Part shown: positions 1 to 64,000 of the stretch, piece after piece
How positions within the stretch are numbered: the first letter of the stretch is position 1
Layout of the letters: every line of letters begins with the position of its first letter
Made by a program: the position numbers and the translations under genes
Notes under the pieces: generated by a model
Seen by the model: the letters and a program-made list of their open reading frames with translations, nothing else
The model's database searches: none
What the model was told of the DNA's origin: nothing
NCBI GenBank assembly: GCA_041740515.1
Contig: JBGSLV010000036.1
Location: forward strand, 4,429 to 68,428
Length of the DNA stretch: 64,000 bases
Direction: 5' to 3'
Origin: Bdellovibrionales bacterium
Lineage (GTDB): Bacteria > Bdellovibrionota > Bdellovibrionia > Bdellovibrionales > UBA1609

Positions 1-169
1 CTATCAGGATTACCTTTAGTCTTCTTTGGTTCTACTATTCTTCTTTCCCTGAAATCCAGCTTTAGTCCTATCCAATTTAGCAAAATAAAATTCATATAAA
101 ATGGACACCATGCGATATGCTAAGTTTTGGTTTTAGACGAAATAGAAATGGCTCGAGTATGATCGCTCA

Positions 170-490
170 ATGGGAACGAAATTGTCGCAGCAAGATTTGG
201 AGTTATATCGAAGAATTGACGAAGTGCTTTTTTATCTTTGGGATCCAATCGGTGTCTCTGGCACACCTGAAGCGAGAGATGAATACCATGCGTACCTTCC
301 AGTGGTCTTCTCGATGCTAAAGCAAAATAAAGAACCAAATGAAGTGGCTAGATATTTAACGCGGATAGAACGTGAACGTATGGGTTTTGATGGAGGGGAA
401 AAACAAGACAAAAGGAATCTCGAGATAGCCCTTCTGCTCGAAGATCATAAGTTGGTTATTTTAGAGAAATTTAGCAGAACTGAAACATGA
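170..490 (+). CDS. small hypothetical protein (106 aa)
   Basis: ORF only; no recognisable motif. A GC-rich imperfect hairpin (537-554) followed by a T-rich stretch lies downstream. Confidence 0.35.
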   Translation: MGTKLSQQDLELYRRIDEVLFYLWDPIGVSGTPEARDEYHAYLPVVFSMLKQNKEPNEVARYLTRIERERMGFDGGEKQDKRNLEIALLLEDHKLVILEKFSRTET

Positions 491-773
491 CACTAGTATC
501 ATGTATCTTGGAAGCTAAATCTCGCTTACATTTATTATGGAAGAGCGGCCGGCAGCTCTGTGAGCATTAATAATTTTTCTATTTTCAATGCAATTCAATA
601 CTTCTGGATTTAATTCTAGCACTCTTTCTATCCTCTATTTTTTAAAAAATTCAAGTTTGCACGACAAGGATATTGTGAACCTCAATCAGAGAGAAAAATT
701 ATTTTAGCATCTGGTCCTAACGCTTTTATTGATGGCAATTGGAGAATTTCAAGTCTGCTAAATCTGCTGGAGC

Positions 774-1940
774 TTACTTTCTACGATGTTCAATAATGCC
801 TAAGGCGGATTTTAAGACATTTTCGGCTACTTTATCATTGGCTAGCTGTTCTCCATTCATCGAAGGAGTCCAGTGAATATTGGCTGCTTTGGCGGCGGCG
901 ATGAAATCAAACCATTCGACCCAGTCCTGCCGTATTGTCCCATTTATTATCGCCTCACGATAAATATCATTCAAAAAAGTCCATGAAACGTTATGTGATG
1001 ATGGATCAATTTTCTTAGAAAGAGGATAAAAAGGTCCACGCCCTTCAAAAATAAAATCAGGATTGGTTTTCAACTCCTGTCTCATCTTATCGAACTCCAA
1101 ACTTGCTTTTTTAGTCTTGGATAATAAACTGATGTCCAACTCAAAATTTAGGTGTTTTTGAATTAGTTCTTTTAATTGAAGTGCGCCCTTATCAATAGCG
1201 AAAGATACAGATTTTTTTAGACTAAACTGAGGTGTGTAGTTAACAAAATCTCTTTTTAAATCGCAATCTCCGCTGAGTTGAAATAACGATCCTCCTCCAA
1301 CGTCAGCGAAGACATACCATCCTTTAGGAAGACATTCGTGGGTCATGAAGCCTTGCCTTTCGCCAAGGTAGGGACTTTCAAGTTCAAGGAACATGGTGAA
1401 ACCCAGTTGCATAAGAATATCAACAGTCAATCCTACTCTATCTAAATAGCCGGCCTCGAGTTGTTTAACATTGATATCTTCGACCATATTGTCGTAAAGT
1501 TTACGGTGAAAAAACATTCCTGAAAGAAATTGGGAAAGATCCAACAAAATATTTTTATTACTTATCGAATCCGAACTATTTCTTTTTCCTGACTTCGAGC
1601 AGAGTTTTTCTTTTAGAGTTTGGTTGTTGCATACATCTTCAATGCTACAGCCAAAAAACTTTTCTATCGCATCAGTATTAGCATTTCTTTCGATGTTATT
1701 GAGTCCGCCATATTCGTTGTAAGTCCCTTTTATCGGAAAACATAAAACGTTATAGATATCATTGGGGTAAACGTAAAAACTTTGACTCTGGACATCAGTA
1801 AGTATTTTTTTATCTCGATCTTTTAACTCACCTCTGATTCCATAGTAATCATAAGATTTATGTAACAATGGCACATACACAGCCTGTTCTTTATAAGTAA
1901 TTGAAATTTTACTGATGCTACAACTCACATTAAAAGCCAT
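774..1940 (-). CDS. hypothetical cytoplasmic protein (388 aa)
   Basis: Long clean ORF with no signal peptide. No family recognised by eye. Carries a weak 'GGGS-x6-DCD' motif. Confidence 0.5.
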   Translation of the reverse strand: MAFNVSCSISKISITYKEQAVYVPLLHKSYDYYGIRGELKDRDKKILTDVQSQSFYVYPNDIYNVLCFPIKGTYNEYGGLNNIERNANTDAIEKFFGCSIEDVCNNQTLKEKLCSKSGKRNSSDSISNKNILLDLSQFLSGMFFHRKLYDNMVEDINVKQLEAGYLDRVGLTVDILMQLGFTMFLELESPYLGERQGFMTHECLPKGWYVFADVGGGSLFQLSGDCDLKRDFVNYTPQFSLKKSVSFAIDKGALQLKELIQKHLNFELDISLLSKTKKASLEFDKMRQELKTNPDFIFEGRGPFYPLSKKIDPSSHNVSWTFLNDIYREAIINGTIRQDWVEWFDFIAAAKAANIHWTPSMNGEQLANDKVAENVLKSALGIIEHRRK

Positions 1941-2112
1941 TCTAATTACACCTCACTATTTGTGACTAATGCCGGCACTACTAATTGTATCGCTTACTAG
2001 TCTAATTTTCTAGCCCCTGTGTTCTAAAGTATAAAGATCGCGAGTCTCATTTCAATTCTAAATCAGTAGTTCAGTTATCACTTGGTTTCTTTGAGCAACC
2101 AACTGTCGCAAT

Positions 2113-2146
2113 CCTGCTTAGTGATAAAGCGGGCTTTTTCTTTTTT
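2113..2146 (+). terminator. orphan intrinsic-terminator-like hairpin (CCUGCUU-N7-AAGCGGG with one G-U pair, then CUUUUUCUUUUUU) on the plus strand
   Basis: No plus-strand ORF lies upstream. The structure is strand-specific (the minus-strand reading has a C-A mismatch and no U-run). Confidence 0.4.
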
Positions 2147-2321
2147 CAGAAACGCTAACTTTAAAATTAAATTTTATTTTATACCATTGTATTAATACAT
2201 AATTATTAATTTTTAATCTTGATTAACTTCTGATACTTTAAATAATTTTATAGAGTTTAATAGGAGTTAGTAGATTGGGAAGATACCTCTATAGCAACTC
2301 CTTGAAAAAGACCCAAATATG

Positions 2322-3407
2322 TTATCTCTCTTGACCTATTAAAAGTGGAATTAATTGTGGTATTTGAAAAGTCGCTGGCTTATGTTTAATAGAAACTTGG
2401 TCATTTTTTATTTCTAAAGCTAACTTTTTGAGTCGATTTATAACATATGTTTTATATTCAGGACTTGTAGGATTATAATTCTCTTGAACAAAATTTAGTT
2501 GTTCTTGTAAAAACACAAGTGTATTTGATTTACCTTCGTTTTTCCAAATAGCAAAAGCGTGTTGTTCAATATGCCCATTGTTGGGGTGGTTACTTTTTGA
2601 AATCTCAGAGAAAATCTCTTTTTGAAGTTGGTAATCTTCGGTTTCACGATGTTTTAAACTTAAATAAGACTCTTCTTTAGGGTAATTCCTTTCAAAATAG
2701 CTTTTTACATCAGTCAAAATAGAGTCTTGGGGTGAAAATATCCCGAACTCCATCAACACATATAAATTGATGGACTTATTTTCACTGAATCTTAAATACA
2801 TCTCTTTTAACAGAGGTTCAGATTTTTTAAAGTCATCAACAATAAATGATTTTTTATGAAATCTTTGTCCAAGATACAGTCCAAAAAGCTCGTGATCTTC
2901 TAATTTTTTTAGGTCCGAATTTAGTAGTTCTGCGTTTTTTAATAAAAACAAAGAACCTTTAAAACCCAATAAAAAATCCAAACACGAAGTATTAGATGTA
3001 TTTGTTGATTCAAGATCTTTACAGCTATTAAAGAAAAGCATGTGATTTTCTATATTATCTTTAAAATCATCTTTTAGACAAGCTAAGGACTTCTCCCAAA
3101 AATGCTCATCAAGTTTTAATGCAAAAAAATCCCGTGAATTTAAAACCTCAAATGTCTGCACGCAATTTTTAGATAATTGCTTCTGACTATTATTTTTGGA
3201 TTCATCAATAATTAATTTGGATTTTTTAAAAGGCTTGGCGATAGATTTAATATCTAATTTTTTATTTTGAGATTTTGATAAATTTGTTTCTGTTTTACTA
3301 ATAGCTTTAGATTTATTTTTTACAAAATTTGAATTTTTATCAAAAAATAAAATCCAAATAAGAATTGTAAGAAAAGAAAAAGCTAAGTATTTATATTTTA
3401 TCTTCAA
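2322..3407 (-). CDS. hypothetical Lys-rich protein with an N-terminal membrane anchor (361 aa)
   Basis: N-terminal hydrophobic helix (LAFSFLTILIWILFF) followed by a K/N/S-rich region. No recognisable domain. Confidence 0.5.
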   Translation of the reverse strand: MKIKYKYLAFSFLTILIWILFFDKNSNFVKNKSKAISKTETNLSKSQNKKLDIKSIAKPFKKSKLIIDESKNNSQKQLSKNCVQTFEVLNSRDFFALKLDEHFWEKSLACLKDDFKDNIENHMLFFNSCKDLESTNTSNTSCLDFLLGFKGSLFLLKNAELLNSDLKKLEDHELFGLYLGQRFHKKSFIVDDFKKSEPLLKEMYLRFSENKSINLYVLMEFGIFSPQDSILTDVKSYFERNYPKEESYLSLKHRETEDYQLQKEIFSEISKSNHPNNGHIEQHAFAIWKNEGKSNTLVFLQEQLNFVQENYNPTSPEYKTYVINRLKKLALEIKNDQVSIKHKPATFQIPQLIPLLIGQER

Positions 3408-3642
3408 TACTACAAACTCCTAAGATAAAAATTTAACTTTCTTAATATTAATAAATTTGTAAAACCGCAGTCTTTATAGTTTCATAATTCCATACAAATT
3501 TAATAGGCATTTAATAAACAAATAATAAGTCTAAAGTTAAAAAATTAAAAGTCGCAATAAGATTAAATAGTATACATACAGTTCCAACAAGAAAAGTTAA
3601 ACTAAAGCGGGTAAAACAAATAATCGCTATATTTAAAATTTA

Positions 3643-4212
3643 TTAGTGATTATCCCAAACACAAATCACACCGGATCTGTGCAATCGATTAATTGGGGCA
3701 AAATCAAATGAGTTATCTCGGCCAATGAAACTCCAGACAAAAAGACTATAGTCATCCTGGGGCATATGAAAATTTCCGTCAAAAGAGGTTGAAGTCCAAA
3801 AGCTATAATTAGCTAGACCCTTTATCAATTCAGTCTTTGTCCCACGCTTAAATGGGCTATACTTTGTCGAAGGGAGCCAACCCTCCTGATGACCAAGAAA
3901 TTGAACTAGACGGATAAATTCAAAATATTCAGGTAACCGAGCGTCAAGATCGGAACATGCTTTTTCTGCTTGCTCATAGGAGGACTCAAAAATCATATCA
4001 CTCCAGATAAGACCATTTTGATCCTCAAGTCCATCAATTAATAAATCGGAAGAACGATAATGGGTCGGATTTTCTTCAACAACTTTTAATTTACTTTTGA
4101 TTCCATTGCTATATCTATCATGTTTAGTATCTGTCCCATACCTATTTATTTCACCGTATGAAATTTGTGTACATAGGATTAACCCTAAACCCAATCCTAA
4201 TAATCGTGGCAT
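3643..4212 (-). CDS. DUF1566 (Lcl C-terminal domain-like) secreted/lipoprotein
   Basis: 'GLIWSD...AEKACSDLDARLP...FWTSTS...RSGVICVWD' matches the DUF1566 fold signature. The internal Met at 4212 is preceded by a GGAAGG RBS and followed by the signal peptide MPRLLGLGLGLILC. The ORF track extends to 4281. Confidence 0.6.
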   Translation of the reverse strand: MPRLLGLGLGLILCTQISYGEINRYGTDTKHDRYSNGIKSKLKVVEENPTHYRSSDLLIDGLEDQNGLIWSDMIFESSYEQAEKACSDLDARLPEYFEFIRLVQFLGHQEGWLPSTKYSPFKRGTKTELIKGLANYSFWTSTSFDGNFHMPQDDYSLFVWSFIGRDNSFDFAPINRLHRSGVICVWDNH

Positions 4213-4530
4213 GACAACCTTCCATTTTTTTAAATCTGTTAATTCTACACTGCAAGTTAAGGACCAAATTGTTAAGCGCAATTTACTTTCAATTCAAAAA
4301 TCTATATTTTTATTACCCCTAAGCTTGATGACGGTTTTTGGCACTTTCTCCCCATAACACGCAAAGTAGACCTGAAGTCACAGTACACAGCTTTCAATCT
4401 ATCATTGATGAAAACGGTCGAATTCACCTTATGGACACTCTGCGACTTATAAAAAAATGCAAGTGCTCACTTTTAGAACTACTGCTACTTTTAACAGATG
4501 GGCCGACACGTAATTGCTTCTTTTAAAGGT

Positions 4531-5247
4531 ATGTCAATTGTTGTTCCCGCTTATAACGAGGAGAAGGCACTGCCTTTGACTTTGGCATCGATAAACCATG
4601 CCCTATTAGAATTACAAACCCATGTTAACATCAAATCCGAAATTATTGTCGTTGATAATGTCTCTACAGATTCAACGGCTGAAGTGGCCAAGAGTTTTGG
4701 CGCGCGGGTAATCCGTCACGAAACTAGAAATATCGCATCGGTTCGAAATGCGGGAATACAAGCTGCAGCCAACGAATTGGTCTTAACGATAGATGCTGAT
4801 ACTTTAGTTCCGAAGCATGCCTTTATAAAAATTTGGCAGTCCATGAAAACTGGTCGCTATGTTGGTGGTGGCGTACGAGTGGGAGTTAGTGGGCCACGAA
4901 AAACTTTTAAGATTTTAGTAACAACACTTGATGCCGCCATGTTTATGGTGACTAGACTTTCGGGCGGTCTCTTTTTTTTCGACAAGCAAGCCGCTATTGC
5001 AATTGGTGGCTTTCCAGAAGGATTCATGGCGGCCGAAGATATAGCTTTTGCGCGCCAACTGAAACGATTTGGTGCAAAGACTGGGCTTAAATTTCTTAAC
5101 CTCCATACGGTTCGAATCCTTACGATGGATAGAAAAAAGGCTTCCATTTCACAAAGTCTTAGGGCTTTTGGCAGCGGCATCAAAGCTTATTTAGGATTTA
5201 AACTATCGAATCAAGAACTTTCATATTGGTATGATCCTGATCGATAA
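4531..5247 (+). CDS. family 2 glycosyltransferase
   Basis: 'SIVVPAYNEEKALPLTL...VVDNVSTDSTAEVAKSFGARVI...TIDADT' are classic GT-A/GT2 motifs. ATG at 4531 has an AAAGG RBS. GC content is visibly higher than in neighbouring genes. Confidence 0.75.
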   Translation: MSIVVPAYNEEKALPLTLASINHALLELQTHVNIKSEIIVVDNVSTDSTAEVAKSFGARVIRHETRNIASVRNAGIQAAANELVLTIDADTLVPKHAFIKIWQSMKTGRYVGGGVRVGVSGPRKTFKILVTTLDAAMFMVTRLSGGLFFFDKQAAIAIGGFPEGFMAAEDIAFARQLKRFGAKTGLKFLNLHTVRILTMDRKKASISQSLRAFGSGIKAYLGFKLSNQELSYWYDPDR

Positions 5248-5393
5248 CTAAAAATATTTAATTATAGATCCAAAGCTTTTAAATTAAAGCAAATTTTAAC
5301 TTGTCTAATAAGCTTTAACGTTCAAATATTGATTATAGTCTTTTGTTTGGATTCTAATTTCGCATCTTAAATATTTTTTTGCACTGGAGCTTC

Positions 5394-6176
5394 ATGAAAC
5401 TTTACTTCATAATTTTGCAAGTCATTTTTTTTCAAATTTTATTAGCTTCTAATATATGGGCCAGTCCATTCTTTGCCAAAGAGAAGTTTCAGGTCGCTTT
5501 GGGTTTGCAAGCCGACTCACTGATTTATAAGCGAGGCATTATTACTTATGAAGGTCCTCAAGCCTTTCCAATTTATGCAGTGAGTTTATTTCATCCCGAT
5601 TTAATTTTGGCGGGCAGCGCCTTATACTATAAACAAAGAGTACTTTATGAAAATCTATATTTTCGAACACGACTTAATGTGAATTCAACAAACGATACGC
5701 CACTTTATTTTACAACTGAAAAAGAAGAAGACAGAATTCGAAGAGAAGACACAACTGAGCTTGACCTTTTCCTTGAGTATTTAATGCCCAACGAAAGTTT
5801 TTTGCGACTTAACTTGAGCCAAGATTTAGTAGCACACAAAGGACATTACTTAGAGCTTAGAGCAAGATTAGGTCTTCTAAATTTAATAAAAAACGAAGGT
5901 GAAAGAGCACTTATTCAGGCTGGGCTATTTGTCGCTGCTGGCTATGGGGACCAACGACATAATGAGTATTTTTACGGGCAAGGAGCCAATAAAAGTGGAG
6001 TTAACAATATTGAATATGGAATTTCAGTCGTAAGTCCAAAAGTGATTGATTTGTTTTGGCCGACTTTTACTATATCAAGATTTCATTTGTTGGGAGAAGA
6101 AAATAAAAATGGCTCTTTTGTCCAAGAACTTAAAGGTTGGTCAGCACAAGCTCTATTTGCTTTTAAAGTATGGTAA
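5394..6176 (+). CDS. putative outer-membrane beta-barrel protein (MipA/OmpV-like)
   Basis: Signal peptide MKLYFIILQVIFFQILLASNIWA with a GGAG RBS. Alternating amphipathic strands and a C-terminal aromatic residue (FKVW). The family call is tentative. Confidence 0.4.
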   Translation: MKLYFIILQVIFFQILLASNIWASPFFAKEKFQVALGLQADSLIYKRGIITYEGPQAFPIYAVSLFHPDLILAGSALYYKQRVLYENLYFRTRLNVNSTNDTPLYFTTEKEEDRIRREDTTELDLFLEYLMPNESFLRLNLSQDLVAHKGHYLELRARLGLLNLIKNEGERALIQAGLFVAAGYGDQRHNEYFYGQGANKSGVNNIEYGISVVSPKVIDLFWPTFTISRFHLLGEENKNGSFVQELKGWSAQALFAFKVW

Positions 6177-6212
6177 AAAATAAGTAAGGTTTAATCTCAA
6201 AATTACTTAGCC

Positions 6213-6584
6213 TTATTTAATAAAAATCAGTATCCACACCCCATAACCTACCACGGCGACTGCGCCCGCAAAATGAGTCAGCGAGGCTTTTTGATCACCG
6301 CAGCTTCTTACAACCATAAAATCCGACAAAGCCACAAGCCCGATACAAAATTGAATTAAAGCCATCTGAAGCCATAACTGATTAAAGTATAAAATTAAAA
6401 CAGTTAGACCCATAAATATATCCCTAATCCCAACACTTCTGACATAAGCTGTGGCCGTTCCACTTGCTTTGATACCAAAATTTTTGGACATAGGCTCTGG
6501 CTTCAAGATAGCGCCTAAGCCAATAAAAATTGTGGTTAAACCTATAAAAGGTGCTACAAAGTAAGAAAGTGCAATAAAGTCCAT
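6213..6584 (-). CDS. small 4-TM membrane protein (DUF4267-like)
   Basis: Four hydrophobic helices in 123 aa. The family assignment is tentative. Confidence 0.45.
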   Translation of the reverse strand: MDFIALSYFVAPFIGLTTIFIGLGAILKPEPMSKNFGIKASGTATAYVRSVGIRDIFMGLTVLILYFNQLWLQMALIQFCIGLVALSDFMVVRSCGDQKASLTHFAGAVAVVGYGVWILIFIK

Positions 6585-6752
6585 AATAAGCCCTCGGCAA
6601 TTGTTTTATTTTAGTTAATTCAACCACCATTTAATGACTAGGATCAAGTGAAGTAAAGGGTTTACCCAAAAATCATTATACTTATGGATTGCAAAAATGT
6701 TGAAATATGTTACTTGCCCTAATAAGTCATTTAAACCCTTGAAGGAGATTTT

Positions 6753-7043
6753 ATGAAATTAGCTAGTTTAGTAATTGCAGCATTAATGAGTTTTTCTTGT
6801 TCCGCTTTTGCAAAAGATTATAAACAATTGGCCGCAGAGATTGTTACCAACATGTATGGTCAACCTGGTGATAGCGTTGTTGTAAACCATTTTTCAAATC
6901 CAAATGCTTTTCAAGTTGTTCTTTCAAATGGGGCAACTGTTGGTAGCGCGTCCTATACGGTCGAATTTTTTGAAAATGAGGGTGGAGCTGATGAAGGTGA
7001 AGTAGTTGCCAACATCAAAGTCACTTATGAAGGTGGAAACTAA
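6753..7043 (+). CDS. small secreted protein (96 aa)
   Basis: Signal peptide MKLASLVIAALMSFSCSAFA. Confidence 0.45.
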   Translation: MKLASLVIAALMSFSCSAFAKDYKQLAAEIVTNMYGQPGDSVVVNHFSNPNAFQVVLSNGATVGSASYTVEFFENEGGADEGEVVANIKVTYEGGN

Positions 7044-7136
7044 ATTTATAAGTTTTAGCAAAAATTATGTTTAATTAAAAATTTACAAATCCTGTGTTTG
7101 AAACACAGGATTTGTGGTTTAAAGAAAACCACTTTG

Positions 7137-8366
7137 TCAAAGCTGTGCTTCGTCGCTCGTAATATCCTCATTGGCAATTTGTAAATAGTATTTAATGACT
7201 AACAAACGCGAACTATATTCAAGCCAAAAATTTAGCGGATCAGTTTTTTGTAAGTTTATAGCCCTAGCAAGCCTATCCCAAGCTTGCGAAAAATTTTGCT
7301 TGGCTTGAGTCGCCTCAAAATTAGAACTAATAAGCATAATTTCAAAATGATGAAGCCTGTGATGTATATACCCATGCGCTTCTCTAGGCGCGACCAGATG
7401 AGATTGTGGAGGTACAGGCAGCAATCCGTTCAAAACCAGAAGATTAAAAAAATCTAGGACACTGGCTGCATTTTGCGAGCCACTTTGATCGACAAAGTAG
7501 CTTAGAGCTATGGGATGATTATACAAACTTAAATCTAAACTGGCTTTGAAATCTTTTGGCAAATCTTGACCAATTTGGGTTTCGGCAAAGCATTTTAAAT
7601 TTTTAGCGCCCCATAAGATTAATTTTACTTCCCCTTTTGAGGTTGAAATAAAAGCGATTTGATCTAATAAAAAATGAATAAGTGTTGCCAGATACTCTAA
7701 CCTGTTTTTATCGGCAAAAGGTTGATTAGTAGAATTAGTAAAAAGCTGTGCCGCTGAACTTAAATCCCCTAAAATTACGGCTCGTTGATAGAGCTGAATC
7801 GCCAGCTCAAAATGTTGCCTTAAGTTAGGTTGAGCCATAAGAAGACTTACGGAAATAAGATCGTCGATGTTAAGTAGTGGAATTTTTTTATGGGCATAAA
7901 GTTCAAATAAATAACTGTCATCCAAGACCCCTGTTCTCTCATCAAAAAAAAGTTGCACAGAGCCTGCTTTGGTATTTTTATAAGGGAAGGCTTTGACCTG
8001 ATCAGCATAGATGAATTCATACCCCGGCAGAAAAGTTTTTGCCCAAATAGCTAAATCATGCTTTAGCATTTCAGGAAACTGACCTTGAGATCTTTGCAAA
8101 ATATTAAAAAGCTCAGGTGCACCTTTCATACTTTCGATACCGTGTTTAAAAAATTCAACAGCCTTAATGAAAGCATCTATCGAAGTGTTTTTTGAAGAGT
8201 TGTTTGCATCCGCTAGTTTCGGAAAAGGCAGTTTTAGAGTCTTAGATATATGCATAAGAGGCTCTTTAAGATTTGAAGCCGCTAAGTAATTTGAACAGGT
8301 CATTTCTGCCACTGCGCTCTTTGAAGCAAATACCAAAACCAATATAACTAAATTTACAAACTTCAT
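7137..8366 (-). CDS. secreted hypothetical protein (409 aa)
   Basis: Signal peptide MKFVNLVILVLVFASKSAVA. Overlaps the upstream gene by 4 nt (ATGA), indicating an operon. Confidence 0.55.
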   Translation of the reverse strand: MKFVNLVILVLVFASKSAVAEMTCSNYLAASNLKEPLMHISKTLKLPFPKLADANNSSKNTSIDAFIKAVEFFKHGIESMKGAPELFNILQRSQGQFPEMLKHDLAIWAKTFLPGYEFIYADQVKAFPYKNTKAGSVQLFFDERTGVLDDSYLFELYAHKKIPLLNIDDLISVSLLMAQPNLRQHFELAIQLYQRAVILGDLSSAAQLFTNSTNQPFADKNRLEYLATLIHFLLDQIAFISTSKGEVKLILWGAKNLKCFAETQIGQDLPKDFKASLDLSLYNHPIALSYFVDQSGSQNAASVLDFFNLLVLNGLLPVPPQSHLVAPREAHGYIHHRLHHFEIMLISSNFEATQAKQNFSQAWDRLARAINLQKTDPLNFWLEYSSRLLVIKYYLQIANEDITSDEAQL

Positions 8367-9343
8367 AAATTCTCCCCGACCAATGGTGTAGAGTTTCGGG
8401 ATTGTAGAATTTTTCTAAAATCATTGCCACTAATGCCAAGCACATACTCTTGAGAGCCATCGGGTAGATTTATAGTTTCTAATAATGTCATTTGATAGCG
8501 ACTTCGAAACAGTCGTAAGTGTATGGGGGTTGCCACGTGAGCGACAAAGTAGGAATTTGGAAAGTGTCGTAAATAGTAATTTTCTAGAAAAAGTTCGAAG
8601 GATTTTAAAATGGCATTGGTCTGTTTTAAATTACCTTTAGCGGTTAAGCGACCAATTTCAAAAAGTCTTAGCCCTGGGTTTAATAGTTTTAGCTGCATAA
8701 GTTTATTAGATAAACTATCACTGTTTAAATTACGAAAATCTAAACTTATTTCAACTGGCAGTTTAGGCGGTAATTCGGGGTATTGCACATATACTCTGTC
8801 TGGTGAAGCATCGTAGACTTGAATGGTTCCCAGAATCTCCCGGGGGCCGTAGTAGCCACTAGGATCAAGAACAATATCCGCTTTGTCGCTCCTTAAGGGA
8901 TCTAACTGCTGGTTAAGAGACTTCACTAAATGCAATACATTTACATTAAAAGTATGGGAGTACCAATCTAGAATATGAGTCATAAAAGATTCTCCAGGAC
9001 CGGGGAACATTCGACCTATCCGAGTGGATTTGGGGTCTCCTTGTGGGGCGAACACATAAGAGCCATGGCGTTTGTTGATGTGAGTGGCCTCAATTTCCCC
9101 GGGTTTTATACTCACAGGAAGATTCACCGCCCAGTCTAACCTGACGGGCTTATTGTCGTTTAGCTTTTCGATAAGACTTAGTGCTTCTATGATTAATCCG
9201 CCGTCACGGACAAAATCAAATCCTGGGCGATTGTAAAGATAGGACGCGCAACTAACTTGAGCGGCGATTGGATGAGTTAATACCATCCAGGTTAAAAACA
9301 TAAATAATTTAAACTTTAATTGCATATATTGAAGTAAATGCAA
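8363..9343 (-). CDS. secreted hypothetical protein (326 aa)
   Basis: N-terminal signal-like region. Lies 21 bp downstream of the TetR gene on the same strand. Confidence 0.55.
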   Translation of the reverse strand: MHLLQYMQLKFKLFMFLTWMVLTHPIAAQVSCASYLYNRPGFDFVRDGGLIIEALSLIEKLNDNKPVRLDWAVNLPVSIKPGEIEATHINKRHGSYVFAPQGDPKSTRIGRMFPGPGESFMTHILDWYSHTFNVNVLHLVKSLNQQLDPLRSDKADIVLDPSGYYGPREILGTIQVYDASPDRVYVQYPELPPKLPVEISLDFRNLNSDSLSNKLMQLKLLNPGLRLFEIGRLTAKGNLKQTNAILKSFELFLENYYLRHFPNSYFVAHVATPIHLRLFRSRYQMTLLETINLPDGSQEYVLGISGNDFRKILQSRNSTPLVGENL

Positions 9344-9364
9344 TCTCTGTTCCAGACTAGAAAG

Positions 9365-10024
9365 CTATAAACTCTTATAAAGAAGCAGTTGCTCTTTTAG
9401 TATGAGCATAATCTGCTCCTGCTCGTCTTGGATATCAGCTCCTTTACCTTGCCTTAAGAGATGATCAAAAGAAGCGAATAAAATCATATGAATCGATCTG
9501 GTGCGACGGTAAAGATCAGGTTTAGACCAATGAGGGTAAGCCAAATTTAGCGCGTTTTGTATGCGAATAAAACCAGACTGAACTTCCGTTTTATAAATAC
9601 GACCCACTTCAGATCGTTCGGCAATGGCTGTCATTAAGGAGGAGATTCGACATAAATGGGGATATTCCGCAATCCATAAAAATATAGCCTCGGCCATTCT
9701 TAGTATGGTTTCGTCATAAGAGTTGGGTGGATATTTTAATATCAGATTTACAGTCGTTGTCCGACCTGTTTCGATCAAACATCGAAGCACGTCCTCTAAT
9801 ATTTCATCCATAGATTTATAGTGATACCTAAGTTTCTGCACCGACATTCCTGCCACTTTAGCCACGGCATTTAAGGACGTAGTTTGCGTGTCAGAATTCA
9901 ATATTGTAGCAATTGCCGCCCTTAAAATGTCACCTCGAATGCCACTTTCAAAGGAAACAGCAAGTTTAACGGCTTTAGGGAGGATTTTTTTATGCATTTT
10001 CATATTATAACAAAAAATTTTCAT
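9365..10024 (-). CDS. TetR/AcrR family transcriptional regulator
   Basis: N-terminal HTH 'ILRAAIATILNSDTQTTSLNAVAKVAGMSVQKLRYHYKS'. The true start is probably the internal Met at 10003 or 9997, because a palindrome overlaps the annotated ATG. Confidence 0.7.
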   Translation of the reverse strand: MKIFCYNMKMHKKILPKAVKLAVSFESGIRGDILRAAIATILNSDTQTTSLNAVAKVAGMSVQKLRYHYKSMDEILEDVLRCLIETGRTTTVNLILKYPPNSYDETILRMAEAIFLWIAEYPHLCRISSLMTAIAERSEVGRIYKTEVQSGFIRIQNALNLAYPHWSKPDLYRRTRSIHMILFASFDHLLRQGKGADIQDEQEQIMLILKEQLLLYKSL

Positions 10025-10037
10025 ATATGTGAAAATT
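10016..10037. promoter_or_regulatory. TetR-type operator candidate: AATTTTCA-TATATG-TGAAAATT
   Basis: Perfect 8-bp inverted arms around a 6-bp centre, directly over the 5' end of the TetR ORF. A TATAAT-like element lies immediately downstream on the minus strand. Confidence 0.45.
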
Positions 10038-10108
10038 AATTTACAAAATATAAAAATAAAGGCATCTAAGGATGAAAACTAGACTAATCTTTTTTCAAGG
10101 AGAAAATA

Positions 10109-10762
10109 ATGATCATAAAATTTAGCTTTTTAAGATGTTTTAAGTGGGTTTTAAGCGGAGTCTTAATACAAATGACCCTAGGTATGTCCGTTTGGGCTTT
10201 AGAATCTTCTTATCAATCCACCATAACCTATGAGCACTCTGAATTCGTTGAAGCCTTATTTCCAGATTTAAAGTCGGGCGATAAAGTTAAAATTGTTTTT
10301 GATGTCCCTATGAGTTCGGCTGTTGTAGATCACGACAAAGTTTATGGCCAAACCTATGTATTGAGCTTAAATGGACCCCACACCGTGACCATATTGGTGA
10401 ACGATACAGTACGAGGTTTACCATTCACTATTGCCAACAGTGGGCGCACTTCTTCAGGCAATCATATGACAATCGTTAATCCCCAAAATTTTGCCTTGCC
10501 CCCAGACATTCGGGCTTATGAAGCAGAACTGTGGACCAATGAAGGCCCTAATTCACAAAAAATTACTTTAAGTTTAGCTAAAGATCCTTCCTTGACACCA
10601 AACACTCTGCTTCAAATTGTTTTAAATGACACAGTCAAAGTAGGGACATCGGCTGATACTACTTCTAAATTAAGCTACCAAGCTCAACCTGGGGTCCGAA
10701 GCTTATCTCCTATAATGAATACTAATAATTTATGTAAAAATTATTTAAAAAATAATAATTAA
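10109..10762 (+). CDS. secreted hypothetical protein (217 aa)
   Basis: Signal peptide with hydrophobic core and AXA-like site (WALE). Divergent from the TetR gene. Confidence 0.5.
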   Translation: MIIKFSFLRCFKWVLSGVLIQMTLGMSVWALESSYQSTITYEHSEFVEALFPDLKSGDKVKIVFDVPMSSAVVDHDKVYGQTYVLSLNGPHTVTILVNDTVRGLPFTIANSGRTSSGNHMTIVNPQNFALPPDIRAYEAELWTNEGPNSQKITLSLAKDPSLTPNTLLQIVLNDTVKVGTSADTTSKLSYQAQPGVRSLSPIMNTNNLCKNYLKNNN

Positions 10763-10923
10763 TTTTTATTTTCATATCATTTAAGTTTTTAAATAATAGC
10801 AACTAGTTTTTATTATTTTAATATTTTAGTTTTTTGCTATATCGCTTTCCAATTTATTTATAGCTAGACCACTTTTGATAAATATTAGAGGTCTAGCTAT
10901 CCAGTAAATGCTTCAAATAATGA

Positions 10924-13900
10924 TTATGGGCCGTAACACAAGGGTTGATTTCCACCCACCGGGGTCCCAGAAAAGCTTCCTGTGAATTGAAAGTAACCCA
11001 TCCCGACAGAGCACTGAACAGCTCCGTTATTAACAAAATTATGCTGATGTCTGAATTGATAAGTAGAGATGTCAAATATGCCGCTTGAAATATTGAGTAC
11101 TGGAGAATAGGTGCTGGACGATGCTAATCCACCATTTCCAATCAATGAAACTCTATTTGTACTAAGGTTTTTGTTAATCCGTAAACTTACACCACGACTG
11201 CCCATATAACCTGACCCACCAGGTTCAAAATAAAGTTGCGAGTCTGCCCCACCTACTAGATTTATATCCACATCCCTAATTGCACCATAACAATCCTTCG
11301 TAGCGGGGTTCTGACAATGATAATTTATATTTCCGTAGACATTAAAGACAGCAAACGTTGGAAAATCTGATTTTATTGTTCCATTGTGAATGTCCATATC
11401 TCCTTCAATATTTACAATAGAGTCCGAAGTAAATTTAATCGAGTATTCGTCTCCGGTGGGCCCATCATTCAAATCAAGGTCGCCGGCGATATTTAGTGCA
11501 AAGTCGTTAAAAATGATCCCCGGGCCATCTATATCTATAACCATGGCAGACCTATTGTCATTGCTATTTGTAACCGAATCAAACGAAACTAAACCGTTAT
11601 TATGATCAAAGAAGCCTCCAAGATATTCAAAACCAATTGATGAGCTCTCTGTTGCAAAACTCGTATTCGACCCCTCACCAAAGCTTAAATGCTTAGGTGC
11701 TACAAAAGTTCCTTGAATAAGTCGAAACCTTCCTAATCTAAAATATCCAACAGCAGGATTGGTTGCGATCTGATTAACGCCATTAGGATTATCAATGATA
11801 AAACCTGGTGCCGCAGCACCGTCATCAAAAGTGTATGTTTGCGGAGTTCCATCATTTCGATTAAATCGTAAAAACGTATGCGCCCGAATTCCAACAATGG
11901 AAGCCCCACCTGGAATCGCAGATACATTTAGATTTGAACCTAAATCTGAGCATCTATCTGAGGCCGCGATATTGTCACATTCGAAATTCGCATTTAAACC
12001 TTGATATCTAATTTCGCCTTGTAAAAAATGACCGTCTCTCCAGTCCAGATTAGTCGATACATTGATGATTTTATTTGTTCCGTAAATATGTGTGCTAGCT
12101 AAAGCTTTTCTTCCAAAAGTAGTCCCGGTTCCATTGGAATTATTATCAATTATTAAGTTGGCCAAGTTTAATTGTTGGTCCACAGAGAAAGCAAAAACTC
12201 GAACTCCGTTTAAGTTTGTAGAAGAATTGATATGAACAGTCCCGTTATTGTGGTTAAAAACGCCGGTCGCTGAAAGTGTAAAGCCACATTCTCTGGAGTT
12301 CTTCCAGTCCCAAGCAGGTGATCCAGTTTCGCAATTACTATTATTAAAGCTGCTTCCCATAAGCAAAGTGCCGGAAGTCGATGTGAAAGCACCACCGATG
12401 ATATTTAATCGATCGACAGTTAAATTCGCATTCCCACCTTGAAATGTTCCGGCTTCCATTTCCCATTTACCAAAGTTGGGTGCTGATCCTGTAGAGCTAC
12501 GAAGACCAACCTGAAAAGTGACACCAGGATTTTGAGTGATTGTCCCTGAGTAAGTTGGTTTCATATAAACACGCCGAACCTGAGTGTTCGCATTGATATT
12601 GACATTACAATTGCCTGTAACCAGACACTCGTCGTCAAAATATGTGAACGCTGTACTTGGTGGGATTGCATTCACTCTCCAGTTGGACGGCGTGGTCCAA
12701 AGACCATCGCCAGCAGTTCCTAACCATGTATAATCTGGAATAGCTATTCGTAAAAACATCACCCTTTGTATCGTCCCAATCCCATCGGAGATTGTGATAG
12801 TATAATTTTGTCCAACGTCATCACTGACCGTAGGAGTACCTGAAATCAATCCTGTTCCCGCATTTATAGTCAGGCCTGCAGGTAAGGAAGGTGAAATTGA
12901 AAAGTTTGTTGGCGCTCCAGCAACCACCGTCGCTGCCACACCTGCAGAGGGATCATTAAGTGGCGTGTATTTTGGTCCCGTAAATGTCCCAGGATAAGTG
13001 ACATTTAAATTTGTGTAATTGATTGTAATGCCAACTGAGCCTGATGGATTTAAAGCTTGGTCTATTTGATTGACGTTGACTACTTTAACTCCGAATGCTG
13101 CCGTTAAAGTAATTGCTCTTGAGTAAGCACTTGCTACACAAGTTGTAGCGACTGGAGACCCAACAATGTCACCACTGATATTCACCGTCGCCCCCGTTTC
13201 ACAGGCACCAGAAACTGTTTGGCTTACAGATGAAACGGTAAGGTTATTTGTAGGCGCTACAACAGTAGGTGTGCTTGGAGCTATAGTGTCTAAAGTTAAA
13301 CTGATGTTTGTTGCTGATGAAGTATTTCCTGCAGGATCAGTTTGTGTTGCACTAATTGATTTTAATCCTTGCGACGAAATTAATGTTATATTCACAACAG
13401 TATACGAAGACGAGGAACACGGAGCAATGACCGGTGATTCAGAAAAGTCTCCACTGACGTTCACAATAGCACCACTCTCGCAAGAGCCGGTTACACTTTG
13501 AAAAATGGTGTTGGTGAATGAACCGTTAACTGGTGCAGTTATTGTTGGTGCACTTGGTGCAGTTGTGTCTAAGGTGACAGTGATATTTGTGGCTAAAGAC
13601 GTGTTGCCTGCCAAATCGGTTTGTGTGGCACTGATAGCTTTACTGCCTTGGGATGCGGCCAACGTGATCGCTCGTGTATAAGCATTTGCTACGCACGCTG
13701 CTGTGAGTGGTGATCCTGTAAAGTCTCCGGTTAAATTTACAGTCGCGCCCGATTCACAAGATCCTGTTACTGTCTGTGCCGTAGTATTGGTAAGCGATCC
13801 ATTAGCTGGAGTAGTTATGGTGGGTGCTGTTGGTGCTACTGAATCAAAAGTGATATTTATATTTGTAGCCACTGATGTGTTTCCAGATGGATCTGTCTGT

Positions 13901-16419
13901 GTGGCACTGATGGCTTTACTTCCTTGAGCGACTGTCAACGTGATCCCTCGTGAATAAAGTGATGCCACACAAGTGGCTGTCAGCGGTGATCCGGCAAAGT
14001 CCCCGCTTAAGTTTACAGTGGCTCCCGTTTCACATGCTCCAGTTACTGTTTGTGCCGAGATGTTGGTTACGGCTCCGTTCGCCGGCGTTGCTATCGTTGG
14101 TGAACCTGGGGCCACAGCATCAAACGTAACGGTTATATTCGTAGCCACAGATGTGTTTCCCGAAGGATCTGTTTGAGTCACATTGATGGATTTACTTCCC
14201 TGAGATGCTGTCAGAGTGATGGCTCGGGAATACCAAGCCGCTGCACACAACTCGGTCAGAGGCGATCCGACAAAGTCCCCGCTTAAGTTTACTGTGGATC
14301 CGGTCTCACATGCTCCCGTCACCGTTTGAGCTGTGGTGTTGGTAAAAGCACCACTCACTGGTGTAAGTATTGTCGGTGCACTTGGGGCGGCTGTATCTAA
14401 AGTGAATGAAATATTGGTCGAAAGGGAAATGTTTCCAGCTATATCCGTTTGAATTGCACTTAAAGCTTTGGAACCATCACCCGCTGATAAGACTACTAAT
14501 CTGGAAAAAGCCGAAGCCACACAAGTAGTGGTTTGAGGAGAAGTCACGATATCCCCTGAAATGCTAACAATTGCCCCGGTCTCACAGGCACCAGTTACCA
14601 CTTGAGATGTATTGTTGGTTAAACTTCCATTTGCAGGCGACGTTATGGTTGGTGCTCCAGGTAAAGTTGAATCTAAAGTGATACTGATGTTTGTGACTAA
14701 AGAGGTGTTACCCGCCAAATCCGTTTGTGTGGCACTGATGGCTTTACTGCCTTCTGATGCGGTCAATGTGATGGCTCGTGAATAAAGGGATGCAACACAC
14801 GAAGCTGTCAGTGGCGATCCTGTAAAGTCTCCGCTTAAGTTTACAGTGGCCCCCGTTTCACAAGCGCCGTTGACTGTTTGCGAAGTGGTGTTAGTAAAAG
14901 ACCCATTTGCAGGAGCTGTGATACTTGGAGCTAACGGATCCACAGAGTCTAAAGTCACACTGATGTTTGTTGCACTTGAAATGTTTCCAGCTAAATCTGT
15001 TTGTGTGGCACTAATAGATTTACTTCCTTGAGCTGCGGTCAAAGTGATGGCTTGAGAGTATGCGTTGGTCACACACGCAGCTGTGATTGGTGATCCTGTA
15101 AAAGCTCCACTTAAATTTACTGTGGCCCCTGTTTCACAAGCGCCTGTTACAGTTTGGGTTGTGGTATTTGTTAATGCTCCGTTTGATGGTGTCACAACTG
15201 TTGGTGCACTTGGTGCGATAGTGTCTAAAGTCACGTTGATATTGGTAGTCACCGAAGTGTTACCAGCTAAATCTGTCTGTGTGGCACTGATCGATTTACT
15301 TCCTTGAGCAACTGATAGCGTGATAGCTCGTGAATAAGCATTCGCTACGCAAGAAGCTGTCAAAGGCGACCCCGTAAAATCACCGCTTAAATTAACTGTG
15401 GCACCAGTTTCACATGCACCAGTTACAGTTTGTGACGTGATGTTTGTAAATGAATTATTTACTGGTGTTAAGATCGTTGGAACCGAAGGAATAACATCAT
15501 CTAAAGTTATATTTAATAGGGAAGTTGGCGAAGTTCCAACACCATTGGTTTGTGAAACGTTAATAGCTTTTAAACCGTTTAATGCTGTTAAAGTCACACC
15601 TAAACTATAAGTATTTAACACACAAGCGGTAGTGACCGGAGCCCCAACTACGTCACCAAAAATATTCACTGTTGCTCCAGACTCACAAGCACCCGAAATA
15701 GTTTGTGCAACTAAGGAAGTAATTAGTCCTGCTGAAGGAGTTAGAATTGTGGGCATCAAAGGTAAAATCCCAAGACTCACACTAATTGCATCAGCTGCAG
15801 AGGTATTTCCAACAGAGTCAGTTTGTGTAGCTGAAATATTTTTAGCGCCATTACCTAATACCAAAGAAGTTGGAGTCGAAAAAGCCCCTGCCACACAAGA
15901 AACTAAGATAGTCGAACCTTCGATATCACCAAAAACACTGACTGTAGTTCCTGTTTCGCATGTACCCGAAACTGTAATTGGTGTTGAGTTAAATGAAGCG
16001 CCATTGATTGGATTTAAAATTACGGGAACTGTAGGTACAATAGTGTCTTTTAAAACTTGAATTGAAGCGCTAGCGGTCAAAAGCGCTTGAGTCGCAGATA
16101 TAGAAGTTAAACCTTCTGGCAATCCCGCAGTACTTAAATCCACTGCGCCACTAAACAATCCATTCACGCATGGAAAAGTTTGTGACACCAAACTTGGTAT
16201 TCCCACATTCACAGTCACGTCATTGTATTGGGGCACACACCGGCCTGAAACAGGATAGGTTACAACATTACTTGCAGTAATGTTTGGTAAAGACTGAAAA
16301 GATAAATCAAAACCTTTGATGCTAGAATTTTCTAGGCTTGAAACAATTTCGCCGCAACCTGTGGTTAGAAAAAGTGTTGCGATCGTGTAAACTGAGAGTA
16401 AAAAAAACTTGAAAAACAT
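10924..16419 (-). CDS. giant surface lipoprotein with ~12 tandem Ig-like repeats and a C-terminal beta-helix-like domain
   Basis: ~93-aa units repeated ('ISATQTDLAGNTS...TLD..APSAPTI.TP.NGS.TN...QTVTGACETGATVNLSGDF.GSP'). Lipoprotein-like signal MFFKFFLLSVYTIATLFLTTGC starts at the Met at 16419. The maximal ORF extends to 16545. Confidence 0.8.
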   Translation of the reverse strand: MFFKFFLLSVYTIATLFLTTGCGEIVSSLENSSIKGFDLSFQSLPNITASNVVTYPVSGRCVPQYNDVTVNVGIPSLVSQTFPCVNGLFSGAVDLSTAGLPEGLTSISATQALLTASASIQVLKDTIVPTVPVILNPINGASFNSTPITVSGTCETGTTVSVFGDIEGSTILVSCVAGAFSTPTSLVLGNGAKNISATQTDSVGNTSAADAISVSLGILPLMPTILTPSAGLITSLVAQTISGACESGATVNIFGDVVGAPVTTACVLNTYSLGVTLTALNGLKAINVSQTNGVGTSPTSLLNITLDDVIPSVPTILTPVNNSFTNITSQTVTGACETGATVNLSGDFTGSPLTASCVANAYSRAITLSVAQGSKSISATQTDLAGNTSVTTNINVTLDTIAPSAPTVVTPSNGALTNTTTQTVTGACETGATVNLSGAFTGSPITAACVTNAYSQAITLTAAQGSKSISATQTDLAGNISSATNISVTLDSVDPLAPSITAPANGSFTNTTSQTVNGACETGATVNLSGDFTGSPLTASCVASLYSRAITLTASEGSKAISATQTDLAGNTSLVTNISITLDSTLPGAPTITSPANGSLTNNTSQVVTGACETGAIVSISGDIVTSPQTTTCVASAFSRLVVLSAGDGSKALSAIQTDIAGNISLSTNISFTLDTAAPSAPTILTPVSGAFTNTTAQTVTGACETGSTVNLSGDFVGSPLTELCAAAWYSRAITLTASQGSKSINVTQTDPSGNTSVATNITVTFDAVAPGSPTIATPANGAVTNISAQTVTGACETGATVNLSGDFAGSPLTATCVASLYSRGITLTVAQGSKAISATQTDPSGNTSVATNINITFDSVAPTAPTITTPANGSLTNTTAQTVTGSCESGATVNLTGDFTGSPLTAACVANAYTRAITLAASQGSKAISATQTDLAGNTSLATNITVTLDTTAPSAPTITAPVNGSFTNTIFQSVTGSCESGAIVNVSGDFSESPVIAPCSSSSYTVVNITLISSQGLKSISATQTDPAGNTSSATNISLTLDTIAPSTPTVVAPTNNLTVSSVSQTVSGACETGATVNISGDIVGSPVATTCVASAYSRAITLTAAFGVKVVNVNQIDQALNPSGSVGITINYTNLNVTYPGTFTGPKYTPLNDPSAGVAATVVAGAPTNFSISPSLPAGLTINAGTGLISGTPTVSDDVGQNYTITISDGIGTIQRVMFLRIAIPDYTWLGTAGDGLWTTPSNWRVNAIPPSTAFTYFDDECLVTGNCNVNINANTQVRRVYMKPTYSGTITQNPGVTFQVGLRSSTGSAPNFGKWEMEAGTFQGGNANLTVDRLNIIGGAFTSTSGTLLMGSSFNNSNCETGSPAWDWKNSRECGFTLSATGVFNHNNGTVHINSSTNLNGVRVFAFSVDQQLNLANLIIDNNSNGTGTTFGRKALASTHIYGTNKIINVSTNLDWRDGHFLQGEIRYQGLNANFECDNIAASDRCSDLGSNLNVSAIPGGASIVGIRAHTFLRFNRNDGTPQTYTFDDGAAAPGFIIDNPNGVNQIATNPAVGYFRLGRFRLIQGTFVAPKHLSFGEGSNTSFATESSSIGFEYLGGFFDHNNGLVSFDSVTNSNDNRSAMVIDIDGPGIIFNDFALNIAGDLDLNDGPTGDEYSIKFTSDSIVNIEGDMDIHNGTIKSDFPTFAVFNVYGNINYHCQNPATKDCYGAIRDVDINLVGGADSQLYFEPGGSGYMGSRGVSLRINKNLSTNRVSLIGNGGLASSSTYSPVLNISSGIFDISTYQFRHQHNFVNNGAVQCSVGMGYFQFTGSFSGTPVGGNQPLCYGP
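12675..16095 (-). repeat. intragenic tandem array of ~279-bp coding repeats (Ig-like modules)
   Basis: Near-identical protein repeats. The periodic antisense ORFs in the track reflect DNA-level periodicity. Confidence 0.7.
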
Positions 16420-16812
16420 ATTGTATATATCGGAATTGATTAACGTAAAGTTTATTAAACCATTGAAATTTAAAACTATTTTCTTACAAACCCAGTAACG
16501 CAACAATGTAATTTTATTTTCGCCCATCTTAGCCTGAAGTCGCACTTTAATACGTCAAAAACAAAAGAAGAAAACAAGATATCAAAGCTTTTGTCTCATA
16601 TTTATACGTTCTTTTAAATTTACATAAACCTTAGACATCAATCCTTGGTAGATCTAGGTCTTCTAAAGAGTATAAAGCTTGGTTTGAAAAACTACGATAA
16701 ACCGATTATAGTTGGTTTTAGGTAGATGCCTAAACAGTCTCATTTCTATTTTGAAAGTTCAAAGTAGATTCAAAAAAAACTAACCCATTGGTAATTATGG
16801 CTAAACGAAAAA

Positions 16813-17832
16813 ATGCACAAAACCATGTTTAAAGTTGAATATTATAGAGAAGACTGGGTTGAATGTCCTGAACTCGTTTATGCTGTTTTTAATTCAGATT
16901 TTGACAAAGTTCAAAATCTACTTAAAACTGAATCAGTGGACCAACAGGATCAGAAAGGACGATCAGCATTTGAGTGGTCCTTAGAAATATCAATTCAACA
17001 CAATCCACCAATTTTACAAAAAAAAATATTGAGTTTACTTTTAGCCAAAAAGCCCAACCCATTTTTAAATTCGAAATCTGAAGTCGGTTGTTTTGAATAT
17101 ATTTACAAAGGCCATAAAGCTGAAATCACGAAGCTACTTTTAAACTCTTTTGATTCCAAGAATCTACTAAATTTAAAACAAAAATCTGAACTAGCTACTA
17201 AAGCATTACATCGTGGTAACTTTGAAGCTTATCAAGTTTTGATTCAAGCTTGGGGTGTTAAAAATTTATACTCAGCTCCATTTCAGACAACGGACTTACA
17301 TCTCGCCTGCCAATTCGGTTCCTACCTTGCAGCTTCTAAAGCTCTAGATACTATTAATGATGTAAATTTATTAAATGAACTTGGACAAACACCTTTAGAT
17401 CTAATCACGTTAACAAAAAAAGGTAGCCAAAGCGATAAAAAGTTAATCCAAGACTTACTAAAAAAGCAAGGTGGAGTCTTAAATTATTTAACAGCAACTG
17501 AGTATATTGAACTGCCGATATACACAAAAATGAATCATCAAAACTATTTGAATGGAGCTATTAATGTTAAACATCCTAGCACTTGGTTCATTAAAAATAT
17601 TTTCACCCTTTCTGAAACTGAAGCTATCCTAATTATAGAAAGTGAAAAAAATATTGATCAAAAAGATCTTTTGAATGGGACAGCATTATATTGGTCTGTA
17701 TATAAACACTGCTTACAATCAGACAACACCAAAGTCATAAACAAATTACTTGAACGAGGTGCCGATCCAAATATCGTCCACCATTTTATGGGTTCAATTC
17801 AAGACCTAAAAATGCATTTTAATCGATTTTAA
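16813..17832 (+). CDS. ankyrin-repeat protein
   Basis: 'GQTPLDLITL...', 'NGTALYWSV...LLERGADPN' and 'DQKGRSAFEWSLE' match the ANK consensus (G-TPLH-A...G...vv.lLl..GAdpN). Confidence 0.55.
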   Translation: MHKTMFKVEYYREDWVECPELVYAVFNSDFDKVQNLLKTESVDQQDQKGRSAFEWSLEISIQHNPPILQKKILSLLLAKKPNPFLNSKSEVGCFEYIYKGHKAEITKLLLNSFDSKNLLNLKQKSELATKALHRGNFEAYQVLIQAWGVKNLYSAPFQTTDLHLACQFGSYLAASKALDTINDVNLLNELGQTPLDLITLTKKGSQSDKKLIQDLLKKQGGVLNYLTATEYIELPIYTKMNHQNYLNGAINVKHPSTWFIKNIFTLSETEAILIIESEKNIDQKDLLNGTALYWSVYKHCLQSDNTKVINKLLERGADPNIVHHFMGSIQDLKMHFNRF

Positions 17833-17903
17833 ATACTTATTCGTTTTAAACCAGACCAAACAGGTTAATCATACCAAAGGCGACTTTAGAAAGGTAACTT
17901 TCC

Positions 17904-18800
17904 TTAGAGGCTATTTAAAAATTGATTAAGCTCGGTCCAGTAGATAGGAAAAGTGGCCAAGTCATCATGGGTACCTTTAGGAATCTTAACCAATGTGATA
18001 TTTTGATTAAGCCCTTTTAGTCTTAAAGCATGATCAATAGGAATCAAAGCGTCTTCTACACCATGAACTATAAAAATAGGCGCTCTGACATCAGAGACTA
18101 TCAAATCCGAACGAAAAGGATATTTGAGTAAAAAAGCTGGAACAAAAGGATATTGCGCGAGAGCTAAGTCCCTTATACTAAAATAAGGAGTTTCAAGAAT
18201 TATAGCGTCTATGGCTTTTTTAAATTTAAACGGAAAATTTAAAGCTTTCGGTGGATTTAAGGGGTCTTCGATTTTTTGACTTTGTTCATAATAATAAGCT
18301 AACCCAAGTGCCAAACCAGAACCTAAGGATCTGCCTAAAACAACAATTTTTTTAAAATCGTAGGCGGAGGCTTCATTCAAAGCATGTCTAGCAATGAGTT
18401 CCAACTGCTCTTGGGATTTAATGTCACCTTCACTTTTACCATACCCAGGGTAATCAATAATGAAGACATCCCAACCTGTTTTTTTAACAAGCTCTACGGC
18501 GCTTAAAGCACACTGGCTAAGCTCACATCCATTGCCATGAAAATATAAAATTAATCCTTTAGGATCTAGAGTTTTAAAATACAAACTATGAATTCTAAGA
18601 TCTTTAACTTGAAAAAATTTTTCTTCAAAAGGGATATCAAAAGAGTAGGCAAAATCTTGGGTCATTTTTTTGGGAAAAAACATAAATTTTTCCTGCAAAA
18701 AATACATCGTAATAAGTAAGGAAAGATACAGAAACAGGAATAAAAAAACTAAATTTTTAAAAAATTTTTTAACTCTCAATCTAAGCTTTTTTAATATCAT
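17904..18800 (-). CDS. alpha/beta hydrolase with N-terminal membrane anchor
   Basis: 'HGNG' oxyanion-type motif and nucleophile elbow 'GRSLG'; Asp/His follow further downstream. Confidence 0.7.
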   Translation of the reverse strand: MILKKLRLRVKKFFKNLVFLFLFLYLSLLITMYFLQEKFMFFPKKMTQDFAYSFDIPFEEKFFQVKDLRIHSLYFKTLDPKGLILYFHGNGCELSQCALSAVELVKKTGWDVFIIDYPGYGKSEGDIKSQEQLELIARHALNEASAYDFKKIVVLGRSLGSGLALGLAYYYEQSQKIEDPLNPPKALNFPFKFKKAIDAIILETPYFSIRDLALAQYPFVPAFLLKYPFRSDLIVSDVRAPIFIVHGVEDALIPIDHALRLKGLNQNITLVKIPKGTHDDLATFPIYWTELNQFLNSL

Positions 18801-18874
18801 ACAATTACGTTATATATTTTTTTTTAAAAGTCATACCGCATTGGTATTAAGCTCTAAATATTTTTTAAACTTGC

Positions 18875-21800
18875 TTAAAATACCGCCGCTAACCCTAAGC
18901 TTAAAGCTCGCCCCCGTTGAAAGCTTGATACCACAAAATCCCCTTGTGTGCGCGTCACATCTGGATCTAAAAGATTTTGAGCCCGGAAAGTTAAATTTAA
19001 ATTCTTTTTTATTTTTTGAATAATCGATAGATCTAGCTGATGGATCGGCTGCTCATAAGTATCTGGTCGCCCCCCATCCCCCACATCTGTAATTCGTGGT
19101 CCCACAATGTTATATACCAGGGTCGTATTTAAATTGTACCAGGGCAAAGTTACATCAACACCAAAATTTAATAAGTAGGGGGATTGACCTTGTAGTGGTC
19201 TGGAAAAAGTAGTGGAGTTTCCTTTCTCTTCAGCGGACAAACGAACCTGTGAAGCAATTAACGAATAATTGCTAAAAACTTCGGTATTAAATCCTGCACC
19301 TAAAAATTCCGTGATGTCTTTACGGATTTCAAATTCAATCCCCGAGTTACTGGCTTCACTGATATTTCGATATGATCTTATGGTATCCGTGGAATTGACC
19401 GCGTAAGCTTCAATTGGATTTTCAAAGTTTTTTAGAAATACACCAACTGAAAGTAATTCTTTGGAGGTTGGATACCAATCCCATCTAAAATCAAAGTTAG
19501 TTATCCCGGCGGCAACAAGATCAGGATTTCCTATTTCATAAATGTTGTCGTTATCATTTAAAAATCTTGCCGGTGACAACTCTTTGAAATCTGGCCTTGA
19601 TACTGTTTTGGTAAAACCAAATCTAAGAGAGTGCTTTTGACTTAAAGCAAAATTTAAACCTAATGAAGGCAGAAAATCATCGGTTGCAAGCGCAGTGTTT
19701 ACACTAGATGTTGAAGAGTTTAAATCAAATGTATTCACATTCTGAGTCGAGCGCTCGAGCCTTAGGCCATAAACAAGTTGGGGCTTGAAGTAGTCATAAC
19801 CTGTGGCTGTGTTATACTTAAAATTAAAAGTATTAGAAGCTTGGATATAAAATGCATTTACATCTTGATCGGCCAAATAATTATCCGTTGGTAGTGTTGA
19901 ATCAATTAGTCGAAAACCACCCGGCCTAATATTCTCATCACTTAAGATATCATCAAGGGCGTCTTGCCGATTATAGGCCACTTGCGAGCCCGCAGTAGAA
20001 TCATTCCTAAATTTGAATCTTCGAACGTTAAACTCTCGGTCTTTATTGATATTTTGAAAGCCTAATTTAAGTCCAACATCCATAAAGGCGGTGGCCGAAG
20101 TTTTAAGTCGAGCCTGACTTTCATAAGATATTTTAAAATCATTCAAAACTTCATTCAAAGCCGAAAAGCTTCGCTCATTGCCATACACTTTATCATCAGC
20201 AAACAATAACTGCTCATTGATTTTCAAATAGTAATACTCCCGAAAATCAGGTTCATCTAACTGCGCTTGGCTGTTAGTAAAACCCCATGTTAACTTAGGG
20301 CCTTTATCAGATGATGTAAATTTATGAACTCCTGAAATCTGCATGGTATTAAGTTCACGCTCTTGCCATCTTAGTCGATAAATATTTGCTGTATCGTCAA
20401 TATTATTTCTGCCATCTCGCTCTATGGCGACTGTCGAATTTAAACTAGAACGGGTAATTACTTGGGTCGCATTGATTTGATGGTTTTTAAAAATCTCTAA
20501 GCCTAAGCCAAAAATGCCACCAAAATTGATAGTATTTTCTGTCTGAGTATTATTGTCTTCAAGTCCAACAACCCCTTCACTTTGAGTCACCATGTCGACC
20601 CTTCGCTGCAAAATCAAATCTGTATCAGTGGCATTGGCATAGGCGAGCTTAGCTGTCCCACCAATTTTAAAAATATTTCCGCGCTTAAACCTATCCCCCA
20701 TTTCAAAGTTCATTCCAAAATTAGCCGGCAGCGAAGCTTCTTTGACATTATAATTTCGAGAAAAACTTTGACCTAAAGCTTCAATCTCTTCGCCCGTAAA
20801 ACCACTGCCATCATTCACTGCAAAAGGATTGTCATCCACAAGATTGTTGATATCTCGGTTTTGCTTTAAAACCGATTTCACAGCCTCTGGTAAGCCTCGA
20901 ATATTATTTTGATCATACCCCGTCCAATCGGAATTTGAATTGGCATGAAATAATCCACGCTCCTTTCCTGTTAATACGTCTTCGGAACTTACGCCTACAT
21001 TCACACTCATACGAGCAAAGGCCTGGTCAGGGATGGATTTGGTCGTAATGTTCACCACCCCGCCCCCAAACTCTGACAACTGATCAGCACTATAGGTTTT
21101 TTGTACTTCGATACTTTCTATGAGTGCAGACGGAAACATATCTAAGGGCACAACTCGTCTTGAAGGATCAGGGCTTGGCAACATACTTCCATTTAATAAT
21201 GTGGACGAGTACCGCTCCCCTAAGCCCCGAACATAAATATATTTTCCATCAACTAAACTTAAACCCGTCACACGCCTTAGAGCTGAAGCCGCACTGCTAT
21301 CCCCCGATTTTGCCATTTGCTCTGAACCTAAAAGATCTTTCACTGACATGGATGACTTTCGTTGATTTAACATCGAAGACACACTGCCCTTAACATGAGG
21401 TGCAATAACGGTAATTTGGTCCAAAGCAATTCCTGAAGGTTGAAGAGCCAATTCAAGTTTTGGATACTTTAAAGGCCAAGGAACTGATTCCGACCATGTC
21501 ACATAAGAGGCATGTACAACGGCCATTTCAATAACATTTTTAGTTAAATTAGATGAATTAAAACTAAGAACAAATTCACCTTGGTCATTTGTAATTGCTG
21601 TTAAATTTAAACTTGGAACTAAAACGTTAGCATTATTTATAGGTCGAAAGGATTCTTTATCCACAACTCGACCTTGAATTTTTGCATCGGTAGAATTTAA
21701 AGCTTTAATTTCGGTATTACTTGCAACGGCATTTTGAGGAAAATTTGAACCCGTACTTTCGGCATCTATAGAAGCCCTATTTAATGCTGAATATTTTGAT

Positions 21801-22435
21801 GCGTTTGAAGAGCTGCTCAAATTCATGACCGAAGGGTCAATTGAGTCTTCGGATTGAGAATTTGCAATTAAGGTTTTTGGGTGCTCGACTTGGACATTAA
21901 ATTCGTAGTCATCAAATGAAACTATGACTTGAGTTTCATTTTGGGCATAAACTGAAAATTTAACATTTCTAGTCAACTTATCTTTAAATTTATATTTTAA
22001 AACGTAAGACCCTTCCTGAAGTTGAGTGGTAAAAACTCCTTCATCAAGAACTTGATGAACCAAGATATCTTCATTTTCTTCTCGCTTTAGTGAAGTTACA
22101 GTTCCACTATCTTTAGATAGATCTTCGATTGATTCTGGATTCACCGGGGCTGATTTTACGGGTAAGATTTTAATATCGATATTTGAAGCCAAGTTATTGA
22201 ATTTAAAAAAATACAAAGTGATGGAACCAGATTTAGAGGGCTTAATTGGCTTTATTGAAGTCTTGGGATTTTGTAAGGAAGGATGGCTTCCTAAAAGATT
22301 TACGGCCAAAGAAAATTCGGGGGACTTCGATAGTGTATCTGCTAAAATTCTGGGGCTTATAGTAACCATACAACAAAAACTAATCCATGAAGTGAGGACT
22401 AATTGTCTTACACAGTAATTCAGCTTTAAGTTCAT
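18875..22435 (-). CDS. TonB-dependent outer-membrane receptor (SusC-like, with N-terminal CarboxypepD_reg-like domain)
   Basis: 'IQGRVVDKESFRPINNANVLV...DQGEFVL' (carboxypeptidase-regulatory-like). Plug motif 'VRGLGERYSSTLLNG'. C-terminal barrel ends in ...LAAVF. The Met at 22435 gives an ATGA overlap with the upstream TPR gene. Confidence 0.8.
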   Translation of the reverse strand: MNLKLNYCVRQLVLTSWISFCCMVTISPRILADTLSKSPEFSLAVNLLGSHPSLQNPKTSIKPIKPSKSGSITLYFFKFNNLASNIDIKILPVKSAPVNPESIEDLSKDSGTVTSLKREENEDILVHQVLDEGVFTTQLQEGSYVLKYKFKDKLTRNVKFSVYAQNETQVIVSFDDYEFNVQVEHPKTLIANSQSEDSIDPSVMNLSSSSNASKYSALNRASIDAESTGSNFPQNAVASNTEIKALNSTDAKIQGRVVDKESFRPINNANVLVPSLNLTAITNDQGEFVLSFNSSNLTKNVIEMAVVHASYVTWSESVPWPLKYPKLELALQPSGIALDQITVIAPHVKGSVSSMLNQRKSSMSVKDLLGSEQMAKSGDSSAASALRRVTGLSLVDGKYIYVRGLGERYSSTLLNGSMLPSPDPSRRVVPLDMFPSALIESIEVQKTYSADQLSEFGGGVVNITTKSIPDQAFARMSVNVGVSSEDVLTGKERGLFHANSNSDWTGYDQNNIRGLPEAVKSVLKQNRDINNLVDDNPFAVNDGSGFTGEEIEALGQSFSRNYNVKEASLPANFGMNFEMGDRFKRGNIFKIGGTAKLAYANATDTDLILQRRVDMVTQSEGVVGLEDNNTQTENTINFGGIFGLGLEIFKNHQINATQVITRSSLNSTVAIERDGRNNIDDTANIYRLRWQERELNTMQISGVHKFTSSDKGPKLTWGFTNSQAQLDEPDFREYYYLKINEQLLFADDKVYGNERSFSALNEVLNDFKISYESQARLKTSATAFMDVGLKLGFQNINKDREFNVRRFKFRNDSTAGSQVAYNRQDALDDILSDENIRPGGFRLIDSTLPTDNYLADQDVNAFYIQASNTFNFKYNTATGYDYFKPQLVYGLRLERSTQNVNTFDLNSSTSSVNTALATDDFLPSLGLNFALSQKHSLRFGFTKTVSRPDFKELSPARFLNDNDNIYEIGNPDLVAAGITNFDFRWDWYPTSKELLSVGVFLKNFENPIEAYAVNSTDTIRSYRNISEASNSGIEFEIRKDITEFLGAGFNTEVFSNYSLIASQVRLSAEEKGNSTTFSRPLQGQSPYLLNFGVDVTLPWYNLNTTLVYNIVGPRITDVGDGGRPDTYEQPIHQLDLSIIQKIKKNLNLTFRAQNLLDPDVTRTQGDFVVSSFQRGRALSLGLAAVF

Positions 22436-23643
22436 ATCAAACACTTCCAAGATCCATCTTCTGCACATTCTTGAGACCAGTCTTTGAGCTTGAGAGCTTT
22501 TTTAAACATTTCTGGCGTTTTAATTTGCTGCAAATATTGTTTAGCCTTTGTTACTTTACCAATTTTTACAGCACAGTAAGCCAAAGCATAAATTAGGGAC
22601 TCATCTTCGAGTAAACCTTGACGGTTCAATTCATCTTTTAAAAAATAGGCTTCGTGAAAATTTGCAGCTTTTATTTCTAAGGCGAATCTTTGTTTAGTTT
22701 TTTTCTTGGCATCAAGTACTTTCGAGTTAAAATATTTAGCTAAAACAAGATCATTGTTTTTAAGCAAAACCTCGGCGGCTTGATAAGCGTATTTGGCATC
22801 TAAATTCGCAGCTCGTAAATACAAATCTTTTGCGGGATAAAGGCTATTTTGAGCATAATATATATACGCCAATTCCGAAGTTATATCGGCATTTAGAGGA
22901 TTAACTGCAAGTTCAGCTTCAAGAAGTTTTTTTGCAAGATGTAATTCATTTTTTTGTTTTAAGAGATTAACTAAAAACAAAAAGTATGTCTGATCAAAAT
23001 CTTTAGTAGCAGATATTAAGCTTTGGCCTTCAAGATAAAGTTCATGCAATAGCCCAAGATCGGCAAAGTACAAAGCTTTTTGTTTGATGAGATTTGAACT
23101 TCTTGGGAACTTTTGTAAAGCTCGGCTTAATATATCAAAAGCCTTATCTTGTTTTTTTAAACCCCAATAACTACTACTTAAAATCAAGTAGGATTTTTCC
23201 GTTCGATTTTTTTGTAACCTTAACGCTGAAATAGCACTTTCAAATTCATTAAGTGCAAAGTGCGATTGCGCCATAAAAGTTGCTATGGGTGTTTGATAGT
23301 CAACTTCGCCGGTGGGGTTTATAAATTTTAATTTTTTTTCAGCCTGCCTGTAATACTCTAAAGCTTTCACATATTTTTTACTTTCAAAAGCCAACATGCC
23401 TTGATAAAAATAATATCGAACCTGATCCAATGGATTTAAATGAGCAAGATTTATAGACTTAAATAAAGTTTTAGCTTTTTTAAATTCAGAATTTTTTATC
23501 AACACTTCGATAGAATTAACTTCGATTGATGGTTTTAAATCAGTCTGAACAGATGGACTTTTTATCTTAGCCAAAACTTCAAATGGTGTAATAAATCCAA
23601 GGATGAACCAAAGCAGCATCACATAACTAAAAATAGCTTTCAT
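22432..23643 (-). CDS. TPR-repeat periplasmic protein (TtpD-like accessory protein of TonB2-type systems)
   Basis: Signal peptide and multiple 34-aa TPR-like helical repeats (AL.YY..A). Sits between tonB and the receptor gene. Confidence 0.6.
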   Translation of the reverse strand: MKAIFSYVMLLWFILGFITPFEVLAKIKSPSVQTDLKPSIEVNSIEVLIKNSEFKKAKTLFKSINLAHLNPLDQVRYYFYQGMLAFESKKYVKALEYYRQAEKKLKFINPTGEVDYQTPIATFMAQSHFALNEFESAISALRLQKNRTEKSYLILSSSYWGLKKQDKAFDILSRALQKFPRSSNLIKQKALYFADLGLLHELYLEGQSLISATKDFDQTYFLFLVNLLKQKNELHLAKKLLEAELAVNPLNADITSELAYIYYAQNSLYPAKDLYLRAANLDAKYAYQAAEVLLKNNDLVLAKYFNSKVLDAKKKTKQRFALEIKAANFHEAYFLKDELNRQGLLEDESLIYALAYCAVKIGKVTKAKQYLQQIKTPEMFKKALKLKDWSQECAEDGSWKCLI

Positions 23644-23670
23644 AAGTTTTTAGTTCTCCTAATCATTCAA

Positions 23671-24312
23671 CTACTCAAGTGCAAAATTAATGGTTTGATT
23701 CAACCAAACGGCAACCTTTTTACCTTTGTACTCTGCGGGTTGAAAGCGCCATTGACTGACACTGGCTTGAGCTGCGGCTTCAAAGACACCCTTGGGACTA
23801 GCTTTCAGTATATTAACTTTTTCAACTTGACCTAACTCACTGACCAATAAACTGACTTCGACAAAACCTTGAATGCCTTTCTCTGCGGCTGAAGCCGGAT
23901 AATTAAGTTCAGGCTGAGTTAAAGATTTTGGCAAAACATCAACGGCTTGAGCCGACATCACGCCGTCATTAGCGCCATTAAGCAATGCTTGACCTGCACT
24001 TAAATCCAATTCAAGGGAAGGTAAGCCAAATGAAAATCCCTCTAGCACTTGATCTAGCTCTGGGCTTAGGTCAGAGCTTTTTTTTGGTTCTGTCGAGGCC
24101 TTAGGTTGTTCTTGCGCTTGTTTTTTTTCTAAAACTTCAAATCGAGTCGTCGATTTTGCAGCATAATTTTTATTAAACGATTTTTTTTGGTTTAAGTACT
24201 GCAGCAAGGCTAAAATTAAAAACGTACATACTAAGCCAAATAGTGTGGCTTGCAGATAAATTTTAGTTGTAGGTTTAACATGATTAAAAATCATTATATC
24301 CTTAAGCTCCAA
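23671..24312 (-). CDS. tonB: energy transducer TonB
   Basis: N-terminal TM, charged linker, and TonB C-terminal domain 'PELNYPASAAEKGIQGFVEVSLLVSELGQVEKVNILKASP'. Confidence 0.75.
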   Translation of the reverse strand: MELKDIMIFNHVKPTTKIYLQATLFGLVCTFLILALLQYLNQKKSFNKNYAAKSTTRFEVLEKKQAQEQPKASTEPKKSSDLSPELDQVLEGFSFGLPSLELDLSAGQALLNGANDGVMSAQAVDVLPKSLTQPELNYPASAAEKGIQGFVEVSLLVSELGQVEKVNILKASPKGVFEAAAQASVSQWRFQPAEYKGKKVAVWLNQTINFALE

Positions 24313-24715
24313 ACTCTTGATCTGTGGCTACACCAATATCTTTAGCACCAGCCAAACGACACTGATCAACCACTTCAATTAAAAGCTCTGACTCCACACT
24401 TTTATCAACCAAAACTAAAATAGGACTGTTTTTGTCTTCTTTTAAGGCTTCACGAATTCGACTCTGAATCATCCAAGCTTTGACGGCTTCACCATTTACA
24501 TAAATGTTTTTAAGAGGATCAATAGTGACACGAATAGATTTTGTGTCGGCGCTTTCGGCACTTGAAGCTCCTGGTCGGTCTAAGTCAATTTTCATATCTT
24601 TAACAAATGTCGTGCTGACCATAAAAAAGATTAATAAAATAAAAACCATATCCACTAAAGATGTGACATCGACAGAATCCGTACTCTCTTCAACCCTTTG
24701 TCTTGATCGTTTCAT
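24302..24715 (-). CDS. exbD: biopolymer transport protein ExbD/TolR
   Basis: 'VDVTSLVDMVFILLIFFMVSTTF' single TM plus periplasmic domain. Overlaps tonB by 11 nt. Confidence 0.8.
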   Translation of the reverse strand: MKRSRQRVEESTDSVDVTSLVDMVFILLIFFMVSTTFVKDMKIDLDRPGASSAESADTKSIRVTIDPLKNIYVNGEAVKAWMIQSRIREALKEDKNSPILVLVDKSVESELLIEVVDQCRLAGAKDIGVATDQEFGA

Positions 24716-24757
24716 ATTCTAATCCTTTAAAAAAGAATTTTACTTAAAAACTAGTAT

Positions 24758-25213
24758 TTAAGTTTTGGATATTCCTTGGATAATGGGTGGAAAAGCTAAC
24801 TTATTTATGCGGGTTTCAATAAATTTACTAAATAATAAACCTGGAGCTGAAATCACCAATCCCATCTGTGTGGTAAATAGAGCTTTAGAGATTCCTGAAG
24901 CTATGCCTCCAGACTGACTGTATAACTGCATTGATCCCATGGAATCAAAAGTTTCAATCATTCCGGAAACAGTTCCTAACAAACCCAAAAGTGGAGCCAC
25001 CATCAATAAACTTTTAATCAGTGAGGTGTATTGATCTTGATGGGTTTGATATAGCCTTTGATCTTCATAATCAAAGGTGTGAGATTTAATTTGATGATTA
25101 AAATATTGGTATAGACAAAATCGAAAGCCTAAACAAAACCACAGGATTAGAGCCGCTAGACCTAAGGGCCACATCACCCAACCCCCATCTATAAAAAAAT
25201 CTATGAAAAACAT
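24758..25213 (-). CDS. exbB: MotA/TolQ/ExbB proton-channel protein (short form)
   Basis: 'PLLGLLGTVSGMIETF...ISKALFTTQMGLVISAPGLLF' signature. Confidence 0.8.
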   Translation of the reverse strand: MFFIDFFIDGGWVMWPLGLAALILWFCLGFRFCLYQYFNHQIKSHTFDYEDQRLYQTHQDQYTSLIKSLLMVAPLLGLLGTVSGMIETFDSMGSMQLYSQSGGIASGISKALFTTQMGLVISAPGLLFSKFIETRINKLAFPPIIQGISKT

Positions 25214-25216
25214 TTT

Positions 25217-26584
25217 CTAAGACTCCGAAGTTGTGGCATCAAAAATTTCAAATAAATTTCTTGAAATTCGTTTAGCCCAAGAGTTCAACCAGTTGCCTAA
25301 AAGCAAACAAGGTATTGCTACTATCAAACCAAACTCTGTTGTTACTAAAGCTTCAGAAATTCCACCAGATAGCATCTTCGGATTACCTGTTCCAATCTCG
25401 GTGATGACATCAAAGGTTGCAATCATACCAGTCACTGTTCCCAGCAAACCTAACAGCGGACCTACGGCTGCGATTCCCAGTAGCACCGGAGCATAAGCCA
25501 TAATTTTTTGATCTAAAGAAAGAATCAATGTCTCAGCTTCAATTTTGGCATTTTTAATATTTAAATATTTAAGTTCAGCATACAAAGGGCCAAGAGCAGG
25601 ATGCTGTTCCCATTTTTTGGCAATCTCTTGGCTGTTGTCTTTGGTGCTATTTTTAGCATTTATGGCTTTTATAAACTCACTCTTTATCTCATCATCAAAG
25701 TTGTATTTTCTTAATATAAAAAATCTTTTAACAGCCACTACTAAGCCAAATAGCCCAAAGATAATGATGACGTACCCAATCAATCCACCCGCATTTAAAA
25801 CATCATTCAAACTTTTTTCTAGTTTAGCTTCAAAGGGTTTATTGATAGAGTCATAAATAAAAAACTTTTGTGAATCTTGAGGCTGACTCACTAAAGGATC
25901 AAAAGGCTTCGTGGTTTCCACCACTTTAAGGTGGCCCAAACCGGCCGGAGCCAAAAGTCCCATGCCACTGGTTGTATTGCCATTATCAGTGTGATTTACG
26001 GCCATTGATGAGATTAAGCCAAACTGTAAAACATCAGCAGATATTTTTTTTCCTTTTATATCAAAGATATCCATACTTACTTTCTGCACTGAGTCCGTAG
26101 TTGCTAGTAAACTTTCGGCTTCCATAAATGCTTGCTTTAAGACTTCTACTTTACTAGCTCCAGATTCAGAACCTGTGATTGTATATCCATAGCTTTTTAA
26201 AGTTTCCGTAGTTTGCTGAGCCAAAGCTTGTAATTTTCGATCTTCAGATTCTGACTTTTCAATCAACTGTTGATACGTCTGATAAGCGGCAAGCTGATTT
26301 TCGGTTTTTGCTTCTAATGAAGATAGCTCTGCCAGCTGACGAACGACTTTGGATTCAAGTTCTTTGATGGAAGATTTTAGCTCGTTAATTGTTTGTTCTT
26401 TAGCTTTCAATAAATTATTTTTTTGCGTGTTTAAATAAATATACTCCCGCTGGTAAGCTTCTTGCAATTTAATATCAGAAGCTTGGGCCGATAAATTTGT
26501 CAGCCAAGGCAAAAAGAAAATAAACCCAAAGTTTTTTAAATCTTTGAGCCCACAAACAAATAATTTAAATTTAGGCCTGATCAT
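25217..26584 (-). CDS. long MotA/TolQ/ExbB-family protein with ~280-aa N-terminal coiled-coil periplasmic extension (TtpC-like)
   Basis: C-terminus 'GPLLGLLGTVTGMIATF...GISEALVTTEFGLIVAIPCLL' matches ExbB. Signal peptide and long N-terminal domain match the TtpC architecture of Vibrio TonB2 systems. Confidence 0.7.
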   Translation of the reverse strand: MIRPKFKLFVCGLKDLKNFGFIFFLPWLTNLSAQASDIKLQEAYQREYIYLNTQKNNLLKAKEQTINELKSSIKELESKVVRQLAELSSLEAKTENQLAAYQTYQQLIEKSESEDRKLQALAQQTTETLKSYGYTITGSESGASKVEVLKQAFMEAESLLATTDSVQKVSMDIFDIKGKKISADVLQFGLISSMAVNHTDNGNTTSGMGLLAPAGLGHLKVVETTKPFDPLVSQPQDSQKFFIYDSINKPFEAKLEKSLNDVLNAGGLIGYVIIIFGLFGLVVAVKRFFILRKYNFDDEIKSEFIKAINAKNSTKDNSQEIAKKWEQHPALGPLYAELKYLNIKNAKIEAETLILSLDQKIMAYAPVLLGIAAVGPLLGLLGTVTGMIATFDVITEIGTGNPKMLSGGISEALVTTEFGLIVAIPCLLLGNWLNSWAKRISRNLFEIFDATTSES

Positions 26585-27374
26585 TTTTTTCTCCCCTTTT
26601 TACATTTTGCTTAGGATTGGGTGTGCTGGATTTAATTGGAATTTTGGGAAATTCAAAATAGCCTGTTCGTATTTGTTTTTTTAAGCTTGAAAAAAAACTT
26701 TCAATGAGAAGACTTGATTGCGAATTCGGCAAAATTTTGGGCGTCCAGCCTTCAGGACTTAAGTGGATATATCCAAGCTCGCCGTTGGACAGTTTGTAAA
26801 ACATCATTAGCATTCCCACTTTAGCCACTTCAACAAGTGTGGGCTGACCGGCTAAATCAATAACATCTTTATCTATACTGATATCTTTTGCCAGTTGGAT
26901 TTCGTCTTCGACATGTGACCACAATAATTGCAAAGTTTTTTCTGGAGTATTTTTAGTTTGTAAAAAATCATTTTTTATCTGTTCAAGGGACTGTAAGCGC
27001 TCTGTTCTCTTGAATGGTAAGGATTTCTTAAGCCTTGCCGTTTCGAAATCCATAAATTGAGCTATAATTTTGTCAAATTCTGGATTTTTAAGGTCTTTTA
27101 AATTTTTGGCTTTCGCAATTTTGTCATTAATGGCATTTAGTTGCAGGTTTTGACGACGTAGCTTTGAATCTAAATCCATTTTTTCTAAAGCTAATGTTTG
27201 AATTTTTGCTTTTAGAAGTTCTTTTTCAGTTTTAAAATCATCACTTAAAGCGCCGACTTCATCACGAAGCTGCATGATTTTGGTTGCGAAGTCTGTTGAT
27301 GAAAAGGCATAAAATGGAATGTATAATACTAATACTATTAAACAGAGATACCAAAACTTTATCATCAGACACAT
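26571..27374 (-). CDS. coiled-coil periplasmic protein (DUF3450/TtpB-like)
   Basis: Signal anchor plus coiled-coil region. First gene of the cluster, overlapping the next gene by 14 nt. Confidence 0.5.
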   Translation of the reverse strand: MCLMIKFWYLCLIVLVLYIPFYAFSSTDFATKIMQLRDEVGALSDDFKTEKELLKAKIQTLALEKMDLDSKLRRQNLQLNAINDKIAKAKNLKDLKNPEFDKIIAQFMDFETARLKKSLPFKRTERLQSLEQIKNDFLQTKNTPEKTLQLLWSHVEDEIQLAKDISIDKDVIDLAGQPTLVEVAKVGMLMMFYKLSNGELGYIHLSPEGWTPKILPNSQSSLLIESFFSSLKKQIRTGYFEFPKIPIKSSTPNPKQNVKRGEKNDQA

Positions 27375-27405
27375 CCTTATAAATAAAAAAATTAAAACTG
27401 AACTT

Positions 27406-27442
27406 AAAAAAGCACCTGCATTTTTTAAAAGATGCAGGTGCT
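27406..27442 (-). terminator. rho-independent terminator (11-bp stem AGCACCTGCAT/ATGCAGGTGCT, then U-run on the minus strand)
   Basis: Perfect inverted repeat 27411-27421/27432-27442. The minus-strand transcript has TTTTT immediately 3' of the stem. Confidence 0.7.
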
Positions 27443-27492
27443 TGAAGTCATAAGCTTTAGGATTGAAGAATAACCAACTGATCCTTTAAAAT

Positions 27493-28815
27493 TTAGTTTT
27501 GGGCCGAAGTTGTCCAACCTTCAAACCAAAGATCAGAAGCGTCTTTAACAGCTCCGACATAATCCGTTGGTATGATGGCCGCACTAAACTGCGGTACTAC
27601 TAAATTTTGAAGTTGTATTGGGTTTATAGCTGCAAATCCAGACATTGCTACGCTAAACCCAACTTTATTGCCAGCTTGTGCTGTAAACCAGTCTTGAAGT
27701 AACCATGGCTCGTCTTTTTCTAAAGGCGTAACATCTTGAGCACAAGATACATACACATTTTCAAATACGATTCCAGGTTGACGATTATTTTCGCTACTAC
27801 CTTCTAAAGCATTTCTAAATGTTTCATTGTCATCGATATCAATGCAAGAACTTTTAAAACCACTCACGATTGAATTATAGATGTAAGCGCCTGTGCCTTT
27901 TCGTAATAAAATTCCTGAACCACCAGTAGCTGTAGCACCAGTTGTGCCTAACAAAGTCATATTCGATAATGTTGGAGCCGAACGAGGCATTCTATCCATT
28001 GGTGAATCTGAATTGTCTGCTTCAATTCCATGATTGGCAGCATCGTCAAACTGTTTAATAATTACAAACTGCGCACTACCTTTCCAGCCAGCAACCCAGT
28101 CCATCGAATCATCTTTGATGCCCGTTAACACTAAATGTTTAACATTTACATTGCCGCCGTAGAATTCAACGCCATCATCAGAGTTCATGTGAACTTGAAC
28201 AAAGTCTACTAAAGTTCCACGACCAACGCCTTGAAAGGAAATACCATTTAATTCGTTGTCAGGAGTTATTTCAGAACCAGCCCATTCTACAACCACAAAA
28301 TTTAAGACACCACTGCTATCGTCTTCAAGTGGTCCACCATAATTTCCAGTAGAGCCTTCACCTGATAATTCACAAATTCCTACATCACAGCCATTAACTG
28401 GTGCATTGCCATTGATTATTAAACCACCCCAAGATCCACGAGCTCTATTGGTTTGTTTGGCAGCTGTAAAGACAACGGGTTCTGTTTTAGTTCCTTGAGC
28501 CATAATTTGCGCGCCACGATCAATGACTAAAAAATCTTTAGTTGTTTGACCGTAAACTTTGGTACCTTTTTCTATTGTTAATTTTACTTTGGACTCAGAT
28601 GAGTCTGTGATCATTTTGTTAGAACCCACAAAAACGCCACCGGACAAAATCCAATTTTTCGAACTGTCTAAAGTTAAATCGGTAGTGATATTTCCTGCTA
28701 GTACACAAGAGTCTTTACCAAAAGCTTTTGGACCAGATGTTGTACCTGTAGGACACACAGCAAATGCTGCACTTCCAAGTGTTAATGATAATAAAATGGC
28801 TATTTTAGAATACAT
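27493..28815 (-). CDS. secreted hypothetical protein, Gly/Asn-rich, possibly beta-helical (440 aa)
   Basis: Signal peptide MYSKIAILLSLTLGSAAFA, GGGGGGA-type RBS, own terminator. Confidence 0.55.
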   Translation of the reverse strand: MYSKIAILLSLTLGSAAFAVCPTGTTSGPKAFGKDSCVLAGNITTDLTLDSSKNWILSGGVFVGSNKMITDSSESKVKLTIEKGTKVYGQTTKDFLVIDRGAQIMAQGTKTEPVVFTAAKQTNRARGSWGGLIINGNAPVNGCDVGICELSGEGSTGNYGGPLEDDSSGVLNFVVVEWAGSEITPDNELNGISFQGVGRGTLVDFVQVHMNSDDGVEFYGGNVNVKHLVLTGIKDDSMDWVAGWKGSAQFVIIKQFDDAANHGIEADNSDSPMDRMPRSAPTLSNMTLLGTTGATATGGSGILLRKGTGAYIYNSIVSGFKSSCIDIDDNETFRNALEGSSENNRQPGIVFENVYVSCAQDVTPLEKDEPWLLQDWFTAQAGNKVGFSVAMSGFAAINPIQLQNLVVPQFSAAIIPTDYVGAVKDASDLWFEGWTTSAQN

Positions 28816-29051
28816 AATCCCCCCGTGAGATATTCATTAATTATTAAATTTTGTTCTTACGGGCTTGAAGTTAATTGAGACTTGGTTTTTTAGTCATGTT
28901 AAGAAAGGGTCAACCGAGTTTCTTAACAACTTCTTAATTTTTGTTTTAAATTTTGACTAGATCTTAACGCTTAATCTTGTTTTATAAGATTTGATTTAAA
29001 ATCTGAAATGACACAAGCATTAAAAGTTTATTTTTTGTAAAGATGGATTTT

Positions 29052-29084
29052 AAAAAAAAAGCCACATGTTTGAACATGTGGCTT
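29052..29084 (-). terminator. rho-independent terminator (GCCACATG..CATGTGGC stem followed by a 9-nt U-run on the minus strand)
   Basis: Inverted repeat 29061-29068/29075-29082 with A9 on the plus strand upstream (= U9 after the stem on the minus strand). Confidence 0.65.
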
Positions 29085-29234
29085 GATACTAATAAATTTT
29101 AATCATTAAAAAAATTTACTTAATAAATATTATAATAGGGTTGCAACAATTTATTTTCGTCTGTGTTAGCTTTTAGTCGCTTTGTAATTCAACGAAGGCG
29201 ATATAAATCATAACACCATTAACTTGCCACTCGT

Positions 29235-29879
29235 CTAGTAAGGATTGTGAGAGTAAAATTGCACGCCATCAATCCATTGGTCATGTCCACCACCATCAAA
29301 ATCAGAGAACATTAACCAAACATTCACATTATTGAAACAAGAAAGATTTACCCACAGGTCTTCTATGAATGGTCCGTCTTCGTCAGTGCCCATAGGTACT
29401 TCGACATAGTTAAAAAGATCTTGATCCGCTGTAAATTCGGCACCATTAAATCTAACAGTAAAAAATCCTTCAGCTCCGTAATTTAGATATTCAATGAAAT
29501 CACCAGCTTTAAACGATCTTCTTACTTCATCAAAATTTTCAGTTTCAAAATTATAATCACTGGTAATGTAAACAAAATCATTTTTTACAGGCAATTCAAC
29601 AATTTTTGACATGGAAATGTAAGTTGCAGCTGGTAAAGCTCGTCCAGGAGCATAGCGGTTTCGCTTTAACACGCACTCGACAGTAGGTGTTTCTTCTTTA
29701 TTTACCGAAGTTCGACCTAAAATCTTTACACCTTTTTTGTAAACTTGAAATCCTGGTGGATATTCTCCGGGCCATCCCATCGATTTGTGCCATGAAGAGT
29801 CGTAAGCCATAGCTGTGTTTGCAATCGAAAAAAAAGCTGTTGCTAATACTAGATTTAATAAAATTGATTTGTGTTTCAT
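29235..29879 (-). CDS. secreted hypothetical protein (214 aa)
   Basis: Signal peptide MKHKSILLNLVLATAFFSIANTAMA. Confidence 0.5.
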   Translation of the reverse strand: MKHKSILLNLVLATAFFSIANTAMAYDSSWHKSMGWPGEYPPGFQVYKKGVKILGRTSVNKEETPTVECVLKRNRYAPGRALPAATYISMSKIVELPVKNDFVYITSDYNFETENFDEVRRSFKAGDFIEYLNYGAEGFFTVRFNGAEFTADQDLFNYVEVPMGTDEDGPFIEDLWVNLSCFNNVNVWLMFSDFDGGGHDQWIDGVQFYSHNPY

Positions 29880-29984
29880 AATCCCCCTTTGGATGTGGTG
29901 GAGTTACCTTTTAAAGCCCTGGCCTGTCAAGATATGTCGCCATAGTCACTTTAAATTTTACAGAGTTCTAAATTCTGCAAAATT

Positions 29985-30926
29985 TTATAGTTGGTCTTTA
30001 AGGATCAGCTCTCGAAGTTGCATAGCCACTGGACCTGGCTGGCCATCGCTTACTTTTTGACCTTCAAATTCTGTCACAGCTAACACATCCAACGTTGTAC
30101 CCACCATCATGATCTCTTGGGCTTCGGCTAAATCTTTGACTGTTAAATTTGCTTCCTGACGAATTTTAATAGTTTTAACATTGGCCGCAAGCTCAAAGGT
30201 GCGCTGCATAGTTGTTCCTCGTAAGATATGAGCCAGACTAGGTTTTATTAAGGCTCCATCGGCGGTAAGCACAATCAAATTTTCTGTACTACCTTCAGTG
30301 ATAAAGCCCTGTGAATTAACCCCAATAGTAAAATCAAGCCCCCTATCAATGGCTTCTTTTTTCATTAAAACATTTTGCAGATAGTTGCAGCTTTTAATCT
30401 GAGCCAGCCAACCTTCTTTAGGCGATATTTGTGAAAGTCCAATGCGAACACCCATTTTATGTTTAAGTTCAGGGACAGGTTGAAGAGTTGTAACCACTAA
30501 ATAGAGCTGTGCACCTAGAGTGTCGTAAGGACTAGTTGAAAATGATCCAGGCCCGCGGCTTAGAAATAATCGTAAGATGGCGTTTTGTAAGTTTGAAGCT
30601 TGTAAAGTCTGCTGCATTATCTGTTCAAGCTCAGTCCTTGTATAAGGACATATTAAACCGATGGCTGCTGCCGATCGCTCTAATCTATCTAAGTGTTCCT
30701 TTAATAAATAAATTTTACTGTTAATAACTTTTAAGGCTTCAAATACGGCATCACCTCGGTGGACTTGATGATCATCAATGGGTACAAACATACGAGTTGG
30801 GTCTATGACAATACCGTTCCACCAAGACGAAAACATAGCTTTATAATTTGATCTTTGGGTATTTTGTGGGTTTGACTGCAAAGCTTTTAGCCATTCGTCC
30901 GCTTGAAAAATTTTAATTGTGCTCAT
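29985..30926 (-). CDS. class IV (fold-type IV) PLP aminotransferase family protein (BCAT / D-aa aminotransferase / ADC lyase-like)
   Basis: 'FVPIDDHQVHRGDAVFEALKV...LLKEHLDRLERSA' resembles the class IV N-terminal signature. Probable start at the MSTIK Met. Confidence 0.65.
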   Translation of the reverse strand: MSTIKIFQADEWLKALQSNPQNTQRSNYKAMFSSWWNGIVIDPTRMFVPIDDHQVHRGDAVFEALKVINSKIYLLKEHLDRLERSAAAIGLICPYTRTELEQIMQQTLQASNLQNAILRLFLSRGPGSFSTSPYDTLGAQLYLVVTTLQPVPELKHKMGVRIGLSQISPKEGWLAQIKSCNYLQNVLMKKEAIDRGLDFTIGVNSQGFITEGSTENLIVLTADGALIKPSLAHILRGTTMQRTFELAANVKTIKIRQEANLTVKDLAEAQEIMMVGTTLDVLAVTEFEGQKVSDGQPGPVAMQLRELILKDQL

Positions 30927-31267
30927 GCAATCCTCATAAAAACTTAATACCAAAAGAACTTAAAGCCAGTATGGCATTGCTTTTAAAAAATAGAAAGAAC
31001 TGGTGCTTAGCTTTAACTCTTATTTATCCGTACCTAATGCAACAAGCTAGTGATGGGACAATATAAATTATCCCATCACTAAAATTGTTTATCTGCACGA
31101 GCGTTATATATTGTGTGAAGAAAAAAGAAATATAATATCTGAAATTAAATTTTTAAAGCTAGAGATTGCAGATTCACAAATGCTTATTTAAAATTTTAAT
31201 TTAAAAATTTGCTACTTTAACAGACTTGCAACTTTAAAAATCTTTTCTATGAACTTTAAAATTACTT

Positions 31268-32710
31268 TTGCAAAATAAATGGGAGCTTATAATGGATTCG
31301 TTGGGATTTAACATAGATGGAAGCTTACAGCTCATTGTAATTATAGCCGCCGTTTTTTTGGGTTTATCTTTAGTCATTGCGCTACTGCTTCGAAGAGTCG
31401 TGCACACCAATGAAGTGCATATCGTGCAATCAGGCAAAGCCACTGTCTCTTACGGTAAAGATCATCCTTCTGGAAATTCATACTACGAATGGCCCTCTTG
31501 GATTCCGAAATTTGGGATTGTGAAAATTGTTCTGCCGGTGTCGGTTTTTGATGAAGATCTTGAATCTTATGAAGCTTACGATAAGGGACGCTTGCCCTTT
31601 GTTGTTGATATCAAAGCTTTTTTTCGCATTACTGATTCGAATGTGGCCGCCCAACGCGTCAGTTCGTTTGATGAACTTCGAAGTCAACTTAGAGCCATTC
31701 TACAAGGTGCCACTCGAACCATTTTGGCCTCTGCCGATATTGAAGATATTATGCAAGGTCGAAGTCAATTTGGCGAAATGTTTACCCAAGAAGTTGAACT
31801 GCAACTAAAAAACTGGGGTGTTTCCACAGTAAAAAATATTGAACTTATGGATATTCGAGACTCTACGTCTTCGAATGTCATTCGTAATATTATGGAAAAG
31901 AAAAAATCATTGATTGAAATGCAAAGTCGAATTGAAGTGGCTGAAAATATGAAGCGAGCCAGTATTGCTGAAATTGAAGCCAAAAGAGAGACCGACATCC
32001 AATTGCAAGAAGCTTTACAACGAGTTGGATCAAGGACTGCTGAAAAAGATCAAGCTGTTGGAATTTCAAATGAAAAGGCCCAACAGTCTATCAAACAAGA
32101 AGCCAAAGCCACTGTTGAAAAAGAATTGGCTATTTTAAAATTACAACAGATTACCGAAGCTGAAATCGCCAAAAGTGTTGAGATTGTTAAAGCCAATCAA
32201 GATAAAGAAACCGCCAGTATTATAAAAGAAAAAGCTCTTATTCTGGCTTCCCAGGATAAAGAGACCAAAATTCTAGTGGCTGAAGGGGAAAAGGCCACGA
32301 CCATTTTAGTGGCCGAAGGAAATTTAGAAAGTAAAAAACGCGAGTCGGAAGGGATTGCTGTGGAAGGTACATCACGCGCCGAAGCTGAAAAAGCGATGCA
32401 ACTGGCCCCCGTCCAAGCCCAAATTGTTCTAGCCAAAGAGATAGGTAACAACGAAGGTTATCAAAAATATCTTGTAACTATTGAGCAAGTTAAAGCCAAT
32501 CAAGCCGTTGGTATCGAACAAGCTCGTGCACTTGCTGAAGCTGAATTAAAAATCATCGCCAACTCGGGCAATGTGGAAAGTGGCATGAAAGGTTTAATGG
32601 ATGTATTTTCAGCAAATGGTGGAACTCAGTTGGGTGCAATGCTCGAAGGCTTAGCCCAATCCGAACAAGGTGAAGCTATTTTAAGTAAAATTGGCCTTAA
32701 AAAACATTAG
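31268..32710 (+). CDS. SPFH/band-7 flotillin-like protein
   Basis: N-terminal TM (LIVIIAAVFLGLSLVIALLL) and SPFH core, followed by a long EA/KE-rich coiled-coil region typical of flotillin (FloT/YqiK-like). Confidence 0.7.
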   Translation: MQNKWELIMDSLGFNIDGSLQLIVIIAAVFLGLSLVIALLLRRVVHTNEVHIVQSGKATVSYGKDHPSGNSYYEWPSWIPKFGIVKIVLPVSVFDEDLESYEAYDKGRLPFVVDIKAFFRITDSNVAAQRVSSFDELRSQLRAILQGATRTILASADIEDIMQGRSQFGEMFTQEVELQLKNWGVSTVKNIELMDIRDSTSSNVIRNIMEKKKSLIEMQSRIEVAENMKRASIAEIEAKRETDIQLQEALQRVGSRTAEKDQAVGISNEKAQQSIKQEAKATVEKELAILKLQQITEAEIAKSVEIVKANQDKETASIIKEKALILASQDKETKILVAEGEKATTILVAEGNLESKKRESEGIAVEGTSRAEAEKAMQLAPVQAQIVLAKEIGNNEGYQKYLVTIEQVKANQAVGIEQARALAEAELKIIANSGNVESGMKGLMDVFSANGGTQLGAMLEGLAQSEQGEAILSKIGLKKH

Positions 32711-32765
32711 GGCCTTGGCTTAGATTATGCTTTAATATTTTTTTTAAGCCAAATTCGGGGGTTTT

Positions 32766-35135
32766 ATGTCTGAGCTTAATACTGTTGTTTTAACTAAAGC
32801 CTATAAAAATCTAAGTTATCAACCAGAGCAGATTCTTAAATCGTTACAAATGTTAATCGATGAAAAGTCCACGATTCCATTTGTTTCTAGATATCGAAAA
32901 GAAGCCACAGGAGGGCTTGATGATCTAGCCCTGATTGAAATCTTGGATACCTATAATGACGGTGTGGAGCAAGAAGACCGAAGACTATTTATTCTTGAAA
33001 CGATAAAAAAACTTGAAAAGTTAACTCCTGAATTAGAAAAAGCCATATTAAATGCCAATTCATTAAATCAACTGGAAGACCTCTATGCTCCTTACAAAAG
33101 TAAAGTCAAAACTAAGGCCCAAGTGGCTTTTGAAAAAGGCTTAAAACCTTTAGCTGAACTTTTAAAAACAACAACCCTAAAGCTGCATGAATTGGAGAGC
33201 CAGAAAGGCAAAGAGTTTCTTACCAAAGAAAATCAATTGGTAACCTTTACTGAAGCTGTTGATGGCGCATCGGATATCATCATTGAAGAGATTGCCAACA
33301 CTCCCGAACTCAAAGACGAATTCAGACGAATGTATTGGGTGGATGCCACTTTAAAATCAAAACTAAAAAAGGGCGCTGAAAAAATTGCGGATCACGTCAA
33401 GTACCAAGATTATTTTGAGTTTGAACAAAAGCTTGCAACGCTGAAAGAGCCCAAAAATAATTTTAGATTCTTAGCACTTCGCCGAGGTGCCAATGAAAAG
33501 ATTCTTAGTCTTGATCTAGTCTTTGACGAAGTGTTTGCTAGCAAAATTATTAAAGCAAAAATGTTTCCTAAGCTCTCGTCCTTAGGATGCCAAGAGGTTT
33601 TAGAGTCTTGCGTTCAGAAAGCTTACATCCAATACATTCACCGAAGTTTAGAAACTGAGATTAAAAGTGAACTTAAAGATTTAGGGGATGAATCTGCGAT
33701 TAAAATATTTGGTGAAAATTTAAAAAATTTACTTTTGCAACCCTATATTGGGCAAAAAGCCATTTTAGGATTAGATCCTGGAGTTCGAACAGGTGTTAAA
33801 GCTGTTGCTATCGACAAAAATGGCAACTATCTTTTTGACTCTGTTGTATATCCTCACCCACCTAAAAACGACAAAGTGGGCTCCGCAAAAACAATCAATT
33901 TGTTTTTAGAAAAATTTAATATCGAGTTTATCGCGATCGGTAGTGGAACTTATGGCCGCGAGACCTTACAATTTTTGCAAGAACATATTCCATTAGTCCA
34001 AACAAATAAAGTTAAAGCCGTTCTTGTGAATGAAGATGGAGCAAGTATTTATTCGGCTAGCGCCATAGCGCGTGAAGAGTTTCCTGATAAAGATGTCACG
34101 GTTCGAGGGGCTATAAGTATCGCAAGGCGCTTTCAAGATCCTTTAGCCGAATTAGTAAAAATAGATCCAAAGTCTATTGGTGTTGGTCAGTATCAACATG
34201 ATGTTAATCCCGTGAAGTTAAAAAAATCTTTAGGCTATGTTGTCGAAGCCTGCGTGAATCATGTGGGTGTAGATTTAAATACCGCCAGCTTCTCGCTTTT
34301 GTCTTATGTTTCTGGCATTGGACCTGGTGTTGCAAAAAGTATAGTTACAACTCGGGAAAAACTAGGGGGATTCAAAGACCGAAAGCAACTGCTTAAAGTC
34401 TCTCGCTTTACTGAAAAGACTTTTGAACAGTCCGCAGGATTTTTACGAATTCATGGTGGACCTAATCCTTTAGACGCTACTTTCATTCACCCCGAGGCTT
34501 ACCCCATCTTAGAAAAGTGGTGCAAAACTAATAAAATCAAACTTGAGGATTTACCAAAATCCAAAGAAAATATCGAGCTCCTAGCGAAAGATAAAACTTT
34601 CAGATCTGATATTGGTGATTACACACATGATGATATCGTAAAGTGCTTAAAGGCTCCCACACAAGATCCTAGAACAGCTTTTGAGCCCTTCAGTTATCGT
34701 AATGACATCAAAGAGATTCAAGATCTAAAGTTAGGTCAAATTTATCCAGGTCTGGTCACCAACATCACTCAGTTTGGGGCGTTCGTAGATATTGGCATCA
34801 AAGAAAATGCTCTTATTCATATTTCGCAAATGTCGGATACCTTTGTTGACAATCCACTGGCTGTTTTAAAAGTTGGCGAAACTGTGAAAGGACGACTGAT
34901 TGATTTAGATGTAGATCGAAAACGCATTTCGCTGTCGTTAAAATCTAACCCCGAGATGGGTAATAAAACGAATTCGAATCAACGACCTAAAAATAGTGAT
35001 CGGTCTATAAAATCTGTTGATAGAGTCAACAATAAATACGATGGTCCTCAAAAGAATAAATCTAATAACAGGCCGATTGATACTTCTAACGAAAGCTCAA
35101 ATCCCTTTGCGGCCCTAAAAAAACTTAAACTTTAA
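32766..35135 (+). CDS. tex: transcription accessory protein Tex (S1 RNA-binding domain protein)
   Basis: 'SRYRKEATGGLDD' N-terminus, YqgF/RNase-H-like and HhH regions, C-terminal S1 domain 'GQIYPGLVTNITQFGAFVDIGIKENALIHISQM...GRLIDLDVDRKRISLSLK'. Confidence 0.85.
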   Translation: MSELNTVVLTKAYKNLSYQPEQILKSLQMLIDEKSTIPFVSRYRKEATGGLDDLALIEILDTYNDGVEQEDRRLFILETIKKLEKLTPELEKAILNANSLNQLEDLYAPYKSKVKTKAQVAFEKGLKPLAELLKTTTLKLHELESQKGKEFLTKENQLVTFTEAVDGASDIIIEEIANTPELKDEFRRMYWVDATLKSKLKKGAEKIADHVKYQDYFEFEQKLATLKEPKNNFRFLALRRGANEKILSLDLVFDEVFASKIIKAKMFPKLSSLGCQEVLESCVQKAYIQYIHRSLETEIKSELKDLGDESAIKIFGENLKNLLLQPYIGQKAILGLDPGVRTGVKAVAIDKNGNYLFDSVVYPHPPKNDKVGSAKTINLFLEKFNIEFIAIGSGTYGRETLQFLQEHIPLVQTNKVKAVLVNEDGASIYSASAIAREEFPDKDVTVRGAISIARRFQDPLAELVKIDPKSIGVGQYQHDVNPVKLKKSLGYVVEACVNHVGVDLNTASFSLLSYVSGIGPGVAKSIVTTREKLGGFKDRKQLLKVSRFTEKTFEQSAGFLRIHGGPNPLDATFIHPEAYPILEKWCKTNKIKLEDLPKSKENIELLAKDKTFRSDIGDYTHDDIVKCLKAPTQDPRTAFEPFSYRNDIKEIQDLKLGQIYPGLVTNITQFGAFVDIGIKENALIHISQMSDTFVDNPLAVLKVGETVKGRLIDLDVDRKRISLSLKSNPEMGNKTNSNQRPKNSDRSIKSVDRVNNKYDGPQKNKSNNRPIDTSNESSNPFAALKKLKL

Positions 35136-35140
35136 TGCTT

Positions 35141-35229
35141 TAGTACTTTAGTACTCTAGTAATTTAATAATTTGGTATTTTAGTATTTTAAAATATTAAA
35201 ATATTAAAATATTAAAATATTAAAATATT
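35141..35229. repeat. AT-only microsatellites: (TAGTACTY)x3-like, then (AAAATATT)x5
   Basis: Direct reading: tagtactt tagtactc tagtaatt ... then aaaatatt x5 (35190-35229). Confidence 0.8.
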
Positions 35230-35242
35230 ATTAAAAACAAAA

Positions 35243-35328
35243 TTGACACTAACTTAATTTTCACAAAACAAAAAATCGAAGTCGCTACTCCTAAAATTAA
35301 GTTAATATCTTGTGTTAACTTAATTTTA
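35243..35328. promoter_or_regulatory. candidate promoter/operator: TTGACA -35, followed by three copies of half-site TAACTTAATTTT (one direct, then a 14-bp inverted pair with 9-bp spacer)
   Basis: TTGACA at 35243-35248. Half-site at 35250-35261. Perfect palindrome TAAAATTAAGTTAA(9)TTAACTTAATTTTA at 35292-35328. Sits upstream of CDS 35387-35887. Confidence 0.4.
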
Positions 35329-35386
35329 GCTTGTCTAGCTGAGTGAATAGAATAAAAGGGATATAAGAAGAGTTAAGCCAAGATGT

Positions 35387-35887
35387 ATGGCTTATTTTAT
35401 TTTACAACCAATATACAAATTCCAGGGGGGAATTATGACACTATTAAATAAGATACTATTTATCGCTGTTGCACTTTTTAGTTTTAACACTTTTGCTACA
35501 GTTGATGGCTTTACTGAAGCTTGGATTGTTGTTGAAGATTTTAATGAAGAGGACAGATTTTTTGTCCAAAAAGTCCCCGTTATTGGATGTTATGGTTTGC
35601 CTCAAGGCCCGCAAGTTGTTCAGTTTGTTTCTGAATATAAAGTTAAATCATCTTTAGGTTGTGGGGACGATAGTGAAGATATGATGAACATCAATGCTTT
35701 ATCCTGTGCCACACTTGAAGACTCTATCGAAGATGATGCTTTCATGGCTTATAAAAAAGTAGTGTTGAACATATCTAAATGTCCCCAAAAAAATAATAGC
35801 AAATTTATCAGGTTAGAACAGCTGCAGCTAAAAACTTTCCTCAATTCAAAAATGGCAAGTATGTTGCTAAACCTGAAGTTGAATTAG
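35387..35887 (+). CDS. small secreted Cys-containing hypothetical protein
   Basis: Probable start at MTLLNKILFIAVALFSFNTFA (35435). 6 Cys in the mature part. Confidence 0.45.
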   Translation: MAYFILQPIYKFQGGIMTLLNKILFIAVALFSFNTFATVDGFTEAWIVVEDFNEEDRFFVQKVPVIGCYGLPQGPQVVQFVSEYKVKSSLGCGDDSEDMMNINALSCATLEDSIEDDAFMAYKKVVLNISKCPQKNNSKFIRLEQLQLKTFLNSKMASMLLNLKLN

Positions 35888-36031
35888 TTTTAATCAAATA
35901 GTTTCTAGAATGTGAAAAGGTTTAAAAATTTTGATTTAGACCTTTTCATAAAATCCAACACTATCAATTTATAAAATTTAATGAATTAAATTGGACAAGA
36001 TATACCGACATCTGTAGAAGATATCTTTGAG

Positions 36032-36940
36032 ATGTCCCAAGATACCCTTGCCTATTTATACGCTTTTTCTGCAGTTTTCACTTTCTCTGTTGCGGCGATT
36101 GGGTTTACCTATCTAAGTCAAAAGGTATCACCACTTTGGATGAATATCTTTAAGTGTATTTTTTCCTTTTTGATCAGCCTACCTTTAGTTATTTACTTAA
36201 ATCATCAAGTTTATTGGTCCTTTGAACAGGCTTGGCCGTTTTACTTAAGTGGCATTATTGGACTTAATTTGGGCGATTGGCTGCTACTCAGCGCTTATAA
36301 AAAAATTGGTCCCGCACGCACCCTCTTACTTTTTGGTTTTCAACCTTTGATTGCTGGTGGCTTTTCTTATTATGTTTGGGGCGAAATGGTTTACCCTAAA
36401 CAGCTCATTGCCATTATATTTTTTGTGATATGTTTAATTCTATTTGGGTATGAGAAATTTCAAATACAGCGTAAATTAGATTTTTCGGGACTTTTGTTTG
36501 CACTTGGCGGTGTAACTTTAGATAGCCTTGGAGTAATCTTAACTCGCTATGGTTTTAATGAAAATCCGCAGTTAACAGGCGTTGAAGCCCAATACTTAAG
36601 AACACTAGCGGCCTTAGTTAGCTTTACGGTCTTGATTCCATTTATTAGATTAAAAATTATCGAATTAAATTTTATTAAAAACTTTTTAGCACTCACATCT
36701 GGCGAAAAGCTACTGGCTTCAGTAGCCAGTTTTTTGGGTACTTTTTTATCCCTCGCCTTTTACATGCAAGCTGTTAAAATCGGTAAACTAGCAGCAGTCA
36801 CATCCATTGTTTTAACTGATCCTATGATGTCAACCTTCTTTGAATCCCTATGGCTTAAAAAATGGCCCTCAAAATATTTGTGGTATGCTATGATAAGTTT
36901 TTTATGTGCTATGTACTTTTTGTTTTCACCACAGCTTTAA
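36032..36940 (+). CDS. DMT-superfamily (EamA-like) 10-TM transporter
   Basis: ~10 hydrophobic helices in two 5-TM halves. The family call comes from architecture only. Confidence 0.5.
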   Translation: MSQDTLAYLYAFSAVFTFSVAAIGFTYLSQKVSPLWMNIFKCIFSFLISLPLVIYLNHQVYWSFEQAWPFYLSGIIGLNLGDWLLLSAYKKIGPARTLLLFGFQPLIAGGFSYYVWGEMVYPKQLIAIIFFVICLILFGYEKFQIQRKLDFSGLLFALGGVTLDSLGVILTRYGFNENPQLTGVEAQYLRTLAALVSFTVLIPFIRLKIIELNFIKNFLALTSGEKLLASVASFLGTFLSLAFYMQAVKIGKLAAVTSIVLTDPMMSTFFESLWLKKWPSKYLWYAMISFLCAMYFLFSPQL

Positions 36941-37189
36941 GAAGCCACAATCAACCTAACGAGCATAAACCCTGTAAGATTTCTAAGAAAACCAAACTTA
37001 ATAGGGTTGAATAATCATCTTCGGTGTATAGTCATAAATATTTCTTTGTCGGTTATTTGTTAAGATTTTTAGGCTTTTAGCGTTACCCCCTTTAAATTCA
37101 TAAATAAAATTAATTTTTTAGCGTATTTTCAACTTTAGTATTTTTCTATAACAAATATTTCGACGACTTAATTATATTAGGATGGATTC

Positions 37190-38167
37190 ATGACTATTGA
37201 TTTCACAGTGATCTTTAATCTGATGGGTAGCTTAGCTATTTTTCTTTTTGCGATTGAATATCTTGCCGATGCTTTAAAAAATCTTGATCTTGAAAATTTA
37301 AAAAAATGGTTACTTTACTCTTCTAAAACGCCGACCAGAGGTCTTATTACCGGTGCTATAACCACAACCCTTCTAGACTCTTCTTCGGTTGTGATTATTT
37401 TTTTAATCACTTTTGTGGATGCAGGTTTGATAAGTTTTTCTAATTCTTTGGGTATAGTCTTAGGAGCTAATATTGGAACAACTATTTCTAGTCAAATCAT
37501 AGCTTTTCAGATTGGTGACTATGCCGCTTTACCTCTTATAGTTGCCGTTTTCACAAAACTTCTGGTCTCTAGTAAAAAAGCTCAGTGGATGTGCCAATTT
37601 GTAATTGGCGTTAGTTTGATATTTTTTAGTTTACATCTTATGAATTTATCAGTTTTGCCTTATAAAAATTCTGCCGAACTGCAGTCGTGGATGGCAGGTT
37701 TAAATAATCCTTACACAGGTGTCCTTATTGGAGCTTTTATAACTCTTATCATCCAATCCTCTTCAGCTACTGTAGCAATTGCGATCACTCTAGCTAGTCA
37801 AGGCATGATGTCTTTGGATGCAGGGATAGCTATTATGCTTGGATCAGAGATCGGCACATGCTCTGACACTTTACTGGCTACTATTGGTCGATCCAGAGAA
37901 GCCGTACGAATTGGTATGTTCCACCTTTTTTACAATATTTTTGCAGTTATAATGGGACTAATAACTTTCGCATGGCTCAAAGGCTTTGTTGTATGGGTTG
38001 ATGGCGGTGGAGCTAATACAGCCCGAATGATTGCCAATGCTCACGTGGCTTTTAATGTGGGAGGCGCTTTGATCTTTTTACTTTTAATTCCTGTGTGTCG
38101 AAAAATCTTACTGTTAACCCTTCCTCAAAAACCTGCGAAATTAACACCAAAAATTTTAGCGCAGTAA
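37190..38167 (+). CDS. Na/Pi-cotransporter family protein (PNaS/NptA-like)
   Basis: Duplicated hallmark motifs 'GANIGTT' and 'QSSSAT'. Confidence 0.7.
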   Translation: MTIDFTVIFNLMGSLAIFLFAIEYLADALKNLDLENLKKWLLYSSKTPTRGLITGAITTTLLDSSSVVIIFLITFVDAGLISFSNSLGIVLGANIGTTISSQIIAFQIGDYAALPLIVAVFTKLLVSSKKAQWMCQFVIGVSLIFFSLHLMNLSVLPYKNSAELQSWMAGLNNPYTGVLIGAFITLIIQSSSATVAIAITLASQGMMSLDAGIAIMLGSEIGTCSDTLLATIGRSREAVRIGMFHLFYNIFAVIMGLITFAWLKGFVVWVDGGGANTARMIANAHVAFNVGGALIFLLLIPVCRKILLLTLPQKPAKLTPKILAQ

Positions 38168-38189
38168 TTATTTTCTACGCGTCATACTA

Positions 38190-38221
38190 TTGACCCTGTA
38201 GTTAAGTACAGGGTTTAAAGT
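38190..38221 (+). promoter_or_regulatory. MerR-type promoter candidate: TTGACC -35, 19/20-bp spacer containing the dyad ACCCTGTA-N6-TACAGGGT, then -10-like TTAAAG/TAAAGT
   Basis: Spacing and dyad position mimic the Tn501 merT promoter (TTGACT-CCGTAC..GTACGG-..-TAAGGT). The -10 ends 7 nt before the ATG, implying a leaderless mRNA. An alternative reading is an intrinsic terminator for the upstream gene. Confidence 0.45.
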
Positions 38222-38227
38222 TAAATT

Positions 38228-38647
38228 ATGAAAGCGAAATCAAACACTAGTTTAACTATTGGCAAAGTTGCAAAGCTGGCCCATGTAAATTTAGAGACAG
38301 TGCGCTTTTATGAAGCTAAAGGTTTAATCGAAAAACCTATTAAAAGCGGCGCATTTAGATATTATAGTTTAGACCACATAAAAAAAATAAAATTTGTAAA
38401 AAAAGCGCAGGCACTGGGATTTACTCTCGCTGAAGCCAAAAGTTTATTGGACTTAAATTTAACGAAGCAAGCTAAGTGTAAAGATGTGTTAACTAAAACC
38501 CAAATTAAGATTTTAGAAATAGAGCAAAAAATTGCAGATTTAAAAAAAATGCAAGCTTCACTTCGAAAACTTTCCAAGTGCTGTGTAGATCAAGAGGTCT
38601 TATTATCTGAATGCCCTATTCTTGACGCTTTTGGAGCCACTATATGA
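38228..38647 (+). CDS. MerR-family metal-sensing transcriptional regulator
   Basis: HTH 'LTIGKVAKLAHVNLETVRFYEAKGLI'. Coiled-coil dimerisation helix. Cys84, Cys118/119 and Cys129 mimic MerR Cys79/114/126 spacing. Confidence 0.75.
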   Translation: MKAKSNTSLTIGKVAKLAHVNLETVRFYEAKGLIEKPIKSGAFRYYSLDHIKKIKFVKKAQALGFTLAEAKSLLDLNLTKQAKCKDVLTKTQIKILEIEQKIADLKKMQASLRKLSKCCVDQEVLLSECPILDAFGATI

Positions 38648-39162
38648 CTATCAATATAAAATCGACATTAAGCCATGAATCGACAAATCTGCAGCCTAAG
38701 GCCTTAAAAATTTTATTCTTATGCACTGGGAACTCTTGTCGATCTCAGATGGCCGAGGGATGGGCTAAATATTATTTTCCTAATCAGGAAAATTATTTGT
38801 TTTTTTCCGCAGGGACAACCAAGCACGGCATGAACCAAAGAGCTATTCAAGTTATGCAAGAAGTTGGCGTAGATATCTCTTCCCACTATTCAAAAACTGT
38901 TGAAGATTTAAGAGCAAGTTATACAGATCCTAGGGCTTCCGAACTGTTATTTGATTTAGTTATTACCGTATGTTCTGAGGCTCATGAAAATTGCCCCTAT
39001 ATTCCTGCTCAACATATTCTACACATGGGTTTTGAAGACCCACCAAGACTCACGAAAAATTTAAGTCAAGAAGAAGAGATCTTAGAAGTGTATCGTCGAA
39101 TCCGTGACGAGATTAAACTCGCCGTTAAAAACTTTGATTTTTATAGCTTGGAGTTTAAATGA
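38644..39162 (+). CDS. arsC: arsenate reductase, LMW-PTP (thioredoxin-coupled) type
   Basis: P-loop 'LCTGNSCRSQMAEG' (CX5R) and the Cys pair 'VCSEAHENCP' spaced 7 apart, as in B. subtilis ArsC Cys82/89. ATGA overlap with the regulator gene. Confidence 0.8.
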   Translation: MTINIKSTLSHESTNLQPKALKILFLCTGNSCRSQMAEGWAKYYFPNQENYLFFSAGTTKHGMNQRAIQVMQEVGVDISSHYSKTVEDLRASYTDPRASELLFDLVITVCSEAHENCPYIPAQHILHMGFEDPPRLTKNLSQEEEILEVYRRIRDEIKLAVKNFDFYSLEFK

Positions 39163-40193
39163 AAAACAATGACTTAAAGATAGGTTTTTTTGAACAGTAC
39201 TTAACTATTTGGGTTGGTGCTTGCATCATTTTAGGATTAATTTTAGGCCAATTTTTTGGACCTATCTTTGAAGATTTAAGTTCTATGACGATTTCCAATG
39301 TAAATCTACCCGTAGCTTTATTGGTTTGGATGATGATCTTTCCCATGATGGTGCAAGTGAATTTCAGCGCCATAAAAGATGTGGGAAAAAATCCTAAAGG
39401 TTTAATTTTAACCCTAGCCATCAATTGGCTCATCAAGCCTTTCACAATGGCTTTGATCGCTTGGATTTTTTTTACAATGGTCTTTGCTTCCTATTTGACG
39501 GATCTACAAATAGAGCAATATATGGCGGGAGCTATTTTATTAGGTGCAGCACCTTGCACCGCTATGGTTTTTGTCTGGTCCTATTTAACCAAAGGTGATC
39601 CCGAATACACGCTGGTGCAAGTAGCCATCAATGATTTAGTTTTGCTCGTGGCTTTTATACCTATCGTTAAATTTCTTTTAGGGGTCACCAATATTGAAAT
39701 TCCATTTGCTACCTTATTTTATTCGGTATTTATCTTTGTTGTTATTCCACTTGTGGCTGGGCTCATCACCAACCGGATTTTAATAAATACCAAAGGGCAA
39801 ACTTGGTTTGAATCTGTGTTTTTACCTCAACTTAAGCCTGTATCTATTTTAGCTCTTCTTAGCACTCTGATTTTACTCTTTGCTTTTCAAGGTGAAACTA
39901 TTTTGTCGTCACCTCTTCATATCTTGATCATTGCCGTTCCACTTACTGTGCAAACCTATTTAATATTTTTTGTCAGCTGGTATTTAGGAAAGAAGTTAAA
40001 GCTCACTCATAAGGTTTTAGCCCCCGCAGCCATGATAGGTGCCAGTAATTTTTTCGAACTGGCCGTAGCTGTGGCTATAGCTTTATTTGGGTTAAATTCT
40101 GGGGCGGCTCTAGCTACAGTCGTAGGTGTATTGATCGAAGTGCCCGTCATGTTATCCCTTGTGAAGCTAGCAAATCGATGGCGTTTTGAATGA
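39159..40193 (+). CDS. acr3: arsenite efflux transporter, ACR3 family
   Basis: 'FFEQYLTIWVGACIILG' N-terminal signature of Acr3/ArsB(YqcL) and a 10-TM BART-fold topology. ATGA overlap with arsC. Confidence 0.8.
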   Translation: MKNNDLKIGFFEQYLTIWVGACIILGLILGQFFGPIFEDLSSMTISNVNLPVALLVWMMIFPMMVQVNFSAIKDVGKNPKGLILTLAINWLIKPFTMALIAWIFFTMVFASYLTDLQIEQYMAGAILLGAAPCTAMVFVWSYLTKGDPEYTLVQVAINDLVLLVAFIPIVKFLLGVTNIEIPFATLFYSVFIFVVIPLVAGLITNRILINTKGQTWFESVFLPQLKPVSILALLSTLILLFAFQGETILSSPLHILIIAVPLTVQTYLIFFVSWYLGKKLKLTHKVLAPAAMIGASNFFELAVAVAIALFGLNSGAALATVVGVLIEVPVMLSLVKLANRWRFE

Positions 40194-40233
40194 TTCTTTC
40201 TTGACAGCTTAAAGCTGGGCTAAGCACACTTAA

Positions 40234-41097
40234 GTGATGGGCTTTAAATGCGAGCACAATACCATCTCCCTTCGAAATTTAAGCTGGGCCATTGGTATAA
40301 ATTTAGTTTTATCGATAGTACAGATTCTAGCGGGCCTGCTGTCAGGAAGTTTATCCCTGATTGCGGACGCCATTCATAACCTCAGTGATGCTATCAGTTT
40401 ATTAATAGCTTTTGTTGCCGAAAAAATATCGCATTGGCCTGCCAATCAAGACTTAAATTTTGGCTATGGACGAGCTCAAATTATTGGGGCGTTAATTAAC
40501 AGTTTGTCATTAATCCTAGTGGCTATATATATTATTTACGAAGTCATTTTAAGATTTTTAGAACCTAAACCCATTAATGGATGGTGGGTTATAATCGTGG
40601 CAAGCTTTGCTTTAGTCATTGATTTACTGACTGCCAAATTGACCCATGAGGGCTCAAAACACAACATCAATATGCGAGCGGCTTTTATACATAATGTAAC
40701 CGATGCTTTGGCCTCCATTGTCGTCATTTTTTCTGGCGTGTTGGTGCTACTTTATGACTTTTACATTTTTGATCTACTGGCCAGCCTATTAATTGCTGGA
40801 TATATTTGTTATCAATCGATAGGTTTAATTCAAGATTGTCTTCGACATTTAATGCAAGCTGTTCCTGCTGACATCAATTATCAAGATGTGCAAAAAACAA
40901 TCTTGAATTGTACTGAAATCAAAGAGATCAAAAATTTATACATTTGGTCCATGAATGAAAGCCAAATAGCACTTCAGGCCCATTTAATATTACAAGACCA
41001 CAAGACCATAAATCAAAGTGAGCTGCTTGTAAGGCTTAAAAAAAGCATGTTAGAAAATTACAAAATTCAGATGACTACTTTTGAGCTTTCACCTTAA
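40234..41097 (+). CDS. cation diffusion facilitator (CDF) family metal efflux transporter
   Basis: 'SLIADAIHNLSDAISLLIAF' and 'HN.TDALASIVV' TM2/TM5 metal-site motifs. C-terminal cytoplasmic domain. Confidence 0.75.
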   Translation: MMGFKCEHNTISLRNLSWAIGINLVLSIVQILAGLLSGSLSLIADAIHNLSDAISLLIAFVAEKISHWPANQDLNFGYGRAQIIGALINSLSLILVAIYIIYEVILRFLEPKPINGWWVIIVASFALVIDLLTAKLTHEGSKHNINMRAAFIHNVTDALASIVVIFSGVLVLLYDFYIFDLLASLLIAGYICYQSIGLIQDCLRHLMQAVPADINYQDVQKTILNCTEIKEIKNLYIWSMNESQIALQAHLILQDHKTINQSELLVRLKKSMLENYKIQMTTFELSP

Positions 41098-41121
41098 GTT
41101 TTGTAAATATCAAAACTAAAC

Positions 41122-41796
41122 TCAAAGTCTAAAATGAAACCCACAAACAACACCAAACTCTTCCAATGTGGCTGGTGTGTCAGAAACGTCAATGAATGAA
41201 GAGGATGTGAAAATTTCCGGTCGAAGTATCAATTGTGGTGTAATCTGATAATCAAAACCAATATGTATACCAAAGTATATTTGGGAAGAAGTAACATCAG
41301 CAACCACATCGGTTTCACGCTCTGTTTTAGCCATAGCAATTCCAGATCCTAAACCAATAAAAGGCGCCCATGTCTGCATCGTTACAGAAGAACCTAATTT
41401 GCTATTTGGAATAACGGGAGGTGGATTATAAAAGTATCTTCGTAAAGTAAAACCTGTAAAACTAACACCTGAAGTAAATGGTCCAAGTCTAAACCCACGA
41501 CGATGCCCTAATGCTAATGAATACTTGGGGGCAATGAAAGTTTCAATACTGAGCCCAAACATTCCTGGTGTCTCTGCTCTGGATAAATCAAAACTTTCAC
41601 CAGCAACTATTACCGTTTTATCGATCCCAGAACCACCATATCCAAACAAGCCACCATAAATAAAATCAGGTTTAAATCTCATGGCCTGAGCTGAATTCAT
41701 AAACCCAACGCTTGCTACAATAATTAAAAAAGATTGAAACCAGAAATTAAGCGGCAACAGATAACCCCTTAGCACTATCTTCCTTTTTAATAGCAT
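41122..41796 (-). CDS. putative small outer-membrane beta-barrel protein
   Basis: Signal-like N-terminus, Gly/aromatic-rich alternating strands. Overlaps the upstream gene (the start may be an internal Met). Confidence 0.4.
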   Translation of the reverse strand: MLLKRKIVLRGYLLPLNFWFQSFLIIVASVGFMNSAQAMRFKPDFIYGGLFGYGGSGIDKTVIVAGESFDLSRAETPGMFGLSIETFIAPKYSLALGHRRGFRLGPFTSGVSFTGFTLRRYFYNPPPVIPNSKLGSSVTMQTWAPFIGLGSGIAMAKTERETDVVADVTSSQIYFGIHIGFDYQITPQLILRPEIFTSSSFIDVSDTPATLEEFGVVCGFHFRL

Positions 41797-43513
41797 CTTC
41801 TAAAGTTAAGACATTACTAAAAACCAGATTCACAAGCTTATTATGCAAAGATAAAATTAAACGCTCTTTTTCATTTTCAGGTAAGTTATCAGCTCGAGAT
41901 AAATCGTCTTCCAATATCTGTTTAGCTCTTGGTGAGATAAGCTCTAACACACTGGGAATCATATTAGGTACAACCCTTAAATAGGCTATTAACTCTTCAT
42001 TGGTCGCTCGCTTAATTAAGATCTCTTGCGTTGTTACTGTCCATTTAGAAAAAAAGCCAATGTGTGGACTTCTGCATTTGTACTCTTCAACCATAGGACC
42101 TTTAATTTTAGGCAACAACTTGCAAGCTTCTGTATACGACATACTGTCTACAAGTTTATTAAGTGTCATAGCTAATGAAATTTCAGACTCGCTGATTTGT
42201 TCCGTGAAATAGGGAGCAATTTGATTTTCAATGTCTTTTAACTTCTGTTGACTGATAGAGCTAAGCTGAGCGGCATTGTTTAAAAGCTCAATTTTTTTAT
42301 CAGGATCAAGTTTAGAAAAATAGTTTTTTCGTAAATTTTCAGGCATGTATAGAGAAACAACTGTTTGGATATCCGTATCGTTCCCTAATAGAACTTGGTT
42401 AACAGTCCCCAGATTCGTGTTACCTAAAAATGAAAACGGCTTGTGCAAAGCGTCTGTGCCTAAATTCAAGGAGGCCACCAAATCCCAATAAACTTTATTT
42501 ACTATATCATAACGTTTATCTAAACTTAAAGCTGACATTTGCGAAAACACATCCCCCATCTTCTTTTTTTCTTCTTTAGGGATAGGCAAACTACCAAGCA
42601 CACTTCCTGAAATTTCAGCAAAACAAGCAATTTGACTTAAACCTATTTCTCCTTGCTCACACCACTGATTGATCAATTGATCCAATTGGGTAATTAACTT
42701 CGGAGCAAGTTCTTTTATTTGTAAAGACAGTTGTGCAATTTTAGTCTCCATGGCTAATTTTTCAGCCACTTGCATTTGATCGTCGGCACCACGGCCCGAC
42801 ATAAAGCCTTCGCCGGCTTTCATTTCTGATTTGCTTTCAATATTAACAGAAGGGGTTTGTGACTCCCCTTTTGCGGCTCCACCACTTAAAATACGCCACA
42901 ATATAATTCCTAGTAATATTGCTAGTGCTAAGATGAGCTGACCTACAAGACCTTGTACTTGAATAATGCGATCAAAAGTTGATGGATTAGAGTTTTCATT
43001 TTGAATAAATTGTACTTGCGACTTTCCTAAACCTTGAAACTCTTCTTGAACTCGGTTTTGCAGCCAAGTCTCGATGGATTTTTTTACGGTATCACCCATG
43101 CTTTGGTGTAATCCAACATTTACACTCACTGACTTAATGGCATACTTTGCTAAAGGGCTGACGCTGCCAGCATCAACGTTGGCATAACGATCAAATAAAG
43201 TGTCTGCATCTAAGTAACCTAAATCTAAATCCGTATAATTTTCATCTTGTCCATTGAAATTTCTTTTCTTTTGGGAATCATCAATAATTTCTAATTCAAA
43301 TCGTGCTCCAACATTAAATTTTTCAAAAGTTATAATTGCAGATAACTCTTGAGTATACCTTTTCACGATCATCTCTTCTAAAGCCGCTTTGACACTGATA
43401 ACGTCCGCACGTCGTAATGGCGAAATAGTTTCTGATGTGTTTTTAGTATTTTGCGCCCAAACACAACTAAAACTAAAATATATTAAAGCTATTAAAAATA
43501 TCTTCAAATTCAT
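41747..43513 (-). CDS. bitopic membrane protein (signal peptide, ~200-aa periplasmic domain, 1 TM, ~370-aa cytoplasmic helical domain)
   Basis: Signal MNLKIFLIALIYFSFSCVWA. TM 'LVGQLILALAILLGIILWRIL'. 4-nt overlap with the upstream PEGA/TPR lipoprotein gene. Confidence 0.55.
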   Translation of the reverse strand: MNLKIFLIALIYFSFSCVWAQNTKNTSETISPLRRADVISVKAALEEMIVKRYTQELSAIITFEKFNVGARFELEIIDDSQKKRNFNGQDENYTDLDLGYLDADTLFDRYANVDAGSVSPLAKYAIKSVSVNVGLHQSMGDTVKKSIETWLQNRVQEEFQGLGKSQVQFIQNENSNPSTFDRIIQVQGLVGQLILALAILLGIILWRILSGGAAKGESQTPSVNIESKSEMKAGEGFMSGRGADDQMQVAEKLAMETKIAQLSLQIKELAPKLITQLDQLINQWCEQGEIGLSQIACFAEISGSVLGSLPIPKEEKKKMGDVFSQMSALSLDKRYDIVNKVYWDLVASLNLGTDALHKPFSFLGNTNLGTVNQVLLGNDTDIQTVVSLYMPENLRKNYFSKLDPDKKIELLNNAAQLSSISQQKLKDIENQIAPYFTEQISESEISLAMTLNKLVDSMSYTEACKLLPKIKGPMVEEYKCRSPHIGFFSKWTVTTQEILIKRATNEELIAYLRVVPNMIPSVLELISPRAKQILEDDLSRADNLPENEKERLILSLHNKLVNLVFSNVLTLEDAIKKEDSAKGLSVAA

Positions 43514-44232
43514 GGCGATGCCTTTTTTGCACCTGGGTTTGGACTTAGAGAATTTTCTAAAGTGGCTTTTATTTCGTTGGATGACGGTGTTTGAGCTGGC
43601 AGTCGATTAGGTATTCGAAGTGTGTCTCGGACTTTACCAGCCATATCGATAGCTGTTTTAAGCTCAGGGTTTACAGCTAAAGCATTTTCGTACCATTTTA
43701 AACTCTCTTCAAACTCCCCTTTGGCATAATGAATGGCCGCTTTCATACTTAATGCGCGGTCAAACTTGGGAAACACTTCAAGGATTTTGTCTATTTCAAT
43801 TAAGGCTCTTTCTAATTGAGCTGATTTGGCAAACTGTTGTGATAAAAAAAGCTTTTGTAACAAATCTTGGGCTGTCTTGAGTTCATCGGAGCTACTTGTG
43901 GTAGGATCTAACTTTAAAACTAGCTGTGTTCCCAACTGACCACCGGCATTGATAGGAACCCAAATGTCTTTAGCTTTAAAACCGTCTTTACGAATAATTA
44001 TATTTACTAACCCACCTGGATAATTCTGGCCTTTTAAGTGCTCGCTTAAGTCTTTATCAGTTTTAAGCAGTGGGGTTTGCCCCAAATTTTTCTCTTCTTT
44101 AGTTTCAGGATTCACAATATAAACATCTGCAACTTCAGGCTCTGTGATCACTTTAAACGGAACCGTTCCACAACTTGTAAGAAATTGTATTGCAGCCAAC
44201 ACCATAGAAACTTTAAAAACCAACTTACCCAT
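43510..44232 (-). CDS. lipoprotein with PEGA-like N-domain and C-terminal TPR repeats
   Basis: Lipobox 'FLTSC'. 'ADVYIVNPE...LGQTPL...VNIIIRKDGFKAKD' is PEGA-like. C-terminal 'ALSMKAAIHYAKGEFEESLKWYENALAVNP' is TPR. Confidence 0.55.
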   Translation of the reverse strand: MGKLVFKVSMVLAAIQFLTSCGTVPFKVITEPEVADVYIVNPETKEEKNLGQTPLLKTDKDLSEHLKGQNYPGGLVNIIIRKDGFKAKDIWVPINAGGQLGTQLVLKLDPTTSSSDELKTAQDLLQKLFLSQQFAKSAQLERALIEIDKILEVFPKFDRALSMKAAIHYAKGEFEESLKWYENALAVNPELKTAIDMAGKVRDTLRIPNRLPAQTPSSNEIKATLENSLSPNPGAKKASP

Positions 44233-44462
44233 AATGATCCTTCCATGCTATTTATCGAGAAAACAGTAGGTACTCTTGATGTAGTATCAGGGTTTCTAAA
44301 CTATAGACTTGTTTTATTTTTTAAGATTTTCTTAAGATTTCAGATTCTTAAATATGCATTTTTTGTATTGAAAAAATTAAGCCTTAAATTGAAACAAATA
44401 AGACTTAAGTCGTGCAAAAACAATACTTCGTTAAATTTAATATGGCCGATAATTGCATTGAT

Positions 44463-47400
44463 TTAGGGTCCTGATTCCACTAGTATCTGCGAACTTCGAA
44501 TAGTTATTTGACCTTGTGATGGTGAAACTCGTGATACAAATTTTTCATTTATTGGAAGACCCACAATCTCTGGACTTCGATAGTTATTTAAAGTCGCAGG
44601 GTTGATAAAAATTTGTGATCCCGTCACTAAATTTAATCCTAGATTGCCAGAACTTGCACTATGATACATTAAATCCACTGACCCTTGCGATAAACTGTCG
44701 GTATCGGCTGTCACTTGATAATATACTTTAGGATTAGTAAATTGGCTTCGATCAAAAATAGCGCGTTGATAAGTAAGTATGGTTTCAACTCCAATCATGC
44801 GATTTAAAGATCCAATTCTATAAACTAAACTTGTTTTTGATAAATTTCTAAGTTTTACCCAAAGCCCCGCTTTGTGAATTCGGACGGAACCAGTTGAGCA
44901 GTAATATTCACATCGTAAAACTAATCTGTAATTGTGCCCTTCATTGACCCCACGAAATTGTAAAACACCTTCGTTAAATGGAATACTAGTTATTATTACA
45001 CCAGGTCCTGAAAATCGTGTTTCGGTCATAGCTACTAATTGGCTTGTGTTGTTATTGTAAAGCCCTAATATTCCTTCGGCTCCATTTACTGTTGAAATTA
45101 ATGTCTCAAGTTCCCAAGCGTTATACTCAATGATTTTATCTAAACTTAAAGCTCTTCTGGTAAATAGACTAGCTTGGGGGAAATCATGATAGACAGTGTC
45201 TGATGTGCTATAAGCAAAAACATCAGCGTCAACATTGATTGGGGATTCATCAGAGCTTAGCAAAGGATAATAGATTTTTGTCTTAGTAGCATTGACTTGA
45301 TTAACAAGTAATTTCGCCGAGTACACCGACAGCTGCCCATCTGAAGTCGTCTGTTCAAGCTCTAGTCGAAGTTTCTGTGCCCCCGAATTTATAGTTATAG
45401 GGGATTTAAAAACAGTAGGTTCAAAAGTATTTGCTGGAATTGTTATAAAATCCATCATCACATCTGACTCATTAACAATACCTACAGATCTAGCCGTTGT
45501 ATCAAAATTAGTTCCTATAACTTCAAACTCTAACCCTGTAACACCATCGTAGTCGTTAGTGTCAAAAGTTGTTAAAGTTCTATTGAAAGCTATGTTGTTA
45601 GAGCCACTAGATGCAATCGCTAAGTCTGTTAACTCAATAGGAACTTGAAAGCGTAAAGATCCATCTCTAATGATACTGACAGTGTTGGAACTCACCGATC
45701 TGCGACCATTTGCATACACTCCTCTTACGGCATAATAATAAGTCACAGCTGCGACCACATTACTGTCTAATGCTGAAGTTGTTACAGAAGTTTGTACCAC
45801 GCCGTAAGGACCTGAAGAGGATTCGGATCTTAAAACTTCATACTGTGTCACGGATGGGATAACATCCCAATTTAATTCAACAGCTGAGGTACCGTTTACG
45901 GCTGTTAAATTTGTCGGACCACTCACTAACAGGACCGAAACTTGATTGGAATTGTTAGAAATAACGCCTGAACTATTTACCGTTCGAAGTACATAAAAAT
46001 AACTATCCCCAGGAATTACCGTGGTGTCCAAGTACTCTGTGGTAGCTGGAGGTAACGTAGCTATGACACTGTAAGGTCCCCCTGAATTTACGGATCGAAG
46101 CAGTTCATAACTTGCGATGCTAGGAACATTCGGCCAATATAGCTCTACAGAATTTGTTGACTGCGAAGCTAAATTTAATCCAACCGGAGTTTGAGGTCGT
46201 ATTGATACATTCACAGGGTCACTGATCAGCGAGGTTGCCATTTCACTGCCGTTGATCGCTATAGCTTGATACTGATAATAATAGGTCTGAGCTGGTGCAA
46301 TTGAAGCGTCGACATAAGAGGTCGTTGGTAACCCTGAAGCAATGAGTTCAAAATTAACAGCGTTTGTTGAACGATATAAATTATAGGTATTTGCATTTAC
46401 GACACTTGCCCAAGATATTCCAATTGAAGTGGTAGTGTTAAATTGCACATCTGGCTTAGGCGTGCTCATTTCAGACTGGATCATGACTTCATTAGAAGGT
46501 GCACTTTCATTAAAGCCATTCAAAGCTGTAACTCTAAAATAATACGTAGTTCCTGCTACTAAACCACTGACAATAGTCCCTGAAGAGCTTGTAGTGTTCT
46601 GGATCGGGGCCCCGTAAACTCCGGAAGTTGTTGATCGATAAATATTAAAAGAAGTTCGCCCAGAGACATCCGTCCAAGTTAAATTCACATCATTTCCAGA
46701 TCCAGTGTTTTCAGCATGCAATTGCACTGGAGACAGTGGTATACGCCCAGGACTAAAACCAACGCTAATTGGCGAAAGCAATTGCAGTGGAGGATAGTTT
46801 GTCTTAATCCGATAAAAATATACGTTGCCATTGCTTGCAGTATTATCAGTGAAGTTTGTCATTGCATAGTTTGTGCTAATGGCACTAAAGGTTGATCCAT
46901 CCGTTGATCTTTCAATATCATAATCAATAGCCCCTGCCATTGGTGTCCATGACAAAGTCACTTGATTATTACCCGTTATTCCACTGGGGGCTGAAGCTGG
47001 CATAAATGTCCATGCTTGAGCTACTGGTGAAGTTTGAGGAACACCGGCAACAATGGCCACCACTCTGATGTAATATAAACTTTGAGGATTTAAGCCAAAT
47101 ATGGTTGCCGTATTCGTTGCTGTTGTGGTTGCTATTGTATATGGACCTGCAATGTTTAAGGCCCGTTCCACACGATAAGAAGTTGTGGCTGGAACACTTG
47201 GCCAATCTACACGCATGAACGTATCACCAAGAACCGTTAAGCTGATATTAGAGGGAAGGGTGGAAGTAGTTATTTGACCTAACACAACTTGAGATGATTG
47301 ACCCTCGGTTAAATCCGAAAAGCGCGCACGTACTCGGTAATAATAACCCGTGTTCACGTTGACTGCAGTGTCTTGATAAGTTGCCGTAGAGGCAACATCG

Positions 47401-50400
47401 TAATTGACAAATGGACCATCAAAAGAATTGGCTCTGGCTATGACATAGTCTTGCGCGCCAGCTACAGCATTCCAAGATAGTTGCAAACGATCCGATTGAG
47501 GAGCCATTGCAAAACCAGTTATAGGTGCATTTCTAAATCCAACAGTATTTGTAGGAGCTGTCTCATGACTTCCCCAAACCGCTGTGATTCGAAAAAAATT
47601 CATACCAGTTAATAAAGGTGCGGAACTCATAAATGTAGTGTTAATATTTTGGACAAAAGTAAATGGTCCAAGTTCATTGGCGGATCGGTACAATCTGAAA
47701 TTATTAAAATGTGAAGGTGATATCCAATCCAGCTGAACTCTATTATCTGCAGCAATGAAATTTAAAATCAAATTTCCCGGCGCAGATGGATTAACGTTTG
47801 CTCTTGCCGCTTTGATAGCAGTTGGATAACCGACGTAAATTTTATCGCCATCGATATCAAAAAGATAAGCTTGAACATAATAATAAGCCCCATCCATATT
47901 GGCTGTAGGATCAACCAAAGAACGTGGTGTATAGCCATCCACTAAAACTGAAAAATTTTTGTCAGGGTCTGAAGATTTATATACAGTGTAGAATAAATCC
48001 CCGGAATTGTAGGACCCAAAAGTGCTTGGTGCCGTCCAAGAAAGAATCACTTCGCCATCTCCAGGAGCAAGATTTAATTGTGGCGAATCCGAAGAGTAAA
48101 AACCGACAATATTTGAGCCCCCACTTTCAGAAAGTCCCCATCCTGCTCTGACACGAATGTAATTGATGTTATCATTGCCAAAACCACAATCATCAAATGA
48201 AGCTAAATCAGTAGAACCCATAAGCCCTAAAGAATTTTTTGGAAAGCCTTTATAAACATTAAATGTGTCATAGTAAGAAGATCTGGACCAATTTATTTTT
48301 AAACCCTGACCACCACCGCAACTAGCAATGGCATTAAGTGGAGTGATTGACAATAAGGTCGGAGCACTTGGATTAGCTTTTGGGACAGCTGAAGCTATAT
48401 TAGACTGGGAACTTTCACCGGCAGGATTACTGGCTTTGATTAAATAAAAATAAGTTTGTCCGTTCGACAAACCTGTATCTGCATAAAAAGTTGAAGTCGT
48501 TGTAACTCCTAGATCTGTAAATGGTCCGGCAAATTGTAAAGATCGAAAAATTCGATAAGTGACATTTTCAGGAAATCCACTCCAAGTCAAATTCACTCTT
48601 GAATCACCAACAGTAGTGACCAAATTATTAGAAGCAATTGGTGTTGGAGCTGCAATTGTGATACTAACTTCGGGGGAACTTTGGCTTCGCCCCGTAACAT
48701 TGGATGCAAACACGCGGTAATAATACGTCTCGCCATCAGTAATTTGTAAATCGTTATAGTTATTTCCAATCTGTTGACTGCTTAATACTGTATAAGGGCC
48801 ACCCGACTGGTTTGATCTTTCCACTGTGTATCTAGGAGTGGGATTTGCAAGTCCATCAGGAAGCCAAGACAAATTGACCGAACCATTTACATTGTTACTA
48901 GCCACCAAATTCGCTGGCGGTAAATTGTTATGTGTAAAATTGGTTAAAAATCGGCATGCAGATAAAGTTCCGACTTCATTTATTGTTTGGCCATACAAAG
49001 CCATTGTTGCATTCGGGTTTACTTGTATTGGCACACCAGTGGTTGTCAACAGAGTGGGATTTGCGGAAGTGACTAAACTTGTGCAGATGGAATTAGCATA
49101 AATACTTAAGTTAACTCGATTCATAAAATCTGGACTTAATGTGTAAGACCCAAACAGTCTAATCTCTTGGTTATAAGACGGAGAAGTAGGTGTAGTGCTT
49201 TGAAAGACAGGTGCGGCAGGTACAAGAATATTGTAAGTGTAAAAAGTTAAAAGCGTACAATTACTTTCATTACCTGCCGCATCGAAGGCTTTAGCATAGA
49301 TGGAAGTTTCAGCGTTGATATTCACATCAATCGTTATTCCTGTTGCATTAAATTGATTTGGTGTACCCTCACCCAGTTTTGTTACACAGGAGTCACTGTC
49401 AAAGAATTCAACTCTTGAAGGTGGCAACTGACTGGCTGGATTATCTAACACATCCCCTGAAATAGTCGGTGTCGAGGATTGATTGTTTGGTGAAATGGGA
49501 GCAATCCCGCTGTATGTTGGATTTACTGGAGACACATTATTATGAATATAAGTCGTTAAAAAAACACAAGCTGAAAAGTTACCGTAAATATCAACAGCGC
49601 GAGCAAAAAGCTGAGTGGTCGAATTTAAAGGCAAATTAGCAACAACTCCCGATGCTGTATATTGCCCTCTGGAAGCTGATGCAATCTGTGTGGTACAGGT
49701 TGGGTTGGTAAAAATCCGTATCGTTTCAATTGTAGGATCAGCTGTTCCTAAGATAGCAGGAGTACTAGAAAATCTTGAAGGCGAAGCAGGTACTGTGAAA
49801 GCAAATGTAGGATTCGGCGCAGGCACACTTGAATGTTCATAACTGGCATGGAAGGTACAATCGGACATATTACCTTCAAGATCAGAAACGCGGACGTAGA
49901 TGGGAGTGGTCGAATTGGTATCTAAGTTTAGCAAAATACCATTCACTTCATAATCATCGATATCCCCTTGACCCACACTGACAGTGCATAATTCATCTTT
50001 ATAGAAAAACAAATTTACTGTTCGAGCTGCCGCTTGCCCGATGATCAAAGGAGTTGTTGTTAAATTCGTAGGCGAAAGCGGATCTGTTCTATTAAACACT
50101 GGGTTTTCAGGAGGTGTAGTATTATGAATATAACTTGTTAAAAATGTGCAGTCCGAGCCATTATCAGAGCTATCAAAAGCTCGTGCGTAAATATTGGTTG
50201 TGTCATTGCTGCGTACATTTGTAACGGCACCAATTCCAATAAAATCAGGACGATTTCCAAAACCGATAGTGTTTAAACACAAAGCCGAATCATAAAAAAT
50301 AATCTCATCTGTATCGCTACTTGCCGAACCAAAAATTCTTGGCAAAGTCTTTTGGTTTGTGGGCGACATGGGACTTGCCCCTAAATATCCAAGAGCAGCT

Positions 50401-51350
50401 GGGGGTAAATTGTCATGAGTGTAAGTGGTAAATAAAGCGCATACGGATGGGGCTCCCATCCCATCAACGGATCTTGCATAAATAACTGTGGTTGCATTTT
50501 CAGGCAAAGTTACATCAAAGCCTGCCGTCTCAAAGTCACTGGGATCACCCGAAACCAAAAGGTTCATACAACCAGAATCTGTGTACAACGAAACTGTGAC
50601 TGAACCCACCGAGGTTGTACCTCTTATATTAGGCGCAAAAGAAGCTTTTGAAGGTGACAAAGGTGTAATGGCTAACAATTCAGGAAAGGGACTATTTACA
50701 TTTGAATGCGTAAAATCTGTCATGTAAACACAGCCCGACAATGTGCCAATAGGATCTCTGGTTCTTGCATAAATAGATGTTGTTTGGTTTAAAGGAAGCT
50801 GCACAGCTATGCCAGATTGCGCAAAATTACTTGCTGACCCCGAAGCTAAAGCTTGTGTGCAAATAGCGTCACTAAAAAATTCAACCGTTGACGACAATGG
50901 CAGTGCCTGCCCAAACAAACCCGGAGCCGTAGTAAATCTTGAGGGTGATTGGGGCGATATGGCAGTAAAAATTGGCTCCCCAGGAACTAAAGGGTCATGA
51001 CTAAAGTTTTCAAGCAGCAAGGTACATGTATTTAAAGCTTGCGATTTCACATAAAAATCAGTGGGCACGTTCACCGGAATTTGAACTAAAATTCCCGAAC
51101 TATTAAACTGCGCTACAGTAGCTTGGCCTACACTTACAGTTTGACATAAGTTATCTGTATGTACGGTGAGCAGGTCTAAATTCAAATAATCACTTGAAGT
51201 AACGCCAATAAGTCTTATTTGGGCCAAGACACTTGTGTAATCAATAAGTTGGCTAGAAGTCAGCGATACACTTAAATCTTCAGAAGAGTTTACACGCTCA
51301 CCATCAGCACAAGAAACTTGTAGCCCAAAAGCAAACAGTAATATTAGCAA
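44463..51350 (-). CDS. giant surface (lipo)protein: ~9 N-terminal ~100-aa Cys-pair modules, >=10 fibronectin type III domains, C-terminal beta-sandwich/lectin-like region
   Basis: Repeated 'P..P.F....P.SP.......G........FY.D..C......G...DF....G........T.IYAR..D..GN.S.C....Y.H'. FN3 hallmarks 'YYRV.A.N..G.S..S'. TTG start at 51350 (bounded by an in-frame TAA). Confidence 0.8.
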   Translation of the reverse strand: MLILLFAFGLQVSCADGERVNSSEDLSVSLTSSQLIDYTSVLAQIRLIGVTSSDYLNLDLLTVHTDNLCQTVSVGQATVAQFNSSGILVQIPVNVPTDFYVKSQALNTCTLLLENFSHDPLVPGEPIFTAISPQSPSRFTTAPGLFGQALPLSSTVEFFSDAICTQALASGSASNFAQSGIAVQLPLNQTTSIYARTRDPIGTLSGCVYMTDFTHSNVNSPFPELLAITPLSPSKASFAPNIRGTTSVGSVTVSLYTDSGCMNLLVSGDPSDFETAGFDVTLPENATTVIYARSVDGMGAPSVCALFTTYTHDNLPPAALGYLGASPMSPTNQKTLPRIFGSASSDTDEIIFYDSALCLNTIGFGNRPDFIGIGAVTNVRSNDTTNIYARAFDSSDNGSDCTFLTSYIHNTTPPENPVFNRTDPLSPTNLTTTPLIIGQAAARTVNLFFYKDELCTVSVGQGDIDDYEVNGILLNLDTNSTTPIYVRVSDLEGNMSDCTFHASYEHSSVPAPNPTFAFTVPASPSRFSSTPAILGTADPTIETIRIFTNPTCTTQIASASRGQYTASGVVANLPLNSTTQLFARAVDIYGNFSACVFLTTYIHNNVSPVNPTYSGIAPISPNNQSSTPTISGDVLDNPASQLPPSRVEFFDSDSCVTKLGEGTPNQFNATGITIDVNINAETSIYAKAFDAAGNESNCTLLTFYTYNILVPAAPVFQSTTPTSPSYNQEIRLFGSYTLSPDFMNRVNLSIYANSICTSLVTSANPTLLTTTGVPIQVNPNATMALYGQTINEVGTLSACRFLTNFTHNNLPPANLVASNNVNGSVNLSWLPDGLANPTPRYTVERSNQSGGPYTVLSSQQIGNNYNDLQITDGETYYYRVFASNVTGRSQSSPEVSITIAAPTPIASNNLVTTVGDSRVNLTWSGFPENVTYRIFRSLQFAGPFTDLGVTTTSTFYADTGLSNGQTYFYLIKASNPAGESSQSNIASAVPKANPSAPTLLSITPLNAIASCGGGQGLKINWSRSSYYDTFNVYKGFPKNSLGLMGSTDLASFDDCGFGNDNINYIRVRAGWGLSESGGSNIVGFYSSDSPQLNLAPGDGEVILSWTAPSTFGSYNSGDLFYTVYKSSDPDKNFSVLVDGYTPRSLVDPTANMDGAYYYVQAYLFDIDGDKIYVGYPTAIKAARANVNPSAPGNLILNFIAADNRVQLDWISPSHFNNFRLYRSANELGPFTFVQNINTTFMSSAPLLTGMNFFRITAVWGSHETAPTNTVGFRNAPITGFAMAPQSDRLQLSWNAVAGAQDYVIARANSFDGPFVNYDVASTATYQDTAVNVNTGYYYRVRARFSDLTEGQSSQVVLGQITTSTLPSNISLTVLGDTFMRVDWPSVPATTSYRVERALNIAGPYTIATTTATNTATIFGLNPQSLYYIRVVAIVAGVPQTSPVAQAWTFMPASAPSGITGNNQVTLSWTPMAGAIDYDIERSTDGSTFSAISTNYAMTNFTDNTASNGNVYFYRIKTNYPPLQLLSPISVGFSPGRIPLSPVQLHAENTGSGNDVNLTWTDVSGRTSFNIYRSTTSGVYGAPIQNTTSSSGTIVSGLVAGTTYYFRVTALNGFNESAPSNEVMIQSEMSTPKPDVQFNTTTSIGISWASVVNANTYNLYRSTNAVNFELIASGLPTTSYVDASIAPAQTYYYQYQAIAINGSEMATSLISDPVNVSIRPQTPVGLNLASQSTNSVELYWPNVPSIASYELLRSVNSGGPYSVIATLPPATTEYLDTTVIPGDSYFYVLRTVNSSGVISNNSNQVSVLLVSGPTNLTAVNGTSAVELNWDVIPSVTQYEVLRSESSSGPYGVVQTSVTTSALDSNVVAAVTYYYAVRGVYANGRRSVSSNTVSIIRDGSLRFQVPIELTDLAIASSGSNNIAFNRTLTTFDTNDYDGVTGLEFEVIGTNFDTTARSVGIVNESDVMMDFITIPANTFEPTVFKSPITINSGAQKLRLELEQTTSDGQLSVYSAKLLVNQVNATKTKIYYPLLSSDESPINVDADVFAYSTSDTVYHDFPQASLFTRRALSLDKIIEYNAWELETLISTVNGAEGILGLYNNNTSQLVAMTETRFSGPGVIITSIPFNEGVLQFRGVNEGHNYRLVLRCEYYCSTGSVRIHKAGLWVKLRNLSKTSLVYRIGSLNRMIGVETILTYQRAIFDRSQFTNPKVYYQVTADTDSLSQGSVDLMYHSASSGNLGLNLVTGSQIFINPATLNNYRSPEIVGLPINEKFVSRVSPSQGQITIRSSQILVESGP

Positions 51351-51392
51351 CCAAACACGTTCCAGAATAACTTCCTTAATAGTAAATTTTTT

Positions 51393-54300
51393 TTATTGAC
51401 CTAGAAACACTTTAATGAGCGCCTCCGAATCATCTAAAATGGTTATATCCAAAATTTGATCATTATTTAAATCATCGACAGCAATATGACTTGCATTCAC
51501 ACCCGTATTAATACTAGATATAGTTGCATAGTTGCCGGTTGGTGAACCAAACAAAATGGTTAGGTTTCGTTGCATACCATTGCCAACAATAATATCTTCT
51601 CGACCATTTCCGTTCAAATCACCTTTAGCCAGTGAAGTAGGTTCAATACCTGCTGAAAAATGATTGGCTGGATTAAAAGTTCCATCGCCTCGACCTTTTA
51701 AAATACTTACCGAAGATGATATGTTATTTGATACGGCTAAATCTAAGAAACCATCCGAATCAAAAAAACCAGCAATGATACCATTGGGGCCTGATTCAAC
51801 ATCAAAGTCTGCTGTTTGAAAGGTGCCATTGCCATTGGATAAAAACACTGTGACGGAATCATCGGACTGATTTACAACAGCCACATCCAAAACGAAATCT
51901 TCATTAAAATCACCAGCGGTAATATGTGAGGGTTGTGCTCCTGAAACTGAAGTTGTTCTTGGGCCAAATGATCCATCTCCTTGCCCAGGAAGAAAGTTCA
52001 TGCGATTTGCCCCACTGCAAGTTACGGCAACATCCATTAGACCATCGTTATTAAAATCTCCATGAACTATAGATGTGGGTTGTGAATGTACGGGATAACT
52101 TCCACCTGAAGCAAAAACACCGCCCCCTTGCCCCATAAAAACCCGCACTGAGCTTGCAGCATTAAGCACAATCACTAAGTCTACTAAACCATCGTTATTT
52201 AAATCTACAAAATCGGCATCAGTAGGACTATTGCCAACGTTTAAAAATCCAAGAGAACTAAACAAACCATTTCCTAAACCTTTGTGAAGAGTTATGGAAT
52301 TTGCGGCACGATTGACAACTGCTTTATCCAAAAATCCATCATTATCCAGATCATGACTGATCACTTTTACGGGTGTATCTGACACTGAGGTTAAAAAACC
52401 AAGTATTCCATCTGTTTGACCCGGTAAAATTTGAATTTTAGTTTCCCCATTAGAAACAATCAGTAAGTCCTGAAGCATATCCTGATTAAAATCTGAAGCC
52501 ATTATGTTGATGGGATTTGATAAAGTATTAATAGATGGTCTGATATCAAATGTCCCGGTATTCAAGCCGTAAAAAATTGAAAGCGTGCTATCGCCAACAT
52601 TAGCTATCGCTAAATCAATAAAGCCGTCGGCATTCAAGTCCTTAGCACTTAGAGCAATTGGCGTCAGCCCTACACTTGTAATATCCGGAATATCAAATGT
52701 TCCATCATTTAAGTTTAGAAATACCGAAATATTATCACTCCCACTATTTGTGACAATAATATCTTGAAAAAGATCACCGTTTAAACGAGCCATGGTAACA
52801 CTTGATGGGGCCACACCTGTGCTGTAAATCACTTGTGATGAAAAACCACCACTGCCATTATTAATATAAACACTCATCGTATCATCAGATGCGTTGATAA
52901 CAGCTAAATCTTCAAAACCATCGTTATTTAAATCACCTACCGCAACTTTTGTGGGTAGAGATCCAGAAGGATAAATAGTGGGTGAGTCAAAAGTGCCATT
53001 ATTATTTCCAAATCTTATTGCAATGTTGTTAGAAGCTCCATTGACTATCACAATATCTTTATCGCCATCATTGTTAAAATCACCAATGGCTACATCAACT
53101 GGTAAAGTTTCAAGGGGATCTTGCAAAGTATTTACGGCCGCACTGAAAGAACCATTGCCAACTCCAGCTAAAAATGAAAATTGCCCAGTCCCATTACAAA
53201 CTAAAATTAAATCTTTATTGGTGTCATTATTGAAATCCGCAAACGCCATGCCCGAAGGGCCGCTGCAAAGACCAGTTAGTTTGGACTGTGTGGTAAAAAG
53301 TCCGTTGCCTCGTCCCAAAAATCTAGAAATGGTAGCTTCACTTTTGTTTAAAACAAAAATATCATTGAAACCATCATTATTAAAATCACCAACCAAAGTA
53401 TTTTCGGCACCACTACCCACATTATAATTCAAATCAAAAGCTCCTGAATTTCTACTTTGACTTGATAATAAAAAGCGAGCTTTACTTAATCCTGAAGCAA
53501 CCACATCGGGTAGAGTTCCAATTAGGGGTAAAACAGAAACATAGGATCTTGCTGCATTATACCCTTGAAGCACCGATACCGTTGCCGTTCCTGATGCATT
53601 CGTGCGACGTTCTGAAGGACCAATGATATGAACATCCCCAGCTGTTCGTTGGAAGAGGACTGGATAATTTGATACGCCATTACCAAAACGATCTACAACT
53701 CGTATACTAATAGGTTCAGAAAAACTTTGCCCGATAAATGCGGACTGATTATTTCCACTAAGAGTAGGAAACTCAAAATGATCAGCGACATCTGCTAAAA
53801 CTTGAATGTTTATCTGTTGTGAAAATCCTTGGTTGTCAGTCACAGTTAAAACATCGGTGACGCCAGCTCGGGATCCCGCCGTATAAGTACTGGTGCTTGA
53901 ATTGTAATTCGCTGTCAGCGAATTATTTTGCGTTAACACAACCGTATATGGTGCTGTCCCGCCGGTGATATTAAAAACTTCACTTTGGCCAACAACGATC
54001 TGTGGATCATTTGGGATTACGCTTAATGACTGTTTTTGCCAAACTAAATTTAAGCTGGCTTGATTACCCGCTAGATCGGTTTGTCTGATTTCAATATTGT
54101 AATTGCCGTCAGCAAATTTAGGTAAACTTATACTAAATGTCGAATTGGAACATGTCGTAGAACCTGTACCATCATTGGCTAAACTAACCAAAGCGCCTGT
54201 TTCACAGCCCCCTTGAATATTGAGTACAGCCTCGCTAGAGCTATGTGGGTTACTGGGAGGATAAGTTAAAGAAGGTTGAGAGACGCTGGTTTTTCGATAC

Positions 54301-54671
54301 CAAATAAAACTCACTGGGGCTGAAATGTTTCCCATATCATTTTGAGTTAGAAAATAATTATAAACGCCATCGGTCGTTTGGCTTAGCGCAAAAGAAAATT
54401 CAGAGTTGGAGCATATCGTTGAGGCGATCGAGGCTCCAGAGAGAGAAATTAAACTCCCCGATTTACAAAGTCCTTGAATTGATAAAGTACTTCCTTGCGA
54501 GTAATAAGGGTTTTGTGCAGGAATACTTAAAACAGGTACTTCTATATCGGGACCATTGTTAGAGCTTTGAACATTAAGATTTTGTTTACAAGATATAAAA
54601 TTAATAACAGCAAAAAATGCTGTTATTAATTTTATAATTTTAAAACTAAAGTCAACGTTCCCTATATTCAT
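51393..54671 (-). CDS. FG-GAP/VCBS-repeat (integrin-alpha-like beta-propeller) lipoprotein with N-terminal Ig-like domains
   Basis: >=13 copies of 'GDFNNDGF.D..V'-type FG-GAP motifs. Lipobox-like 'FISCKQ'. Confidence 0.8.
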   Translation of the reverse strand: MNIGNVDFSFKIIKLITAFFAVINFISCKQNLNVQSSNNGPDIEVPVLSIPAQNPYYSQGSTLSIQGLCKSGSLISLSGASIASTICSNSEFSFALSQTTDGVYNYFLTQNDMGNISAPVSFIWYRKTSVSQPSLTYPPSNPHSSSEAVLNIQGGCETGALVSLANDGTGSTTCSNSTFSISLPKFADGNYNIEIRQTDLAGNQASLNLVWQKQSLSVIPNDPQIVVGQSEVFNITGGTAPYTVVLTQNNSLTANYNSSTSTYTAGSRAGVTDVLTVTDNQGFSQQINIQVLADVADHFEFPTLSGNNQSAFIGQSFSEPISIRVVDRFGNGVSNYPVLFQRTAGDVHIIGPSERRTNASGTATVSVLQGYNAARSYVSVLPLIGTLPDVVASGLSKARFLLSSQSRNSGAFDLNYNVGSGAENTLVGDFNNDGFNDIFVLNKSEATISRFLGRGNGLFTTQSKLTGLCSGPSGMAFADFNNDTNKDLILVCNGTGQFSFLAGVGNGSFSAAVNTLQDPLETLPVDVAIGDFNNDGDKDIVIVNGASNNIAIRFGNNNGTFDSPTIYPSGSLPTKVAVGDLNNDGFEDLAVINASDDTMSVYINNGSGGFSSQVIYSTGVAPSSVTMARLNGDLFQDIIVTNSGSDNISVFLNLNDGTFDIPDITSVGLTPIALSAKDLNADGFIDLAIANVGDSTLSIFYGLNTGTFDIRPSINTLSNPINIMASDFNQDMLQDLLIVSNGETKIQILPGQTDGILGFLTSVSDTPVKVISHDLDNDGFLDKAVVNRAANSITLHKGLGNGLFSSLGFLNVGNSPTDADFVDLNNDGLVDLVIVLNAASSVRVFMGQGGGVFASGGSYPVHSQPTSIVHGDFNNDGLMDVAVTCSGANRMNFLPGQGDGSFGPRTTSVSGAQPSHITAGDFNEDFVLDVAVVNQSDDSVTVFLSNGNGTFQTADFDVESGPNGIIAGFFDSDGFLDLAVSNNISSSVSILKGRGDGTFNPANHFSAGIEPTSLAKGDLNGNGREDIIVGNGMQRNLTILFGSPTGNYATISSINTGVNASHIAVDDLNNDQILDITILDDSEALIKVFLGQ

Positions 54672-54729
54672 ATTTTAAATTGCAAATTCCTATTTCATAG
54701 TAAAAAGTTAAACCCTCAACAGTTAAAAT

Positions 54730-57700
54730 CTATTTCGGAAATCGTGTCATACGATTGCCATTTTTGTCTGTGACATATAAAAAGTGGTCGTCTCCAAACA
54801 TCATACCCAAAGAGTCATTAAATTTACCCAAAGTAGATCCACTAGAGACTCTTCCGCCTTGACACCATCCGGGTGTCAAATCTGATGACCCAGCACAGCC
54901 TGGATCGCCACCACTGGTTGGGAATGAAGCTTGAATGCCACCTTTCCAACCTACAATAGTTCCTGTGGTTTTATCCATTTTCCATATAGCAGCGCCATTG
55001 CCACTTCCACATGTGTTGGCATTCATACCGTAAATAAAATTTGAATCAACCCATACACTCACTGGCATTGAGCAGTCTAGACCATTACCAATATTGGCAA
55101 TGTTAGCAGCGGCACTTTGCCACGTGTTAACGTACATATCTTGTCGTGTGCTAGTGGATTCCACCAACACGCCACCAAAAGTGTATTTGTCGATACGGAT
55201 ATTTCTAGTATTGGTGATGTATAAGTGCGAACCGTCTGTGGCTATTCCACCTCGATCATAGTTACCCCAATCAAAGTTAAAACCACCACCACGATCATTT
55301 CTATAACTCGCTAAAGAGGCCGAACCACCTAAGCACCATCCTGCCACGGATACCACATAGTTGCCATTACTTGCTGTTGTACAACCTGGATTTGGCGCTG
55401 AACCCACTCGACCAATCCAACCATTGAAATTTCCCGTAGCCGCATTATAGGAGGACACACGGTGATTTCTTGTATCAACTACATATAAATTCCCACCATG
55501 GAAGACAATAGCTGTGGGTTGATACATTTGACCATCCCCATTACCTTCTCGGCTAAGTCCACCTAAACACCAACCCGGAGTAAAAGAGTTCACTCCAGCG
55601 GCTGTACATCCAGGATCGCCACCGGTTGGAATATTAGCCACAGAATTTCCAATGCGACCAATCCATCCCCCATAAGCACCAGTATCAAGATTGAACCTTT
55701 GAATTCGATGTAAACTAAAATCAGTTACATACAACCATGTGCCATCAGTGGTTAAACCGTGGGGTCTTTGCATTATACCATTAACGTTGGAAGCAATTAA
55801 GTTTTGATCACCCCATGTGAAAGACGGATAATTACTGGCTCCTAAACACCAACTCGGTGATGGCCCCATAGCATTGGCCGCTAAACAGGAAGCTGGATTT
55901 TGTCCTCCCGTAGCGGTCGAGGTCATAGCTCCGATCCAACCTATTAATTCCCCAGTGCGTTTATTAAATTTTTTAACTCTAGAGCCATCCACTTCGGCCA
56001 TAAACAAAAAATCACCCACAATAAGTGAACCCATAGGATTATAAGTCGAATAGTCATCAAAGCCATGAAATTCCACTCGTGCTTGTCTGTCAGAAGACCA
56101 TGATCTTGGACTGATGCTCTCTAGACCAATGCTGCCTTGATAATTACCTGTGCTAACGCTGAATTTTTTAAGCATAGGAAAGCGTCGACTGATGGTCACA
56201 AATGAGCCTGAACCATCTAAAGCAAGGCCCCAATTATCCAAGAAAGAAGTTTCATCTAAACCTGGTTTGTAGGTTCCACCCAAGCACCATCCCGGTGTGT
56301 TTTGATTTGACGCCAACGAGTTACAGCCTGCATTACCACTCATGCCTGAAGGGTTGGCGACTTTCCCCATCCAAGATTCTATGAGGCCAGTTGCACCAAC
56401 TTTTAAAATACGCTCATCATCGGCCACATAAAAGAATGATCCATCAAAATCCATTGCAATAGGATTGTTCCAATTGAAACTTAAATTGGCTAATCGTTGG
56501 ATAAAGGCACCAGTATCAATATTATATCTATTGATCACACCACCATCACCACTATTTAGGACGTATAGGTTTGTGCCACTGATAACCATGTCACGGGCTT
56601 CACGAACACCACCTTGCACCCCACTTTGGGATTGAGCATTGGAATATAAAAACTCACCACCAAAACACCAACCTGGAGTCCGTTGACCTTGTGGAGTTGA
56701 AGTACAACCTACGGCTCCCCCAGTTGGAGTCACGTTAACAATACCTAACCAACCTTGAAAGGCCCCTGTGGCTTTATTATATCTTAAAACAGCACCAGAA
56801 ACGCCTACATACATGAATACAGAATCTACTTTTACACCGTTGGGGTTAATCATACGCCCATCACCGATTCGACTGTTTCCAGTATCAAGGCTTCCACCTC
56901 GACACCAACCCGGTGACACTGTACTTGTTGAAGTGTTACAGCTTCCAGGACCACCCGTTGCCGATCCACTTGGAGCTGTTGTACCTATCAGACCAATCCA
57001 CCCTTCGAATTCACCGGTATCAATACGGTGACGAGAGACTGAATTTGTATTTGAACTTGAAACATAAATGTAAGTATCATCGGCTGTAATGCCCCATGGA
57101 TTACTAAATCCCCCAGTTGATTCAGTACCATTGATTGACAATCCACCCACACACCATCCTGGCAATGGCTGATCATTGCCGGTTCCAACGCATAATGCAC
57201 TGCTTGGAATCGATTGCGCACTTCCAGATGGTCCTATACCGTTCTCGCGGCGCATACGCCCAATCCATCCACGATACTCTAATGATTGGTAGTCGTACTT
57301 GATCACACGGTTGGCATCATGATCTGCTACAAATAAGAACTGTTTATTTGGCGAAAAAGCTATATGATTCGCACCACGAATTCCATCATATCGTGCGGCA
57401 ACTGGTTTTACGCCCATTCTAAAAGGCAATAAATTTCCATTTGAATCTGTCTGAGTTGAAGCAGTTCCAACCCAACCTAAATCGCCAAGAACAGCCCATG
57501 CTTGTGTAGCAGCTGTTAAAACTCCAGCACTATGAGTCGCCGTCAAAGTTAAACTTGTTTCAGGAAACTGCCCTTTAAAGTAAAACTGTCTTGAGCTTTG
57601 ACCTGAAATAAAAGTTGTAGATGTAATGATTGCGGTACAATTATTATCGCTATAAAAAGCCCCTGAAATTCCTGCCCCAGATAAATTAGCTTGGGTTGTT

Positions 57701-60591
57701 GCCACCACCGGAGCCACTGTTCCTACACCGTCTAAAGTTTCTAGAACAAATGGTCCTCGACACTGGCTAGTTAAAGAACTTACTGGCAACACAGGAGGTG
57801 TTATACGAAACGCAGATGGGCTGATCGTTAATGTTCGAGTACTAGACTGGGTCATTCCCAAGGCCACATTCGAAATAAAAATATTTAAAATCTCAGCCTG
57901 GTTACCACGGAAATATACGGGTGTTGATCCCGATCCATTCGGCATAGTGATTGTCGTATTAGACCCACCACCTGTGCATGACGAAGATGTGTAAAATCGG
58001 CCAGTGGTTGATACTCCCTGTACACCGTTGATGGTTAGATTTAAATTTTGATGTGCAGGAACAACATTATTTAAAGTGTCTCGAAGACTTACCGTAAATG
58101 CAGTTGAACATTGACCTGCGACAACGCTTGATGGTCCTGTATAATTAATTCTTGAAGCTAAAACTTTAATCTCTTGCGGCAAGGACACCGTAGTAATTAA
58201 ACCATTTGGATCAGCGGCGTTAACCATTAAATTTTCACCCACAGGATCTCTTAAATAAACAAAAGTATTTGAATTTGGCGCGGCCCCTAAACTCATTGGA
58301 AAACTTGTAGCCGTAATCGCCGTTGTACAAGTATCATCAGAAAAAAGCGTGGCACTTGACCCTAATATACCAGACATAGCTATATTAATTGTTCCAAAAA
58401 CTTGTCCTTGGGTGTCGTCCTCTGCAAGGGGTGAAATCACAATTCGAGTTGAACATTGTCCAGATAGAACCGTCAGCAATGTTCCTGGGGCTGCAGGAAT
58501 AGCAGCTTCAGCCAATAAACGAATTTTACTTGGTGTGATATTCAAAGCGTAGTTTGCCGCTGTTAAAACAGATGAAGAGTCAGAGACTGCAATATTTAAA
58601 GCCAATGATTTATTATTTTTTAAATAAAGAATTTTAGTGTTTTGTCCTGTACTGAATAGAACATTGGTACTTAGTGGTGCGCCCCCACATGTGTTGCTAG
58701 AGTAAAAACTTGAAGTCCCATGACCAGAGATTTGCACGGTTGTATTACCAGTGGCGTTGGCTAAATTGCCTCCTAAATCGCGAAGCTGTATTAAGATCTG
58801 ATCACTACACTGTCCCGATCGAACTTCACTAGGACCTGATACTGTAATGACTCTTGGTATGCCGGCTGTAATGTTAAAGTTATTACTTGTTGCTGGAGTT
58901 AAAACTCCAGAATTGGCGACCAAACGATAGTTGGTACCTGTTCTATCAATACCTAAATCATTAAACTGAGCAATCCCATTAACAGCGACCACAGGATTTG
59001 TTCCGGTAAGTATTGCACCATTAACGTTATTCGAAATTGTTAAAGCAATTGATGACGAAGCTTGTGCACCTGTGGTGATAAGATTGCCCTGGGCATCTTG
59101 AACTGCAAGTTGAATTGGGTTCATACTTGCCAGACCTGCAGGGGAAGTTTGTGGCTGTGCTAAAAAAGCCAATCGAGCAGGAGGCCCCGCTTTGAACGGA
59201 GCTAAAACTTGTATGGCATTAAGACCCGAGGGTGAAGTGATACTTAAAACTCTTGCCGGTGTTGTATCTGCAATTGAAGTTGAAATAGAACCAGTTGTGA
59301 CTCCCGTTGCATCGGTGTTTAACGAGGGCTGTGTTATCGAATCACCCACAATGTTCGAAGAAAATTGCGGTCTAATTCCTGAAACGGGGTTTCCAAAAGA
59401 ATCACGAAGCGTAAAAATCACTTGATAGGAATCCGAGCCATTGGCAATCAAAGCTTCAAACGGAGGAATAATGGCTGGATTAATTGTTAGTGTACTTAAA
59501 GTCGGCGAAACGTTTCCTGGTGTTATATTAAATTGGCTAGAGTCAACAACCATCTCTGGACTACCAAAAGGTAAACCTGAGGTATCAGCTTTACGTGCCG
59601 ATATTATTTTTAATCCCGACTCTTCAAAATTAATTCCAGTGAATGTGGCAACTCCCGCCACAGCATTGATGGCAAATGTTCCACCAACACTTCCGCTGGA
59701 GGGGGATGTCGGTGCGATCTCTAAAGTGATAAGAGCCGTGGCATCAGGTCCCCCTGAAACAATATTACCATTTTCATCTAAAACTCGTACTACAGGCTGT
59801 TGAGTTAATATTTGTCCCGCTTGAGCATTTCCAGGTTGGGTTGCAAAAACTAAAGATTCAGCTCGACCCAAAGCTGTAAAGGTCACAATTTGATTATTAT
59901 TATCTTCAATACCATCAACGGAAACAGCAACACGGCAATTATAAACTGTGTTTGTAACTAAGCTTGTGATTGGCACGCTTGTCAAAGTGATATCTGTAAG
60001 TGTGCTAACTAAACTGAATTCAGTTGCTGCAGCGGTTTTACAATAGACGCTAACTGCTGTGGCTTCACCGGATGTAGCAGGACTAAAATTTAAAATAGCT
60101 TCAGTGCTACTTACTACAAGTGCATTGGTTGCACCCCCATAAGCAATACCTGGAAGATCATTTTCATTTATGTCTTCCATATCTCGATCATCAACAGCTT
60201 TGACTCGAAATTGGTAAACTCTATTTCTATTTAAGCCTGAAATAATGGTTGAAGACACGTTGCCAACTTCTCGTTTAATTTCTGGGAAGGAAGGTAAAGT
60301 TGTATCGTAGATGCGATAACCTGTTACTCTTGTGCTTGAAGATTGAGTCCAAGTGATTCGGACCGAAGAGTCTGATAAAGTTTGGACTGTGGCAGCTCCG
60401 GTAAAGCCACCAAATGTTGTATCCCCATCAATGATAGCTTGAGTTAATGACTCTTCAGAAGGCATACATGAAACTACGGCATGAAGAGATAAGACTAATA
60501 TTAATCTTAAGAAATTTTTTAAGTGAAACAATCTATTAAGATTTGCTGCTTTATAATTATAAACTTGTAAAATGGCTTTTACATGTTTCAT
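54730..60591 (-). CDS. giant lipoprotein: N-terminal FN3/Ig-like (BIG) domains and a C-terminal ~900-aa NHL-like beta-propeller with a repeated 'G-C-x(8-12)-PGWC-x-GG' loop
   Basis: Met at 60591 is preceded by a GGGAGAG RBS and begins a lipoprotein signal (...LHAVVSC). 8 repeats each with 'GW[IL]G', 'GC...', 'PGWC[VRFLQ]GG' and 'LY[VI].D...R[VI]..Y'. The ORF track extends to 60696. Confidence 0.8.
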   Translation of the reverse strand: MKHVKAILQVYNYKAANLNRLFHLKNFLRLILVLSLHAVVSCMPSEESLTQAIIDGDTTFGGFTGAATVQTLSDSSVRITWTQSSSTRVTGYRIYDTTLPSFPEIKREVGNVSSTIISGLNRNRVYQFRVKAVDDRDMEDINENDLPGIAYGGATNALVVSSTEAILNFSPATSGEATAVSVYCKTAAATEFSLVSTLTDITLTSVPITSLVTNTVYNCRVAVSVDGIEDNNNQIVTFTALGRAESLVFATQPGNAQAGQILTQQPVVRVLDENGNIVSGGPDATALITLEIAPTSPSSGSVGGTFAINAVAGVATFTGINFEESGLKIISARKADTSGLPFGSPEMVVDSSQFNITPGNVSPTLSTLTINPAIIPPFEALIANGSDSYQVIFTLRDSFGNPVSGIRPQFSSNIVGDSITQPSLNTDATGVTTGSISTSIADTTPARVLSITSPSGLNAIQVLAPFKAGPPARLAFLAQPQTSPAGLASMNPIQLAVQDAQGNLITTGAQASSSIALTISNNVNGAILTGTNPVVAVNGIAQFNDLGIDRTGTNYRLVANSGVLTPATSNNFNITAGIPRVITVSGPSEVRSGQCSDQILIQLRDLGGNLANATGNTTVQISGHGTSSFYSSNTCGGAPLSTNVLFSTGQNTKILYLKNNKSLALNIAVSDSSSVLTAANYALNITPSKIRLLAEAAIPAAPGTLLTVLSGQCSTRIVISPLAEDDTQGQVFGTINIAMSGILGSSATLFSDDTCTTAITATSFPMSLGAAPNSNTFVYLRDPVGENLMVNAADPNGLITTVSLPQEIKVLASRINYTGPSSVVAGQCSTAFTVSLRDTLNNVVPAHQNLNLTINGVQGVSTTGRFYTSSSCTGGGSNTTITMPNGSGSTPVYFRGNQAEILNIFISNVALGMTQSSTRTLTISPSAFRITPPVLPVSSLTSQCRGPFVLETLDGVGTVAPVVATTQANLSGAGISGAFYSDNNCTAIITSTTFISGQSSRQFYFKGQFPETSLTLTATHSAGVLTAATQAWAVLGDLGWVGTASTQTDSNGNLLPFRMGVKPVAARYDGIRGANHIAFSPNKQFLFVADHDANRVIKYDYQSLEYRGWIGRMRRENGIGPSGSAQSIPSSALCVGTGNDQPLPGWCVGGLSINGTESTGGFSNPWGITADDTYIYVSSSNTNSVSRHRIDTGEFEGWIGLIGTTAPSGSATGGPGSCNTSTSTVSPGWCRGGSLDTGNSRIGDGRMINPNGVKVDSVFMYVGVSGAVLRYNKATGAFQGWLGIVNVTPTGGAVGCTSTPQGQRTPGWCFGGEFLYSNAQSQSGVQGGVREARDMVISGTNLYVLNSGDGGVINRYNIDTGAFIQRLANLSFNWNNPIAMDFDGSFFYVADDERILKVGATGLIESWMGKVANPSGMSGNAGCNSLASNQNTPGWCLGGTYKPGLDETSFLDNWGLALDGSGSFVTISRRFPMLKKFSVSTGNYQGSIGLESISPRSWSSDRQARVEFHGFDDYSTYNPMGSLIVGDFLFMAEVDGSRVKKFNKRTGELIGWIGAMTSTATGGQNPASCLAANAMGPSPSWCLGASNYPSFTWGDQNLIASNVNGIMQRPHGLTTDGTWLYVTDFSLHRIQRFNLDTGAYGGWIGRIGNSVANIPTGGDPGCTAAGVNSFTPGWCLGGLSREGNGDGQMYQPTAIVFHGGNLYVVDTRNHRVSSYNAATGNFNGWIGRVGSAPNPGCTTASNGNYVVSVAGWCLGGSASLASYRNDRGGGFNFDWGNYDRGGIATDGSHLYITNTRNIRIDKYTFGGVLVESTSTRQDMYVNTWQSAAANIANIGNGLDCSMPVSVWVDSNFIYGMNANTCGSGNGAAIWKMDKTTGTIVGWKGGIQASFPTSGGDPGCAGSSDLTPGWCQGGRVSSGSTLGKFNDSLGMMFGDDHFLYVTDKNGNRMTRFPK

Positions 60592-60933
60592 CTTTACTCT
60601 CCCGCTTACGTACAAATTCTTTAACAAAATTGAACAGATATTTATCGTCATGTTATATAAAGTCCTGCAGATTCTAAGAGGACATAAGTGTTTCAATTTA
60701 AGAATAGACTAAATTTTAAGACCAAAGTTCAGAAAACAAATCTTAAGATTAGGTTAAAGGATAAATCTTCATCACTCATCCAACGTAGTGGATTTAAGTG
60801 TATCAAAATAAGAATTTATTATGTTCTGATTTTTAAGATCTTAAGATTTCATGCAGAACACATTTTGAAAATGCACAAAAATATCCTTTTGAGACACTAA
60901 GATTTGTAAACATTAAGACACTATAGATTGGCT

Positions 60934-62079
60934 TTAAAAACTTAAAGCTACATAGGCATTGAACTGGTCTGTGTTTATTTTTTCAAGGGTATCGGTAAAT
61001 CTGTGGCTTGAGTATGAAAACCCATACTGTACTCTTCGAAGATTGTTTAAATTTTGGGTTAAATCCAAACTTAATTTTAAGGATCTTTCGCTAATAGGCT
61101 CCGAAAAATCATATGGTCTATAACTAATTTCAGCTCCGTAACTGATATCACTGTCACGATAGAATTCGGTTCGTAAACCCAAATCAAAGCCATATAAACC
61201 CGAAAATCCAAAAGGTGCACCTAAGGAAAAAAGGTTTATCGTGCCGCCGCCCAAAGTAATACGACTTCGATATTTAGGATTACGCACCAATGGGATTAAG
61301 TAACTTAAACCTACCCTGCCCTCAAAAAACTGTGGGTTTTCCTCCACTGGGGATGACGTATAGGTGAACAGTGTCAATAAAGCATCTGCAAAGTATCCCA
61401 ATTTATACCCTTTTTCAGGAGATGTGTACTTGGCTCCAACGAGTAAAGCTTGGGATACAAAAGTTCCAAATGAACTTTGACGATAGATCAAATACGAATG
61501 CCCAATGGAAAAAAATACCGAGTCAAAAACATTGGCCATTTTATACTCCCTAGCTTCAGGAGCAAAAAGATACAAGGTTTCACCAACTCGTTCATTCTTT
61601 GGTCCAACCGCTGTCAGATATAGCGTGCTAATTCTAGATCTAAGATAAGCGTAAACGACGTATTCACCTTCGACATCTGACTTCCGAACAGGTTCCTTAT
61701 CACTCAAAAAGATTTTCCATCCGGGTTTATTATACTTAAGTTTAAGCTTTACCATGGGTCTAAAGTTTTCACCCTGAGGCACCAAATAAACTGGAACTTT
61801 ATCAGTTTCTAATATTAAATCTTCAATACTACTGCTGCTTGTTTTATCTCTTAGAATGTGGGCTATCCAAAGCGCTTGTTTGGATTTATAAACTTCTCTA
61901 TCTTCAGGGGTGATCTGTTTGGAATTATTTGGTGTTATAGGCTTAGCAGCATCTATGGCTGGAACAGCATCTGGTTTAGACACTCCCTCAGCCAAGACGT
62001 TTTGTAAATGGAGCATCAGTGCAAATAGCAGCAAAATTTTCATACTTTTAAGGTTCTCAAATACTAAGACTTCTGACAA
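60934..62079 (-). CDS. secreted protein with C-terminal outer-membrane beta-barrel-like domain
   Basis: Signal MKILLLFALMLHLQNVLA. C-terminal half has alternating aromatic/Gly strands ending in ...YVALSF (terminal Phe). Confidence 0.5.
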   Translation of the reverse strand: MSEVLVFENLKSMKILLLFALMLHLQNVLAEGVSKPDAVPAIDAAKPITPNNSKQITPEDREVYKSKQALWIAHILRDKTSSSSIEDLILETDKVPVYLVPQGENFRPMVKLKLKYNKPGWKIFLSDKEPVRKSDVEGEYVVYAYLRSRISTLYLTAVGPKNERVGETLYLFAPEAREYKMANVFDSVFFSIGHSYLIYRQSSFGTFVSQALLVGAKYTSPEKGYKLGYFADALLTLFTYTSSPVEENPQFFEGRVGLSYLIPLVRNPKYRSRITLGGGTINLFSLGAPFGFSGLYGFDLGLRTEFYRDSDISYGAEISYRPYDFSEPISERSLKLSLDLTQNLNNLRRVQYGFSYSSHRFTDTLEKINTDQFNAYVALSF

Positions 62080-62146
62080 TGAATATCAGCGAGATGAATA
62101 AGTAATTAACCGAAATAGTCTAAAATAGTTTTGACAGGTGTATATA

Positions 62147-63496
62147 TCATTCCCCAAAAGGTGCAATAAGATGAGGAGCTTGGTAGATGCTTGTGGGACT
62201 GTTGCCTCTAAAAACTAAGCGATCTTGATCATCCCGAACACCTCTAAGTTCAACTCTAATATTACTGGTGCAAGTTATTTGGTTTGATTCAAGCAAAAAA
62301 CAAATTGATGATTCGCCAAACATTACTTTTTTAAAATTCTTTGGGGCATTGCTTACTTTGGTAAATGAACTTGCGATAGGATCTTTTTTACTTTCATATT
62401 TTAAACCCGATGGTAAAATACCTCGACAGTACAACTCCTTATCTAAGGTGACTCCACACATGGCATCAATTAAATGACTCACTTCCACAAATTTATACCC
62501 CTCAGAGATCTCTTTGCCTTGTTTAATGCTAAAGCCTAAATCGGAATAGCTTATGCCATATTTCCTTCGAGTAACCCTAAGATTAGATACATCTTCACTA
62601 AATAGATATAGTTTATTGTTAGTCGCATTTAGTACAATATTATCAGCCATTTGGAAAATATTATGCACTTCTTGATTAAAGACAAACTCATACATTGCTA
62701 AAGTTAAATCTATTGGTATTAAATATTCATTTAAATCACTCGATCTACTTCGACGTTGCCAATTATAAATTTTTCCGTCTAAACCAACAGCAAAAACGCA
62801 AGATGTGGAAAGAAAGAACTCTTTAATTTTTATGTCCGTCATCTTTAGAAAACTATAATTGTCATAGGGTGTACTTATAATTTCATTTAAATCACTTCCA
62901 CCACAAAAAAGTTCATGCTCTGAGTTCAAATAACAAATTAGACTTTCATATATTTTAAGATCTAGAAGGTCTTCGCCAAAGTTGTAAGAAATATTGCTTG
63001 TAAGTATTGATGGCAACATTCTATCAGGATCTATAAATGTCCAATTGTTATTCATATCTTCAACAGCAAGCGCTTGATATCCCATTTCTAATCTTTTAAC
63101 TCCATCAGGAATATGCAACTGCCGAAGGCCAATAAAATTTAAATAGTTATTTCCAAAGCAGTAAACATCTTTGACCAAGGCATAACAATAACTTCTACCG
63201 TAGTTGGCTGTTAACAAAACTTCATCTAGTTTTTTGACTTCCATTTTATCTTCAGAAAGTAAGTTTTGGATAATTTTGACCGCACCAGCTTGTAGATCTG
63301 TTGGCAGCTGCTGCACTAAAATCGATCGAGAGGGCACCTTTTTATCTATTCGAAGTAAGATTTGCTCACACAATTGCTGAGCATATCTTTTTTTGGTCAG
63401 TTTAATATTCATAATTTTTGCTAAAGAAGAAGAAGAAGAATTTGAAACTTCGTCCATAGATACGGCCTCTGGATTCCCATAAATCATTTCACTCAT
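62147..63496 (-). CDS. hypothetical protein, possibly RCC1-like beta-propeller
   Basis: Repeats resembling RCC1 blades ('YALVKDVYCFG', 'CVFAVGLDGKIYNW', 'CGVTLDKELYCRG'). The assignment is tentative. Confidence 0.45.
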   Translation of the reverse strand: MSEMIYGNPEAVSMDEVSNSSSSSLAKIMNIKLTKKRYAQQLCEQILLRIDKKVPSRSILVQQLPTDLQAGAVKIIQNLLSEDKMEVKKLDEVLLTANYGRSYCYALVKDVYCFGNNYLNFIGLRQLHIPDGVKRLEMGYQALAVEDMNNNWTFIDPDRMLPSILTSNISYNFGEDLLDLKIYESLICYLNSEHELFCGGSDLNEIISTPYDNYSFLKMTDIKIKEFFLSTSCVFAVGLDGKIYNWQRRSRSSDLNEYLIPIDLTLAMYEFVFNQEVHNIFQMADNIVLNATNNKLYLFSEDVSNLRVTRRKYGISYSDLGFSIKQGKEISEGYKFVEVSHLIDAMCGVTLDKELYCRGILPSGLKYESKKDPIASSFTKVSNAPKNFKKVMFGESSICFLLESNQITCTSNIRVELRGVRDDQDRLVFRGNSPTSIYQAPHLIAPFGE

Positions 63497-63601
63497 AGAG
63501 GCTAAAAAAGGTATAAAATTCTCTACAGTTTTTTGAGCATTTACAGGCTCTATACATGCAGCTTTGACCGCACTAAGGTCCTTGGTTTTAAAACCTAATA
63601 A

Positions 63602-64000
63602 TTAAATACTAAGCTTGTCCCCAGGTTTAGCTTTTAAGATCACTTCACGGGTCATGGTTAATTTAGCTCTCATGAGACCAATTCCATCAAAGGATAAATC
63701 TCTTTGCAGCAATTCTAGACCCGTCGCTTTAGTAGGTAAATAACCATTAACTTTTATTTCAATTCCATCCAAAGTAAGATCAATCTTTTGATGACTGCTT
63801 AAAGAAATATGAACAACTTTGATAAAGTCAGGTTTAAATTTACGAACCTTGGTTGTAAGTGTCAGTGCCACATGACCCACTTGGATCTGTTCAGAATGAG
63901 TCGTGATATCCTTCGAATTAAGCTCCCAAGATTTAGGTTCATCCGCTTTTGAATGAGCCGTAACAGCCGCTACATAATTGGTAAAGAGCTCGTTCAGTTC
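63602..64000 (-). CDS. hypothetical protein, 5'-truncated by the window edge
   Basis: The reading frame is open from the window edge (…ELNELFTNYVAAVTAHSKADEPKSWELNSKDITTHSEQIQVGHVALTL…KPGDKLSI*). It contains a 'DLSFDG' (DxSxxG, PilZ-like) motif, but this is not a firm call. Confidence 0.4.
   Translation of the reverse strand, partial: ELNELFTNYVAAVTAHSKADEPKSWELNSKDITTHSEQIQVGHVALTLTTKVRKFKPDFIKVVHISLSSHQKIDLTLDGIEIKVNGYLPTKATGLELLQRDLSFDGIGLMRAKLTMTREVILKAKPGDKLSI

Follow-up and report, generated by a model that had tools for sequence, protein, structure and literature searches.

A mercury-type MerR regulator probably recruited to control arsenic detoxification in Bacteriovoracia

To our knowledge, descriptions of arsenic sensing in bacteria concern almost wholly the ArsR/SmtB repressors. 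R773 ArsR, AfArsR and CgArsR, each encoded at the head of its operon, sense As(III)/Sb(III) and control arsC, acr3 or arsH genes, and As(III) releases the repressor from its DNA. Regulators of the MerR family have an unrelated fold and DNA-binding domain and work the other way, in that they stay bound and activate transcription by reshaping the promoter. The mercury MerRs (Tn501/Tn21; B. megaterium/RC607, PDB 5crl and 4ua1) combine a winged helix-turn-helix (HTH), a long coiled-coil helix and a C-terminal metal loop, and their operator overlaps the -35 element inside an over-long spacer of 19 bp; the first gene of a Gram-positive mer operon itself encodes the regulator that controls it. A MerR-family arsenic regulator is described nowhere in the literature that we searched among papers open without subscription, including a 2024 review of metallostasis in Chem Rev and a 2026 bioRxiv metalloregulator survey (in which no word begins with “arsen”). 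Here we report that, in a 64-kb stretch of DNA analysed as a whole (the window), a MerR-family gene occupies the position and the predicted role of an ArsR, and that this arrangement is kept in a clade of related regulators from Bacteriovoracia, a lineage of predatory bacteria.

The gene order of the operon, read directly from the window, is a MerR-family regulator of the metal-sensor type (38228–38647, 139 aa), arsC (38644–39162), acr3 (39159–40193) and a cation diffusion facilitator (CDF) gene, all on the forward strand. The initial annotation, made from the sequence of this DNA, had proposed translational coupling from the regulator through acr3, and ATGA overlaps are indeed present at both the regulator/arsC and the arsC/acr3 junctions, with GGAG Shine-Dalgarno sequences 7 nt 5' of arsC and 5 nt 5' of acr3. 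The regulator ATG has no Shine-Dalgarno sequence in the region upstream of it, and its reading frame contains no other in-frame start ahead of the HTH. The arsC product (PF01451) is an arsenate reductase, probably of the LMW-PTP/thioredoxin type, with a CTGNSCRS P-loop (CX5R type) and a downstream cysteine pair, C-SEAHEN-C (C-X7-C); its best NCBIfam match is TIGR02691 (127.7 bits, under the cutoff of 174.3), and it is about 29 residues longer than, and 52–60% identical to, the arsC products found in the same position in relatives. The acr3 product is an arsenite efflux permease (TIGR00832 at 400.3 bits, over the cutoff of 282.8) in which the motif GAAPCTAMV can be read directly and which is 69–72% identical to the syntenic gene product of relatives. 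Horizontal acquisition of the cassette, which had also been proposed, is not upheld: its GC content (0.36–0.40) is like that of the flanks (0.33–0.40), and its regulator belongs to a clade native to this lineage.

The promoter has the layout of a MerR-activated promoter. On the forward strand, a -35 hexamer TTGACC (38190–38195) is followed by the operator dyad ACCCTGTA-N6-TACAGGGT (38193–38214), an 8-bp dyad assigned to the 20-bp spacer at 38196–38215, and by a -10 hexamer TAAAGT (38216–38221). A degenerate form of the dyad pattern occurs once in the 64 kb, against 0.07 occurrences expected by chance. Relative to the clade consensus ACTCCGTAC-N4-GTACGGAGT, the dyad is a variant with the same symmetry centre, and the consensus operator is of the mercury-MerR type, its half-sites (TCCGTAC-N4-GTACGGA) being nearly identical to those of mercury MerRs, from which the window operator has diverged. 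Eighteen distinct promoters, comprising the window and 17 relatives, keep one geometry of -35, 20-bp spacer with dyad, TAnnnT and ATG, and the clade consensus reads TTGACT, CCGTAC-N4-GTACGG within the 20-bp spacer, and TAnnnT. The window TTGACC is in register with TTGACT of the 17 related promoters, and its -10 occupies the same position as their TATATT, TATAGT or TAAAGT, the last of these being found in the promoter of locus L007. The over-long spacer with the operator inside it, as first read, is kept in 16 further distinct Bacteriovoracia loci. Its length had been left at 19 or 20 bp; a 19-bp spacer would give TTAAAG as the -10, and it is the 20-bp spacer, giving TAAAGT, that is shared with the 17 related promoters.

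In the window the ATG (38228–38230, forward strand) begins 6 nt past the -10, so that the closeness of the two elements stands as first described, at a distance of 6 rather than about 7 nt. The same distance separates them in 14 of the 17 relatives (15 of 18 with the window), the other three having 5 or 7 nt. Because the -10 sits 5–7 nt before a conserved ATG, unlike in mercury MerR promoters, this spacing suggests a leaderless transcript, with the regulator ATG as the predicted +1. In nine relatives the GGAG of the operator could act as a Shine-Dalgarno sequence for another in-frame ATG, and in these leadered translation from read-through transcripts would also be possible.

The regulator itself is a MerR-family protein by all of its domain matches (Pfam MerR_1, MerR and MerR-DNA-bind, PF09278), with its HTH recognized by PF13411 (6e-16) and PF00376 (3.5e-9), both over their gathering scores. 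It has the winged HTH, long antiparallel coiled-coil dimerization helix and C-terminal metal loop of mercury MerRs, the AF2 model (pLDDT 89.6) placing a helix at residues 84–117, a loop at 118–129 and a further helix at 130–136. Its best PDB sequence matches are the MerR structures 4ua1 and 5crl, and its best NCBIfam match is the mercury MerR model TIGR02051 (116.3 bits, under the equivalog cutoff of 150.85). Two ZntR models come second (104.8 bits against a cutoff of 143, and 96.8 against 167.95), and the CadR-PbrR model scores 81.3 against 151.45; these too are under their cutoffs. By Foldseek the model is closest to the ZntR/CadR/PbrR group, with TM scores of 0.80–0.85 to PbrR, CueR and CadR, among them 0.84 to PbrR (5gpe) and CueR. 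A placement within the MerR subfamilies had been suggested as a check on the original reading, and a neighbor-joining tree, computed without support values, groups the regulator with mercury MerRs and apart from ZntR and CueR.

The regulator has the cysteines C84, C118, C119 and C129. Three of them, C84, C119 and C129, align with the mercury ligands C79/C114/C123 of the B. megaterium MerR and C82/C117/C126 of the Tn501 MerR. The MerR metal-binding spacing first claimed for Cys84, Cys118-119 and Cys129 therefore holds for the alignment of the ligands but not for the length of the loop: nine residues intervene between C119 and C129, across the whole clade, whereas mercury MerRs have eight, and C118 is an additional vicinal cysteine. 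An 8-residue spacer between the C-terminal ligand cysteines is said to fit the HgS3 centre (PMC4551924). The clade also keeps an NCC...C motif resembling NCCHGTRDC, the As(III) site that AfArsR forms within a single chain (PMC11212059). Some mercury MerRs also carry a CC pair. Since a vicinal pair is likewise present in E. coli ZntR, its value as an arsenic signature is weakened.

Regulators at least 50% identical to that of the window, counted as distinct loci and referred to here as the clade, were found only in Bacteriovoracia/Bdellovibrionota; their sources are 11 GTDB species representatives and metagenomes, they are 44–91% identical to one another, and the genes that flank them differ between genomes. 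Among those with readable downstream sequence, 16 further distinct loci have the regulator directly upstream of arsC, acr3 and/or arsH on the same strand (arsC and acr3 in 14, arsC followed by the contig end in one, arsH alone in one). In 10 distinct loci acr3 is followed by arsH, and three have an ArsI/CadI-like gene farther on. The linkage is not exclusive, because one member, L014, heads MerC-type (MerC/thioredoxin-like) genes. Relatives at most 47% identical adjoin merT/P/C/A, a P-type ATPase or other genes, including metal genes, and none of the three at 44–47% (P0019, P0009 and P0017) is linked to ars genes. tblastn searches (E <= 1) with R773 ArsR, pI258 ArsR and SmtB detected no ArsR/SmtB homolog in either the 64-kb window or the clade-locus flanks, while the same probes matched the outgroup loci L020, L048, L051 and L052. 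The original reading of an ars operon headed by a MerR-type regulator in place of ArsR is repeated in 16 further loci. An ArsR gene may still lie beyond these 64 kb, in the rest of the genome.

Based on these observations, we suggest that the regulator probably belongs to a Bacteriovoracia-specific branch of mercury-type MerRs that was recruited to control arsenic detoxification, and that the clade probably represents a type of arsenic sensor not described before. The regulator could instead have stayed a true MerR, sensing Hg(II) while driving ars genes, or respond to both Hg(II) and As(III), as the best family and PDB matches, the retained mercury ligands and operator type, and the MerC/thioredoxin-like genes behind its sister regulator L014 would allow. 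We regard this as unlikely. Homologs of mer genes are carried by outgroup loci but are absent from the window and from every clade locus other than L014, the TIGR02051 score stays under the equivalog cutoff, the metal loop exceeds by one residue the length said to suit mercury (PMC4551924), and a signal specific to Hg would make no physiological sense for arsenate reductase, arsenite efflux and ArsH.

A second alternative centres on the CDF gene (40234–41097, forward strand), which encodes a ZitB/CzcD-like divalent-cation exporter (PF01545 and ZT_dimer; TIGR01297 at 230.8 bits) with HxxxD motifs, read directly, in TM2 and TM5. It is separated from acr3 by a 40-nt spacer (40194–40233, forward strand) in which the terminator scan called nothing, and it has no Shine-Dalgarno sequence. 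A promoter of its own was considered and rejected, the TTGACA at 40201–40206 having no usable -10 at 16–19 nt, and the gene is probably co-transcribed with acr3. On this basis the regulator might be a Zn(II)/Cd(II) sensor like ZntR or CadR, or a broad sensor of thiophilic metals, with the CDF as its true target and arsC-acr3 merely co-transcribed. The ZntR models are its second-best NCBIfam matches, and its CC...C motif and 20-bp spacer are also features of ZntR, the PzntA spacer being 20 bp as well. We nevertheless consider this reading distinctly improbable. A CDF gene is absent within 6 kb in all 16 related ars loci, although regulator, operator and ars genes are all kept, so that among the related ars loci compared the CDF is an add-on specific to this genome. 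The possibility, raised at the outset, that the regulator serves Zn/Cd control of the CDF is answered by the same comparison: the regulator travels with arsC, acr3 or arsH, never with a CDF, and the clade is linked to ars genes and not to Zn/Cd/Pb exporters. The ZntR and CadR model scores lie under their cutoffs and below that of the mercury MerR model, the tree and the operator, CCGTAC-N4-GTACGG in the clade, point to mercury MerRs, and the metal loop contains no His.

It is highly improbable that the dyad is mainly an intrinsic terminator of the upstream Na/Pi symporter gene, with ars expression due to read-through or another promoter and the -35/-10 likeness due to chance, a function that had been named as contrary to the MerR reading: the dyad does lie 26 nt past the symporter stop codon, in a region with a folding energy of -17 kcal/mol (z = -3.0) and TTTAAAGTT after it, but the terminator scan did not call it, its T-tract is weak, and in relatives with a different or divergent upstream gene (e.g., L006, L012, L013 and L092) it stays in register with the -35 and -10 and is followed by GTGTATATT, with no T-run.

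Returning to the arsenic sensor that we favor, the following model is consistent with these features. A regulator dimer would bind the dyad, which lies in the over-long spacer (20 bp) of a promoter of the sigma-70 type, and, when free of effector, keep the promoter closed. As(III), and probably also Sb(III), would be bound by the cysteine thiolates, either by C84' with C119 and C129, as in mercury MerRs, or by a single-chain set of C118, C119 and C129. The effector-bound protein would then under-twist or kink the spacer, realign the -35 and -10 elements and activate transcription, which is predicted to start at, or 1–2 nt from, the A of the regulator ATG and so to yield a leaderless mRNA. This transcript would carry the translationally coupled genes for the regulator, ArsC and Acr3 and would, solely in this genome, continue into the Zn/Cd-type CDF gene. 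Induction would be positively autoregulated, since the regulator is encoded on the transcript that it activates. We infer As(III)/Sb(III) as the effector, a specificity that is not readable from sequence; the regulator may also respond to Hg(II), Cd(II) or Zn(II), because all three mercury ligands are kept. With moderate confidence, we propose the clade as the first MerR-family metalloid sensor, an As(III)/Sb(III)-responsive activator (possibly of methylarsenite too) that evolved from a mercury MerR in Bacteriovoracia and drives a leaderless, self-amplifying operon.

If this proposal is correct, a MerR-type arsenic activator would represent a second and mechanistically opposite solution to arsenic sensing, by DNA distortion in place of repressor release, and arsenic sensing would have arisen independently outside ArsR/SmtB. 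It would also mean that a three-thiolate Hg(II) site has been retuned to a metalloid by a vicinal cysteine and one additional residue in the loop. As the nearest relatives of the clade are true mercury regulators whose operator is almost the same, the clade lends itself as a natural series to studies of metal selectivity. Promoters of the MerR type combine tightness with strong inducibility, and for this reason arsenic biosensors could be built on the regulator as an alternative scaffold. Finally, the conserved placement of the -10 element 6 nt before the ATG makes this a clear case in which a leaderless metal-resistance operon can be tested for in Bdellovibrionota.

The gene context of its relatives, compared at sequence level, is the decisive evidence for a predicted link between the MerR-family regulator and the arsenic genes. 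A search of 5.8 billion proteins yielded only two close relatives of the 139-aa protein (55-57% identity), all others being at most 49% identical; contigs of the closest, P0002, lack a CDF and carry MerR, LMWPc, SBF (acr3), FMN_red (arsH), a small ORF, a Glyoxalase-family gene and SulP. Scanning one genome per GTDB species and the JGI metagenomes with a three-sequence alignment returned 88 loci, and regulators at least 50% identical (hereafter the clade) came solely from Bacteriovorax, Halobacteriovorax, Bacteriovoracia, Bdellovibrionales and Oligoflexia genomes or unassigned metagenome contigs. In 15 distinct loci arsC lies immediately 3' on the same strand (tblastn with the window proteins), followed in 14 by acr3, the fifteenth contig stopping within arsC; two clade contigs terminate at the regulator. 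ArsH is found 3' of acr3 in 10 distinct loci, and directly after the regulator in Bacteriovorax sp. DB6_IX (TIGR02690, 375 bits). Among the loci scanned, no regulator at most 47% identical adjoins arsC or acr3; most such loci carry merT, merP, merC or merA, and three more relatives of 44-47% identity adjoin a P-type ATPase, FMN reductase or merTPA. As clade members share 44-91% pairwise identity (the window protein being an outlier at 51-60%) and their flanking genes vary from locus to locus, the linkage is no artefact of sampling near-identical genomes. Comparative genomics thus strongly supports the central interpretation of the initial annotation, a MerR-type regulator heading an arsenic operon, and the regulator very probably controls that operon from a MerR-type promoter.

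The sole exception to ars linkage is L014, a locus (5989-7355) whose regulator is 53% identical and is followed by a MerC-family gene, an MTH895/ArsE-type thioredoxin-like gene and a CopZ_Nterm-like Cys-rich gene; its promoter has the same design, with 7 nt from -10 to ATG. In a neighbor-joining tree without support values, the clade including L014 forms one group inside the mercury-MerR radiation, apart from the E. coli ZntR and CueR reference sequences. L014 may represent a mercury-type ancestral state of the clade. Three loci encode an ArsI/CadI-like VOC protein, scoring under cutoff. These genes (L001, 2859-3575; L007, 7846-8580; L009, 5758-6480; 238-244 aa) directly follow acr3 in L007 and arsH in L001 and L009, and their products join a C-terminal ArsI/CadI-like domain to a conserved extension of some 100 aa at the N-terminus that matches no family.

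In the window, the regulator gene (38228-38647, forward strand, as are all four genes; Pfam MerR_1, MerR and MerR-DNA-bind) precedes arsC, encoding an LMW-PTP protein of 172 aa (38644-39162; Pfam LMWPc), acr3, encoding an ACR3 permease of 344 aa (39159-40193; NCBIfam equivalog, 400 bits against a cutoff of 283), and a gene for a CDF transporter of 287 aa (40234-41097; Pfam Cation_efflux and ZT_dimer). The order regulator, arsC, acr3, CDF gene is as the initial annotation gives it, and both junctions among the first three are ATGA overlaps, which would couple their translation; GGAG lies 7 nt 5' of the arsC ATG and 5 nt 5' of that of acr3. ArsC scores best against the thioredoxin-type model arsC_pI258 (127.7 bits, under the cutoff of 174.3) and shows a CX5R loop and a C-X7-C pair. 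It exceeds its relatives by about 29 residues (172 vs 141-145 aa), mostly through an N-terminal extension ahead of the CTGNSCRS loop, and no alternative start codon is available. The CDF protein is ZitB/CzcD-like, with HxxxD motifs in TM2 and TM5. The 40-nt gap before its gene (40194-40233) contains a perfect TTGACA (40201-40206); neither an acceptable -10 at 16-19 nt from it nor a Shine-Dalgarno sequence at the CDF start (GTG 40234 or ATG 40237) was found. Directly 5' of the operon, on the same strand, is a Na/Pi symporter-family gene (37190-38167), an adjacency seen in this genome only among the loci compared; arsenate can enter via phosphate transporters. Unrelated to the arsenic genes is a 2295-aa ORF on the reverse strand (44463-51350), apparently with many fibronectin-type-III-like repeats.

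The promoter elements described in the initial annotation were all found on the forward strand: a -35 hexamer TTGACC (38190-38195), a 20-bp spacer (38196-38215) and a -10 TAAAGT (38216-38221), followed by TAAATT and the regulator ATG at 38228. A perfect 8-bp dyad, ACCCTGTA-N6-TACAGGGT (38193-38214), lies across the spacer and the last three -35 bases, and the 64-kb window has a single match to a degenerate version of it, where shuffles predict 0.07. An operator in an over-long spacer is a design shared by 18 distinct promoters in an upstream alignment, reading TTGACT, a 20-bp spacer with CCGTAC-N4-GTACGG(A/G)G, TA(t/a)AnT and ATG(AAA). This dyad is essentially identical to the classical mer operator, TCCGTAC-N4-GTACGGA. 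The window dyad (CTGTA...TACAG) has the same symmetry centre and keeps the invariant GTA/TAC core; a seventh-position C-to-T change in one or both arms also occurs in L006, L007, L011, L015 and L088. The dyad region forms a stable fold (-17 kcal/mol, z = -3), as a terminator for the upstream Na/Pi gene would, but it lacks a good T-tract, a terminator scan made no call, and the dyad is conserved where the 5' gene differs or is divergent.

With the -10 ending 6 nt before the start codon there is no room for a leader, and since this distance is conserved across diverged genomes (14 relatives share the 6 nt of the window, one has 5 nt and two have 7 nt), the transcript is probably leaderless, as far as promoter layout can predict. 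No Shine-Dalgarno sequence precedes the regulator ORF, its place being taken by the promoter. Nine relatives (L002, L007, L008, L011, L015, L016, L086, L087 and L088) have an extra in-frame ATG abutting the -10 (TATATT-ATGnnn-ATG), with GGAG of the operator right arm 8 nt 5' of it. There, read-through transcripts could be translated conventionally, with this GGAG as the Shine-Dalgarno; the window promoter has no extra ATG at its -10. A 10-nt inverted repeat, 90% complementary, flanks the window start codon (38219-38228/38248-38257); only transcripts started upstream, not the leaderless one, would contain it, and it might hold back the translation of read-through RNA. As for control by an ArsR encoded just outside, tblastn with three ArsR/SmtB probes found no homologue in the 64-kb window or the clade flanks, although these probes found ArsR genes in four outgroup loci.

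The regulator scores highest against the Hg-MerR model TIGR02051 (116 bits), then ZntR (105 and 97), CueR (94) and CadR/PbrR (81); all are below cutoff, which places it outside every curated subfamily, and NCBIfam has no model for this regulator type. In an AlphaFold2 model (pLDDT 89.6) the canonical winged HTH is followed by a long helix spanning residues 84-117, the loop of residues 118-129 and a short helix at the C-terminus; the model superposes on PbrR, CueR, CadR and MerR (TM 0.72-0.85). The regulator's top solved-structure matches by sequence are two mercury MerRs (4ua1, 2.7e-22; 5crl, 1.8e-20), with whose Hg ligands C84, C119 and C129 align; these are kept across the whole clade. The vicinal Cys118 (motif A-N/T/Q-C-C-x9-C-P) is also kept save in L014, with S-C at that position, and in L016, an Oligoflexia regulator (5989-6414) heading arsC-acr3-arsH, where the pair is shifted to the loop end (C...ACC), suggesting that the positions of the third and fourth thiols are not fixed. 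The clade loop has nine intervening residues, compared with eight in mercury MerR and seven in CueR; this length has been linked to metal-centre size (PMC4551924). The AsS3 site of AfArsR (peptide NCCHGTRDC; PMC11212059) is built from two adjacent cysteines and a third in the same chain, so a single-chain As(III) site in the regulator is, by analogy, chemically plausible. The vicinal pair is suggestive of arsenic and not diagnostic, since vicinal cysteines are present in ZntR and in some of the Hg-MerRs compared (DDCCASH).

The absence of mer genes, an Hg-MerR score under threshold and the longer metal loop contradict a true Hg sensor; a cross-response to Hg(II) is possible. A Zn/Cd sensor serving the CDF transporter is likewise contradicted, for no clade locus has a CDF gene within 6 kb of the regulator. 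As(III)/Sb(III) is, on balance, the predicted physiological effector.

Horizontal acquisition, initially suggested for the cassette, is not borne out: its GC (0.36-0.40) is indistinguishable from that of the flanks, and the closest homologues of the regulator, arsC and acr3 belong to the same lineage. Specific to this genome's arrangement are only the CDF gene and the upstream Na/Pi symporter.

Two broad metalloregulator surveys (PMC11672702; bioRxiv 10.64898/2026.05.01.721428) contain no MerR-family arsenic regulator, and the second, from 2026, has no word beginning "arsen". Full-text searches of a largely open-access literature found no account of arsenic resistance under a MerR-family regulator. 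MerR-type activation is a well-known mechanism class; within that literature, the novelty lies in the predicted class of effector, the operon under control and a conserved layout predicted to be leaderless.

Follow-up and report, generated by a model that had tools for sequence, protein, structure and literature searches.

A FliF-FliG-like protein linked to giant lipoproteins in a conserved gene cluster suggests a non-flagellar, ion-driven envelope machine in Bdellovibrio-like bacteria

A 588-aa bitopic protein encoded in a Bdellovibrionales bacterium appears, from sequence profiles and structural modelling, to be a naturally occurring FliF-FliG fusion, joining two rotor proteins of the flagellum. 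Its gene lies next to those for three giant lipoproteins within the 64-kb window (the whole stretch of DNA analysed here, 64,000 nucleotides), and by sequence comparison seven genes of the locus make up the distal part of a system of about 12 genes that is conserved in uncultured Bdellovibrio-like bacteria. The make-up of the cluster points to an envelope machine of a new kind, powered by ions. Given the observed homologies, domain order and gene linkage, we think it reasonably probable that the locus encodes a non-flagellar trans-envelope machine, derived from the flagellar motor, that is driven by ions and acts on the giant lipoproteins.

Positions 41122-63496 are occupied in the ORF list of the window by eight co-directional minus-strand genes, listed here by rising coordinate together with the domains of the bitopic protein:

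41122-41796, minus strand: small OMP-like protein, 224 aa (longest ORF); signal peptide ending SAQA; last gene of the cluster
41747-43513, minus strand: FliF(RBM3)-TM-FliG-like protein, 588 aa, from family profile, AF2/Foldseek and Pfam
41789-42781, minus strand: its cytoplasmic FliG-like region, residues about 245-575, from HMM alignment to T. maritima FliG MC
42884-42979, minus strand: its single transmembrane helix, residues 179-210; a helix in both AF2 models and a hydrophobic segment conserved in the alignment
43007-43420, minus strand: its periplasmic RBM3-like domain, residues 32-169; fold order alpha-beta-(47-aa insert)-beta-alpha-beta
43510-44232, minus strand: TPR lipoprotein with a PEGA-like N-terminal domain, 240 aa; lipobox LTSC; Pfam TPR_2, E 2e-6
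44463-51350, minus strand: FN3-rich giant lipoprotein, 2295 aa; lipobox QVSC; Pfam fn3, E 1e-22
51393-54671, minus strand: FG-GAP/VCBS propeller lipoprotein, 1092 aa; lipobox FISC; Pfam FG-GAP_3, E 5e-82, 12 stretches
54730-60591, minus strand: NHL-type giant lipoprotein, 1953 aa from ATG; lipobox VVSC; Pfam fn3, NHL (E 4e-10), Big_1 and SGL
60934-62079, minus strand: p381 family secreted protein, 381 aa; signal peptide; C-terminus ...YVALSF
62147-63496, minus strand: 449-aa protein with Cys-containing repeats and no signal peptide; adjacent and co-directional

An earlier, sequence-only reading of this DNA had described a minus-strand run with three giants back to back, a 4-nt overlap and gaps of 42 and 58 bp, and the ORF coordinates confirm all of this: the overlap lies at 43510/43513, between the stop of the TPR gene and the start of the FliF-FliG-like gene, and the two gaps separate the giant genes. 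The same reading held that gaps are short or overlapping throughout, which is true of most junctions but not of the 230 nt between the FN3 giant and TPR genes or the 342 nt between the 381-aa and NHL genes (237 nt with a TTG start for NHL). The NHL ORF extends to that TTG at 60696 (54730-60696, 1988 aa), and its start is likely the ATG at 60591, as called in an independent Logan assembly. At the distal end, the 224-aa ORF overlaps the 588-aa ORF by 50 nt; several small outer-membrane proteins had been placed downstream, and a single small OMP-like gene was found there. A promoter and terminator scan of the locus gave no signal above chance.

The 588-aa protein consists of a cleavable signal peptide, a periplasmic RBM3-like domain, one transmembrane helix and a cytoplasmic FliG N-M-C-like region, an order that parallels the RBM3-TM2-[FliF C-terminus:FliG_N] arrangement of the flagellar motor. 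The presence of a bitopic protein with a large cytoplasmic domain, suited to coupling, is thereby confirmed, while the accompanying statement that no component of the locus maps to a named system was wrong for this protein, a FliF(RBM3)-TM-FliG homologue. It has the ring-building RBM3 domain and following transmembrane helix of FliF, and the N, middle and C-terminal armadillo-like domains of FliG. When the family profile was compared with the PDB, FliG chains were the only matches (best 1lkv, FliG MC, E 7.3e-9), and a Foldseek search of the PDB with the AF2 model (pLDDT 74.6) recovered full-length FliG at E 1e-5 to 2e-4 over 305-329 columns. Among 38 family members, Pfam detected FliG_M in 16, FliG_C in 15 (all of these below the gathering score) and MgtE_N in one.

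Residues important in flagellar torque generation can be located in this alignment. A torque-helix-like segment, SPRAKQILEDDL, lies within the FliG-like region at residues 526-538 (nt 41900-41938). Conservation throughout the family, across 157 full-length members, extends to the acidic pair D536/D537, which corresponds to E. coli FliG D288/D289, and to F487, at the second Phe position of the MFxF hinge; W491 is also conserved in the family. R529, the equivalent of E. coli FliG R281, is kept in the window's clade only and is replaced by M, L, F or K in other members. The 47-aa insert of the RBM3-like domain bears a conserved motif of its own, DLDLGYLDAD. Other parts of FliF and FliG are absent from the 588-aa protein: it has no TM1, RBM1 or RBM2, with only about 150 periplasmic residues forming a single RBM-like unit after the cleavable signal peptide, and no EHPQR FliM-binding motif, the corresponding position in the HMM alignment being LLGNDTDIQ. 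The family comprises at least 160 clusters at E<=1e-30, all metagenomic "hypothetical proteins"; every member is a metagenome or MAG sequence, and all those with a taxon label are Bdellovibrionales or Pseudobdellovibrionaceae. Engineered FliF-FliG fusions are on record (8z4d; PMC6079021, PMC10941966), and no natural one was found in the literature searched.

The two immediate neighbours of this gene are its most constant companions. Clustering placed a TPR orthologue immediately upstream in 16 of 17 loci, the exception being L022, whose ORF at that position fell outside the cluster, and a small OMP orthologue directly downstream in all 17. The upstream protein had been called a PEGA+TPR lipoprotein; the TPR match and the lipobox stand, and PEGA is supported weakly, through a match in the L026 orthologue (E 0.0024). 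The 224-aa protein found no match in the PDB, and Pfam OMP_b-brl appeared weakly in two of 12 orthologues (best E 3e-4), which together with the signal peptide and aromatic C-terminus makes it a candidate outer-membrane beta-barrel.

The NHL-like, FG-GAP, FN3 and TPR domains previously recognised all have Pfam matches, at the E values listed above. Similarly, the lipoprotein-type signal claimed for each giant is present, with a Cys lipobox, in all three giants and in the TPR protein, and is conserved among their orthologues. The FN3 giant has N-terminal Cys-containing repeats of ~97 aa, an FN3 array and a C-terminal domain of ~450 aa, and its orthologues (2295-2399 aa) are linked to the triplet of TPR lipoprotein, FliF-FliG-like protein and small OMP in 12 of 17 loci, in varied orientation. 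The FG-GAP protein has N-terminal Ig-like domains (Pfam Big_1 and Big_13) and orthologues in 10 of the 17 loci, as well as in L037 and L038. In the NHL giant, FN3 domains and a Big_1/invasin-like Ig array accompany a propeller region at the C-terminus in which a 'PGWCxGG' repeat occurs eight times; orthologues were found in L008, L033, L037 and L038. The p381 protein has no Pfam or PDB match; from its signal peptide and aromatic C-terminus, the C-terminal half may be an outer-membrane beta-barrel, and its orthologues adjoin the LysM lipoprotein and/or the NHL giant in L008, L025, L026, L030, L032, L033, L037 and L038.

The triplet is present in every one of about 20 related loci. Its repeated companions there are the three giants (FN3, FG-GAP and NHL), p381, a lipoprotein with LysM, a membrane protein with a GYF domain, a coiled-coil protein of 850-1200 aa and MotA/MotB of the flagellar type. 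In close relatives the complete cluster reads MotA, MotB, GYF-domain membrane protein, coiled-coil protein, LysM lipoprotein, p381, NHL giant, FG-GAP giant, FN3 giant, TPR/PEGA-like lipoprotein, FliF-FliG-like protein and small OMP. None of the MotAB, GYF, coiled-coil or LysM genes lies within the window, where the 449-aa gene sits in their position. The 449-aa protein had been counted among the upstream components of the apparatus; it has no homologue in any related locus examined, and because it is not conserved it is probably outside the system.

This pattern bears on the question of whether the three giants are simply independent adhesins beside an unrelated membrane-protein operon, with no common machine. 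The 230- and 342-nt gaps could house separate promoters, and the distant locus L006 has the triplet with no giants within 10 kb. Against this, in at least 12 loci the triplet has linked FN3, FG-GAP and NHL orthologues, whether upstream and co-directional, downstream and convergent (L022) or divergent (L008), and with bitopic proteins as low as 29% in identity, and an identical 12-gene order is found in two diverged relatives. Such co-recurrence in several arrangements argues for a single system, and we regard independent adhesins as very improbable. The sequence-only reading had likewise preferred a dedicated locus to scattered adhesins, and the recurrence of giants, TPR/PEGA-like, bitopic, small OMP and 381-aa proteins supports it; the synteny search proposed at that time for the ordered gene set finds the linkage kept in relatives.

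Evidence for an energy source comes from the relatives. A MotA/MotB pair lies within the cluster in 10 independent loci (L006, L020, L022, L025, L026, L030, L032, L033, L037 and L038), placed co-directionally after the OMP gene, divergently upstream, or at the cluster head, the last in two relatives of the window's own clade. The MotA proteins of L026 and L037 match PomA/MotA best, at E 6e-39 to 8e-29 over four-TM-length alignments, with E values of 1e-26 for MotA, only 3e-8 for TolQ and no match to ExbB. The linked MotB proteins have the transmembrane Asp (motif 'SYADMMTLL'), a MotB_plug and an OmpA domain; with the large cytoplasmic MotA interface, these are the features of a flagellar-type (FIT) stator. 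The arginine equivalent to MotA R90 is conserved in eight of eight loci and in L037, and the equivalent of E98 in none of these stators. The canonical second rotor-stator charge pair is therefore absent, there being no MotA E98 equivalent and the FliG R281 equivalent occurring in the window's clade only. Since all scores fall under every NCBIfam equivalog cut-off, these stators form a divergent branch, and since the window has no MotAB, the stator link for its organism rests on relatives. Within the window, ExbB/ExbD genes occur only as part of a TonB-TBDR cluster, 14 kb from the locus.

Bdellovibrionales are flagellated as a rule. The homology to FliF, FliG and flagellar MotA/MotB might mean that these proteins serve the organism's flagellum, as an alternative rotor, stator dock or sheath-associated ring, with the giants as mere neighbours. 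We consider this quite improbable, because no flagellar gene other than the FliF-FliG-like and MotAB genes was found in the window or across some 20 related loci of ~20 kb each. This holds for fliM/N, flhA/B, fliPQR, and flg and fli genes, and the same sequences showed no surrounding genes for the export apparatus, rod, hook or filament. The lack of RBM1/RBM2 and EHPQR in the 588-aa protein likewise speaks against a flagellar role, as does the survival through rearrangements of its linkage to the giants, p381, LysM and GYF genes.

In the proposed non-flagellar machine, the 588-aa protein would form a ring in the inner membrane, oligomerising by means of its FliF-RBM3-like periplasmic domain. 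Every subunit would bring its own FliG-like domain, producing a hard-wired 1:1 MS-ring/FliG rotor. This ring would not be a secretion or flagellar base, since the system has neither RBM1/2 nor a FliM-binding motif, and no genes for an export gate, rod, hook or filament. Peptidoglycan-anchored stators of the MotA/MotB type, whose genes head the cluster in relatives and would lie outside the window here, could spend ion-motive force on the FliG-like C-terminal domain, with the conserved FliG acidic pair presumably facing the conserved MotA arginine. The TPR/PEGA-like lipoprotein, which is translationally coupled, might relay the output together with the LysM lipoprotein and the two OMP-like proteins to the three giant Ig/FN3/propeller lipoproteins, which could act as adhesin-like effectors in surface movement, attachment or prey contact. 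Ring formation, torque, the coupling path and the localisation of the giants are all parts of this model that we infer, as is the biological role, whether gliding, adhesion or prey contact.

In its most specific form, the proposal is a free-standing FliF-RBM3/FliG ring of flagellar ancestry with dedicated MotAB, split from the type III export apparatus. It would be the rotary engine of a non-flagellar envelope machine with which Bdellovibrio-like bacteria move giant adhesin-like lipoproteins, or put them under tension, in order to glide or to contact prey; we offer this version tentatively, as something short of an even chance. The triplet and linked MotAB could instead be an energy transducer resembling Tol-Pal or TonB, in which the ring is a static or ratcheting scaffold and stator activity exports, surface-exposes, tensions or remodels the giants or the outer membrane. 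In its favour, the system resembles the Tol-Pal type in having lipoproteins, a peptidoglycan binder (LysM) and OMP-like partners, rod and shaft genes are absent from the loci, and one canonical rotor-stator charge pair is missing. However, the retained rotor parts are exactly the ring-forming and torque-receiving ones, and the stator is flagellar-type, with plug and OmpA-like anchor, a type so far tied only to torque on FliG (PMC12505986). A transducer of this kind therefore seems unlikely to us, and the ion-driven, motor-derived machine that acts on the giants remains our preferred reading.

The rotary engine, if real, would put FliG/MotAB to work outside the flagellum for the first time. A conserved cluster that retains only the ring-forming and torque-receiving rotor parts, fused in one protein, alongside its own MotAB and giant lipoproteins would be a new class of bacterial machine. 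To our knowledge, the known non-flagellar 5:2 motors (Tol, Exb, Agl, GldLM and Zor) belong to other branches, and none has a FliG-like partner. Flagellar-type stators and FliG are regarded as exclusive to flagella in the literature searched (e.g. PMC12505986). The system would also be a living example of the flagellar torque module working without the secretion core, and would bear on the long-standing question of whether, as modular-origin scenarios propose, a rotor-stator module can exist and be of use apart from the type III export core. The 588-aa gene and linked motAB offer concrete targets for work on surface motility and prey attachment in a poorly known predatory lineage, and a naturally 1:1 FliF-FliG protein should be useful in structural work.

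Compared with the flagellar motor core, the system shares the S-ring RBM3 fold, one transmembrane segment followed by FliG N-M-C, the torque-helix acidic pair and the Phe at the MFxF position, and in relatives a flagellar-type stator with transmembrane Asp, plug, OmpA-like anchor and the R90-equivalent Arg of MotA. It differs in joining the FliF and FliG parts in one polypeptide, in replacing TM1 by a cleavable signal peptide, and in lacking RBM1/RBM2, EHPQR, FliM/FliN and a MotA E98 equivalent, as well as export-gate, rod, hook, filament and L/P-ring genes. Conversely, this system, unlike the flagellar one, always comes with a TPR lipoprotein and OMP-like proteins, and usually with giant lipoproteins.

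The analogy drawn earlier with myxobacterial Glt/Agl assemblies holds as a likeness of logic only. Like the Agl-Glt systems of Myxococcus and Bdellovibrio, the proposed machine would combine a motor in the inner membrane that runs on ions with TPR lipoproteins, proteins resembling OM beta-barrels and a cargo of adhesins. GltJ is bitopic, with a GYF domain at its cytoplasmic N-terminus, and AglZ is a large cytoplasmic coiled-coil protein, and relatives of the present locus encode proteins of both descriptions. In contrast, the Agl-Glt motor is the TolQR-type AglRQS rather than MotAB, and has no FliF/FliG-like component; no sequence relationship to Glt/Agl emerged from NCBIfam and Pfam scans of all eight proteins, NCBIfam giving nothing beyond a sub-threshold TPR alignment to Tgl (E 0.0085). 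Bacteroidota gliding/T9SS, with its GldLM motor and giant adhesin SprB, similarly couples a 5:2-type motor to very large repetitive Ig/propeller surface proteins. It belongs to a different phylum, and the present system has no GldL/M/K/N homologues; its giants are lipoproteins, with lipoprotein signal peptides and no Pfam or NCBIfam match to a T9SS C-terminal sorting domain. Finally, the alpha-beta-beta-alpha-beta ring-building fold is shared with the RBM-ring proteins of type III secretion (SctJ/PrgK/EscJ) and sporulation (SpoIIIAG/AH/AF), and SctJ has the same topology of signal peptide, periplasmic RBM and C-terminal transmembrane segment.

The 588-aa bitopic protein of the cluster has FliG homology in its cytoplasmic part, a relationship that emerged from the profile and predicted-structure searches that the sequence-only reading had proposed for each protein. 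Its layout is as follows.

41747-43513, minus strand: 588-aa protein with a signal peptide, a periplasmic domain of ~150 residues, a transmembrane (TM) helix (residues 179-210) and a helical cytoplasmic part of ~370 residues
43202-43237, minus strand (residues 93-104 of the same protein): nearly invariant acidic motif DLDLGYLDAD, in an insert of ~47 residues between strands 1 and 2 of the RBM3-like domain (low-confidence model)

Searched against Pfam as a single sequence, the protein gave a sub-threshold match to FliG_M. A profile built from 38 homologues matched FliG chains only in the PDB, the best being the middle and C-terminal domains of T. maritima FliG (E 7.3e-9, residues 362-574), and the AlphaFold model (pLDDT 74.6) aligned with the full-length FliG of cryo-EM C-rings over 305-329 columns (Foldseek E 1e-5 to 2e-4). 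When the 38 members were scanned singly, Pfam detected FliG_M in 16, FliG_C in 15, FliG_N in two and MgtE_N in one. That lone Pfam hit and a Foldseek E of 0.46 were the only indications of MgtE, and an MgtE_N-like identity for the helical domain was rejected because all significant PDB matches were to FliG. At the residue level, an acidic pair (D536/D537) aligns with D288/D289 of E. coli FliG and is conserved in 157 full-length members, and the Phe of the MFxF hinge is kept in the family. An Arg at the position of FliG R281 (R529) is found only in the window's clade, and alignment to FliG showed that the EHPQR FliM-binding motif is absent from the 588-aa protein.

The domain order is RBM3-TM-FliG, which in the flagellar motor corresponds to FliF's C-terminal half followed by FliG; TM1, RBM1 and RBM2 of FliF are missing. 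The fliF and fliG genes are adjacent in flagellar operons, and fusion of these neighbours is therefore a simple origin for the protein. The acidic motif may form a metal site or be the counterpart of FliF's beta-collar insert. We considered whether the protein belongs to a ring associated with a flagellum; no other flagellar genes were found near the cluster, either in the window or in any related locus.

FliF-RBM3/FliG fusion-like proteins form a large family. A word-indexed search returned 49 relatives of the 588-aa protein, and an exhaustive profile search recovered 380 clusters at E<=1e-3 and 160 at E<=1e-30, with nearly all members 580-700 aa long and matching end to end. Every member comes from a metagenome or MAG, the sole name attached is "hypothetical protein", and taxon labels are confined to Bdellovibrionales, Bdellovibrionia, Bdellovibrionaceae and Pseudobdellovibrionaceae.

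The gene encoding this protein lies in a co-directional cluster that the sequence-only reading had described as a surface machine with three giant lipoproteins. The cluster and adjoining features are listed here.

38228-41097, plus strand: metal/arsenic-resistance-like set (MerR regulator, LMWPc phosphatase/ArsC-like protein, SBF/ACR3-like transporter, cation-efflux (CDF) protein), converging on the cluster end at 41122 across a 24-nt gap
41122-63496, minus strand: eight ORFs of 224, 588, 240, 2295, 1092, 1988, 381 and 449 aa
54730-58200, minus strand: C-terminal half of the NHL giant, with eight PGWCxGG repeats in the propeller region, ~80-150 residues apart and each preceded by GW[IL]G
62147-64000, minus strand: 449-aa protein (Cys-containing repeats, without a signal peptide) and a partial ORF at the window edge

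The spacings reported earlier were exact (4 nt shared at 43510/43513, and 42 and 58 nt separating the giants). Two other gaps are longer: 230 nt precede the TPR gene and 342 nt the NHL gene. The latter figure assumes an NHL start at the ATG at 60591, which gives 1953 aa, as called in an independent assembly. A scan of positions 41000-60999 for consensus promoters and terminators gave counts no higher than in shuffled sequences. The domain assignments for the giants were borne out by Pfam (FG-GAP_3, E 5e-82; fn3, 1e-22; NHL, Big_1 and fn3 in the 1988-aa protein). The lipoprotein-type signals were confirmed as well, with a lipobox Cys in all three giants and the TPR protein that is kept in orthologues. 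For the 240-aa protein, said to combine PEGA and TPR, Pfam supported TPR, and PEGA was seen weakly, in an orthologue. The 32 Cys of the NHL giant suggest that its blades are stabilised by disulfides, as is typical of an oxidising compartment.

The giants, TPR and bitopic genes recur together across related loci, in which the sequence-only reading had proposed a synteny search. About 20 related loci were gathered and their ORFs clustered into families, with the triplet counted over 17 loci. The genes for the FliF-FliG-like protein and the small OMP-like protein were present in 17/17 and that for the TPR lipoprotein in 16/17 (the ORF at that place in L022 did not cluster). Linkage was seen in 12 loci for the FN3 giant, in 10 for the FG-GAP protein, and for the NHL giant in the window and in L008, L033, L037 and L038, wherever the flank is long enough. 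A reading in which the giants are unrelated adhesins that happen to be neighbours was considered. The giants lie upstream and co-directional in most loci, downstream and convergent in L022 and divergent in L008, and the retention of linkage through such rearrangement argues for a functional connection beyond inheritance alone.

Five more families recur: p381 (the 381-aa secreted protein), a LysM lipoprotein, a bitopic protein that combines a cytoplasmic GYF domain at its N-terminus with a periplasmic part of ~300 aa, a cytoplasmic coiled-coil protein 850-1200 aa long, and a MotA/MotB pair found in 10 loci in three different placements. Profiles of p381 and the small OMP gave no meaningful match in the PDB or Pfam. 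The fullest view comes from L037 and L038, loci of the window's own clade found via p381 homologues. L037 shares a 986-kb contig with L002 (bitopic protein 69% identical) and comprises 12 co-directional genes over ~31 kb in the order MotA-MotB-GYF-coiled coil-LysM-p381-NHL-FG-GAP-FN3, then TPR-FliF/FliG-like-OMP; L038 has the same order, but with MotAB divergent at the head. A profile search with the GYF protein gave six matches, none from the window's clade. GYF domains bind proline-rich peptides, and coiled-coil proteins adjoining the GYF gene end in proline-rich stretches (...PVPPLPPGKVEP in L037, 5264-8863; ...IPPPPPMHF in L033, 13814-16324), so the two proteins may interact; the coiled-coil protein of L026 is without this terminal motif. 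The cluster evidently tolerates insertions, since in L009 (a Bdellovibrionaceae MAG) two inserted genes, one for an HNH endonuclease and one of 327 aa, separate the FN3 giant from the TPR gene (5961-9021). In L002 the ENA/NCBI assembly breaks the TPR lipoprotein gene into two ORFs (9290-10004), probably through an assembly frameshift, because a Logan assembly of the same organism has it whole (L003, 9291-10004).

The linked MotA proteins matched PomA (E 6e-39) and MotA (8e-29) structures. In NCBIfam, the models for flagellar MotA/PomA matched at 1e-40 to 1e-46 and TolQ at no better than 3e-8 to 5e-5; all scores lie under the equivalog cut-offs, so the proteins form a divergent flagellar-type branch. 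A non-rotary, Tol-like transducer was considered as a rival reading. The linked MotB has a TM aspartate (in SYADMMTLL), a plug and an OmpA-like domain, exactly the features by which a recent survey tells flagellar stators from motors of the Tol/Exb/Agl type (PMC12505986). The Arg at the MotA R90/PomA R88 position is conserved in all linked MotA proteins examined, and the Glu at the MotA E98/PomA E96 position is not conserved in them. The idea that loss of the FliG R281 equivalent tracks loss of the MotA E98 equivalent was rejected: the window's clade keeps R529, yet the L037 MotA is without the Glu.

The window itself holds seven of the 12 cluster genes. MotAB, GYF, coiled-coil and LysM genes were not detectable anywhere in its 64 kb, and these five would be located past its end or at another place in the genome. 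Upstream of p381, where relatives carry them, are the 449-aa gene and the edge ORF, neither with a counterpart in related clusters, a pattern suggestive of insertion or rearrangement in this genome. The Logan contig extends no further than 718 nt upstream of the 449-aa gene. Two other loci of the window lie outside the cluster.

10924-16545, minus strand: fourth giant, 1873 aa, with Big_6/Big_13 Ig-like repeats and a glucodextranase-B-like domain
18875-27374, minus strand: complete TonB-type uptake cluster, in the order DUF3450 protein, long ExbB (455 aa), short ExbB (151 aa), ExbD, TonB, TPR protein and receptor (1197 aa, TonB-dependent, N-terminal CarboxypepD_reg domain)

The ExbB/ExbD proteins (24.3-26.6 kb) were rejected as the system's motor, being inside a complete TonB-TBDR cluster and without linkage to the triplet in relatives.

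The fusion-like protein belongs to a conserved cluster in which it is accompanied by a flagellar-type stator, three giant lipoproteins and partners of cytoplasmic, periplasmic and OM type. We propose that the 588-aa protein would form an inner-membrane ring with FliG built in, on which the stators would act, powered by ion-motive force; the giant Ig/FN3/propeller lipoproteins would receive the work by way of the OMP-like proteins and two kinds of smaller lipoprotein, TPR/PEGA-like and LysM. Gliding, adhesion and prey contact are candidate biological roles. Full-text literature searches yielded engineered FliF-FliG fusions, no natural one, and no non-flagellar system built on FliG plus MotAB. 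For these reasons, and because the family is unannotated, we rate the system as categorically new, on a basis that is computational throughout and with a mechanism that we infer. Pfam and NCBIfam scans of the eight proteins at 41122-63496 found no sequence relationship to the Agl-Glt or GldLM/SprB gliding machines. The overall logic resembles that of those machines, and the parallel with Agl-Glt extends to individual parts: GltJ is a GYF-domain bitopic protein and AglZ a long coiled-coil protein, resembling the GYF bitopic protein and the long coiled-coil protein of the relatives, respectively.

Follow-up and report, generated by a model that had tools for sequence, protein, structure and literature searches.

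We analysed a 64,000-nucleotide stretch of DNA (the window) in which an open reading frame of 1988 aa was mechanically called at 54730..60696. This frame and all of the features described below lie on the minus strand, and residue numbers follow the frame as called. From the sequence, its true start is almost certainly the methionine at position 36 (M36), making the coding sequence one of 1953 aa, not 1988 aa (54730..60591, stop codon included). A Shine–Dalgarno sequence, GGGAGAG, lies 5′ of the M36 ATG, and the same gene stands as 1953 aa in an independent annotation of an identical Logan contig. The product begins with a predicted signal peptide running to a lipobox, A-V-V-S-C77 (60466..60591, by sequence pattern). 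Pattern matching placed LILVLSLHAVVS-C77, which agrees with the lipobox pattern [LVI][ASTVI][GAS]C, after an N-terminal hydrophobic stretch, and Cys77 is the predicted lipidated N terminus. A lipobox occurs at the same position in all 13 orthologues with readable N termini (for example, LASC/LPEE, LTSC/LPKEE and VAGC/LPKEE), and pattern inspection found a signal peptide or lipobox in every complete family member.

The mature protein divides into a stalk and a head. The membrane-proximal end of the stalk is an FN3 region (59857..60465; Pfam fn3, E = 1.6e-10) with two stretches matching fn3, the better one at aa 103–170. It is followed by an Ig-like stalk (57493..59856) delineated by Pfam matches, cysteine positions and repeats, which includes a Big_1/Invasin_D3 match (aa 398–479) and four repeats of about 115 aa (aa 613–1068), each with its own cysteine pair. 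The sequence supports an earlier note's description of a predator/adhesin surface protein, in that the product is predicted to be an exported lipoprotein, belongs to Bdellovibrio-like bacteria and has an adhesin-type stalk. Downstream lie an FG-GAP/VCBS propeller protein of 1092 aa that also has Ig domains (51393..54671; Pfam FG-GAP_3, E = 5e-82) and a 2295-aa FN3-containing giant (44463..51350; Pfam fn3, E = 1e-22). The FG-GAP gene adjoins the NHL gene in loci L120 and L123 and in at least 17 genome loci, and the FN3 giant is syntenic in L120, L123, L065, L098, L045 and L009. The order of this conserved triad is NHL lipoprotein first, then FG-GAP protein, then FN3 giant.

A regular-expression scan of the translation found eight in-frame copies of [PA][GS]WCxG[GA] in the C-terminal 920 aa of the open reading frame, exactly the eight strings that had been listed in the earlier note, spanning 57142-57162 (first copy) to 54853-54873 (last copy). 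A six-frame scan found the motif nowhere else in the window. All eight copies have a partner cysteine upstream, 8–13 residues before the proline (9–13 had been claimed, which is essentially right), with a Cys-to-Cys spacing of 11–16. In order, the motifs and the loops that contain them are PGWCVGG at aa 1179 (loop 1, Cys pair 1169/1182, 57142..57192, after blade 1), PGWCRGG at aa 1262 (loop 2, 1253/1265, 56893..56940, after blade 2), PGWCFGG at aa 1341 (loop 3, 1331/1344, 56656..56706, after blade 3), PGWCLGG at aa 1468 (loop 4, 1458/1471, 56275..56325, after blade 5), PSWCLGA at aa 1614 (loop 5, 1604/1617, 55837..55887, after blade 7), PGWCLGG at aa 1707 (loop 6, 1697/1710, 55558..55608, after blade 8), AGWCLGG at aa 1785 (loop 7, 1772/1788, 55324..55383, after blade 9) and PGWCQGG at aa 1942 (loop 8, 1934/1945, 54853..54897, after blade 11). 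A G-W-x-G turn precedes seven of the eight loops (GWIG five times, GWLG and GWKG) and SWMG precedes the remaining one; an NHL-type LYV.D..N.RI blade follows every loop. This is close to the setting described previously, a G-W-[IL]-G turn and then an NHL-like strand.

We found that an AlphaFold2 model of the head (aa 1069–1988, 54733..57492; pLDDT 88.6, pTM 0.91) contains 12 four-stranded blades by DSSP, which in this model we read as two six-bladed NHL β-propellers. Propeller 1 (56125..57372) comprises blades 1 (57250-57372), 2 (56986-57099), 3 (56731-56838), 4 (56491-56598), 5 (56353-56457) and 6 (56125-56235), and propeller 2 (54733..56037) comprises blades 7 (55924-56037), 8 (55651-55764), 9 (55399-55518), 10 (55150-55245), 11 (54934-55068) and 12 (54736-54810). 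The protein terminates after strand C of blade 12, and the modelled N-terminal strand GWVGTAST (57454..57477; model residues 6–13) would supply strand D of that blade as a velcro closure. The model of a canonical homologue, P0007 (pLDDT 93.1), has a comparable long N-terminal strand, 12 blades and ten loops at a pLDDT of about 95. In the window protein, the insertion sits at eight junctions between the outermost strand D ('G-W-I-G') of one blade and strand A of the next, is 25–45 residues long and Gly/Pro-rich, and has a DSSP signature common to all eight loops. Loop 6 is the most canonical unit (pLDDT 94–97), and loop 7 is a longer β-hairpin variant. The loop consensus of the family is P-T-G-G-x-x-G-C-x(12)-... 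T-P-G-W-C-x-G-G. In the family ground plan that we infer, each propeller has five loops, and both the 6-to-7 junction and the C terminus are bare; the orthologue group of the window protein would in addition have dropped the loops that followed blades 4 and 10.

The blades themselves are canonical NHL, and the novelty is the loop inserted between blades of ordinary six-bladed propellers. The earlier note had suggested a propeller signature distinct from canonical NHL, which is not supported: the protein scores 39.7 bits against Pfam NHL (PF01436; cut-off 20), 18 of the 33 units that were searched singly match NHL, and the canonical family member P0047 matches it with E = 5e-70. A profile of the unit matches PknD and the PknD-derived Pizza proteins (E = 1e-19 to 1e-32) in the blade part only. 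In Foldseek searches with the head model, tandem propellers matched over the full length and a six-bladed NHL domain at a TMt of 0.84, and the modelled four-stranded antiparallel blades, arranged in six-bladed propellers, are superposable on solved NHL domains. The blade cores are 32–45 aa long, and the canonical units reach 79–93 aa because of the inserted loop, unlike NHL repeats of about 40–45 residues with short inter-blade turns. Repeat length plays no part in the Pfam definition of NHL membership.

We sought loop relatives by exhaustive profile search and surveyed their taxonomy with a degenerate DNA pattern. Clustered at 50% identity, the loop-bearing proteins among 1.84 billion representative proteins form only 202 clusters, and, among the matches listed, almost every carrier with a taxonomic label is a Bdellovibrionota metagenome-assembled genome (MAG). 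No match to the loop was found in Pfam, NCBIfam or PDB sequences, and the check proposed previously, for an existing Pfam propeller family with the same cysteine pair, found none, the known matches being confined to the blade. A literature search on the PGWC-loop motif or family likewise found nothing. The stalks fused to the module in other members are of the Calx-beta, FN3, Invasin_D3 (14 copies), Filamin and Big_1 types. Across 16 orthologues, 172 positions are near-invariant, mostly Gly, Trp, Pro and Cys together with the NHL framework residues Asp, Tyr and Arg. The family is a sharply delimited, uncatalogued NHL propeller subfamily and a modest variation on a well-known fold.

The loop cysteines are conserved, and lost, as pairs. 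An upstream cysteine accompanies all 322 WCxG motifs in 41 proteins, at a spacing of 13 in 249 of the 322, and 644 of the 718 propeller-region cysteines of these proteins belong to loop pairs. Among 1335 non-redundant loops from relatives, 1310 have both cysteines, which bears out the claim of a conserved pair in an inserted loop; 11, from about 9–10 independent proteins, have neither, and one or two have a true single cysteine, as counted on raw sequence, the spacing of the partner cysteine being variable. In L007 and L019 both cysteines of loop 7 were lost jointly, and in one protein the pair has moved within the loop. Since the cysteines are kept or lost together and the family carries predicted export signals, an intraloop disulfide in each loop is strongly inferred from sequence.

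Comparison with known propellers sets the family apart in its loops and in its architecture. The profile match to the PknD sensor domain of Mycobacterium tuberculosis (PDB 1RWI) and to Pizza stops short of the loop; PknD blades are about 42 aa long, with short D-to-A turns and without the cysteine pair, and PknD carries a single propeller on a kinase, whereas the window protein has two in tandem on the Ig/FN3 stalk of a lipoprotein. The NHL domains of TRIM71/LIN-41, TRIM2, Brat and Thin (15–19% identity) are single, cytoplasmic, RNA- or protein-binding propellers without disulfides or inter-blade insertions. Like the window head, Aip1 and Utp21 (tandem WD40) and LRP6 (YWTD pairs) have two propellers per chain and gave full-length Foldseek matches, but they are built from other repeat families, and the whole-chain TM scores are low (0.2–0.46). 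In Aip1, an N-terminal strand completes the last blade, as the N-terminal strand of the window protein's head would do. The YWTD domains of LRP and LDLR also form six-bladed propellers outside the cell, alongside disulfide-rich elements; however, LRP has its disulfides in EGF modules that stand apart between the propellers, whereas those predicted here lie in inter-blade loops, and the Ldl_recept_b profile (YWTD/LDL-receptor class B) did not match the window protein. Teneurin, a giant adhesion protein, likewise has an extracellular NHL propeller (Pfam TEN_NHL), and family members match this profile weakly to moderately. The FG-GAP propellers of integrin-α offer a functional analogy, being extracellular heads stiffened by a short motif on several blades, but they use Ca-binding hairpins on seven blades of another repeat family, whereas the inserts here are cysteine-based; no homology is implied.

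On the evidence of the sequence, the module most likely serves a surface adhesin as a rigid head for binding. Our preferred explanation, which we hold with a probability of about 0.7, is an oxidation-stabilised, non-catalytic tandem-propeller binding head of a surface lipoprotein in a Bdellovibrionota adhesion or recognition apparatus. The lipoprotein would be exported by Sec and lipidated at Cys77, and each intraloop disulfide would staple its insertion into a small rigid β-meander. By topology, all D-to-A connections of a propeller would emerge on the same face, and the stapled loops would therefore form a crown around that face, which is the usual ligand-binding face of NHL domains. Blade 12 probably takes its last strand from the N-terminal GWVG, which would lock the two propellers together, and the FN3/Ig stalk would hold the head away from the membrane. 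The head may then act together with the FG-GAP propeller protein, presumed to be co-transcribed, and with the FN3 giant in cell-surface adhesion or recognition of a putative ligand. The lipoprotein could face the periplasm instead of the outside.

Bdellovibrio-like bacteria conserve a set of three giant envelope proteins, one of which has this subfamily as its head, and the subfamily provides groups working on predatory bacteria with a candidate surface-recognition module and operon. Annotators gain a specific signature to replace 'hypothetical protein' or 'YvrE lactonase'. For protein engineers, it offers a natural case of a symmetric propeller, of the kind used in the Pizza scaffold, stiffened by one predicted disulfide loop per blade junction. 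A Cys-loop NHL subfamily does not overturn established knowledge of propellers.

One possible extension is that the head recognises prey or a substrate and that the loops form the surface which determines its specificity, the stapled crown being the ligand site and diversified per target. The confinement of the family to Bdellovibrionota-type genomes among the matches listed, the paralogue arrays (a tandem run of three in L122, and MAGs with several loci each) and the adhesin-type stalks that bear the module are consistent with this idea. So is the loop itself, in which the framework (the two cysteines, TPGW and GG) is near-invariant across orthologues and the residues in between vary. However, the residues between the cysteines are no more variable than those of other loops (1.71 versus 1.66 bits), so nothing marks the loops as specificity determinants, and within the orthologue group each loop (4, 5 and 8, for example) keeps its own conserved flavour, which argues for conservation and against diversification. 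We consider this extension unlikely, and equally doubtful the fuller proposal that the stapled crown is a new kind of ligand-binding surface, that the triad is an apparatus specific to Bdellovibrionota with which the outer surface recognises prey or substrate, and that the inter-Cys residues set its specificity. The idea of a specificity surface refines the preferred explanation and does not exclude it.

Two functional alternatives to a stapled, non-catalytic head fare worse. The cysteine pairs might be redox or metal sites, engaged in thiol–disulfide exchange or in binding Zn or Fe, rather than structural staples. This is improbable: each loop has just two cysteines, with no conserved His, Asp or extra Cys nearby, the modal pattern is C-x12-C with no CxxC, the protein lacks a Trx domain, and structural staples typically have such a copy number (5–10 per protein) and such a Gly/Pro/Trp framework. 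It is at least as improbable that the propellers act as enzymes (lactonase/SGL, strictosidine-synthase or PAL type) with the loops as mere decoration. A weak match to SMP-30/gluconolactonase/LRE-like (PF08450), just above threshold (28.9 bits, cut-off 26.3) and covering one blade (profile positions 100–164 of 246), leaves a slight chance of an enzymatic role. None of the 172 near-invariant positions of the 16 orthologues is a His or Glu, and the conserved Asp is that of the NHL 'LYV.D' motif, an indirect argument drawn from the alignment.

A new propeller repeat, whether a two-blade unit of about 100 aa or a non-NHL fold, might be suspected from the single NHL repeat that passes Pfam in the window protein and from an apparent period about twice that of NHL, but it is refuted by DSSP of the window-protein and P0007 models and by the match of the unit profile to PknD and Pizza blades, and we regard it as highly implausible. 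The earlier note had offered a two-blade or inserted-hairpin unit; the inserted hairpin stood and the two-blade unit did not, as DSSP resolves the unit into one blade plus an insertion. A loop had also been ascribed to each blade, but 12 blades carry eight loops. Because only eight of the 12 blades are followed by a loop, the reported period of about 100 aa is a mixture of canonical 79–93-aa units and loop-less junctions.

Chance, or a collapsed or expanded assembly, as the source of the repeat count can be rejected with near certainty: the DNA pattern TGGTGYNNNGGNGS was observed eight times against 0.14 expected (100 shuffles, maximum 2), the copies diverge in DNA, and independent assemblies agree. 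Recurrence at the DNA level is limited to a 23-nt stretch of 70–91% identity with synonymous differences. No long near-identical DNA repeats were found among the motif copies, and the array is therefore not a mis-assembled repeat, a possibility that had been raised with the original observation. The spacings between motifs are 234–471 nt, every one a multiple of three. The same eight-loop layout occurs in independently assembled orthologues at 42–79% identity, and the identical sequence is present in an independent Logan assembly.

A regex scan of the translated giant lipoprotein (ORF 54730–60696, minus strand, 1,988 aa) recovered exactly eight motif strings, at aa 1179, 1262, 1341, 1468, 1614, 1707, 1785 and 1942, the same eight PGWC-type strings listed in the earlier note. 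At each copy, a second cysteine lies 11–16 residues N-terminal to the motif cysteine (pairs 1169/1182, 1253/1265, 1331/1344, 1458/1471, 1604/1617, 1697/1710, 1772/1788 and 1934/1945). The motif was absent from every other frame and gene of the 64-kb window, and the 8 matches to its DNA pattern compare with an expectation of 0.14 from shuffled sequence. Recurrence at the DNA level was limited to the 23 nt encoding PGWCxGG (70–91% identity), the spacings between copies were all multiples of three, and no long near-identical DNA repeats were found in the motif region. These results exclude chance as the source of the count, and likewise a mis-assembled repeat, a possibility that the earlier note had raised. 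The true start of the protein is very probably M36, which has a Shine–Dalgarno sequence (GGGAGAG) upstream; on an identical contig in the Logan assembly of SRR28170465, the gene was called as 1,953 aa.

The propeller signature had been regarded as non-canonical, a view not supported by Pfam, which matched one NHL repeat at 39.7 bits (cut-off 20), besides fn3 and Big_1/Invasin_D3; a marginal SGL match covered one blade, and NCBIfam gave no match to the protein. By eye and by alignment, we found 12 blades of the form P.G...D....LYV.D..N.RI.K....TG.F.GWIG in the C-terminal 920 aa. When 33 units taken from the protein and from homologues were aligned, a consensus of ~80 aa emerged, P.G...D....LYV.D..N.RI.K....TG.F.GWIG.I.TSPTGGAAGC.GA.VG..TPGWC.GG....G.GDG., and 18 of these units matched Pfam NHL when scanned singly. 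The 50-residue loop segments alone matched no Pfam family. Profile searches of the kind that had been proposed led to the same division. The whole-unit profile matched PknD and PknD-derived Pizza proteins in the PDB (E values 1e-19 to 1e-32), with the likeness confined to profile positions 2–30, which are the blade, whereas the loop-only profile matched nothing meaningful among PDB sequences.

An AlphaFold2 model of the head, built with a 40-sequence alignment (pLDDT 88.6, pTM 0.91), contained twelve four-stranded blades. The motif-bearing junctions shared a DSSP signature that runs from strand D (GWIG) through a PTGG bridge, one further bridge residue, a bridge two residues long at WC and, past GG, a short strand, to strand A of the next blade. 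The model of a canonical homologue, P0007, agreed (pLDDT 93.1, pTM 0.85, ten loops at pLDDT ~95). Together, the blade count, the DSSP signature and the second model indicate that the predicted module is two six-bladed NHL propellers and not a new propeller type. In these models, a repeat unit comprises a single blade and an insertion within the D-to-A connection; of the 'two-blade or inserted-hairpin unit' suggested previously, the insertion was borne out but the two-blade period was not. In the family ground plan, each propeller appears to carry five loops, and the 6-to-7 junction and the end of blade 12 are free of them. Eight loops remain in the window protein and its nearest relatives, which have none after blades 4 or 10. 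Strand C of blade 12 is the last in the protein, whose propeller module opens with a 'GWVG' strand. By analogy with the velcro closure of some tandem WD40 proteins, we infer that this N-terminal strand closes blade 12. By propeller topology, the D-to-A connections all emerge on a single face, which they share with the B–C loops, and this is the face usually used by NHL domains for binding.

The two cysteines of each loop are conserved and lost in concert. Across 41 proteins, an upstream cysteine accompanied all 322 WCxG motifs, at a spacing of 13 in 249, and loop pairs accounted for 644 of the 718 cysteines in the propeller regions. From 946 sequences, a loop HMM yielded 1,335 non-redundant loops, of which 1,310 had both cysteines and 11, from about 9–10 independent proteins, had neither, typically through WC to WS or WT changes; both cysteines of loop 7 were lost jointly in relatives at loci L007 and L019. 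Ten hits carried the motif cysteine alone: eight were truncated at a fragment start or very short partial matches, one (in P0125) had its partner just beyond the 26 residues scanned, and P0157 contained one true single-cysteine loop. The upstream cysteine stood alone in four hits, one in P0054, where the motif cysteine is one position off (CW for WC), and three in P0147. In the latter (aa 109–150, 202–249 and 519–565), the motif cysteine is replaced (GWA or GWV) and a second cysteine lies 5–7 residues from the first, a C-x5-7-C pair relocated within the loop. By pattern inspection, lipoboxes mark both the window protein and 13 full-length orthologues, and complete homologues carry signal peptides or lipoboxes, signals by which the protein should reach an oxidising compartment. 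From this evolutionary pattern and the export signals, we strongly infer an intraloop cystine in each loop. Directly before the propellers, four ~115-aa Ig-like stalk repeats (57493–58860; aa 613–1068) each have their own conserved-looking C-x39-43-C pair (630/670, 748/790, 863/907 and 979/1020), which suggests that the whole ectodomain may be disulfide-stabilised.

An exhaustive loop-only profile search of 1.84 billion representatives retrieved only 202 clusters (E ≤ 1e-3; 161 at E ≤ 1e-10), whose proteins usually have 8–11 loops and span about 900–4,840 aa. The 40 motif-bearing homologues from the first protein search all came from metagenomes or Bdellovibrionota MAGs, under names such as 'hypothetical', 'YvrE' and 'choice-of-anchor D'. 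GTDB representative genomes, scanned with a degenerate DNA pattern, gave at least 59 loci that carry three loops or more. Among the 59 listed, 50 were labelled Bdellovibrionales, Pseudobdellovibrionaceae, Bdellovibrionia, Bacteriovoracaceae or Oligoflexia, 7 only 'Proteobacteria', 'Pseudomonadota' or 'Deltaproteobacteria', and 2 'Myxococcota'; among the matches listed, other phyla gave mostly single chance matches and no cultured strain appeared. Orthologues that share this architecture over their full length (lipobox, FN3, Ig, tandem NHL) were 42–79% identical, the best being L013 in the Bdellovibrionales MAG GFS_9291. The module also occurs fused to other stalks (Calx-beta, Invasin_D3 x14, Filamin), and as stand-alone secreted proteins of ~900 aa in tandem paralogue arrays; at locus L122 (4156–13883), three short-form paralogues (794–943 aa) in tandem are followed by a convergent radical SAM gene. 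The loop is not covered by Pfam, NCBIfam or PDB sequences, and we found nothing in the literature on the motif or family. The 'undescribed propeller subfamily' proposed earlier holds as a subfamily of NHL propellers that are arranged in tandem and regularly bear a cystine loop between blades, but not as a new propeller class.

Near-invariant positions in 16 orthologues were mainly G, W, P and C, together with D, Y and R of the NHL framework, and neither His nor Glu was conserved among them; this and the one-blade extent of the SGL hit argue against a lactonase-type enzyme. The loop framework was almost invariant (Cys 0.11 bits, TPGW 0.44 bits). Residues between the cysteines scored 1.71 bits, versus 1.66 for other loops and 1.30 for strands, so they vary as other loops do and hypervariability was not found. 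The best reading of the sequence is that the protein would present a rigid, cystine-stapled, putative binding head on an adhesin stalk and belong to a conserved envelope triad. The putative partners follow on the same strand (44463–54671, minus), first an FG-GAP/VCBS propeller protein (1,092 aa) and then an FN3 giant (2,295 aa). The triad recurs in relatives down to about 35–40% identity, and its gene order is kept at many genome loci, in L120 (at about 40% identity) and in L123 (a 2.45-Mb metagenome contig).

Immediately upstream of the NHL gene, a 381-aa protein (60934–62079, minus strand) with a signal peptide and the C terminus ...YVALSF looks like an outer-membrane beta-barrel and had no Pfam or NCBIfam match. 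Its gene holds this position in at least nine loci (L103, L093, L041, L012, L088, L050, L018, L066 and L032), but L120 and L123 lack it there. A 449-aa Cys-rich ORF (62147–63496, minus strand), in which 'L(F/Y)C.G'-like motifs recur and a signal peptide is absent, likewise matched neither database. Downstream of the triad, three small envelope genes (41122–44232, minus strand) encode a TPR lipoprotein that has an LTSC lipobox and weak PilW/Tgl-like hits, a 588-aa protein that has an internal hydrophobic stretch besides its signal peptide, and an OMP-like protein of 224 aa that matched PorG weakly. Elsewhere in the window (10924–16545 and 18875–22468, both minus strand) are a second giant Ig-repeat protein (1,873 aa; Big_6/Big_13/Glucodextran_B; locally higher GC, 0.44) and a TonB-dependent receptor that carries a CarboxypepD_reg domain.
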